This document shows, one piece after another, positions 1 through 32,000 of a DNA stretch of 32,000 bases. Position 1 is the stretch's first letter. The number at the start of each line of letters is the position of its first letter. The notes under the pieces are model-generated. The model worked only from the letters and a program-made list of their open reading frames with translations, ran no database searches and was not told the origin of the DNA. Origin of the DNA: Planctopirus limnophila DSM 3776 (GTDB lineage Bacteria > Planctomycetota > Planctomycetia > Planctomycetales > Planctomycetaceae); assembly GCF_000092105.1 (NCBI RefSeq), contig NC_014149.1, positions 1 through 32,000 on the forward strand. Reading direction: 5' to 3'. Position numbers and translations under genes: made by a program.

Positions 1-20
1 CCCTCCGTTATGAGGCCAAC
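1..20. repeat. Inverted-repeat partner of 20189-20208 (16-nt exact core, positions 5-20)
   Basis: The reverse complement of 1-20 is GTTGGCCTCATAACGGAGGG. Positions 20189-20208 read GTTGGCCTCATAACGGGAGG. The first 16 nt are identical. The repeat may continue beyond the left window edge. Confidence 0.7.
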
Positions 21-1133
21 ATGCTGAAGTTCATTTTGTCGTTCTTGGCAACCTTGTGGGCGAATCAGAAAGTCCGCTCGATCGTGAAGTCCGGCGGCCT
101 GACGCTGACCGGGATTGCCGCTGCAGCCCTGGCTGGCTCACTGGTCAACCTCGATACTCGTTGGATCGTTGCAGTCACCGCAGTGACTCCATTTTTAATC
201 AACGTCCTTCTAAAGATGTACCCAAGTGATGGAGACGACACGAACGGCGATTCTTTGAATGATTATGTTCAGATCGCAATCAAGAAGTGGCTTGAAGGAC
301 TGGATTCCGGGAAGGTCTCGATCGACGATGCAAGAAAGCTCAATTCTTGGATCGATGATCTTTTCAAAAAGACGCCCATGATCCTGTTATGTGGCCTGCC
401 ATTCCTACTGGCTGGTTGTGACTATAGCGGCCCGACTCAGGCACCTCGCGTGGTCATCAGCGGGCCCACAACTGGCGTGCCTGGTGAGCTGCTGTTGCTC
501 GATGCCAGCGCGACCGAAAACAGCCCTCAGCATTTTCGCTGGACGATTTCGCCCGCATTGCCCGGCCGCCAGCAGCTCATCGTCCAAGACGGTGGCAAGC
601 GGTGTTTTGTCGCCGGTTACCCGGGCTCGTTCGTCGTGACCTGTTCGGCCAGCAATCGGGCGGGCGTGGATACGTTGACCCATGCGATCACAACGCCTGG
701 CACGCCGCCAGGGCCGCCGCCTGCTCCAATCGTGCCAAAGCCCGACCCAACGCCGAACATCACTCCACAGCCCAAGCCTGAGCCTCCTACGCCTCCAGCT
801 CCTGCCCCCGAACCAATCGCCAAAACCTTTGGCATCGGTCCAGCGATCACGGACGTGGCCAGGTCGATCAATTCGCCGGATCGATCAGGGACCTGCAGGA
901 GGCTGGCCAGTGAGGCCCGCAGAGTGGCCGAGGACAAGAACCTGAAGACTCAGGCAGCCATCCTCACGGCGGCCATGAAGCCTATCGGTGCTCTGGGCAG
1001 CGAATGGCAGCCCCTGAAAGACCTGCTCAAGTCTCAAATCACCAAGCTCTATGGCGATGGCAAGCTGGTCACGAATGACGACTACATCGCCCTGCTCAAC
1101 GAGGTTGCGAAAGCCCTCGACGCCGCTGCCTGA
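21..1133 (+). CDS. Multi-pass membrane protein with an Ig/PKD-like extracytoplasmic domain, Pro-rich linker and helical C-terminus (function unknown)
   Basis: ATG at 21 with GAGG 6 nt upstream. Three N-terminal hydrophobic segments, then a fourth segment MILLCGLPFLLAGC with a lipobox-like LAGC (in-frame ATG at 378). A beta-rich PKD-like stretch and a PxP-rich linker follow. The frame is also open to the window edge, so the 5' end is uncertain. Confidence 0.5.
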   Translation: MLKFILSFLATLWANQKVRSIVKSGGLTLTGIAAAALAGSLVNLDTRWIVAVTAVTPFLINVLLKMYPSDGDDTNGDSLNDYVQIAIKKWLEGLDSGKVSIDDARKLNSWIDDLFKKTPMILLCGLPFLLAGCDYSGPTQAPRVVISGPTTGVPGELLLLDASATENSPQHFRWTISPALPGRQQLIVQDGGKRCFVAGYPGSFVVTCSASNRAGVDTLTHAITTPGTPPGPPPAPIVPKPDPTPNITPQPKPEPPTPPAPAPEPIAKTFGIGPAITDVARSINSPDRSGTCRRLASEARRVAEDKNLKTQAAILTAAMKPIGALGSEWQPLKDLLKSQITKLYGDGKLVTNDDYIALLNEVAKALDAAA

Positions 1134-1183
1134 GACGTTTCCCTTTTCGTTTGAGACGATCTTCATCTTTTGTGAGACGATCC

Positions 1184-2218
1184 ATGCCAGTCTGGCTCAT
1201 TCGGCTGATCATCACGTTAATCATCAGCTCACTGCTCTGCGTGGCAGTTGGTGCTATCGGCCTGCTCATGCCTGGCACGCCTCCTGTCAACTACGGCCTG
1301 GCCGCTGGCTGGCGTGAATCATTTGCCGAGGTGCTCAGGGAAACGCCAAGGTCTTTCTCGGACGTCATCGGCGAATCGAGCGACGCGGCCTCGAAGGATG
1401 TGCGGCTGTATCGGGCCGCTCTGTTCGTGGAAAGCCCTGCAAAGCCCTTTGGTCAGCAATTCCGCACGATCAACCAAGGGACTGGTGATTGTGTCGCTCA
1501 GGGCGTTCGAACAGCCCTTCGCACCACGATGAGCGTCAAGGCGGCCAAAGGAGAGCGAAAGGTCGTCGAACCTTTCGCCCCGTACATCTTCGGCACGACT
1601 CGCAAGCTGGTCTCGAGATGGCCATGCGGTGCCGCTGGGGCTGATCCATCGGCCGCGATGGTCGCATTTGAGCAATACGGCATTGTCACGGAGGAAGAAG
1701 CTGGTGTGCCCTATAGCGGAGCCTTGGCCAACCGCTGGGCCTGCACCGGGCCGCCTGATGCCCTTTTGAAGATCGGTAAGCAACGAGCGGGTTCTTCTTT
1801 CCCGATCAGATCGGCCGAGGAGCTCTGTCAGGCGATTAACAACGGCTACGCCTGCACCTGGGCGACCGGAATGAAGCCAGCCCGCTACGAAGAACGCGAC
1901 GGCCGCTGGGTCGTCACGCGTTGGGGCGGTTGGGCTCACCAGATGGCCATTACCGACTTCGACGGCTCGCGCTCTTCCGATTTATCTCGGAAGTATTTCA
2001 ACGTATGGAACTCGCACAGCGAAGACCCCCGGATCAGTGGTCATCCCTTGCCGCTTGGCGATGAGCCACCCGGTAGTTTTTGGATGACATGGAAAGACAT
2101 CGACCGATTCATCAAGTCCGGTGATTCGGTCGTCTATGCCATTTCCGACGTTCAAGGCTTCGAGGCTGACGACGTCGGAAGCCTCCTCAAGAACCTCTTT
2201 CAGGAATCCGCAAGATGA
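1184..2218 (+). CDS. Membrane-anchored papain-like cysteine peptidase (C1/C10-like); possible endolysin-type lysis enzyme
   Basis: The ORF is open from 1151 (TTG), and ATG 1184 gives MPVWLIRLII with an N-terminal TM anchor. It has a GTGDCVAQG nucleophile-like motif, a WGGWAHQMAITDFDG His motif and NVWNSH, which together resemble the streptopain/papain Cys-His-Asn arrangement. Confidence 0.5.
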   Translation: MPVWLIRLIITLIISSLLCVAVGAIGLLMPGTPPVNYGLAAGWRESFAEVLRETPRSFSDVIGESSDAASKDVRLYRAALFVESPAKPFGQQFRTINQGTGDCVAQGVRTALRTTMSVKAAKGERKVVEPFAPYIFGTTRKLVSRWPCGAAGADPSAAMVAFEQYGIVTEEEAGVPYSGALANRWACTGPPDALLKIGKQRAGSSFPIRSAEELCQAINNGYACTWATGMKPARYEERDGRWVVTRWGGWAHQMAITDFDGSRSSDLSRKYFNVWNSHSEDPRISGHPLPLGDEPPGSFWMTWKDIDRFIKSGDSVVYAISDVQGFEADDVGSLLKNLFQESAR

Positions 2219-2622
2219 ACGGGAACAAACTCTGCTTTTGGCTGCTCGTGTTGGCTGGCACAGCGATCTTGTTTGCGGTCGCTCACTACACCGAGGCCAA
2301 CGACCGCTCTCCGTTGGCAGCACTCGATTGCCTGGAATGTGGTCATGGCGAGGATGTGCTCGCGGCTCTCGATACGCTTAATCGACCCGTGAGCAGTCAG
2401 CCGGTGATTGATCGTCAGGAGCTGGACTCGGTCTTGTCGATGCTTGATGCGCCGCGAGCGAGCAAGCCAACGCCTGGCACGCCACCCGTCAATGCGGCCA
2501 AGCCCAACCCTGTAACGCCTCCGCCGCCTCCAGTCGTCCCTCAGTACCTCAGGCAGCCGGTGTTGAATCAACCTCAGCTCAAGCTGAGATGCACTCGCAA
2601 CGGTTGCGTGTGGACGTACTGA
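2215..2622 (+). CDS. N-terminally anchored Pro-rich protein (spanin-like position; function unknown)
   Basis: ATGA overlap with the upstream gene. It has one N-terminal TM helix, a Pro-rich tract and C-terminal Cys residues. Its TGA stop is the first 3 nt of palindrome copy 1. Confidence 0.5.
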   Translation: MNGNKLCFWLLVLAGTAILFAVAHYTEANDRSPLAALDCLECGHGEDVLAALDTLNRPVSSQPVIDRQELDSVLSMLDAPRASKPTPGTPPVNAAKPNPVTPPPPPVVPQYLRQPVLNQPQLKLRCTRNGCVWTY

Positions 2623-2637
2623 TTTCTCCAGAAATCA
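2620..2637. repeat. Palindrome TGATTTC-N4-GAAATCA, copy 1 (spacer TCCA)
   Basis: Exact 7-bp inverted arms. It overlaps the stop codon of the 2215-2622 ORF and lies 10 nt upstream of the HNH start. Confidence 0.9.
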
Positions 2638-2647
2638 CGGGGGCCAC

Positions 2648-2950
2648 ATGCCCAACAAACCACCGACTTTTCGGGCACCTGCACCGAAGCGTAGAGAGCA
2701 GAGACCAAGCTCACACCAGCGAGGTTACACCCGTCAGTGGTCTGCCTATCGCAAGCGGTTTCTGTCACAGCACCCGCTGTGCGTGATGTGCCTTGGTAAG
2801 GGTCGATCAGTTCCTGCGACTGAAGTCGATCACATCATTGCCCATGGTGGCAACCAGTCCCTGTTCTGGGCGGCCAGCAATCACCAGCCATTGTGCAAGT
2901 CGCACCACTCAGCCAAGACCGTGGCCGAGGACGGCGGCTTTGGTCGCTGA
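2648..2950 (+). CDS. Phage HNH endonuclease (terminase-associated type)
   Basis: Motifs CVMC...VDHIIAHGGN...NHQPLCKSHHSAKT form an HNH/zinc-finger signature. Its position directly upstream of terminase matches HK97 gp74. Confidence 0.85.
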   Translation: MPNKPPTFRAPAPKRREQRPSSHQRGYTRQWSAYRKRFLSQHPLCVMCLGKGRSVPATEVDHIIAHGGNQSLFWAASNHQPLCKSHHSAKTVAEDGGFGR

Positions 2951-3081
2951 CCGACCAGCCACCCCCCCCACCCCCGGCCAGGGGGGGGAGGGGGGTCAAT
3001 TTTAGGGGTCGAACGAGTTGGCAAACCACACACTCTGGTTTTTGCGCGCGCCGTCAAGTTTTGCATAGGGGGGGGGTAACG
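2951..3081. other. Candidate cos/packaging-site region with a quasi-palindromic C8-A-C5-GGCC-A-G8-A-G6 block and a G9 tract
   Basis: Non-coding gap between the HNH and small terminase genes. C-runs at 2962-2975 face G-runs at 2981-2995 around GGCC. G9 lies at 3068-3076, just before the terS ATG. Confidence 0.35.
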
Positions 3082-3564
3082 ATGCCGAAGCGGGGCCCGA
3101 AGAAGAAACCAGCCGAGGCACATCTGGCCGCCGGGACATACCGGGAAGATCGGCATGCCACGATCAAGATGCCAGTAGATGACTTCCCGGAACCACCTGA
3201 TTGGCTCGGAGAACATGGCCTCAATGAATGGAGACGACTTCAGCCGATTCTGTCATCTCGCGGTCTGTTGACTGAGGTCGATTGGATGGCATTCTCACTC
3301 CTATGTCAGGCATGGCATGACTACATCGAAGCCACTCAAAAAGTCGCAGCAGAAGGCATCATCGCGATCGGCGGTGGCGAAAACGGATCCGAGTACCAAG
3401 CCCCAGCAGTCGGGGTCGCGAACAAAGCCTGGCAACGAGTCATCAAGGGGTGCCAAGAATTCGGCTGCACGCCCTCCGCGAGGACAGGCATCGTCCCCAA
3501 AGGTGGCGATGGATCCGAGGGTGAAGGATCGGATCAAAAGGCTAGAGGGGTTGTTGGGTTCTGA
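3082..3564 (+). CDS. terS: Terminase small subunit (P27-family-like)
   Basis: MPKRGPKKKPAEAHLAAGTYREDRH resembles the P27-family N-terminus. The gene precedes the large terminase. I discount the ORF extension upstream through the poly-G/C block. Confidence 0.8.
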   Translation: MPKRGPKKKPAEAHLAAGTYREDRHATIKMPVDDFPEPPDWLGEHGLNEWRRLQPILSSRGLLTEVDWMAFSLLCQAWHDYIEATQKVAAEGIIAIGGGENGSEYQAPAVGVANKAWQRVIKGCQEFGCTPSARTGIVPKGGDGSEGEGSDQKARGVVGF

Positions 3565-5182
3565 GCGACCCAAAGGCAAGCTCGAAAAGGCTTGCATCAA
3601 AAGACAGATCGATGATCTGAAACATGGCCATAAGCGAGGGCTGGTCTGGAATGAAGACGAAGCCCAGCGGGCTATCGACTTCTATCAATTCCTCTGCCAC
3701 TGGAAAGGGGAGTGGGCAGGCAAGCCACTCGACCTGGAGCTGTGGCAACAAGAGTTGATCATTGCTCCGATCTTCGGCTGGTATCTGCAGGACGGCAGCC
3801 GCCGATTCCGTACGGGATACATTGAGATCCCTCGCAAGAATGGCAAGACCACGATCGCTGCAGGCATCGCCCTGCGAGGTCTGACTGCCGATCTCGAAAG
3901 CGGTGCCGAAGTCTATTGTGCAGCGACAAAGCGAGATCAGGCCAAGCTGCTCTTCCGTGATGCGACGAACTTCATCCGCAAAGCCGAATATCTCAAGAGG
4001 CGGCTGAAGATCCAGAAGCATGCTCTCCTTTGCCCCAAGCTGAGCAGCTCACTGGTACCGCTGTCGAGTGATGCAAACACGCTCGATGGATTGAACCCAC
4101 ACATGACTGTTGTGGACGAGCTGCACGCTCACCGCACACGTGACCTGTGGGACGTCATGGCCACAGCCTCTGGCAGCCGGAACCGTTCTCTGCTGCTGGC
4201 GATCACAACGGCTGGTCACGACCGCACCTCCGTTTGCTGGGAGCAGCGAGATTACAGCCAAAAGCTGCTGACGGGATCGATTGAGGACGATAGCTATTTC
4301 TGCTTCATCGCATGTGCTGACGAGAAGGATGATCCCTTCGATCCGATGACATGGTGGAAGGCAAATCCCAATCTCGACATCAGCCTCAAGCGGACGTTTA
4401 TTGAGAATCAGGCCCGCAAAGCCAAGGCCTCACCCAGTTACGAGAACACCTTTCGTCGGCTGCATCTCAATCAATGGACTGAGGCTGAGACACGCTGGCT
4501 GAAGATGTCCGACTGGGCCAAGGCGGCTGAGGAATTTGACTTGTCCTGGCTGGTCGGTGAGCGATGCTTCGCGGGCCTTGATCTCTCCAAGGTCAACGAC
4601 ACGAGTGCCTTGGTTCTGGTCACTGAGATCGATGGCGACTGGTATCTCGTTCCGTGGTTCTGGATCCCGGGCGACAATGCTTTCCGTCGAGAGGCAGAGC
4701 ATCAGGTGCCATACACCGTCTGGCAGCGATCGGGACATATCCATTTCACCGATGGGGATGTCGTGGACTACAGCTGGATCGGCAAGACCCTCATGGAGAT
4801 TGCCGGCACGGTGCAGCTGGAGGGCGTTGCCTATGACCCGTACAACGCCAGCCACTTCGCTCAGCAGATGATTGGCGAAGGTCTGCCGATGGTCGAGTTT
4901 CCCCAGAGCTGGCGGAACCTGGCTGATGCGACCAGTGAGTTCGAGAAGCTCCTCGTCTCTGGCAACTTGCATCACAACAACAACCCGGTGTTCAACTGGC
5001 AGGCCGGGAATGTCTCAGTCAGGCGCAACCCTTCCGGTCAGATTAGACCAGCGAAACCAATGTCAGAGGACGCCAAGAAGATTGACGGGATTGCAGCTGC
5101 CATCATGGGTCTGGCACTGGCCACTCGTAGTCAGCAGGCATCACCATCGGTCTACGAGACACGAGGATTCGTCACGCTGTGA
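3509..5182 (+). CDS. terL: Terminase large subunit (HK97/Terminase_1 type)
   Basis: Walker A motif IPRKNGKTT, then YCAATKRDQA and a C-terminal nuclease-like region. The start at ATG 3509 is chosen over ORF start 3317 because 3317-3508 overlaps terS out of frame. Confidence 0.9.
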   Translation: MDPRVKDRIKRLEGLLGSERPKGKLEKACIKRQIDDLKHGHKRGLVWNEDEAQRAIDFYQFLCHWKGEWAGKPLDLELWQQELIIAPIFGWYLQDGSRRFRTGYIEIPRKNGKTTIAAGIALRGLTADLESGAEVYCAATKRDQAKLLFRDATNFIRKAEYLKRRLKIQKHALLCPKLSSSLVPLSSDANTLDGLNPHMTVVDELHAHRTRDLWDVMATASGSRNRSLLLAITTAGHDRTSVCWEQRDYSQKLLTGSIEDDSYFCFIACADEKDDPFDPMTWWKANPNLDISLKRTFIENQARKAKASPSYENTFRRLHLNQWTEAETRWLKMSDWAKAAEEFDLSWLVGERCFAGLDLSKVNDTSALVLVTEIDGDWYLVPWFWIPGDNAFRREAEHQVPYTVWQRSGHIHFTDGDVVDYSWIGKTLMEIAGTVQLEGVAYDPYNASHFAQQMIGEGLPMVEFPQSWRNLADATSEFEKLLVSGNLHHNNNPVFNWQAGNVSVRRNPSGQIRPAKPMSEDAKKIDGIAAAIMGLALATRSQQASPSVYETRGFVTL

Positions 5183-6813
5183 ACCCTTTTAACTTCGCCG
5201 TCAACACGTCGCAGGTGACCAACACGGAAGTCACTGGCAATCCCGAGAATCCCGCAGTGCCCCTCGATCCGGATGCGTGGGAGGATCTCGGATGGCTCGG
5301 CCGCATGACCGATGCCGGCGTACGGGTGAATCACGAAAACTGCATCGGTCACCCTCCACTTTGGCGAGCGGTCAACCTGATTGCCGGAGACGTGGCCAAG
5401 CTCCCACTCAATGTCTATCGCCGAACTCAAGGCGGTCACGAGCGGGACAAAGATCACCACGCCAACTGGCTGCTGAGGCACAAGGTCAACGACTACATCC
5501 TCAGTTATGTGTTCAAGAAAACCTTGACGTTCCACTCGCTGTTGCATGGGCAGGGATTCGCCTACATCCATCGCGAGGGCACAGTTCCCAAGCAACTCGT
5601 ACCGCTGAATCCTGAGACAACAGAGCCTGTCGTCATCGGCGGGAACTTGTTCTATGGCGTGACCATCAACGGAAATAAGCGACGACTGCACGCGACGGAT
5701 GTGCTGCACATCAAAGGGATCTCGTTCGATGGCATCGAAGGCATTGATGTCATTCAGGTCATGGCTCAGGCACTGGCTTTGGGAATCGCAGCCCAGAAGT
5801 ACGGGGCCAAGTTTTTCGGCTCCGGTGCTAAGGCGGGCGGAATCCTGATGCTGCCTCCGGGCCTGAAGCCGTCTGCCCGAAAGCAACGTGAGGAGGAGTG
5901 GAAGAAAGAGCAGGAAGGCCTCGACAATGCCTTCAAGTCCATGCTGCTGGAAGATGGTGCCAAGTGGATCCAGAACACGATCACACCTGAGCAGGGTCAG
6001 TTCCTGCAGACCCGACAGTTCGAGGCCATTCAAGTCGCCAATGTTCTTGGGGTGCCACCACACAAGATCGGCGACAATGGCAAGGTCTCTTACAACTCGC
6101 TTGAGCAGGAGAACAAGAGTTACCTGCAGGACTGCCTCGATCACTGGCTGGTCATGTGGGAGCAGGAATGTTGGGACAAACTTCTCACCGAGAACGAGAA
6201 GCGAAACGACACGCACTTTGTCGAGTTCAATCGGTCGGCATTGCAGCGAACGGATGAGAAGACAGAAGTCGAATCACTGGAGAGACAGGTCAACTGCGGG
6301 ATGCTGCTGCTCAATGAAGCGCGGGCGATCCGCAACCTGCCACCAGTGGAAGGCGGCGATCGGCCACGCATGCCCTCGAACATCATCTTCACCGATGCGA
6401 AGCAGCTCGAAGCGAAACCTGCGGCTGCCACCAATGCTGGGGAGAGAATCGCTCAGTCGATCCAGAACGCACTCAATGATCGGATCGATCGACTGCTCGA
6501 AGTGGAGCAGGCGGTTCGATCAAAGGCGAACTGCTCGATCGATCTGCTGACTCAGCATGGTCGCAAGCTGGCCAGTGCTGTGATTCCTGTGCTGGATATT
6601 TATGCCGCCAGCCAGGGCAAGATCCTTGACGCTGACAAGACCACGGCTGCCATCGTGGCCGATTGTGTCAGCTATCAGGCTGCAGAGAACTGGCACACGT
6701 CTCGACGCAATCATCTCGCCACCTTTTTGAAAGGCCTCGTGAATGGATCCCATCCTGAAGAAACTGGAAGAGCTGCGGGCGAAGCAGAACAAGCTGGCGA
6801 AACCCAGCCGTAA
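5179..6813 (+). CDS. Portal protein (HK97 family)
   Basis: GTGA overlap with the terL stop. The N-terminal PLWRAVNLIAGDVAKLPLNVYRR motif is portal-like, and the gene lies between terminase and protease. Confidence 0.85.
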   Translation: MNPFNFAVNTSQVTNTEVTGNPENPAVPLDPDAWEDLGWLGRMTDAGVRVNHENCIGHPPLWRAVNLIAGDVAKLPLNVYRRTQGGHERDKDHHANWLLRHKVNDYILSYVFKKTLTFHSLLHGQGFAYIHREGTVPKQLVPLNPETTEPVVIGGNLFYGVTINGNKRRLHATDVLHIKGISFDGIEGIDVIQVMAQALALGIAAQKYGAKFFGSGAKAGGILMLPPGLKPSARKQREEEWKKEQEGLDNAFKSMLLEDGAKWIQNTITPEQGQFLQTRQFEAIQVANVLGVPPHKIGDNGKVSYNSLEQENKSYLQDCLDHWLVMWEQECWDKLLTENEKRNDTHFVEFNRSALQRTDEKTEVESLERQVNCGMLLLNEARAIRNLPPVEGGDRPRMPSNIIFTDAKQLEAKPAAATNAGERIAQSIQNALNDRIDRLLEVEQAVRSKANCSIDLLTQHGRKLASAVIPVLDIYAASQGKILDADKTTAAIVADCVSYQAAENWHTSRRNHLATFLKGLVNGSHPEETGRAAGEAEQAGETQP

Positions 6814-7429
6814 GAATGCCGGCGAGAATGAGATCTACGTCTATGACGTGATCGGGCCTGCCGACTGGGGGTACTTCGGCGCAGCCACGATGAAAGATGA
6901 GCTGAAGAATCTGGGTTCTGATGTGACCGAGGTTGTCATCAGAATCAATTCTGTTGGCGGCTATGTGGGCGAGGCCTCAGCGATTTACCAACTGCTCAAG
7001 GAACATCCCGCCAACATCCACGTCAAGATCGATGGCGAGGCGATCTCGTGTGCGAGCTGGATCGCCATGGCTGGCGACAAGATCACGATTGCCGAGCATG
7101 GACTCATGATGGTTCATGACCCCAGCACATGGATCTCGGGGACTGCTGACGATCTCCGGAAAGAGGCTGAGGTGCTCGACTCGTACAAGGAAGTCATTGC
7201 CGGCATCTATGCGGCTCGCAGCGGCACAGACGTGGAGGACGTCAAGAAGATGATGTCTGACGAAACCTGGATGACGGCCACGCAGGCCAAAGATAAGGGA
7301 TTCGTTGACGAAATCTCGGCCAACAAGTCGAAGCCCGAAGCCACCAACTTCAAGGCTGTCCACATCGCGAACTGGCAGATGGAAAACATCCGCCGCAGGC
7401 AGCAGCTCATTGAAGCGGCCAACGCCTGA
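6743..7429 (+). CDS. Prohead maturation protease, ClpP-like (S14)
   Basis: Motifs INSVGGYVGEASAIY and GEAISCASWIAMAGD...MMVHDP match the ClpP-type serine protease pattern. It overlaps the portal 3' end by 71 nt. Confidence 0.85.
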   Translation: MDPILKKLEELRAKQNKLAKPSRKNAGENEIYVYDVIGPADWGYFGAATMKDELKNLGSDVTEVVIRINSVGGYVGEASAIYQLLKEHPANIHVKIDGEAISCASWIAMAGDKITIAEHGLMMVHDPSTWISGTADDLRKEAEVLDSYKEVIAGIYAARSGTDVEDVKKMMSDETWMTATQAKDKGFVDEISANKSKPEATNFKAVHIANWQMENIRRRQQLIEAANA

Positions 7430-7587
7430 GGCGCAACAGATCCGGTCAGGTTATTGACGAACAACTCCTGTCCTCCTGTCAGTGCAGAGCGTGCCCAGTC
7501 ATGCCGAGGCACTGGCAGGTGCTCACAGGTTGAGGCCAAGTCCTCGATCTGCGACGGAGCGATGATGCCACGTGTCCTGAGAGATGG

Positions 7588-8910
7588 ATGCCCACGATGA
7601 CGATGAAAGAACTTCAGGAAAAGCGGAACAACCTGATTGCTGAATCCCGAAAGATTCTCGACAAGGCCGATTCCGAAAAGCGAGTGATGGATTCTGCTGA
7701 GAAGGCCCAGTGGGACAAGATGAATGCCGAGATAAGTGAACTCGGCGCTCACATGCGCCGCATGAATCGGCAGAAGAAAAACGAAGCAAGAACGAAGGAG
7801 CTTTTGGAGAACAACGATCTGGGTCCCAGCCAGGTCGGCAATCGTAACAATCGCAAGCCAGGCAACGAGCCAGTCAACTTCAATGATCTGGTGTCTGGCT
7901 GGGTGAGGATGGCCACGGGCCGCCGTATCACAAATGCCCAGAAGAAAGCTCTTCAAAACCGCTCCGCAAAGATCAATGGTCGCGAGGCCTATATTCCGCT
8001 TCACAAGAACTTCAACGAAGTAAAGCGGGCTGTCAACGTTCTGACCACTGGAACTGGTTCCAGTGGTGGCTACACGATTCCCGAAGGGTTTATTGCCGCC
8101 CTTGAAGTTGCCATGCTCACTTTCGATCCGGTCTCCGCGGTCGCAGATGTCTGGCGTACAAGTGCCGGTAATCCTACTCCCTGGCCAACTGGTTCTGACA
8201 CAGCGAACTCAGGGGAGCAGTTGGGAGAATCGACGTCGTTTGGCGCAAGCGTAGACCCCACTATGGGCGTGGTGCTGTTCGGTGCCTACAAGTTCAGCTC
8301 AAAGCCAATCATGGTTCCTTACGAGCTGCTTGAAGACACTGGTGTCAACCTGACTCAGCAACTCGGTACCTGGTTGGGTGAACGACTCGGTCGGATCAAG
8401 GCTCTGCGAAACACGCTGGGCAACGGGACGACTCAACCCCAAGGGATTGTCACCGGTTCAGTGCTGGGTCACACCGCCGCGGATGATGTGACAATCAGCT
8501 TCGACGACGTGATCAGGCTGGAGCACTCGGTGCCTCGCGCCTACCGAATGAATGCCGGGTACATGTGCAACGATGCCGTGTCGCTGGCATTGCGTCTCTT
8601 GAAGGATTCGCAAGGGCGTTACCTGTGGCAGGCCTCGGCCAATGCCGGGATGCCAGACCTGCTCAACAACCGGCCGCTGACGATCAACGACAACATGACC
8701 GGCACGATTGCAGCCAGTGCCAAGACCATGCTGTGCGGTGATTTCAGCAAGTTCAAGATTCGCGAAGTCGGCACCATCCGATTGAAGCGGCTGCAGGAAC
8801 GCTATGCCGAACTGGATCAAGAAGCCTTCATTGGCTTCGAACGCATGGACTCCAAAGTCCTTGATGCCGGTGCCGGTCCGATCCGTCACCTGATTCAGGC
8901 TGCCAGCTAA
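7588..8910 (+). CDS. Major capsid protein, HK97 family (with N-terminal delta/scaffold-like coiled coil)
   Basis: N-terminal MKELQEKRNNLIAESRKILDKA coiled coil and an SGGYTIPEGF motif. Its size and its position after the protease also fit. Confidence 0.9.
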   Translation: MPTMTMKELQEKRNNLIAESRKILDKADSEKRVMDSAEKAQWDKMNAEISELGAHMRRMNRQKKNEARTKELLENNDLGPSQVGNRNNRKPGNEPVNFNDLVSGWVRMATGRRITNAQKKALQNRSAKINGREAYIPLHKNFNEVKRAVNVLTTGTGSSGGYTIPEGFIAALEVAMLTFDPVSAVADVWRTSAGNPTPWPTGSDTANSGEQLGESTSFGASVDPTMGVVLFGAYKFSSKPIMVPYELLEDTGVNLTQQLGTWLGERLGRIKALRNTLGNGTTQPQGIVTGSVLGHTAADDVTISFDDVIRLEHSVPRAYRMNAGYMCNDAVSLALRLLKDSQGRYLWQASANAGMPDLLNNRPLTINDNMTGTIAASAKTMLCGDFSKFKIREVGTIRLKRLQERYAELDQEAFIGFERMDSKVLDAGAGPIRHLIQAAS

Positions 8911-8941
8911 TTTTGTGAAGCCGGTTCGCCGGCATGGATGA

Positions 8942-8979
8942 GGGGGCCAGGTTGAGGCCTGGCCCCCATTTCTCTTTCT
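8942..8979 (+). terminator. Intrinsic terminator after the capsid gene
   Basis: A 10-bp GC stem GGGGGCCAGG/CCTGGCCCCC (8942-8951 and 8958-8967) is followed by the T-rich ATTTCTCTTTCT. Confidence 0.75.
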
Positions 8980-8989
8980 GATCACTCAC

Positions 8990-9007
8990 TGATTTCTGCA
9001 GAAATCA
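8990..9007. repeat. Palindrome TGATTTC-N4-GAAATCA, copy 2 (spacer TGCA; perfect 20-bp palindrome 8989-9008)
   Basis: Exact arms. It sits between the capsid terminator and the next gene. Confidence 0.9.
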
Positions 9008-9042
9008 GCCTGACCGATTCACCCTGTCTGAGGATTTCCGCA

Positions 9043-9348
9043 ATGCAGGAAGAACAACTTTTCAGCGTCAAGCTGACCAGCTCGCGAGCGGGCAACGGGG
9101 TCGCCCATGAAAAGGGAGACGTGATCGACGTTCCCCTGGCCCGGGCTCATCGCCTGATCACAGCTGGCCAGGCAAAGTATGTCGGCGAAGGGAAGCTGCC
9201 ACCTTACACGCCGCCAGCCCCTGTTCACGTTCCAGGGCCTGCTGCTCCTGAGAACGATGAAGACGACAGCGATGCCGATGATGGCGGCGAAGAAATCGCC
9301 AATACCGAAGGCAAGTCGAAGCTGCGGTCGAGAAAGGCCGCAAAGTAA
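9043..9348 (+). CDS. Hypothetical head-module protein with an acidic/Pro-rich C-terminus
   Basis: GAGGA lies 8 nt upstream of the ATG. The codon bias resembles that of the neighbouring genes. Confidence 0.5.
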   Translation: MQEEQLFSVKLTSSRAGNGVAHEKGDVIDVPLARAHRLITAGQAKYVGEGKLPPYTPPAPVHVPGPAAPENDEDDSDADDGGEEIANTEGKSKLRSRKAAK

Positions 9349-9394
9349 TTGAAGGCCAAAACCCCAGAGTAAAGTTCGCGGGCGGCAATTCACC

Positions 9395-9982
9395 ATGAAG
9401 CATCATCTCACCCACGGTCGCGTTGTTACGACAATTGCACCGGCAGACGAGCCGATCACACTGGCGGACCTCAAACGCCAGATCCGTGTCGATACGTCTG
9501 ATGAGGATGATCAGCTCACGGCCTATATCAAAGCCGCCCGCGAACTTCTGGAGGAACACACCGAGCGGGCTCTCGTCACGCAGACACGCCAGCTCTATCT
9601 CGATCGATTCCCCAGTTGCCAGACCATTGAGATCCCCTGCACGCCGGTGACCTCGATCGAGTCGATTGAATACATCGATCCCACTGGTCAGCTGCAGGAG
9701 CTCGATCCCTCCAGTTATGTGGCCGATCTTGTCTCCAGTCCGGCCCGCATTCGTCCAGCGTATGGACGTTTCTGGCCTGCGATCCGGTACCAGATGAACG
9801 CCGTGATTGTCACCTTCGAGGCAGGCCAGGATGTTGACGAGGTCCCAGAGCGAGCGAAGCAGGCGATCCGTCTGCTGGCTGGCCATTGGTACGCCAACCG
9901 CGAAACCGTCCTGATTGGCACGATCTCCAAAGAGGTCGAGTTTTCATTCAACGCTCTGGCTGGTCAGTTGAGGTGGCACTGA
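9395..9982 (+). CDS. Head-tail connector protein (gp6-like)
   Basis: ITLADLKRQIRVDTSDEDDQLTAYIKAARELLEEHTERAL matches the classic gp6-like connector N-terminal motif. Confidence 0.75.
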   Translation: MKHHLTHGRVVTTIAPADEPITLADLKRQIRVDTSDEDDQLTAYIKAARELLEEHTERALVTQTRQLYLDRFPSCQTIEIPCTPVTSIESIEYIDPTGQLQELDPSSYVADLVSSPARIRPAYGRFWPAIRYQMNAVIVTFEAGQDVDEVPERAKQAIRLLAGHWYANRETVLIGTISKEVEFSFNALAGQLRWH

Positions 9983-10317
9983 TGGCACCGGCTGGCAAGT
10001 ATCGCGATCGAGTGCGCTTCGAGTCATTCACAGCGACCCCTGATGCCAGTGGTCAACTGGTGGAAACGTGGCAGACGCTGGGGACATTCTGGGCCGAGGT
10101 CAACGCAGTCTCAGGTTCGGAGTCATTCCGCGGCCGCAAGATTCAGGGGCGTGTCTCTCACCTCGTGAGAGTTCGCGTCAACTCACTCACGCGGCAGATT
10201 ACTAATCGTCACCGCATGATCATTCATGGCCAGATTGTCTCGATCGCTTCCGTCTACGATCCCAACAATCGAGGCATCGAGATCGAAGTTCAGGGCGAGG
10301 AGCTGCTTGACTCATGA
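9982..10317 (+). CDS. Head closure / head-tail adaptor protein
   Basis: TGATG junction. The pattern YRDRVRFE...DASGQLVETWQTLGTFWAEVNAVSGSE...VRVR is typical of SPP1 gp16-type/HK97-type head-closure proteins. Confidence 0.7.
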   Translation: MAPAGKYRDRVRFESFTATPDASGQLVETWQTLGTFWAEVNAVSGSESFRGRKIQGRVSHLVRVRVNSLTRQITNRHRMIIHGQIVSIASVYDPNNRGIEIEVQGEELLDS

Positions 10318-10949
10318 GTGCTGCTGCTGCCCTGGGTCGCCAGCTGCTGCTGGAATTGTCCGGCGATCGGCAGTTGTTGAAAACCTTCGATCGACTGAGC
10401 ACCACTGCTCAAGCCAAGGCTGCCCGACGCGGTCTGGCGGCTGGGCTGAAGGTCGTGACCAAGGCCCAGAAGAATGCTGTGCCTTCCGTGAAAACCAAAG
10501 GCCATTCGACCAAGCGGCTGAAGGCGGGGATTCGCGGCCGGCAGATGCGAGTCAAGAAGGCGAACCTGTACGAAGCCAAGTCGGGGGTGAACGTCGGCAA
10601 GCGCTCGAGGCGCAGCAAATACTCTCAGGCCAAAGGGAATCTCAGCCGGGCCCCTCACCTGCATCTCTTTGTGCTGGGGACCCAGCCGCGATTCACTGGA
10701 TCGACCAGCCGCAAGGTTCGCGGTCAATCCACAGGCACTCGCAAGGATGGCACTGCCTTTGTTCGCGGGAAGCATAAGCCAGGCACGATCATCCGCAAGC
10801 AGACCGGCAAGCCGAAACGGTTTCGCGGCCGCATGCCTGGAAGCTCGTTTTTGAACTTTGCTCAGGCCACTTCACTCTCAGCCACTCAATCCGCCGTGAT
10901 CGATGCCATGCGTCAGGCGATCCTCACCGAAGCGACGAAAGGGAAATGA
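10314..10949 (+). CDS. HK97 gp10-like tail-attachment protein (long basic C-terminal extension)
   Basis: ATGA overlap. The N-terminus resembles the gp10 family (LLLELSG...AAKAARRGLAAGLKVVTKAQKNAVP). Confidence 0.55.
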   Translation: MSAAAALGRQLLLELSGDRQLLKTFDRLSTTAQAKAARRGLAAGLKVVTKAQKNAVPSVKTKGHSTKRLKAGIRGRQMRVKKANLYEAKSGVNVGKRSRRSKYSQAKGNLSRAPHLHLFVLGTQPRFTGSTSRKVRGQSTGTRKDGTAFVRGKHKPGTIIRKQTGKPKRFRGRMPGSSFLNFAQATSLSATQSAVIDAMRQAILTEATKGK

Positions 10950-10950
10950 G

Positions 10951-11379
10951 ATGTCGATCGAAGCCGCCATGCGTGGAGTGCTGGTCGCAGCGACTGGTGT
11001 CGCGAACATCGTCGCCACCAACAGCACCAGCAACGACAAAGCCATTCGCCCGGAACGTCTGGCTCAGACCGACTCTTATCCGGCCATCGAAATCCAGATC
11101 ACTTCCGAGACGCATCAGGAAGATCTGGGCGGGTGGGATGGCACGAGTGATGTGGAGGTCACGCTCTTCTGCGTGGCCGAGACAGCGCAACAAGCCGCCG
11201 CTCTTGTGAAGGCTGTTCGCCAGACTCTGACCTCGATCAGCAATGTCAGCAGTGTCCACGGTCGCATTGAGAGCGTGGTGCTGACAGACACTGAGGGAAG
11301 TTATGAGCCTGAGGCGGACGGCAGTGACGAAGGGGTTTATGTGAAAGCCCTGAGCTGCAGTGTCTGGTTCGTGGAGTGA
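10951..11379 (+). CDS. Tail terminator / tail completion protein (DUF3168-like)
   Basis: The ATG is 1 nt after the upstream stop. The call rests on its position before the tail tube gene and on the IRPERLAQTDSYPAIEIQI pattern. Confidence 0.55.
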   Translation: MSIEAAMRGVLVAATGVANIVATNSTSNDKAIRPERLAQTDSYPAIEIQITSETHQEDLGGWDGTSDVEVTLFCVAETAQQAAALVKAVRQTLTSISNVSSVHGRIESVVLTDTEGSYEPEADGSDEGVYVKALSCSVWFVE

Positions 11380-11386
11380 GGTTTTC

Positions 11387-11800
11387 ATGAGCAACAAAGT
11401 CGCGTCCAAAGGTACCAAGCTGCAACTCTCTGTCGCCTCGGTCTACACCGATATTGGCGGGGTCAGCAAGATTGACTATCCCGATCGGGAAGTCGAACAC
11501 TGGGATGCCACCGACCTGGACTCGGATGAACGCGAAGATGGCGAACTGACTGGCCTGGTCACTCCCGGCATGATCAGCGGCGAACTCTTCTACGATCCCG
11601 ATGACGAGCTCCATCAGGAACTGGAAGATCTGCTGGCCACTCCGACCTATCGTGATTGGCGGATCCGCAAAGGGACGCGAGTCGTGACCGTCAACGGATC
11701 ATTGAAAAAGTTTCAGCCATCATCGGCTGTGGGCGATGGCATGAAGGCCACCTTCGAAATCAAGTGCCGCACGAAGCCCGTGATTTCCACCGTAGCCTAA
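11387..11800 (+). CDS. Major tail (tube) protein
   Basis: MSNKVASKGTKLQLS...WDATDLDSDEREDGELTGLVTPGMISGELFYDP resembles TP901-1/phi13-type tail tube proteins. The gene sits upstream of the chaperone pair. Confidence 0.65.
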   Translation: MSNKVASKGTKLQLSVASVYTDIGGVSKIDYPDREVEHWDATDLDSDEREDGELTGLVTPGMISGELFYDPDDELHQELEDLLATPTYRDWRIRKGTRVVTVNGSLKKFQPSSAVGDGMKATFEIKCRTKPVISTVA

Positions 11801-11872
11801 TCTTCGGATTGATCCCCAGACGCGACTCCATTTCGTTGTTCCATCACTGACGGTTTCCAGCAAGGTGAGTCC

Positions 11873-12172
11873 ATGAAAGCCAAGCTCATTCGAGATGCCG
11901 ACGGCCCGAACCCAGACTTCGACCCGAAGCAGAAAGTCTCTGCCACCAATCAGCCGCACGTGGTGATTCCCAAAGGAACCATCATTGAAGGGGAGAAGGC
12001 CTTCCGCCTTTGCCAGGGCTCGAATCCTGTGGCCGAGCCAGAGGACGATGATTGCAAGGCAGTCATTGCCGAATACCGCAAGAAGCGTGTGGCGATTCAT
12101 CAGCAGCGGGCCGCTGAGCGAGTCGCAGAGAAAGCAGCAGAGAAAGCCGAGACCTCTCGCAAAGGCAGGTAA
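11873..12172 (+). CDS. Hypothetical protein
   Basis: AAGGTGA Shine-Dalgarno upstream of the ATG. No recognisable motif. Confidence 0.4.
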   Translation: MKAKLIRDADGPNPDFDPKQKVSATNQPHVVIPKGTIIEGEKAFRLCQGSNPVAEPEDDDCKAVIAEYRKKRVAIHQQRAAERVAEKAAEKAETSRKGR

Positions 12173-12214
12173 TCCAGACGCTCTCCCCGGGCCCATGATT
12201 CACTGAAGTCCTTT

Positions 12215-12634
12215 ATGCGAAAGCCAGCCATGACCGAGAAAGCCAAGCCCGTCAAGCTCCTGACTGCGGATCTCCTCAAGCGACCTGCCCAGCGCGTGAT
12301 TGTGAAATGCCGGGTGCCGGACGACTTCCACGATCCCGACATTGCCGGAAGCATTTTCTTCGTGAGACGAATGAAGGCGGGAGAACGTGGCCGGTATGAA
12401 ATGCAGTTCAAGAATAGCAAAAGCGGTCAGCTCATTTCGGGCCGGGCCGCTGAGGTCCGTGAGCGTCTCATCATCCAGACGCTCTGCGACAGGGAGGGCA
12501 ATCTGCTCCTGGGCAAGGATGACCTGCAGCAGCTCAAGCAGATGGACAGCGTGCTGGCAGACCTGATTGTCAACAAGGCTCAGGAAGTGAATCAGGTCAG
12601 CGAGGAAGATCTTGAGGAACTGGCGGGAAACTGA
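12215..12634 (+). CDS. Tail assembly chaperone (gpG-like)
   Basis: Position immediately before the tape measure gene. It ends with slippery G GGA AAC followed by TGA. An alternative start is at 12230. Confidence 0.65.
   Translation: MRKPAMTEKAKPVKLLTADLLKRPAQRVIVKCRVPDDFHDPDIAGSIFFVRRMKAGERGRYEMQFKNSKSGQLISGRAAEVRERLIIQTLCDREGNLLLGKDDLQQLKQMDSVLADLIVNKAQEVNQVSEEDLEELAGN
12625..12631 (+). promoter_or_regulatory. Programmed -1 ribosomal frameshift slippery heptamer G_GGA_AAC
   Basis: A canonical X_XXY_YYZ heptamer in the 0 frame, directly before the gpG-like stop. The -1 frame reads GGG AAA CTG AGA GCT GAC CCG GGC CGC ATG straight into the 12652 ORF. Confidence 0.75.
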
Positions 12635-12651
12635 GAGCTGACCCGGGCCGC

Positions 12652-12990
12652 ATGTTCGCCATGCGGCTGGCTCTCGCCATGCGGCGGGTCGATGTCGACG
12701 CGATGCTGGATGAGATGGAACCGGAAGATCTGCGGGAGTGGCAGGCCTTCGCTTCGATCGATCCTTTTGACGAGGAGCGTGCCGATCTGAGGAACGGAAT
12801 TCTGATTGCGAATCTGGGGGCGATGCTGGCACCGTTCTGTGGCAGCCATCTGGCCGAGCTCAGGCCGGTGCAGTTCATGCCGTTCAGTCAGCAGTCAGAT
12901 GTGATTTCCACAGAAATCAGTGAGGAGCAGGAGCGGCTCAACTGGGCCAACCTGGAAGCGGCCGTGGCCATGATGTCCGACAGCAAGTGA
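12652..12990 (+). CDS. Tail assembly chaperone T-part (DUF4035-like), probably made as a G-T fusion by -1 frameshift
   Basis: LALAMRRVDVDAMLDEMEPEDLREWQAFASIDPFDEERADLRNGILIANL resembles the gpT/DUF4035 pattern. The ORF lies in the -1 frame relative to 12215-12634. Confidence 0.7.
   Translation: MFAMRLALAMRRVDVDAMLDEMEPEDLREWQAFASIDPFDEERADLRNGILIANLGAMLAPFCGSHLAELRPVQFMPFSQQSDVISTEISEEQERLNWANLEAAVAMMSDSK
12902..12919. repeat. Palindrome TGATTTC-N4-GAAATCA, copy 3 (spacer CACA), inside the gpT-like ORF
   Basis: Exact arms, translated as V-I-S-T-E-I-S. It lies 80 nt upstream of the tape measure start. Confidence 0.9.
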
Positions 12991-12998
12991 GGTGAATT

Positions 12999-14723
12999 GT
13001 GGCAACTGCTGGAATCCTCGTGACCAAGCTGGTCAGCAACACGGCAGGCTTCGGGCCACCCATCAAGGCGGCTGGCCGCGATGTCTCGCAGTTTGCCGGC
13101 ATCGTGGAGGGAACACGCTCTCGACTCGGCGGCCTGGTCGCTGCAGGAGCAGGAGCACTGGGAATCACCAGCCTGGCCGGCGCTCTCGGGTTTGGGATCA
13201 AGCTGGCCGCCGACGCCGAGCAGGCCGAGGTGGCGTTCGGAACATTGTTCCAATCGACGGACAAGGCCAAGGCGATGCTGGGCCAGCTCAATCAGTTTGC
13301 GGCCGAGACTCCGTTCGAGTCTCCGGAACTGGTCAGTGCTGCCCGCATGCTGGCCTCGTTCGGTACTCAGGCGGGGGACATCGTGCCCAACCTGAGAAGA
13401 ATTGGCGACGTGGCCGCCGGCACAGGTCAGCCGATCGCCGAGCTGGCTGAGCTGTACGGCAAAGCCAAAGTGCAGGGACGGTTGATGGGTGAAGACATCA
13501 ACCAGTTGACGGGCCGCGGCATTCCAATCATCGGCCAATTGGCGAAGCAGTTCGGCGTGGCTGAGAGCGAAGTCAAGAAGCTGGTCGAACAGGGGAAGGT
13601 CGGCTTCCCGCAACTCGAACAAGCCTTCATCGACATGACCTCGAATGGTGGCATGTTCGCGGGGATGATGCAGGCACAGAGCCAGACTCTGACCGGCATG
13701 ACGTCCACGTTGATGGATAACGCCAAGGGGCTGCTCAGGTCCTTTGGAGCGGAAGTCATTGCGGCATTCGACTTGAAGGGAGGTCTGGCTTCCGGGATTG
13801 AATTCATTGCCTCGCTGCAGTCGGGCTTTGATACGATTCGTCCATTGATCCAGCAGACGGGCAACGTCTGGCGAGCCTTCGTCGGGTTCATGGGTGCCGG
13901 CTGGTCTGGCCTCATGGGCGAGATCACATCGAGCACTGGCAGCACGTTTGGCGGCATCACCAACTGGATCATGGAAGCCCTGGTCATGGGTGAGTTTCTG
14001 TTTCAGAACTTTGGCGATGTGATCTATCGGACGTTCATTGCTGCCCAGCTTTCGGCCGTCACGTTCTTCAACGAGATGGTGCATTTCTTCTCGGTCGCCA
14101 TCCCGGAATACATCCGCTGGTTTGGCGATAACTTTCCTGAGATCTTCATGACGGCTGCTGACACGGTGCTGACAGTCCTGATCAATCTCGGTGAGAACAT
14201 CCGCAACATCTTCAGCGAGATCTGGAAGTTCATTTCCTCGGGTGGATCGGATGGGCTGAACTTTGACCTGAAGCCATTGACCGAGGGTATCCACAACTCA
14301 ATCCGGGAAATGCCCAACGTCCCGGAGCGTGTGGTCAGCGAGACCGAGGCGGCCTTGCAGAGCCAGCTCAATGATATGGATCAGCAGTTGGGTCAACGCT
14401 ACGGCGAGCTCGATCGCCAGCGGGCCAACGCGATGCAGGCACAATCTGCTGCGACGGCCGAGCTGCTTCCGTCAGATCCAGCCAACCCGGCTGCAGCCGG
14501 AGCAGCAGCCAACAAGAACGCGAAAGCCGCTCTCGGTGCATCTGCTTTCGCCGGCACTCAAGAGGCTTATGCGATCATCGCCAAGGCCAGCGCCGGCCCG
14601 CAGAAGAAGCTCGAGGCGGAAGCCAAGAAGACCAACGAGCAGCTCAAGCAAGCCGTGACTCATCTGGGCACGATCGCTGAATCGGTTTCGCAACCTGTGA
14701 CTCAAGATGTGGTGGACTTCTGA
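12999..14723 (+). CDS. Tail tape measure protein
   Basis: GTG start with GAGGTGA upstream. The core motif is FAAETPFESPELVSAARMLASFG...GRLMGEDINQLTGRGIPII. Gly/Ala/Met-rich hydrophobic segments follow. Confidence 0.9.
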   Translation: MATAGILVTKLVSNTAGFGPPIKAAGRDVSQFAGIVEGTRSRLGGLVAAGAGALGITSLAGALGFGIKLAADAEQAEVAFGTLFQSTDKAKAMLGQLNQFAAETPFESPELVSAARMLASFGTQAGDIVPNLRRIGDVAAGTGQPIAELAELYGKAKVQGRLMGEDINQLTGRGIPIIGQLAKQFGVAESEVKKLVEQGKVGFPQLEQAFIDMTSNGGMFAGMMQAQSQTLTGMTSTLMDNAKGLLRSFGAEVIAAFDLKGGLASGIEFIASLQSGFDTIRPLIQQTGNVWRAFVGFMGAGWSGLMGEITSSTGSTFGGITNWIMEALVMGEFLFQNFGDVIYRTFIAAQLSAVTFFNEMVHFFSVAIPEYIRWFGDNFPEIFMTAADTVLTVLINLGENIRNIFSEIWKFISSGGSDGLNFDLKPLTEGIHNSIREMPNVPERVVSETEAALQSQLNDMDQQLGQRYGELDRQRANAMQAQSAATAELLPSDPANPAAAGAAANKNAKAALGASAFAGTQEAYAIIAKASAGPQKKLEAEAKKTNEQLKQAVTHLGTIAESVSQPVTQDVVDF

Positions 14724-15616
14724 TGGCTTCGATTGTGGATGTAGAACGTCTGTTCGGTCGCGGGTTCGACGTCACCATTGATCCGAGCTCGAAGGTCACG
14801 CGCAACTATAAGCGAAAGCTCAGGCTGAGAGTTGATGAAAACCTTGACCCAGACCAAGTGGCGAATCTCTACGGAGTCGAGCAGTTCTACACGCATCCCC
14901 GCGACCCGTTCGCGTTCTTGCGCAAGCTGAGCTGCACCGATGTGCCCGACAAGATCGATCCCTGGGTCTACGAGCTGAATCTCGAATACTCGACGGATCA
15001 GCCCGACCTGCAGGAGCAGCCACCCAAAGAGCCAGGCGAATCCGATGATCCGCTCCTCGATCCCATGGAGATCGAGTGGCAGAGTGAAGAGACACAGACG
15101 ATTAAGTTCCGCGATCGCGACAATCGACCATTCCTCAACACGGCGGGGGATGTCATCGAGTCACCGCCACCCATTCCCGACTCGACACTGAAGCTGGTCG
15201 TGACTCGCAACGAAGCCTATTACGATCCGGCCCGGGCCAGGTTCTTTGGCAACACGATCAACCAGCATGCGTTCTACGGTTGTGAGCCTGGTCAGCTCAG
15301 GCTGCATCCCTTCGGTTCGAAGCAGAGCCGGCGGAATGGTCGCATCTACTGGCCACACACATACATCATGGAGTTCAAGCAAGATGGCTGGCAGCCGAAG
15401 CAGATCTCGGCCGGTTACCGCGAACTGGTCGACGGCCAGCTGACACGGATCAAGGATCCGGAGACTCGCAACGACGTCAGCGAACCGATTCCCCTGGATG
15501 CTGATGGGCGAGCCATTCCAGCGGAAGACCTCAAGGCCAACCCGGATCTCGCCGTCTACATCGAATTCACAGGCTTTCGCGAAACCGACTTTGCCCAGCT
15601 CGGTCTCAACCTGTAG
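14723..15616 (+). CDS. Minor tail protein (distal-tail position; function unassigned)
   Basis: TGATG junction with the tape measure gene. No motif recognised. Confidence 0.5.
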   Translation: MASIVDVERLFGRGFDVTIDPSSKVTRNYKRKLRLRVDENLDPDQVANLYGVEQFYTHPRDPFAFLRKLSCTDVPDKIDPWVYELNLEYSTDQPDLQEQPPKEPGESDDPLLDPMEIEWQSEETQTIKFRDRDNRPFLNTAGDVIESPPPIPDSTLKLVVTRNEAYYDPARARFFGNTINQHAFYGCEPGQLRLHPFGSKQSRRNGRIYWPHTYIMEFKQDGWQPKQISAGYRELVDGQLTRIKDPETRNDVSEPIPLDADGRAIPAEDLKANPDLAVYIEFTGFRETDFAQLGLNL

Positions 15617-15649
15617 CGCAACGGTGCAGCCTCAGGTGAGGAGCTGAGC

Positions 15650-17374
15650 ATGGCTGTGAAAGTTGCAGATCGCGTTCTCGAAACCACGAACACCACAGGG
15701 ACTGGCAGCTTCCAGCTGCTGGGGACTCAGACTGGTTTTGTGCGGTTTCGCGACGGCGGGATTCTGACAGGCGAGCAGGTCTATTATGTGGCCGAACATC
15801 CCACGCTGGATGAGTGGGAAGTTGGCGTCGGCACGTTGACCACGGGCACTCCCGATGTGCTGGCCCGGGTGCAGATCCTGAGCAGCTCGAATGCCGGTTC
15901 GGCAGTCAGCTTTTCACCCGGCCGCAAACGCATCCGCTGCACGTTGCCGGCAGAGGCCTTGGAAGATTACGGCGATCTCTTAGGGCAAATCAATTCACAC
16001 GCCTCACGTCACAAGCATGGCGGGGCGGATGAAGTGGCCACAGCTACGCCAGCAGCCAATGCGATCCCCAAAGCCGGGGCGGGTGGCAGCCTGGCAGATG
16101 GCTGGATTCCCTCACTGGCCATCAGCAAAACCACTGGCCTGCAGGCGGCACTGGACGCTAAGGCAGCTCTGTCTCACAATCACGGCGATGCCGATCTAAT
16201 AGCCCTCGATGCTGCCAAGCTGACCGGCACGATTGATCCAGCTCGTTTGCCAGTGCTCCCCAGTTCGGTGCAGATCGTGTCGAGTGGCGGAATTGCTGAC
16301 CTGACCTCTCCCCAGCAGGCAGAGATCGGGGACGGCTCGATCGTCACCACGACCGATGGGCGACGATGGGTCTATACAGGATCCGGGAGCAAGACCTCCG
16401 AGGCCAGCTATATCGAGCTGGCAGACCTCACTCCGGAATGGAGTGTCATTGCCAACAAGCCCGCGATCCTCACTGCGATCGATGCCCTGTCTGCGGCTGG
16501 AATCATTGCCCGCACAGGAGCAGGCACAGTCGCAGCTCGCACCATCACACAGGGAACAGGCGTCACTGTCACGAATGGCGATGGCGTCTCAGGTAATCCG
16601 ACGATTGCGATTGGTCAAGCGGTGGCGACGACAAGCGATGTGACTTTCAACACATTAACGACCACCAGCACGGCAAACGTGCAAGGATCAATGCGAGTTG
16701 GTTCAGCGGGGGCGGTGGGCAACGCCAGCTACATGATGCAGGTTGTGCAGAATGCAGCATCAACTCGCAATTTTGTTGTTGAGAATAGCAGCGGAACACA
16801 TAACGCGGGTTTTGTTGTCATTGCTGGTTCTCGAAACATGTCATTCACCCAAACGCCAAGCGGCGCTTCGGGCATGACTGTCACTGGTGGCGGCGATCTG
16901 CTTTTCAACATTGGATCGGCTGATCGACACTACATGCAGGCCGCTGGATCATTCCGAGACTTTGGTATTTCCTCTACACCAAGCGGCGTATCTGGATGGG
17001 CAACCCGATGGGCTGACACTTCTGGAAATTGGTATACGCGAGCGGGAACTGGCTCGATTTACCGCCTCGGAGCTCAAGGTCTGTTCGCGATCACCTACGG
17101 GGCGACGATCACTCCGGACGCGAACAACGGGCCGGTGCAGTCCTGCACGCTCACGGGGGCGGTGACAGTCGCTGCTCCAACAAACATGTCATCGGGTGAT
17201 TTCCTCAATCTGGTGCTCATCCAGGATGGCACTGGTGGCAGAGCAGTCACCCTTTCGGCTTTTTCCCTGACCAGCAACTCGGCGGCGATTGATACGACCG
17301 CCAATAAGCGGCAGGAAATTCAGATCCGCCGCGACGGTTCCATTTATCGAGCCCATGTTCTCGGGAGCTATTAA
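15650..17374 (+). CDS. Tail fibre-like protein
   Basis: GAGGAG Shine-Dalgarno. HASRHKHGGADEV and LDAAKLTGTIDPARLP resemble fibre repeat motifs. The C-terminal half is Gly/Thr/Ser/Ala-rich. Confidence 0.6.
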   Translation: MAVKVADRVLETTNTTGTGSFQLLGTQTGFVRFRDGGILTGEQVYYVAEHPTLDEWEVGVGTLTTGTPDVLARVQILSSSNAGSAVSFSPGRKRIRCTLPAEALEDYGDLLGQINSHASRHKHGGADEVATATPAANAIPKAGAGGSLADGWIPSLAISKTTGLQAALDAKAALSHNHGDADLIALDAAKLTGTIDPARLPVLPSSVQIVSSGGIADLTSPQQAEIGDGSIVTTTDGRRWVYTGSGSKTSEASYIELADLTPEWSVIANKPAILTAIDALSAAGIIARTGAGTVAARTITQGTGVTVTNGDGVSGNPTIAIGQAVATTSDVTFNTLTTTSTANVQGSMRVGSAGAVGNASYMMQVVQNAASTRNFVVENSSGTHNAGFVVIAGSRNMSFTQTPSGASGMTVTGGGDLLFNIGSADRHYMQAAGSFRDFGISSTPSGVSGWATRWADTSGNWYTRAGTGSIYRLGAQGLFAITYGATITPDANNGPVQSCTLTGAVTVAAPTNMSSGDFLNLVLIQDGTGGRAVTLSAFSLTSNSAAIDTTANKRQEIQIRRDGSIYRAHVLGSY

Positions 17375-17377
17375 GCC

Positions 17378-17734
17378 ATGCTTGCCCAACTCAACTTCCC
17401 CAATCCACTCGACCCGACTGGCAGCTATCCCAACGCATTCTGCTGGGCGGATGAGTTCTGCAATTTCACGCAAGAACGCAGGCTCTCGGCGGTCTTTAAG
17501 ATCTACGCTTCGCCCGAAGCCTACTTCACTGGAAAGCCTCCCGTGGCCTCACGGTCGATCACTGTTGAAGGGCAGGACTATCTCGACCTGCTGGCAGCCA
17601 ATGCTGCGGCCTTCACCAGTCTGGGTGATCTGCTGAGTACACACGCGAAAGAGAGCGTCCCCGAGTTCTCTGCCGCAGTCCAAGTGCCAACCACACTCCC
17701 AACCACCCTAGATCCAAGGCAACTGCCGGAATGA
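17378..17734 (+). CDS. Hypothetical protein (possible fibre accessory)
   Basis: Starts 3 nt after the fibre stop. The codon bias is consistent with neighbouring genes. Confidence 0.5.
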   Translation: MLAQLNFPNPLDPTGSYPNAFCWADEFCNFTQERRLSAVFKIYASPEAYFTGKPPVASRSITVEGQDYLDLLAANAAAFTSLGDLLSTHAKESVPEFSAAVQVPTTLPTTLDPRQLPE

Positions 17735-17955
17735 ACGATCACGAATTCACCATCTACATCAGGAATCTCGAAGCCCAGAGAAACACGGCGATGAACGCGA
17801 ACGCGGAGCTTTCGGCCCGCCTCTCGTCGGCTGTGCATCGTCTTCAGCAACTGGAGGCTGCCAACGCGGATCTCACTGCTCGCCTGCAAGCCTGCGAGCC
17901 AGCCAGTGAGTCAAACGAACCGGTCGCATCCACTGAAGAGGTGCCACAACCATAA
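17731..17955 (+). CDS. Small coiled-coil protein
   Basis: ATGA overlap. It has a heptad-like Leu/Ala/Asn-rich helix. Confidence 0.45.
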   Translation: MNDHEFTIYIRNLEAQRNTAMNANAELSARLSSAVHRLQQLEAANADLTARLQACEPASESNEPVASTEEVPQP

Positions 17956-18122
17956 TGCTCGGTAATGAGTCCATGTGTGAAGTCTCTGTGGGCGAACGTG
18001 TCCCGCGTGTCCCGGAAGTGGCAGCCAAGCTGGCAGACATCACAGAGACGCTCACGTTCCCCGTGACTGAGTTCGATGAACGAAACACAATTCAAGGCTC
18101 GATCATCGAGCAACCTGGTTAA
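17955..18122 (+). CDS. Small hypothetical ORF (55 aa, below the ORF-track cutoff)
   Basis: TAATG junction with the upstream gene. It fills the gap up to the AAGGTG Shine-Dalgarno of the next gene. Confidence 0.3.
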   Translation: MLGNESMCEVSVGERVPRVPEVAAKLADITETLTFPVTEFDERNTIQGSIIEQPG

Positions 18123-18130
18123 GGTGTTCC

Positions 18131-18652
18131 ATGCCTGGAGTGATCTATCTCGACAATGATCTCGATGTTGTCGTCAGGGGTTTGAGACTGGCCGAGGACA
18201 ACTCGCCGATCAATGACGCCGAGTTGTATGTGGCTCTCGGCCGCAAGCTGATTTCTGGAGAAATCACAGCAGCGACGAACGCCACACCGATCGTCATCAC
18301 GAGCGCTGGCCACGGTCTCTCGAACGGTGACTCGGTGGTCATCATGAACGTGGAAGGGAACCTCGCAGCGAATGGTGGCTGGGAGGTTGCCAACGTCACG
18401 ACGAACACCTTCGAGCTGGTCGGCTCTGTGGGGTCCGCCGCGTATGAGGCCAGCGGCGTCTGGTATGCCGGCGTCACTGATGCGATCCACATTCCGCTCG
18501 AGAGTGAACCCGGGGAAGCCGGTCATTACCGCGGCACGATCCCCGGGAGCGTCAACATCAATCGCGGTGAGATGCTCGTGGAGCTGATCTACTGCCGAAA
18601 TTACCAACTGGGCTGGCAGCGCGAACTGCAGGGAAGGATCCGCACACGATGA
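18131..18652 (+). CDS. Virion-associated protein with an FCCH-like beta domain
   Basis: PIVITSAGHGLSNGDSVVIMNVEGNLAANGGWEVANVTTNTFELVGS is a motif seen in many phage structural proteins. Confidence 0.5.
   Translation: MPGVIYLDNDLDVVVRGLRLAEDNSPINDAELYVALGRKLISGEITAATNATPIVITSAGHGLSNGDSVVIMNVEGNLAANGGWEVANVTTNTFELVGSVGSAAYEASGVWYAGVTDAIHIPLESEPGEAGHYRGTIPGSVNINRGEMLVELIYCRNYQLGWQRELQGRIRTR
18249..18266. repeat. Palindrome TGATTTC-N4-GAAATCA, copy 4 (spacer TGGA), inside an ORF
   Basis: Exact arms, translated as L-I-S-G-E-I-T. This is the same reading phase as copy 3. Confidence 0.9.
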
Positions 18653-19029
18653 CCGCAGTGATGTTCAGCCAGGGAGCGGCCCGCAAGATCCGTACGGCGA
18701 CCGAGAGAGTTTTGGGGAAAGGGCCGCCGCCGCCAATCAACAGCACTCGACCTAGCCCGCTGCGTCCCGAGAACCGTTACATGGGGAAGTTCGTCACGTC
18801 CTTGGAGGCTCCGGAGATCGACCCGGAGATTGACCGCATTGTGCCGACGTCGGCCACGTTTCAGGTCTGGCTCCCTGATCCAGAGCAGCCCGACGTGCAG
18901 CTCATCCCCACTGACATCGAAATGCTGGTGTATAACTTCGACCCGAGTCTGACGGCCGAACCCGATATCTTCGGGAAGATCGAATATCTGAATGGCGTCT
19001 GGTCTCCCTATTGGGCCAGTTGCGAGTAA
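18649..19029 (+). CDS. Hypothetical protein
   Basis: ATGA overlap with the upstream gene. Confidence 0.5.
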   Translation: MTAVMFSQGAARKIRTATERVLGKGPPPPINSTRPSPLRPENRYMGKFVTSLEAPEIDPEIDRIVPTSATFQVWLPDPEQPDVQLIPTDIEMLVYNFDPSLTAEPDIFGKIEYLNGVWSPYWASCE

Positions 19030-19041
19030 AGGATTGCTGAG

Positions 19042-20178
19042 ATGGGACGCCCCTGTGCCTGCTGCGGTTGTCGCTGCACCCTCGAAGAGCGAAACGCGAA
19101 CGTCATGGAGGAGACGGATCTCGTCACCTTCCCGGCCTCAATCACCGGTAGCACAATCACAACGGCTGGCAATGAAGAAGATGGCAGTCCTTTCACTTAC
19201 AAATGCAGCAACACGCTTTCGCCAACGAATCATCCACCCAGTAGAGTCTGGACTCACGAGTATGAGACGGGGGCGATTTACAACGGAGCGTTATACGCCA
19301 GTTTTCCCTCGACAATTACCGCAGACCTGGATGGATCAGGATTCACCAGAGGGCCAGTTATCGACCTTGAATTTCTGGCTTCAACTGGCGTTCTTATTCC
19401 GAGCTCATGGGTTCGCTTCGATGGGTTCAGCTTTGGTTTCCCAACTTACACAGCGACTAGTCAATTTGTTTACGGTGGAACTCCAACAGCTATTGTCGCA
19501 GGACAGTTTTTCCCGGAACCGTTTGTTCCTGATGGTCATTCTCGATTGATTGATATTCGATGGGATCAAGCAGAATCGCGACACATCAGTCGAACTTACG
19601 ATGACGAGCCACTGGTTGAAAACTTCAGGTGGCTTTATTCGCAGTTCTATTCTTTCAACTTTACAACAGGTCTCTATGAAACTTCCGGCTCAATGACGAG
19701 CACCAACACTTATAGCCCCACGCTTATCGAAAGTGATGTCACTGACTTTTTCAATGAGTTGCGGCCGCTGGTTAAGCAAGGCGATCAGATTGGATACTTC
19801 GGAGCAGGGCCGACAATACACGCGACAAGCGGCATCTGGTCACGACTGTCAGTGAGCAACGTGTTAAGCGGAACAGTGATTCGCCCGAAAGCAACGCCAA
19901 CAGTCGGAACTGATTTTCTTGGAGCCTGGGAAAACTTCACGCTTGACCTCACGGAAGGAGCAGAACCTATTTATTTCGGACTTGGCTATTTCCGAATTGC
20001 TCCCACTCCAAAACCATTTGTGACTGTAGATATCGGCCCGCCTTCTGGTGGAGGCCCGTACGGTGCTGACACATTCACATTGAACTATTATCTCGACCAT
20101 GTCGTAGAACCCTGGACGTTCACGGACAACTTCGAATGGGACAGTGTCTGCGTCAAGCTGCTTCCCTCTGACGTCTGA
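19042..20178 (+). CDS. Hypothetical distal-tail protein, candidate receptor-binding module (Cys-rich N-terminus CACCGCRC)
   Basis: AAGGA Shine-Dalgarno. It is the last gene of the tail block. It looks more A/T-rich than its flanks by eye. Confidence 0.5.
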   Translation: MGRPCACCGCRCTLEERNANVMEETDLVTFPASITGSTITTAGNEEDGSPFTYKCSNTLSPTNHPPSRVWTHEYETGAIYNGALYASFPSTITADLDGSGFTRGPVIDLEFLASTGVLIPSSWVRFDGFSFGFPTYTATSQFVYGGTPTAIVAGQFFPEPFVPDGHSRLIDIRWDQAESRHISRTYDDEPLVENFRWLYSQFYSFNFTTGLYETSGSMTSTNTYSPTLIESDVTDFFNELRPLVKQGDQIGYFGAGPTIHATSGIWSRLSVSNVLSGTVIRPKATPTVGTDFLGAWENFTLDLTEGAEPIYFGLGYFRIAPTPKPFVTVDIGPPSGGGPYGADTFTLNYYLDHVVEPWTFTDNFEWDSVCVKLLPSDV

Positions 20179-20188
20179 TCGCGCAACA

Positions 20189-20208
20189 GTTGGCCTCATA
20201 ACGGGAGG
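20189..20208. repeat. Inverted-repeat partner of 1-20, containing hairpin GGCCTC-ataacgg-GAGGCC over the recombinase SD
   Basis: GTTGGCCTCATAACGGGAGG. The 6-bp arms are at 20192-20197 and 20205-20210. The GGGAGG Shine-Dalgarno of the 20215 gene lies in the 3' arm. Confidence 0.7.
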
Positions 20209-20214
20209 CCCACT

Positions 20215-21066
20215 GTGCTGCTGGCAGAAGCGATCGATCAATTCCTGAACCATGTTCTCGCGACGCGCAAGCCCGCGACCGAACGTCATTATCGGGAACG
20301 ACTGCAAGGCCTCCGGAAGCTGCACGGTACCAGCTCGATCGACTCACTGACGACATCCTCGATCGAGCAGCATTTCGCTCAGGCCAATCACTGGCCGGAC
20401 GGCAGGCCCAAGGCTCCCGATACCATCCGGGCCAACATCATTGCCTGGGAGCAGCTGCAGGCGTTTCTCCTGCAGGAGCAACTCATTCCGCAGGCGTTGA
20501 CGGGGGCGATCGCCAAGCCTTCTGGGCAGCTCAGGGAACGCCTTCCGACGAAGGATGAGATTGCCAGGATTCTGGCAGCCGCTGTCCCTGCCTTTGCTCT
20601 GATCTACCGGGCCTTGAGATTGTCCGGCTGCCGGCCAAGTGAGTTGGCCAAGGCGACCTTTGCCGACTGGGATCAACGTGAAGGAGTGATCAGCCTGGCT
20701 GACCACAAGACCGCAACGAAGTCGAAACGACCCAGACGCATCGCAGTGGGCGACAAGCTGCTGGAGTATCTGCGATTGGCGATCGGTGACCGCACCGAGG
20801 GGCCGCTCTTCCTGACCAGCCAGGGCAAGCCCTGGACTTCCGCCCGGCTTTCGCAAGAGTTCCGCAGAACACGCGAGCGGGCCGGTCTCTCGAAGGATCT
20901 TGTGCTGTATCTCACAAGACACGAACACGCCACCCAGTTGTGCGAGAAGCTCGATCTCAATGCGGCCGCCGAGGCCTTGGGTCATGCGTCGCTCAACACG
21001 ACCCGACGTTATCTCCACCTCTCAGCCAAGAAGCTGAAGGCCAATCAGGATCTCTTTGAGGAATGA
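20215..21066 (+). CDS. Tyrosine recombinase #1 (XerC/D-like phage integrase family)
   Basis: GTG start 7 nt after GGGAGG. Catalytic pattern: LSGCRPSEL (Arg), HKT (Lys), LTRHEHAT (His-x-x-Arg region), LGHASLNTTRRYLH (His and Tyr). Confidence 0.85.
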   Translation: MLLAEAIDQFLNHVLATRKPATERHYRERLQGLRKLHGTSSIDSLTTSSIEQHFAQANHWPDGRPKAPDTIRANIIAWEQLQAFLLQEQLIPQALTGAIAKPSGQLRERLPTKDEIARILAAAVPAFALIYRALRLSGCRPSELAKATFADWDQREGVISLADHKTATKSKRPRRIAVGDKLLEYLRLAIGDRTEGPLFLTSQGKPWTSARLSQEFRRTRERAGLSKDLVLYLTRHEHATQLCEKLDLNAAAEALGHASLNTTRRYLHLSAKKLKANQDLFEE

Positions 21067-21070
21067 TGTC

Positions 21071-21376
21071 GTGAAGGATTTCCTTTTCTGTTGGCTGATG
21101 AGCTTCATTGTGGGTTTATTGTTTGTAGCCTTCTGGATCGGCTGTTGGCTGTGGGTGTGCGCGATGGATCGTTGGCCAGTTGAAGCAGGCACGATAACGG
21201 TCGCTGTCATACTGGTCGTTGTCTCTTTCCTCATTGCTCTGGCCGTACGAGATCGAGGCGATGAACAGCAGGAACATGAGGATCGCTTTTTGAATTACCA
21301 GCAGCTTTGTGAGCAGCGGAAACAAGAAGGCAAACCACTGCCCCTACCTCCGATGCTTGATCGGACCCAGTGGTGA
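21071..21376 (+). CDS. Small two-TM membrane protein (moron-like; function unknown)
   Basis: Two hydrophobic helices followed by a charged tail. The start is uncertain: GTG 21071, ATG 21098, or the ORF-track TTG 21056. Confidence 0.45.
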   Translation: MKDFLFCWLMSFIVGLLFVAFWIGCWLWVCAMDRWPVEAGTITVAVILVVVSFLIALAVRDRGDEQQEHEDRFLNYQQLCEQRKQEGKPLPLPPMLDRTQW

Positions 21377-21383
21377 AGCCGAC

Positions 21384-21401
21384 TGATTTCCTCAGAAATC
21401 A
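21384..21401. repeat. Palindrome TGATTTC-N4-GAAATCA, copy 5 (spacer CTCA)
   Basis: Exact arms. It starts 7 nt after the stop of the membrane-protein gene. Confidence 0.9.
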
Positions 21402-21418
21402 GTGATTGAAAACAAGGT

Positions 21419-21450
21419 GGCCATGGGGATGCGTCAACACCCCCATGGCC
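21419..21450 (+). terminator. Hairpin GGCCATGGGG-N12-CCCCATGGCC (terminator-like, no U-tract)
   Basis: A 10-bp perfect stem, but no T-run follows it. Confidence 0.3.
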
Positions 21451-21632
21451 TGCAATCCGACCTGATCGCACAGGCCGGCTGCATTCGCCAAAGGAGCGGA
21501 CATGCAGCGGTATCCCTGTGCGCAAAACGTAGGTAAATCAGCAGGCCCGGGCGGTCTGCCACGTGGCCCTCCGGAAAAGATCGATCGACTCGCCGTCGTC
21601 TGGATCGATCATTCCGTTTGTGAGGGTTACCC

Positions 21633-22457
21633 GTGAGAAATCAAATTGTTTGCTGGTTTGGTAGTAAGGCTGCGCTTGCTCCCGAGATCCTTCCCGAGTT
21701 CGGGCCGCACAAGGCCTACTTCGAACCTTTTGCCGGTGGCATGGCGATGCTGTTGAGAAAGCCGCCTTGTCTCCGTGAAACCGTCAACGATCTGCACCAG
21801 GATCTGACCAACCTTGCCAGAGTGCTGGCTCATCCGATTGATGGAGCTGCCCTGTACCGTCGATTGTCACGCATGCTTTGCAACGAGCAGCTCCACCGGG
21901 AATCTCGTGAGCTGCTCGAACAGCCCTTTGAGCCTGGTCTTGAGCGTGCGGTCCACTACTTTTACGTGTCATGGATGGGGAGAATGGGCTCGATCGGAGC
22001 CAGCACCTGCAACTCCATGGCTCATGGTTACAAGACCAGCTCAAACTCTTGTTCGAGGAAGCTGCGAGCGGCGGTCGAGTCAATCAACGCATGGCGGAAG
22101 AGGCTGCGTGATGTGACCATAACAAACCGGGATGCGTTCACCTTGATCGATCAGCTCGGTGACGAGAGCGGTATGTTGATCTATCTCGACCCGCCCTATA
22201 TCGAGAAGAAGGGCAAGTATCATTTCGATCTGCGGCCGGAAGATCACGGACGCTTGGCAGATGCGGTCAAGCGGTTCAAGAAGGCCCGAGTGATTGTGAG
22301 CTATACCGACCATCCACAGCTCGCTCAGCTTTACCCGCCGGATCGATGGACAAAGCGAGTGCTGGTCCACAAATCGCAGACAAACAAGCTGGCCAAACGA
22401 GGGATTGTCAAGCCGCCTGAAGTGCTGCTTATCAACGGGCCATCCCTCTCCGCCTGA
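21633..22457 (+). CDS. dam: Orphan N6-adenine DNA methyltransferase, Dam/D12 class
   Basis: GTG start. Motifs: CWFGSKAAL (like the Dam WAGGK motif), FEPFAGGMAM (motif I) and IYLDPPY (motif IV). No adjacent restriction gene is visible. Confidence 0.85.
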   Translation: MRNQIVCWFGSKAALAPEILPEFGPHKAYFEPFAGGMAMLLRKPPCLRETVNDLHQDLTNLARVLAHPIDGAALYRRLSRMLCNEQLHRESRELLEQPFEPGLERAVHYFYVSWMGRMGSIGASTCNSMAHGYKTSSNSCSRKLRAAVESINAWRKRLRDVTITNRDAFTLIDQLGDESGMLIYLDPPYIEKKGKYHFDLRPEDHGRLADAVKRFKKARVIVSYTDHPQLAQLYPPDRWTKRVLVHKSQTNKLAKRGIVKPPEVLLINGPSLSA

Positions 22458-22517
22458 CGCTTGCCTGATCACTGAACAATTAGCCCAGCAATAAGTTCAG
22501 ACCGTTGCAGAAGATCA

Positions 22518-22564
22518 ACGGACTTTTAATCCGTAGGTCGAGGGTTCGAGTCCCTCCGCTCTCA
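22518..22564 (+). tRNA. 3' fragment of tRNA-Lys(UUU): anticodon arm, variable loop, T-arm and 3' acceptor strand only. Likely att core (attP or prophage junction).
   Basis: ACGGA-CTTTTAA-TCCGT anticodon stem-loop, GAGGG-TTCGAGT-CCCTC T-arm, acceptor CGCTCTC plus discriminator A. No complementary GAGAGCG 5' acceptor strand or D-arm lies upstream. Confidence 0.65.
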
Positions 22565-22714
22565 CTCTCGATCGATCTTTGAAACATCTGATACAGCGAG
22601 GGAATGAGGCCGTGTCCGTCAGGGCCACGGGATGCAGTAGCTGTGCTCTTAGAGCCTGAAAGGCTCCGTTGTTTGGGGCCATTGCATTTTCGAACCTCTT
22701 CCCCCAATGGCTGT

Positions 22715-22751
22715 CACCCCGCCGCTCAGCACCGGCGGGGTGTCTGCTTTT
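22715..22751 (+). terminator. Intrinsic terminator
   Basis: A 10-bp stem CACCCCGCCG/CGGCGGGGTG with an 8-nt loop, followed by TCTGCTTTT. Confidence 0.65.
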
Positions 22752-22905
22752 AGGCCCGGGTAGAACACCGGATTCGTAGTCCGGTGATCTACCAACCCAA
22801 TACAATGGGCAAAATGCGGTGAACAAGCTGGATGTTTACTTGCTGTTCTGAATAGATATGATGGCCTAGCTAAAGGTGCTGTTTTCACTCTTCACTAGGG
22901 CTCAC

Positions 22906-23475
22906 ATGAAAAGACTTTCCGGCTGCGCTGTCGTCTGCTTTCTCGGTCTCGTTGCGTTATGCATCATCCCTGCCATTTTCGCCAAAAGAGGTGGGCCCGC
23001 AACCAACAGAGTCACACCTCAGCCAGTGGGCCCAGCGAAGCCGGTTGATCAGTCGGATGTCAAAGTCATTCCCGGTTTAATGCCAGTGGATATCTACATG
23101 AATCTGACGAAGCAGGGATTCCTGAAACAGGGGCCTGTCGGTAGTCCACCCATGTGGAGACTCACGCGGGAATCAGATGGCGTCAAGATGGACGTGGAGA
23201 TCTTCTCTCCGGGCAGCATGAGCAGCGTGTCGTCGGTCAGAGCATTTTGTTTTTCGCCATCTGGCGTGCGAGTTGACGAGGCTGGGAAAATGCAGTTTCT
23301 CTTTCCTTACCTTGCCACACTTCCCTATCAAGGGGCCGAGCCGATCAAGGCACAAGAGTGGGTCATTGAGCATATGAAAACAGGGGGCGAGACGATCATT
23401 GGCTCGGTCAAGTTTGAGATTCTTGGGGCTGATAATGAGTTTTCACGGAGCCTGAGAATCAGCGTTGTCGAGTAG
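22906..23475 (+). CDS. Secreted or membrane-anchored hypothetical protein (moron-like)
   Basis: MKRLSGCAVVCFLGLVALCIIPAIFA is a signal/anchor sequence. The gene looks lower in GC by eye and is followed by its own strong terminator. The ORF track starts it at 22876. Confidence 0.5.
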   Translation: MKRLSGCAVVCFLGLVALCIIPAIFAKRGGPATNRVTPQPVGPAKPVDQSDVKVIPGLMPVDIYMNLTKQGFLKQGPVGSPPMWRLTRESDGVKMDVEIFSPGSMSSVSSVRAFCFSPSGVRVDEAGKMQFLFPYLATLPYQGAEPIKAQEWVIEHMKTGGETIIGSVKFEILGADNEFSRSLRISVVE

Positions 23476-23496
23476 CATTTCATTTGACGCTGCAGA

Positions 23497-23523
23497 AGCC
23501 GCTCTGACGAGCGGCTTTTTTTA
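23497..23523 (+). terminator. Intrinsic terminator
   Basis: AGCCGCTC-TGAC-GAGCGGCT stem-loop followed by a T7 run. Confidence 0.8.
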
Positions 23524-23756
23524 TTGCTTGACTTTCTTTGGCTCTGATGCTTTGATCATGCCCGCAGTCATCGGACTGCCACCCCGTCGAAAGGGTGAGA
23601 TAAACAACGTTCGACCATGACCTTCTTTGGCGTGCTCTCAGCTCGCCGGGATGCCGCGGCCTGGACGTAGCCTTTTGGTTTTTGTCAGGCCGGTTCCGTT
23701 CCCGTTGTTTCGGAATTTCGACCGGCTCCCGTGTTCCGCCGCTGAGTTTTTGCTGG

Positions 23757-23790
23757 CTACCTACATCGGCAGGCCCGCCCATGTAGGTAG
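23757..23790. repeat. Inverted repeat CTACCTACAT-N14-ATGTAGGTAG
   Basis: Perfect 10-bp arms in the non-coding region upstream of recombinase #2. Confidence 0.8.
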
Positions 23791-23795
23791 ATACC

Positions 23796-23835
23796 CACTA
23801 CGCACGCACAGTCTCAACTCTGTGCGTGCGTAGTG
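23796..23835. repeat. Inverted repeat CACTACGCACGCACAG-TCTCAACT-CTGTGCGTGCGTAGTG (lox/FRT-like architecture)
   Basis: Perfect 16-bp arms around an asymmetric 8-bp spacer, about 215 nt upstream of the ATG 24051 of the tyrosine recombinase. Confidence 0.8.
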
Positions 23836-24050
23836 CCCAGCTTTACCAAGCGGCATGCCGGCAGGTGATGATTCATCTGCACAAGGATGTCGTGCGCTCA
23901 TGCAAATTTTGAGCTATAGATCAGTAGGAGTCAGCTCCTCGCGACTGATCGAGAAGTCACTCACTCAGCCCGTCACGGATGGTCTTTTGGAATCGAGCCG
24001 GGTCGCTCCCGGTGCGGGCATTCCCATGTCCCAGGAAGTCCACGGAAGCC

Positions 24051-25166
24051 ATGCAGAACCAATTCACACTCACACGTTCACGGCCCGAACAGGCCCAGCC
24101 TCCACGCATCTTCAAGCTGGTGATCGACGACGATCAAGTCAGCTATGGAGACGCCCCGTTGTCAATCCATTCCACTCTGCGGGAATGCTTCGAGAAGGCG
24201 GTCTTGCCGGAGATCGAGATTGCCGAATCGACCATCATCGAATACGAGGCGATGCTCAACCACTGGGAACGCATCATGCGAACCGTGGGAGTGGGCACGA
24301 TCGACAAGGCCATGCTCAAGCAGTTTCGCGACCGGCTGGCCGCCGAACGCTGGACGCGATCGAAGCTGGCCAAAGCCACTGGAAAACCTCGATCGGCCGC
24401 CACAGTCAACAAGGTTATGCGGCACCTGAAGGCTGTCGTCATGAAGCTCTTCCCGCCCGACCGGCACAACCCCGAGGGGCTCGGCCTGGTACCGCTCTGC
24501 AAGTTCCCCGGGCGACTGGAGGAGCCTGCGAAGCTGCCCTTCACTTACAGCCGATCAGCGATGTCTGCTCTCTATCGAAATGCTCATGCGGCCAAGCCCG
24601 AGAAGACCACGCGATCGACGCCGCTCTATCGACCGGAGCTGTGGCAGCTGGCGATTGTGCTGGGCTTTGGCACTGGCCCGCGATCGTGGGACCTGCTCTC
24701 AATGACGTGGGATCGCATTGGCTGGGAGGATTTCAAGTATGGGTCGATCAGCTTCAAGGCTCAGAAGACAAAGAAGCTGCAACGCATCCCACTGAGTCAG
24801 GTCGCACGCCGGCATCTGGAAATGGTCCGCGACCTGCAGCTGCACGAGAGCGAGATCTTCCCCATGTTCCGCAAGACCAATCGCAGTGTCTATCGCTGCT
24901 GGCGACGGATCTGCCTGGCTGCTGGACTGATCTCACCCGAGGGCCGCAATGCTCACTTCGAGGATTTGCGCAAGACCTGCTCGACAGCCTACGACGACAT
25001 CTCGCCGGGAGTCGGTCCCTGGATTACGGGTCACGAGCTGCAGGGGGTCAACGCCAAGAATTACCAGAACCCCACGAAGCGCGTGTTGAAGGCAGTGAAG
25101 CAACTCAAACAACCGCTGGCATTTCGCGAAGGAGCCGGGCTGCTGAAGCCAACCACGCCCGAATGA
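24051..25166 (+). CDS. int: Tyrosine recombinase #2 (phage integrase family)
   Basis: ATG 24051 follows a GGAAG Shine-Dalgarno, although the ORF is open from 23979. It has an N-terminal SAM-like domain (YEAMLNHWERIM...LKQFRDRL). The C-terminal motifs are FEDLRKTCST and ITGHELQGVNAKNYQN, which supply the His and Tyr. Confidence 0.8.
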   Translation: MQNQFTLTRSRPEQAQPPRIFKLVIDDDQVSYGDAPLSIHSTLRECFEKAVLPEIEIAESTIIEYEAMLNHWERIMRTVGVGTIDKAMLKQFRDRLAAERWTRSKLAKATGKPRSAATVNKVMRHLKAVVMKLFPPDRHNPEGLGLVPLCKFPGRLEEPAKLPFTYSRSAMSALYRNAHAAKPEKTTRSTPLYRPELWQLAIVLGFGTGPRSWDLLSMTWDRIGWEDFKYGSISFKAQKTKKLQRIPLSQVARRHLEMVRDLQLHESEIFPMFRKTNRSVYRCWRRICLAAGLISPEGRNAHFEDLRKTCSTAYDDISPGVGPWITGHELQGVNAKNYQNPTKRVLKAVKQLKQPLAFREGAGLLKPTTPE

Positions 25167-25181
25167 TTTCTCTGGAAATCA
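25164..25181. repeat. Palindrome TGATTTC-N4-GAAATCA, copy 6 (spacer TCTG)
   Basis: Exact arms. The first 3 nt are the TGA stop of recombinase #2. It lies at the head of the early operon. Confidence 0.9.
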
Positions 25182-25205
25182 ACGACACAACTGGTCTGCC
25201 GCAGG

Positions 25206-25258
25206 CACGCCCGGTCTTTGCTGTGACTCCTGCAGCAGAGGCCGGGCGTGGCCGTTTT
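25206..25258 (+). terminator. Terminator/attenuator-like hairpin between int and the early operon
   Basis: CACGCCCGG...CCGGGCGTG outer stem with inner TGCTG/CAGCA pairing, followed by GCCGTTTTC. Confidence 0.35.
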
Positions 25259-25279
25259 CACTCATCAAGGAATTACATC

Positions 25280-25501
25280 ATGGGCTTTTCTCGCCCTCCA
25301 CTCACGGTCGAGCAAAGGCTGTCTGCTCTGCTTGCCGGCTTCAATCGTCGCGACATCAGGATCTTCATGGATGCAGTCACTCTGCTGAAGTTCGCGGCCG
25401 ACGGTCACTGCAAAAGTAAAGATTGCAACATGTGTAATCACCTCGAGCTGATCATGGAGCAAGGACTCCTTCACCCCACTCCCCAGGAACAATCGCTATG
25501 A
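25280..25501 (+). CDS. Small hypothetical protein (73 aa), first gene of the early operon
   Basis: AAGGA lies 8 nt upstream of the ATG, and there is an ATGA overlap with the next gene. It forms the tail of the otherwise spurious 23855-25501 ORF. Confidence 0.45.
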   Translation: MGFSRPPLTVEQRLSALLAGFNRRDIRIFMDAVTLLKFAADGHCKSKDCNMCNHLELIMEQGLLHPTPQEQSL

Positions 25502-26154
25502 GTGCTCGATTCGAGCTGAAAATCACTTCCCCCGTTGGGCTTGCCAGCGCTGATGAAGCCGCTGGTCGAGCACTGATTGACTTGGCACAGGTCACACCGA
25601 TTCGGGATGGCCAGGCCTTCGTCGCCTGTACTGAGAGTCGCATGCTTGCCATCGCTCGCTGCGAATCATCAGCAACGAACCAGTGCCTTGTCGGTGCTGA
25701 CTTGTTGCGTGAGCCCAGGAGCTTTAACGCATTGGCACCGAGAGCGTTTCCACCGGTGGACAAGCTACTTGAGCAGGAGTTGAAACGACCGTCTGCTGCA
25801 ACAGTCACATTCAATTGCCGACTGCTCAAGAAGCTGGCCAAAGCCCTTGGATCTTCGGATGGTCAAGTCACCATCATCGTATCTGATGATCCTACTTCGC
25901 CCATTAAGGTCGTCACGCGGACTGGTGACATCGGCTTGTTGATGCCGGTAGAGCCACCCATCTTTGTAATCGAAGAGTATGACCCTCCCGCAAAGCGTCA
26001 GGCGTCTGCTGATGAATGCTGGAGGCTTCAAGCTCAAGAATACGTGGACGCTCACGAAAGATCGCAAGCGTCAGCAGCCGTGACGCCACAGGCTCAGCCT
26101 GCAGGTTCCGATATAGATCGGAAATCGGAAGGGGGCCAGGCTCATGGTGATTGA
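25498..26154 (+). CDS. Sliding-clamp (DnaN) domain-like protein, tentative
   Basis: FPPVDKLL, then TVTFNCRLLKKLAKALG...IKVVTRTGDIGLLMPV, resemble the inter-domain FP motif and the C-terminal end of beta clamps. Confidence 0.35.
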   Translation: MSARFELKITSPVGLASADEAAGRALIDLAQVTPIRDGQAFVACTESRMLAIARCESSATNQCLVGADLLREPRSFNALAPRAFPPVDKLLEQELKRPSAATVTFNCRLLKKLAKALGSSDGQVTIIVSDDPTSPIKVVTRTGDIGLLMPVEPPIFVIEEYDPPAKRQASADECWRLQAQEYVDAHERSQASAAVTPQAQPAGSDIDRKSEGGQAHGD

Positions 26155-26368
26155 TCTCCAAGCCGCTTTCATAGACATGCTGGCCGAAGGCTGGACGAAT
26201 GATGGCCCAATGACTGAAGACCAGTTCGCGCAGCTGCAGGCCGCCTTCTTTGGAGGCGTGGCTTGCGCGGTCACGGACCTGCCCATCGATCACCCGCACA
26301 GGGAGGCGATCAACATTCAACTGCAGAAGTTTTTCCGCCAGTTTAAGGCCAAGAACGGTCTGGCCTGA
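26144..26368 (+). CDS. Hypothetical protein
   Basis: An 11-nt overlap with the upstream gene. The codon bias is consistent with neighbouring genes. Confidence 0.45.
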   Translation: MVIDLQAAFIDMLAEGWTNDGPMTEDQFAQLQAAFFGGVACAVTDLPIDHPHREAINIQLQKFFRQFKAKNGLA

Positions 26369-26403
26369 TTTAACGAGCCTTAACTCACTTGAAGGAACGC
26401 ACG

Positions 26404-26613
26404 ATGCTAGTCCTCTCCCGCAGACCGCATGAATCCATCCGCTTGACGATCCCTGAGAATCTTCCTCCTGGCACAGTGATTGAGATCACGACATTGGAAG
26501 TCAGGGCCAACGCCGTGAGGATTGGATTGACAGCACCTCGATCGGTGCAGATCGCCAGAAGCGAACTGGTTGACGAGTCAGGAGTCACCAGCAAGGAAGC
26601 TCCTGATGAGTAA
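26404..26613 (+). CDS. csrA: CsrA/RsmA-family RNA-binding regulator homologue
   Basis: MLVLSRRPHESIRL...VIEITTLEVRANAVRIGLTAPRSVQIARSEL aligns by eye with canonical CsrA (MLILTRR...[28 protein letters not shown]). GAAGGA Shine-Dalgarno lies 7 nt upstream. Confidence 0.75.
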   Translation: MLVLSRRPHESIRLTIPENLPPGTVIEITTLEVRANAVRIGLTAPRSVQIARSELVDESGVTSKEAPDE

Positions 26614-27634
26614 GCACAAGTCACCAGCACCCGGGCAGCAGTCGTTGATTGTCACACCGCCATACCCGAGGCGGCCACCCTACTTTGCCCTCAAATTCCT
26701 GAGGCTTGTCGATCGATTCTTCGGGCCTCAATACAACCCTCGAATTGTGCAGATCCTCATGTACGTGGTCTTAACTGAAGATCGCCGTCGATACGCCAGC
26801 GAACCGACCTTCTGGCTTTCGCAGATCCGCGATCGCATTGGCCTGAAGGATGACAGCCACACGGCTGCACTCATTCAACAGGCTGTTCAGTCAGGCTGGC
26901 TCTACTGGCATAAGCCATCGAATCGGGAACTTGCCACTGCCTGGGTGTTGGTGCCACTGGCTTATGAATGCGAGTTATCGAATGGATCAGAAGCTGAAGA
27001 TCACTTACCCGGGCTACAGCCCGGGTATCACCCCGGGTATCACCCCCGCAAAGACCCCGGCAAAGACCCAGTGAAAGACCCCTTGTCTTCTTTCCCTAAC
27101 CTTAACCCATCCCCCTCCCCCAAAGATGCCGTGGAGGAGGTGGTGGAAAAGTTGCTTCAGGCTGCAGGAGTGGCAAAGCACCTCGAAACGATCGAGGCCT
27201 CGCGAAAGCTGGGCAACTCCTTCGAGTGGATGCGAGCCAAGATCCAACACTTTCAAGCGAACAAGGGGAGCGACTGGGGGCCAGGCCTCCTCGCGACCCA
27301 CCTGAAATGCCGTAGTTTCGCGGGGACGCCCGCGAACCATGGCTGGCCGACTCGAACCACATCCGTGGCTTCGAGGACGCCTGACGCTGCTGCAGAGGCC
27401 ATCCGGTCCACGCAGCAGCTCGAACGTGACCGCCGGGAAAGGCAGCTCGAATTCCAGTTCGGGCCGCTTGTTGATCAGCTCTCATCCGATGAGCAGATCG
27501 ATCTCCTGAAGGCACGTCCTGACGCCGATCGACTGATTGAACTCTTTCGCAGCTCACACCGAGCGCGAGGCAAGGGAGGCGTCGTCCGACGCGCCCTGCT
27601 CGAAGAGTTCGCCAAGCGGCATACCGCCGCCTGA
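26606..27634 (+). CDS. Winged-helix replication-initiator-like protein with an internal repeat linker (tentative)
   Basis: ATG 26606 overlaps the csrA 3' end by 8 nt. The N-terminal region is wHTH-like, the central linker is PGLQPGYHPGYHPRKDPGKDPVKDP, and the C-terminus is helical. The function is inferred only from position and architecture. Confidence 0.35.
   Translation: MSKHKSPAPGQQSLIVTPPYPRRPPYFALKFLRLVDRFFGPQYNPRIVQILMYVVLTEDRRRYASEPTFWLSQIRDRIGLKDDSHTAALIQQAVQSGWLYWHKPSNRELATAWVLVPLAYECELSNGSEAEDHLPGLQPGYHPGYHPRKDPGKDPVKDPLSSFPNLNPSPSPKDAVEEVVEKLLQAAGVAKHLETIEASRKLGNSFEWMRAKIQHFQANKGSDWGPGLLATHLKCRSFAGTPANHGWPTRTTSVASRTPDAAAEAIRSTQQLERDRRERQLEFQFGPLVDQLSSDEQIDLLKARPDADRLIELFRSSHRARGKGGVVRRALLEEFAKRHTAA
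27008..27079. repeat. Six tandem 12-bp units (CCCGGGCTACAG, CCCGGGTATCAC x2, CCCCGCAAAGAC, CCCGGCAAAGAC, CCAGTGAAAGAC)
   Basis: The exact 12-nt periodicity can be read directly. The repeats lie in the linker of the 26606-27634 gene. Confidence 0.85.
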
Positions 27635-27652
27635 CTTCACCACGGATGGCCA

Positions 27653-28099
27653 GTGGGCACGGAGGCCCCTTTCCTTAACCTCACACAGGAGGCACGCTCA
27701 GCGTGCGCACGTATGGCGAAAATCCCCACCACGATCGACGGCTTTTATGACTGGCTCTGCCGGCAGGTACCTGAAGGGACGACCGTCAATTTCATCGTTG
27801 CTCTCTTCCACAGTGCCGAGCGAGGTCGCGTTTACACCTCAGTTAAGTACAACGTCGACCTCAACGATTACTCGAAGGATCGACCGGAGCAAATCCGGGA
27901 GCTGCTCAACAAAGATTTCCACTCACTGGAACAAGCGGGCAAGTGGGTCACGAATCATGCGATCCCGCTCCTTAAGGGAGCAAGGCTCGAAGTGCCCAGG
28001 CCGAAGCAGCGACGGCTGACAGACACGCCGATCGGCCTGCCGAATAAGCAGCCGCTTCGCCTCGAACACAAACCCGAACCCTCCCCCTTGATTCCGTGA
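27653..28099 (+). CDS. Hypothetical protein
   Basis: ORF in operon context. The start is uncertain (GTG 27653 or ATG 27713). Confidence 0.45.
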   Translation: MGTEAPFLNLTQEARSACARMAKIPTTIDGFYDWLCRQVPEGTTVNFIVALFHSAERGRVYTSVKYNVDLNDYSKDRPEQIRELLNKDFHSLEQAGKWVTNHAIPLLKGARLEVPRPKQRRLTDTPIGLPNKQPLRLEHKPEPSPLIP

Positions 28100-28287
28100 G
28101 GTGTGCTGTGACTCAGCCAGAACTCGACACGGATTTCACGGACGAGATCGTCTGCCCATGGTGCGGCTATGAGCATCGAGACAAATGGGAATACCAAGAA
28201 GGCGAGCAGTTCTGCGGTGACTGCGGCCGCAAGTTCTTTCTCGGGATTCACACGAAGGTGACCTATTCAACTGAACGCTTGGAGTAG
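28096..28287 (+). CDS. Zinc-ribbon protein (CPWC...CGDC)
   Basis: GTGA overlap with the upstream gene. It carries two CxxC pairs. Confidence 0.5.
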   Translation: MRCAVTQPELDTDFTDEIVCPWCGYEHRDKWEYQEGEQFCGDCGRKFFLGIHTKVTYSTERLE

Positions 28288-28289
28288 CA

Positions 28290-28694
28290 ATGTCAAATCC
28301 CCATTACCGGAAATGCTTTGGTTGCGATCTCGTGTGGAAGCATCATGAGGTCATGACGCCTCGCGTGGTCTGCCTCAGATGTAAATCACAAAACACCGGT
28401 CTAATTGACCGAGTGCAAAGGTTTGCAACTTACATCGAACTTATTGGTTTCACTCGTCATAGAAATGACTGCTGGAGAATGCAGCTGGCGAAAGATGATA
28501 AGTCTGAGCTGGTCATGCAGTTGGTCGAGAACCTCGATATCGAAAACGCCTTCGACGTTGAACTGCATTCGCTACCTCTCAACGTAGGCGACGATCTGGT
28601 TCCTCATGCCGTTTTTCTTACCTACGCCAGACCAGTCACATCCGCTCATCAACTCTCCACTCTCGTTGAAGTATTGAGGATGTATTGCCAATGA
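28290..28694 (+). CDS. Hypothetical protein with an N-terminal zinc ribbon (CFGC...CLRC)
   Basis: The ATG is 2 nt after the upstream stop. The gene looks A/T-richer than its flanks by eye. Confidence 0.5.
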   Translation: MSNPHYRKCFGCDLVWKHHEVMTPRVVCLRCKSQNTGLIDRVQRFATYIELIGFTRHRNDCWRMQLAKDDKSELVMQLVENLDIENAFDVELHSLPLNVGDDLVPHAVFLTYARPVTSAHQLSTLVEVLRMYCQ

Positions 28695-28939
28695 ACACGA
28701 GCCCTGAACTCAAGCCCCTCGTGACGTTCTACACCATATTCAACAGCCCTCTGGATTATCCAGGGGAGTTTGTCGTACGGCGATTCCATGTGATGCCTGG
28801 CGGCAAGCAGGCCGTGGACATGGATCTATGGGCAAGAGGCCCAACTCTTGAGAGCGTGATCGAACAGATCCCTGATGGACTCACCCGCATTGGTCGTCAT
28901 GCGCTGGATGTGTTGTCTCTTGTGGAGACGTGGTCATGA
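28691..28939 (+). CDS. Hypothetical protein
   Basis: ATGA overlaps at both ends. Confidence 0.5.
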   Translation: MNTSPELKPLVTFYTIFNSPLDYPGEFVVRRFHVMPGGKQAVDMDLWARGPTLESVIEQIPDGLTRIGRHALDVLSLVETWS

Positions 28940-29205
28940 AGCTCCTCTGCCGCATCTTTGGCTGCGAAATCCACAGACGCCATGACGGCTGCTGTGAGGA
29001 ATGTGGGGCCCACATCTACGACGACGATTTCATTCAGCAGCCCTGCTGGTTGATCCGTACGTGGCGGATCTGGTGGCAATGGCTGAGATGCAAGCTGGTC
29101 GGCCACAAGTGCTGCCACTGTGGCAAACGCTACTGGGTGCCAGGGCCGGGCGGCGGCGAGCTGTTCTGCTCCCTCGAATGCGACCGCGAACATGTCCCCT
29201 TTTAA
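28936..29205 (+). CDS. Cys-rich zinc-finger protein (DUF1660-like N-terminus MKLLCRIFGC)
   Basis: ATGA overlap. It has CCEEC and CCHC clusters. Confidence 0.5.
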   Translation: MKLLCRIFGCEIHRRHDGCCEECGAHIYDDDFIQQPCWLIRTWRIWWQWLRCKLVGHKCCHCGKRYWVPGPGGGELFCSLECDREHVPF

Positions 29206-29215
29206 GGATCTCCCC

Positions 29216-29470
29216 ATGAAGACCAAGCGAAACCCGAAGAACCTCAGAGAGTGGCAAGAAGCGGCCGACGCCGCTGAGCTATTCCTGCAGATTGATTCCG
29301 CCAGATCTTACGGCCTGATCACTGGCGGCCCGGCCGTCGATGTCGATCGCTGCGAGGAGCTGCTGAAGCTCGCCGCCCGCCGCAAGATTCGACCCAACAA
29401 AGATGCCCTCGGTCTCATCCTGCAGGGACTGAAGACCACAGGCGGCCAACTTGTGGAGAAGCCACGATGA
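29216..29470 (+). CDS. Hypothetical protein
   Basis: AAGGA Shine-Dalgarno 7 nt upstream of ATG 29216. I discount the longer ORF starting at 29120. Confidence 0.45.
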   Translation: MKTKRNPKNLREWQEAADAAELFLQIDSARSYGLITGGPAVDVDRCEELLKLAARRKIRPNKDALGLILQGLKTTGGQLVEKPR

Positions 29471-29817
29471 GAAACATGTCGTTCATGCTCACGACTCAGC
29501 AGATCCTCGATCGCAGCAAGACGGTCACACGTCGGCTGGGCTGGAAGTTCCTGAAGCCGGGCGAGCTCCTGCAGGCCTGCGAGAAGTGCCAAGGACTCAA
29601 GCCAGGCGAGCAGCTCCGCAAGCTGGCAGTGATCGAGGTGGTTTCGATCCGCACTGAGCCACTCAACGCGATCCGGGATGATGATGTTGCCCGGGAAGGA
29701 TTCCCCGATCAGCACTGGCATCAGTTCGTGGACATGTTCTGCGAGGCCATGGCGTGCCGGCCAACGGATCCAGTCCAGCGGATCGAGTTCAAGTATGTGG
29801 ACGAGGTGGCACCATGA
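29467..29817 (+). CDS. ASCH-domain protein
   Basis: ATGA overlap. ILDRSKTVTRRLGWKFLKPGE resembles the ASCH GxKTxExR-type motif, and the size fits. Confidence 0.55.
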   Translation: MRNMSFMLTTQQILDRSKTVTRRLGWKFLKPGELLQACEKCQGLKPGEQLRKLAVIEVVSIRTEPLNAIRDDDVAREGFPDQHWHQFVDMFCEAMACRPTDPVQRIEFKYVDEVAP

Positions 29818-30110
29818 AGAGTCACCCAACCAACGAAGCCCCTCAACTCTTTGAGGACGATACCGTCAGGCCGAAACCGGCCAGCCGCAAGCTGCCACCC
29901 TGCATCCCCTCGCCATCAGGCACAGGCCCAGCCGGTGAAACCTGCATGAGTTGCAGGCATCTCTGCAGAGTCAGGCACAACGATTACGTTTACCTCAAGT
30001 GCGGCCACATGAAGCATTCGTGGAGTCGTGGAGCAGGTACCGACATCCGGGCCGGATGGGCAGCCTGCCGGCAGTGGGAGAAGAAAGATCGTCGGGAGGT
30101 GGCCCAATGA
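29814..30110 (+). CDS. Cys/His-rich hypothetical protein
   Basis: ATGA overlap. It carries CMSCRHLC...CGH. Confidence 0.5.
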   Translation: MKSHPTNEAPQLFEDDTVRPKPASRKLPPCIPSPSGTGPAGETCMSCRHLCRVRHNDYVYLKCGHMKHSWSRGAGTDIRAGWAACRQWEKKDRREVAQ

Positions 30111-30514
30111 GTACCTCAACCAAGAACCGCTGCACGTGCATTGAATGTGAGATCTCTTTTGGGATTCGACCGCCTGGCACAGTTTCACCAGTGACCTGTG
30201 AAGAGTGTACAAGTCGATTAAAGCCCAGCCGCCTTTGTATGACCTGCCAGAGAATCATCGCAGTTGGTGAATGCTTTATCGATCATCCTCGTCTCGGTTC
30301 GCTTTGCTCAGTCTGTTGCGATAACTGGCTGAAACAGAAGGAAGACGATGCCTGGGATGAGTATTCAATGGCAGATGAAGAGGAAGAAAAACAGGGTCTC
30401 TACTCGTTCTGTAATTCACTCACGGAACTGCGGCTGGCGTTAAGGAGTTTAAAATGGGTTAGCGCTCAAGAAAACGATGCAGCAGCACAAGTCGGTCTGG
30501 AGGTGGCTGAATGA
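30107..30514 (+). CDS. Multi-zinc-ribbon protein with an acidic C-terminus
   Basis: ATGA overlap. It carries CTCIEC, CEEC, CMTC and CSVCC clusters. Confidence 0.5.
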   Translation: MSTSTKNRCTCIECEISFGIRPPGTVSPVTCEECTSRLKPSRLCMTCQRIIAVGECFIDHPRLGSLCSVCCDNWLKQKEDDAWDEYSMADEEEEKQGLYSFCNSLTELRLALRSLKWVSAQENDAAAQVGLEVAE

Positions 30515-30912
30515 AGCACCTCACACTCAAGAACGCCACTGGCTTCAGTCGGGGCGGTCATTCCAAGACCTATCCTGCCGGCACGATCTGCATTGTCTAT
30601 TCGGCGATTGACCACAACCAGCACCTCGATCTCAAGTGGCTGGGCGATGAACTCAAAAAGGCTCGCAAGCTGAACGAAGGCAAGTCAGGCCCACCGGCTT
30701 ATCTGGTCGTGATCGTCGAGGGTGAGTTCATCACTGTGCTGCCACGCGAGCAGATGGCCATCGCCGAATGCGATCAGCCAGAGCCAGCGATCCACCTGGC
30801 TGGCTTCCGCTCAGCCCCGATCACTCTGCAGCAATCGGAAGTTCTGCCGGCCGCCGCTCCCGACCCAGTGAAGCCTCCCAAGAAAGCCCCTCAACGGAGT
30901 CTCTTTGAATGA
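30511..30912 (+). CDS. Hypothetical protein
   Basis: ATGA overlaps at both ends. Confidence 0.5.
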   Translation: MKHLTLKNATGFSRGGHSKTYPAGTICIVYSAIDHNQHLDLKWLGDELKKARKLNEGKSGPPAYLVVIVEGEFITVLPREQMAIAECDQPEPAIHLAGFRSAPITLQQSEVLPAAAPDPVKPPKKAPQRSLFE

Positions 30913-31148
30913 GGCACCATAAGGTCAAGCCACTGGCCGGGCAGCTCTCGCTCCTGGGTGATCTGCCCGTGAAGTACTGCCCGGTCTGCGGTCGACGCCT
31001 GACGAGCGATCGCAGCCACAAGGCTGGCATTGGCCCGCAATGCCGACGTCAGGCTCACATCGTCCGACGCCAAGACGCCATCAGTCAGTTGATTCATCGA
31101 ATCGTTTTGAAGGTCAGGAAAGCCCCATGTCAAAGGTCATCGAAGTGA
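30909..31148 (+). CDS. DUF6011-like zinc-binding protein
   Basis: The CPVCGRRLTSDRSHKAGIGPQC motif. Confidence 0.55.
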   Translation: MRHHKVKPLAGQLSLLGDLPVKYCPVCGRRLTSDRSHKAGIGPQCRRQAHIVRRQDAISQLIHRIVLKVRKAPCQRSSK

Positions 31149-31486
31149 AACAGGCCAAGCCGACGAAAGAAGATTATGAGTGTTTTCTGGAGTTCATGTA
31201 CGGTCTTGAGCGCATGCTCGAGCATCGCGTTCACCCCGATCGCAACAAGGATGAGGAAATCGATATCAATTGGATCGATGAGAATTTGCGATACTGGATC
31301 GAAAGACAGTGGGACAATCGCAGTAAGCCTCTGGATGTTTCTTTGGTCTGGCAGCGAGTGTTTTATGCCGGCCAATGTGCCGTCGAAAACTCATGCGACC
31401 CCTCGAAGAAAGTCCTCGAATGGCGTCCTGAAATCCAGCGGGCTCTCGACTTCTACGAGGCCCACGGTCCAAAGGTAATCAAGTGA
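31127..31486 (+). CDS. Hypothetical protein
   Basis: ATG 31127 follows an AGGAAA Shine-Dalgarno. I discount the longer ORF starting at 31040. Confidence 0.5.
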   Translation: MSKVIEVKQAKPTKEDYECFLEFMYGLERMLEHRVHPDRNKDEEIDINWIDENLRYWIERQWDNRSKPLDVSLVWQRVFYAGQCAVENSCDPSKKVLEWRPEIQRALDFYEAHGPKVIK

Positions 31487-32000
31487 TTGAATCACTATCT
31501 GACCTGCGGCCGCTCTTTGAGCAGCCCGGCGAGGAGGGCGACTGGTGGCGTGCGATCATGCCCTACATCGCCAGCCAGGTCAGCGGCTGGAGTTCCGCTT
31601 GGATGACCAAGACAGAGGAAGAGCTGCTCAACCCGACTTATGTCGCCGCCCTGGCTCTCGGTTCCATCAACGACCGCACGAAAGGCCTTCACTTTGAACA
31701 CGGTCACTCATGGGTGACATCGGAAGTCAACCACGCTCTGCGAAATCTCGAATCAATGTGTTCCCCAACCCCTGAAGAGGAAGAGTTTTTTATGGCCACG
31801 AAAACGAAACCAGCACCTGCCAAGCCCACCAAAGCCACGAAGCCAGCGAAGCCGAAAGAAACCGCTCCTGAGGTCACATCAGAGTCATCGCAGGAGCATC
31901 CCGGCAAGGCCTTCATCGTCGATCGCAGTCGTGACATCCCACTCTCTCAGCTCGATCCCAGCCCCTGGCAGGTCCGCAAGAAGACCAGCAGCGAGTGGAT
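31483..32000 (+). CDS. ParB-like N-terminal-domain protein, 3'-truncated by the window edge (absent from the ORF track because it has no stop)
   Basis: GTGA overlap with the upstream stop, and the frame stays open to position 32000. It has a Lys/Pro/Ala-rich linker. It ends with IPLSQLDPSPWQVRKK, which resembles the ParB-box region. Internal starts at 31558 or 31792 are possible. Confidence 0.5.
   Translation, partial: MIESLSDLRPLFEQPGEEGDWWRAIMPYIASQVSGWSSAWMTKTEEELLNPTYVAALALGSINDRTKGLHFEHGHSWVTSEVNHALRNLESMCSPTPEEEEFFMATKTKPAPAKPTKATKPAKPKETAPEVTSESSQEHPGKAFIVDRSRDIPLSQLDPSPWQVRKKTSSEW

Follow-up and report, generated by a model that had tools for sequence, protein, structure and literature searches.

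The window analysed here (32,000 nt) is part of plasmid pPLIM01 of Planctopirus limnophila DSM 3776, a circular, siphovirus-like phage-plasmid of 37,010 bp. The 18-bp palindrome TGATTTC-N4-GAAATCA (TGATTTCNNNNGAAATCA) had six exact matches in the window, starting at 2620, 8990, 12902, 18249, 21384 and 25164, where the first-pass annotation had placed them. The full circle carried eight sites, seven exact and one with a single mismatch, two of them outside the window. All genes around the sites were on the + strand. The sites and neighboring features, with the counterparts in a MAG relative (86% DNA identity), were:

2620..2637, site 1, TGATTTC-TCCA-GAAATCA; its TGA is the stop of ORF 2215-2622, HNH gene 11 nt downstream; MAG 5963
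8942-8967, strong capsid terminator, 5' of site 2
8990..9007, site 2, TGATTTC-TGCA-GAAATCA; intergenic, 23 nt past the capsid terminator, next gene 36 nt on; MAG 12322
12902..12919, site 3, TGATTTC-CACA-GAAATCA; in the Phage_tail_T chaperone ORF 12652-12990, phase xTG ATT TCN NNN GAA ATC; MAG 16236, identical arms, spacer CGCA
18249..18266, site 4, TGATTTC-TGGA-GAAATCA; in ORF 18131-18652 (173 aa), phase as in site 3; MAG 22617
21384..21401, site 5, TGATTTC-CTCA-GAAATCA; intergenic, ORF 21056-21376 stops 7 nt upstream; MAG 25945
21419-21450, hairpin with a 14-bp stem, directly after site 5
25164..25181, site 6, TGATTTC-TCTG-GAAATCA; provides the stop codon (TGA) of the tyrosine recombinase 24051-25166; MAG 30503
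31483 to genome 33477, + strand, parB (Plim_4296), 664-aa orphan ParB-family protein; window part 31483..32000
genome 32399-32416, site 7, exact, outside the window; inside parB, codons V-I-S-G-E-I-T
genome 36364-36381, site 8, one mismatch (GAAATCG), outside the window; inside gam

Shuffling the window gave 0.00 exact matches, and a scan with up to two mismatches found nothing in the window beyond the six exact copies (0.13 expected). The claim that the copies cannot be random thus stands. The six had only the 14 arm bases in common, their flanks being unalignable. On the whole plasmid the eight sites followed the pattern tgATTTC-NN|NN-GAAATca, the minimal core TTTC-N4-GAAA was confined to them, and the motif was the sole repeated palindrome. 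Gaps between sites were 3.1-7.2 kb on the circle, more even than random (P about 4e-4). Four of the eight sites lay within ORFs and two more overlapped stop codons, while the two largest non-coding regions, of 448 bp and 575 bp and the likeliest place for an immunity switch, had none.

The placement described in the first-pass annotation was recovered throughout: the perfect 20-bp palindrome around the second copy (8989-9008), the TGA stops supplied by copies 1 and 6, the capsid terminator ahead of copy 2, the position of copy 5 between a stop codon and a hairpin, and the identical phase of the intragenic copies 3 and 4. Within coding DNA, the sites fit only the I-S-x-E-I phase or a use of the TGA as stop codon, which would account for the phase pattern observed. 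Positional conservation, which had been suggested as a check, was found in the MAG relative, which kept all eight sites, with 112 of 112 arm bases unchanged (P about 3e-8) and varying spacers. These results support the earlier view that the copies, spread over a mobile element, act at the DNA level and would be bound by a symmetric protein dimer.

The motif was also traced in more distant genomes. Five further parB homologues, with 25-46% identity (loci L132, L102, L143, L145 and L194/L195), carried the exact motif inside the gene, and all five encoded a Gln at the position of Caulobacter ParB residue 173. Together with the window and the MAG relative, all seven genomes encoding a Gln-173/VISGEI(T/S) ParB had the exact motif inside parB, the chance of the DNA motif given the peptide being about 0.02 per genome under plasmid codon usage. 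Additional dispersed copies were seen wherever the contigs encoding these ParBs were long enough. Contig A had eight exact and one near copy in 34 kb, with a smallest intersite gap of 770 bp, so even spacing is not strict there. At least four copies each were found on contigs B and C, and two in 17.5 kb at L194. The parB of contig C was outside the loci fetched; one of its sites was at an integrase stop, as site 6. A related phage with a Thr-173 ParB (VASGELR) had zero motif copies in 22.7 kb. In a set of more than 190 viral loci collected for the motif, multiple copies were confined to this family and one unrelated segmental duplication. ParB was the only detectable protein common to all motif-bearing contigs covering that region.

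The ParB-like gene starting at 31483, proposed earlier as a lead together with KorB, is now the best-supported candidate for the binder. The statement that the binder was not identifiable from the sequence is superseded, the plasmid's own ParB-family protein being the best candidate. Plim_4296 has a ParB_N domain (150-247, E = 2e-13) and an HTH_ParB domain (250-350, E = 3.5e-14), and its best solved relatives were Caulobacter ParB (6T1F, E = 7.5e-24), Spo0J and Noc. The residue aligned to R173 of Caulobacter ParB is a Gln, as in Noc, the equivalent of residue 201 is an Ala, and the permissive-Lys positions 179 and 184 are both occupied by Leu.

In PMC7383237, Q173 is shown to read the adenine at position 1 and R201 the cytosine at position 6; Lys at 179/184 was needed for Q173 function in the Caulobacter scaffold. 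The same paper gives parS as TGTTTCAC-GTGAAACA and the Noc-binding NBS as TATTTCCC-GGGAAATA. All eight pPLIM01 sites share this architecture, a 16-bp-class palindrome with the TTTC-N4-GAAA core two bases off the dyad; by these consensus sequences, the ATTTC of the motif and that of NBS have the same distance of two bases to the dyad. Judged from the sequence, the A at position 1 matches the Gln at 173, and an unread center would agree with the Ala at 201. The outer TG/CA bases were invariant in the pPLIM01 sites, and the available part of PMC7383237 gives no base contact at their positions. Locus L196 has a Gln at 173, yet carried a single NBS-like variant, TATTTC-N4-GAAATA, and no exact motif, indicating that a one-residue specificity code is incomplete.

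Compared with the CTP-motif reference (GERRxRA and ENxxRxDL), box II of Plim_4296 reads GHTRAFAA and box III DNAKRKDL. The GxxR core is retained, and with the change from GERR to GHTR the catalytic Glu is lost, so that the protein may deviate in CTP hydrolysis or even in whether it uses CTP. No Pfam match to ParA/CbiA was found among the called genes of the plasmid, nor any ParA-like Walker A protein on the plasmid. The ParA-binding motif (L/F/I)G(K/R)G(L/F/I), as defined in PMC12704722, was absent by regex from Plim_4296 and its subfamily, with a positive canonical ParB control. Without ParA and this N-terminal motif, the classical partition mechanism is unavailable, and classical ParABS was rejected. 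No canonical parS was found on pPLIM01 within three mismatches.

We consider it probable, from sequence comparison, that the eight palindromes are specific nucleation sites (parS/NBS-like) of the orphan ParB-family protein Plim_4296 on pPLIM01. A ParB dimer would dock on each site via its HTH_ParB domain, the Noc-type Gln reading the adenine of ATTTC and, with Ala at 201, the central four bases remaining unread. By analogy with ParB, Noc, KorB and BisD, site binding would then lead the N-terminal NTP-binding domains to engage, and the protein may slide or spread from each site. With eight sites 3-7 kb apart, ParB would in this way coat the whole replicon. Most likely this would serve to position the plasmid-prophage, or to pass it on stably, with no ParA of its own, and a secondary transcriptional effect of ParB is possible.

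That the same ParB acts instead as a KorB-like global silencer is possible but less probable. It would load at the eight sites, slide to promoters and keep the lytic genes off, partition being secondary or absent. Several sites are at operon or gene boundaries, the sites are spread over the whole element like the 12 OB sites of KorB on RK2, ParA is absent, and there is precedent for orphan ParB regulators of mobile elements (KorB, BisD). However, the only plasmid gene essential in TraDIS was WP_013112526.1, by accession order Plim_4288 and not parB. If one protein alone kept lethal lytic genes off, its gene would be expected to score as essential. The site-free state of the two largest non-coding regions also speaks against a silencer, and no KorA-like partner was identified. 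A sigma-70 promoter scan gave fewer matches than shuffles and thus carries no information on how the sites lie relative to promoters.

It is improbable that the sites are operators of another phage repressor, in a stoperator- or CIR-like network, with an incidental link to ParB. There are candidates for such a repressor: a 91-aa protein with weak HTH matches, divergently transcribed from the minus strand (genome 35958-36233), whose gene is about 130 bp from the degenerate site, and the Cys-rich Plim_4288, whose gene is the one on the plasmid scored as essential; there are, besides, many uncharacterized small early proteins. ParB was detectable in the distant contigs that bear the motif, but neither the 91-aa protein nor Plim_4288 was. 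The motif is fixed inside parB across the 25-46% identity homologues, and the half-site agrees with the ParB/Noc geometry and the Gln specificity residue. An immunity or early operator role was rejected, as no site occurs in the 448-bp and 575-bp regions and only the degenerate copy in gam is near the divergent region. The stoperator analogy of the first-pass annotation was not supported, and an L5/Bxb1-type network was rejected: the sites, as perfect palindromes, have no direction with respect to transcription, half are located within ORFs, two cover stop codons, and the main intergenic regions have none.

A generic host repeat, or a host-protein site shared by the plasmid, is very improbable. 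The motif tracked the plasmid- or phage-encoded ParB subfamily across unrelated metagenomes, on contigs with a GC of 54% to 61%, and was absent from the related phage with a different ParB HTH. The IMG/VR background matches were single copies in AT-rich contigs (median GC 41%). An RNA-level element (a 7-bp stem with a 4-nt loop, acting as terminator, processing site or phage CsrA target) is hardly credible. The flanking genes are all on the + strand and every site is therefore transcribed, and the element has a CsrA homologue (26404-26613), which accompanies this ParB in relatives too. The hairpins, however, fold only weakly (-6 to -10 kcal/mol, four of six not clearly above shuffles), none of the six is followed by a U tract, the invariant arms never covary and have no G-U pairs, and the freely varying loops mostly lack the GGA that CsrA binding requires. 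A Rfam search gave no match at any site, and an intrinsic terminator or structured RNA, which would call for a GC-rich stable stem with U tract or for pairing-preserving covariation, was rejected.

The reading of the palindromes as Plim_4296 nucleation sites offers a testable pair for an orphan ParB on a mobile element, a named protein and a precise 18-bp candidate site. A recent survey describes orphan ParBs on mobile elements as common and of unknown function, and Noc as a parB duplication (PMC12704722). A Noc/NBS-like site together with the Gln, on planctomycete phages, bears on how ParB specificity diversified. The long phage ParB proteins (500-900 aa) form a clade of at least 150 clusters at 50% identity, about 70% of them with the Noc-type Gln, and are usually accompanied by a phage CsrA. 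The main genetic model among the planctomycetes has no plasmid other than pPLIM01, and a centromere-like site defined together with its binder could help to make stable vectors. The system would also show how a budding bacterium without FtsZ maintains a phage-plasmid. A more far-reaching version, in which ParA-independent loading of a sliding or spreading ParB clamp from evenly spaced, Noc-like sites over the whole replicon serves at once as an inheritance device and as a chromatin-like prophage silencer or insulator in an FtsZ-less budding host, appears unlikely; if true, Plim_4296 would be the first characterized member of this large, unstudied clade.

Among known systems, the stoperators of the mycobacteriophages L5 and Bxb1 are likewise short sites of one kind, dispersed in many copies over the genome of a temperate phage. 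They differ in their asymmetry, their orientation along transcription, their intergenic location and their binding by the immunity repressor; the pPLIM01 sites share none of these features. N15 is also a phage-plasmid, and the centromere palindromes of its SopB, IR1-IR4, occur naturally as four individual sites instead of a single array; the IR sites are dispersed over the genome and influence late genes. In contrast to pPLIM01, N15 has SopA (a ParA), its SopB is of type Ia, and its site, GTGCGACC-NN-GGTCGCAC, is unrelated and present in four rather than eight copies. BisD of ICEclc is a ParB-like clamp on a mobile element with a GxxR nucleotide motif and intragenic, palindromic bisS loading sites. 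These are just two, at a distance of 2 kb and unrelated in sequence, and BisD has an activator domain, BisC as partner and a neighboring ParA.

KorB of RK2 (IncP) is likewise a ParB-family CTP clamp of a mobile element, with its 12 palindromic OB sites dispersed element-wide. It pairs with IncC (a ParA) and KorA, binds a different site (OB = TTTAGCGGCTAAA) and has weak sequence similarity to Plim_4296 (8QA8, E = 8e-4); a regulatory role is at most putative for Plim_4296, and TraDIS argues against essentiality of the pPLIM01 parB. With chromosomal ParABS, whose ParB was the best structural-sequence match, pPLIM01 shares palindromic sites with a TTTC-N4-GAAA core and conserved boxes I and III. 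In B. subtilis a parS site is found inside parB (spo0J), as on pPLIM01. The differences are A instead of G at site position 1, Gln instead of Arg at residue 173, central bases that are probably unread, GHTR in place of GERR, the missing ParA and ParA-binding motif, and sites around the whole replicon rather than clustered near the origin, as parS is.

Noc, the nucleoid occlusion protein of Bacillus subtilis and a ParB paralogue, resembles Plim_4296 as an orphan ParB-family protein without a ParA partner, with many sites scattered over the replicon. NBS (TATTTCCC-GGGAAATA) has the ATTTC-N4-GAAAT core at the identical distance from the dyad, and Gln occupies the position of the adenine-reading residue in both. 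The central CCGG of NBS is not conserved in the pPLIM01 sites, and residue 201 is Ala in Plim_4296 but Arg in Noc. Also different are the invariant outer TG/CA of pPLIM01, the lack of the permissive Lys at 179/184, the length of 664 aa with unrelated N- and C-terminal regions, and the origin from a planctomycete phage-plasmid. To our knowledge the planctomycete host has no FtsZ, and Z-ring occlusion is therefore impossible as a role of Plim_4296. The first-pass annotation had spoken of an undescribed regulatory system. This wording is too strong. Any regulatory role is putative, and the system is most likely of an already known kind, in which a protein of the ParB family has parS-like sites dispersed over a mobile element, as represented by KorB, Noc, BisD and N15 SopB, and not a new form of regulation.

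Six exact matches to the 18-bp palindrome TGATTTCNNNNGAAATCA were found in the window (at 2620, 8990, 12902, 18249, 21384 and 25164), compared with 0.00 expected from dinucleotide shuffles, in agreement with the six copies of the first-pass annotation. Allowing up to two mismatches gave zero extra matches in the window. When the six copies were aligned with 50-bp flanks, the common bases were the 14 arm bases only. Thus, the repeated unit does not extend beyond the palindrome. The context previously described for the copies was also reproduced: copies 1 and 6 supply TGA stops, copy 2 is preceded by the capsid terminator, copy 5 is followed by a hairpin, and copies 3 and 4 share one reading phase.

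Joining the window to locus L128, which holds the rest of the replicon, gave a closed circle of 37,010 bp. The replicon is plasmid pPLIM01 (CP001745.1), and its ParB-like protein is named in NCBI 'parB-like partition protein (plasmid) [Planctopirus limnophila DSM 3776]', on a 37,010-bp record. By Pfam we recognized a siphovirus-type late region (HNH, TerS, TerL, portal, ClpP-type protease, major capsid protein), as well as a D12 adenine methyltransferase and a tyrosine recombinase. pPLIM01, reported as a plasmid and having a full virion gene set, is therefore a phage-plasmid. Almost all of its genes lie on the plus strand. The annotated phage and plasmid collections had no DNA match to the window. 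ParB protein searches of the annotated collections gave weak gut-phage matches and zero plasmid matches, PLSDB evidently being without pPLIM01.

The circle has eight sites, six in the window and two beyond it:

32399: site 7, exact, inside the parB-like gene
36364: site 8, one mismatch (GAAATCG), in the first codons of a Mu-Gam-like gene

The minimal core TTTC-N4-GAAA did not occur on the circle beyond these eight sites, and no other repeated palindromes were found in the genome. Around the circle, the gaps between sites were 6370, 3912, 5347, 3135, 3780, 7235, 3965 and 3266 bp; with eight points placed at random on this circle, the probability that no gap falls below 3135 bp is P = 4e-4. Four of the eight sites were intergenic or overlapped a stop codon, and four lay within ORFs, each of them in the phase xTG ATT TCN NNN GAA ATC. 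No site fell in either of the two largest non-coding regions (22458-22905 and 23476-24050).

Smaller repeats were recorded as well. An everted half-site pair, GAAATCA-N18-TGATTTC, was present in the window (11756-11762 and 11781-11787), and isolated heptamers beyond the full sites numbered ~3 per orientation, versus ~1.1 expected. The 10-mer CCTGCAGGAG or its complement occurred seven times (window 892, 15007, 20467, 20469 and 29566; genome 33994 and 35674), once forming the 12-bp palindrome CTCCTGCAGGAG. Its recurrence is probably a codon-usage effect (CTG-CAG-GAG).

Other features of the replicon were the following:

20215-21066 (+), window: tyrosine recombinase
24051-25166 (+), window: second tyrosine recombinase
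23855-25501, window: 548-aa ORF overlapping the second recombinase, with no family match
22498-22564 (+), window: full-length Rfam tRNA match, 38.6 bits, above the gathering score
26404-26613 (+), window: CsrA-family gene in the early region
35656-36233 (-), genome, beyond the window (L128 19051-19628): two genes (57 and 91 aa), the element's only ones on the minus strand

Both recombinases are encoded on a plasmid-maintained replicon. The 548-aa ORF is probably spurious, except for its last 73 codons, which were called as a gene. The 91-aa protein had weak sigma-70 region 4 and HTH matches and its gene is divergent from gam; this minus-strand region is plausibly an immunity or switch region. 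The tRNA match sits in a 448-bp non-coding gap after the methyltransferase gene, and has a good T-arm GGTTCGAGTCC and an anticodon-like loop, CTTTTAA. ARAGORN called no tRNA at this position. Possibly a degenerate tRNA lies here, or an attachment site of tRNA origin used by one of the recombinases. A CsrA-family gene adjoined or was near the long ParB gene in all the related phage contigs examined:

L069 1704-1868: CsrA-family gene
L144 5792-6058: CsrA-family gene
L146 11761-11970: CsrA-family gene
L194 3594-3788: CsrA-family gene
L196 7473-7673: CsrA-family gene

The sites are conserved at the DNA level and track one ParB subfamily. Positional conservation in related phages, a check proposed in the first-pass annotation, was found in a closely related contig of 38,083 bp from a Planctomyces MAG (L121 + L146), whose DNA is 86% identical over 30 kb. 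All eight sites were at homologous places, including the same one-mismatch variant, and 112/112 arm bases were unchanged (P ~3e-8), with different spacers. This relative had two additional methyltransferase genes (one N6_N4_Mtase, the other a second D12-like one) and a different 897-aa tail-fibre-like gene (L146 7684-8439, 15177-16337), and kept all eight sites despite these gene differences.

Homologues of the plasmid ParB with 25-46% identity were found in unrelated samples (loci L132, L102, L143, L145 and L194/L195). All had Gln at the equivalent of Caulobacter ParB residue 173 and the peptide VISGEI(T/S), and in all of them the exact motif lay in parB at the codons for this peptide. Given the peptide, the DNA motif has a ~2% chance under plasmid codon usage. 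Longer contigs had more copies. The IMG/VR contig 3300032242_002783 (37.9 kb) had eight exact sites and one near site in the 34 kb seen, their spacing not being strictly even (smallest gap 770 bp). At least four sites were found in 3300032242_002588 and at least four in 2881272144_000001, one of the latter again at an integrase stop codon, and two in the 17.5 kb of L194.

L144, a related 36-kb phage whose ParB has Thr-173 and VASGELR, gave zero matches within two mismatches in 22.7 kb, and L133, with a more distant ParB-like gene having His at residue 173, had no motif. In L144, GCCGCCG-N4-CGGCGGC occurred twice, and was set aside as GC-rich coding sequence of weak significance. The ParB of L196 had Gln-173 and IISGEIP, yet the site inside its parB was NBS-like, TATTTC-GGGC-GAAATA; residue 173 is thus not sufficient to specify the site. 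L196 also had two copies of CCGGGTTTTC-N4-GAAAACCCGG (GGTTTTC-N4-GAAAACC), 75 bp apart inside a gene (4603-4701), with the same TTTC-N4-GAAA geometry as the main motif and T in place of A. A weaker third copy was at 1533. Upstream of parB in L132, at a distance of ~1.3 kb, was a dense cluster (86-340) of another palindrome, GGGGGTCAA(n)TTGACCCCC, present at least four times within 250 bp; the cluster resembles an origin/iteron region or another operator set.

ParB was the sole detectable protein common to the motif-bearing contigs with that region covered. Among the IMG/VR matches listed, those outside the ParB subfamily were single copies on AT-rich contigs (median GC 41%), and the only other two-copy locus was L086, which we rejected as a second multi-copy locus, its two copies being a duplicated segment on an unrelated AT-rich contig. 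When viral contigs were scanned with the portal and with ParB as single proteins, no relatives were found, and an alignment-based scan gave nothing in viral contigs and two short distant loci only in metagenomes.

The plasmid ParB (Plim_4296, 664 aa) had a ParB N-terminal domain (150-247) and a ParB HTH domain (250-350). Its best solved relatives were Caulobacter ParB (6T1F, E = 7.5e-24), Thermus and Bacillus Spo0J, and Noc; the KorB match was weak. The AlphaFold model was confident only for residues ~100-285 (mean pLDDT 52). According to Jalal et al. (PMC7383237), the parS consensus is TGTTTCAC-GTGAAACA and the Noc site NBS is TATTTCCC-GGGAAATA, position 1 (G or A) being read by R173 in ParB or Q173 in Noc, and position 6 by G201 or R201. 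By comparison, the motif tg-ATTTC-NN|NN-GAAAT-ca puts ATTTC exactly at the NBS location. In the HMMER alignment to 6T1F, the plasmid ParB had Gln at the R173 position, the Noc solution for adenine, and Ala at position 201, fitting the unconstrained centre. The residue-173 comparison could have failed, because Arg would have predicted G at position 1. A caveat on the Gln-173 reading is that positions 179 and 184 are Leu in the same alignment, whereas Jalal et al. found permissive Lys at 179/184 to be necessary in the Caulobacter scaffold. The site geometry and Gln-173, together with the co-occurrence of protein and motif, suggest that ParB dimers bind the sites.

The family is broad. An exhaustive HMMER search gave 92 cluster representatives at E <= 1e-30. 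The best 150 matches listed were all long proteins (about 350-870 aa), many of them matching via the C-terminal region; 148 of these plus P0001, P0002, P0034 and P0035 formed an aligned set of 152. Gln was at the residue-173 equivalent in 107/152 members, and the ISGEI peptide in 38/152, 37 of these 38 having the Gln. PHROGs includes a full-length family, phrog_4715, labelled by similarity only.

No ParA family matched among the plasmid genes, and no ParA-like Walker A protein was found. The ParA-binding motif, as defined in PMC12704722, was absent from the plasmid ParB and its subfamily, and present in a canonical control. Canonical parS, NBS and OB did not occur on the plasmid. Box II was GHTR in place of GERR, with GETR in some relatives; the GxxR core is kept and the catalytic Glu lost. 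BisD likewise relies on the GxxR core.

With respect to function, we favour a role of ParB and its sites in the maintenance or positioning of the plasmid-prophage. As with ParB, Noc, KorB and BisD, binding to a site may allow the protein to slide or spread in an NTP-dependent manner; if so, with a spacing of 3-7 kb, the array would load the whole replicon. KorB-like silencing by ParB is a live rival, on which a sigma-70 promoter scan, with fewer matches than in shuffles, gave no information. A published TraDIS screen found one essential plasmid gene only, WP_013112526.1, which by accession order is Plim_4288, and not parB:

~28930-29205 (+), window: Plim_4288, small Cys-rich protein of ~90 aa, with no Pfam or PHROG match

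Possible roles for Plim_4288 are those of repressor, antitoxin or replication factor. Were ParB the only silencer of lethal lytic genes, it should have come out as essential in the screen; a partition protein need not, since selection acts on the transposon marker. The TraDIS argument is indirect, and therefore silencing stays in contention with maintenance or positioning. A stoperator-type network, as put forward in the first-pass annotation, fails on the symmetry of the sites, their intragenic placement and the empty main regulatory gaps. An RNA-level reading, as CsrA hairpins or terminators, was rejected: the hairpins are weak and without U tracts, the arms are invariant and not covarying, the loops are free and mostly without the GGA that CsrA requires, and Rfam had no match at the sites. 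Tyrosine-recombinase core sites were ruled out by reasoning (they need a spacer longer than 4 bp, and with eight of them dispersed the genome would be scrambled), a D12 methyltransferase or restriction target by the motif being without GATC and enriched, not avoided, and IS or MITE ends by the flanks not being conserved.

Mobile elements with dispersed palindromic sites for an orphan ParB-family protein are already known. New are this site sequence, its Noc-like reading, the absence of ParA, the even replicon-wide placement, and the setting in a planctomycete phage-plasmid.
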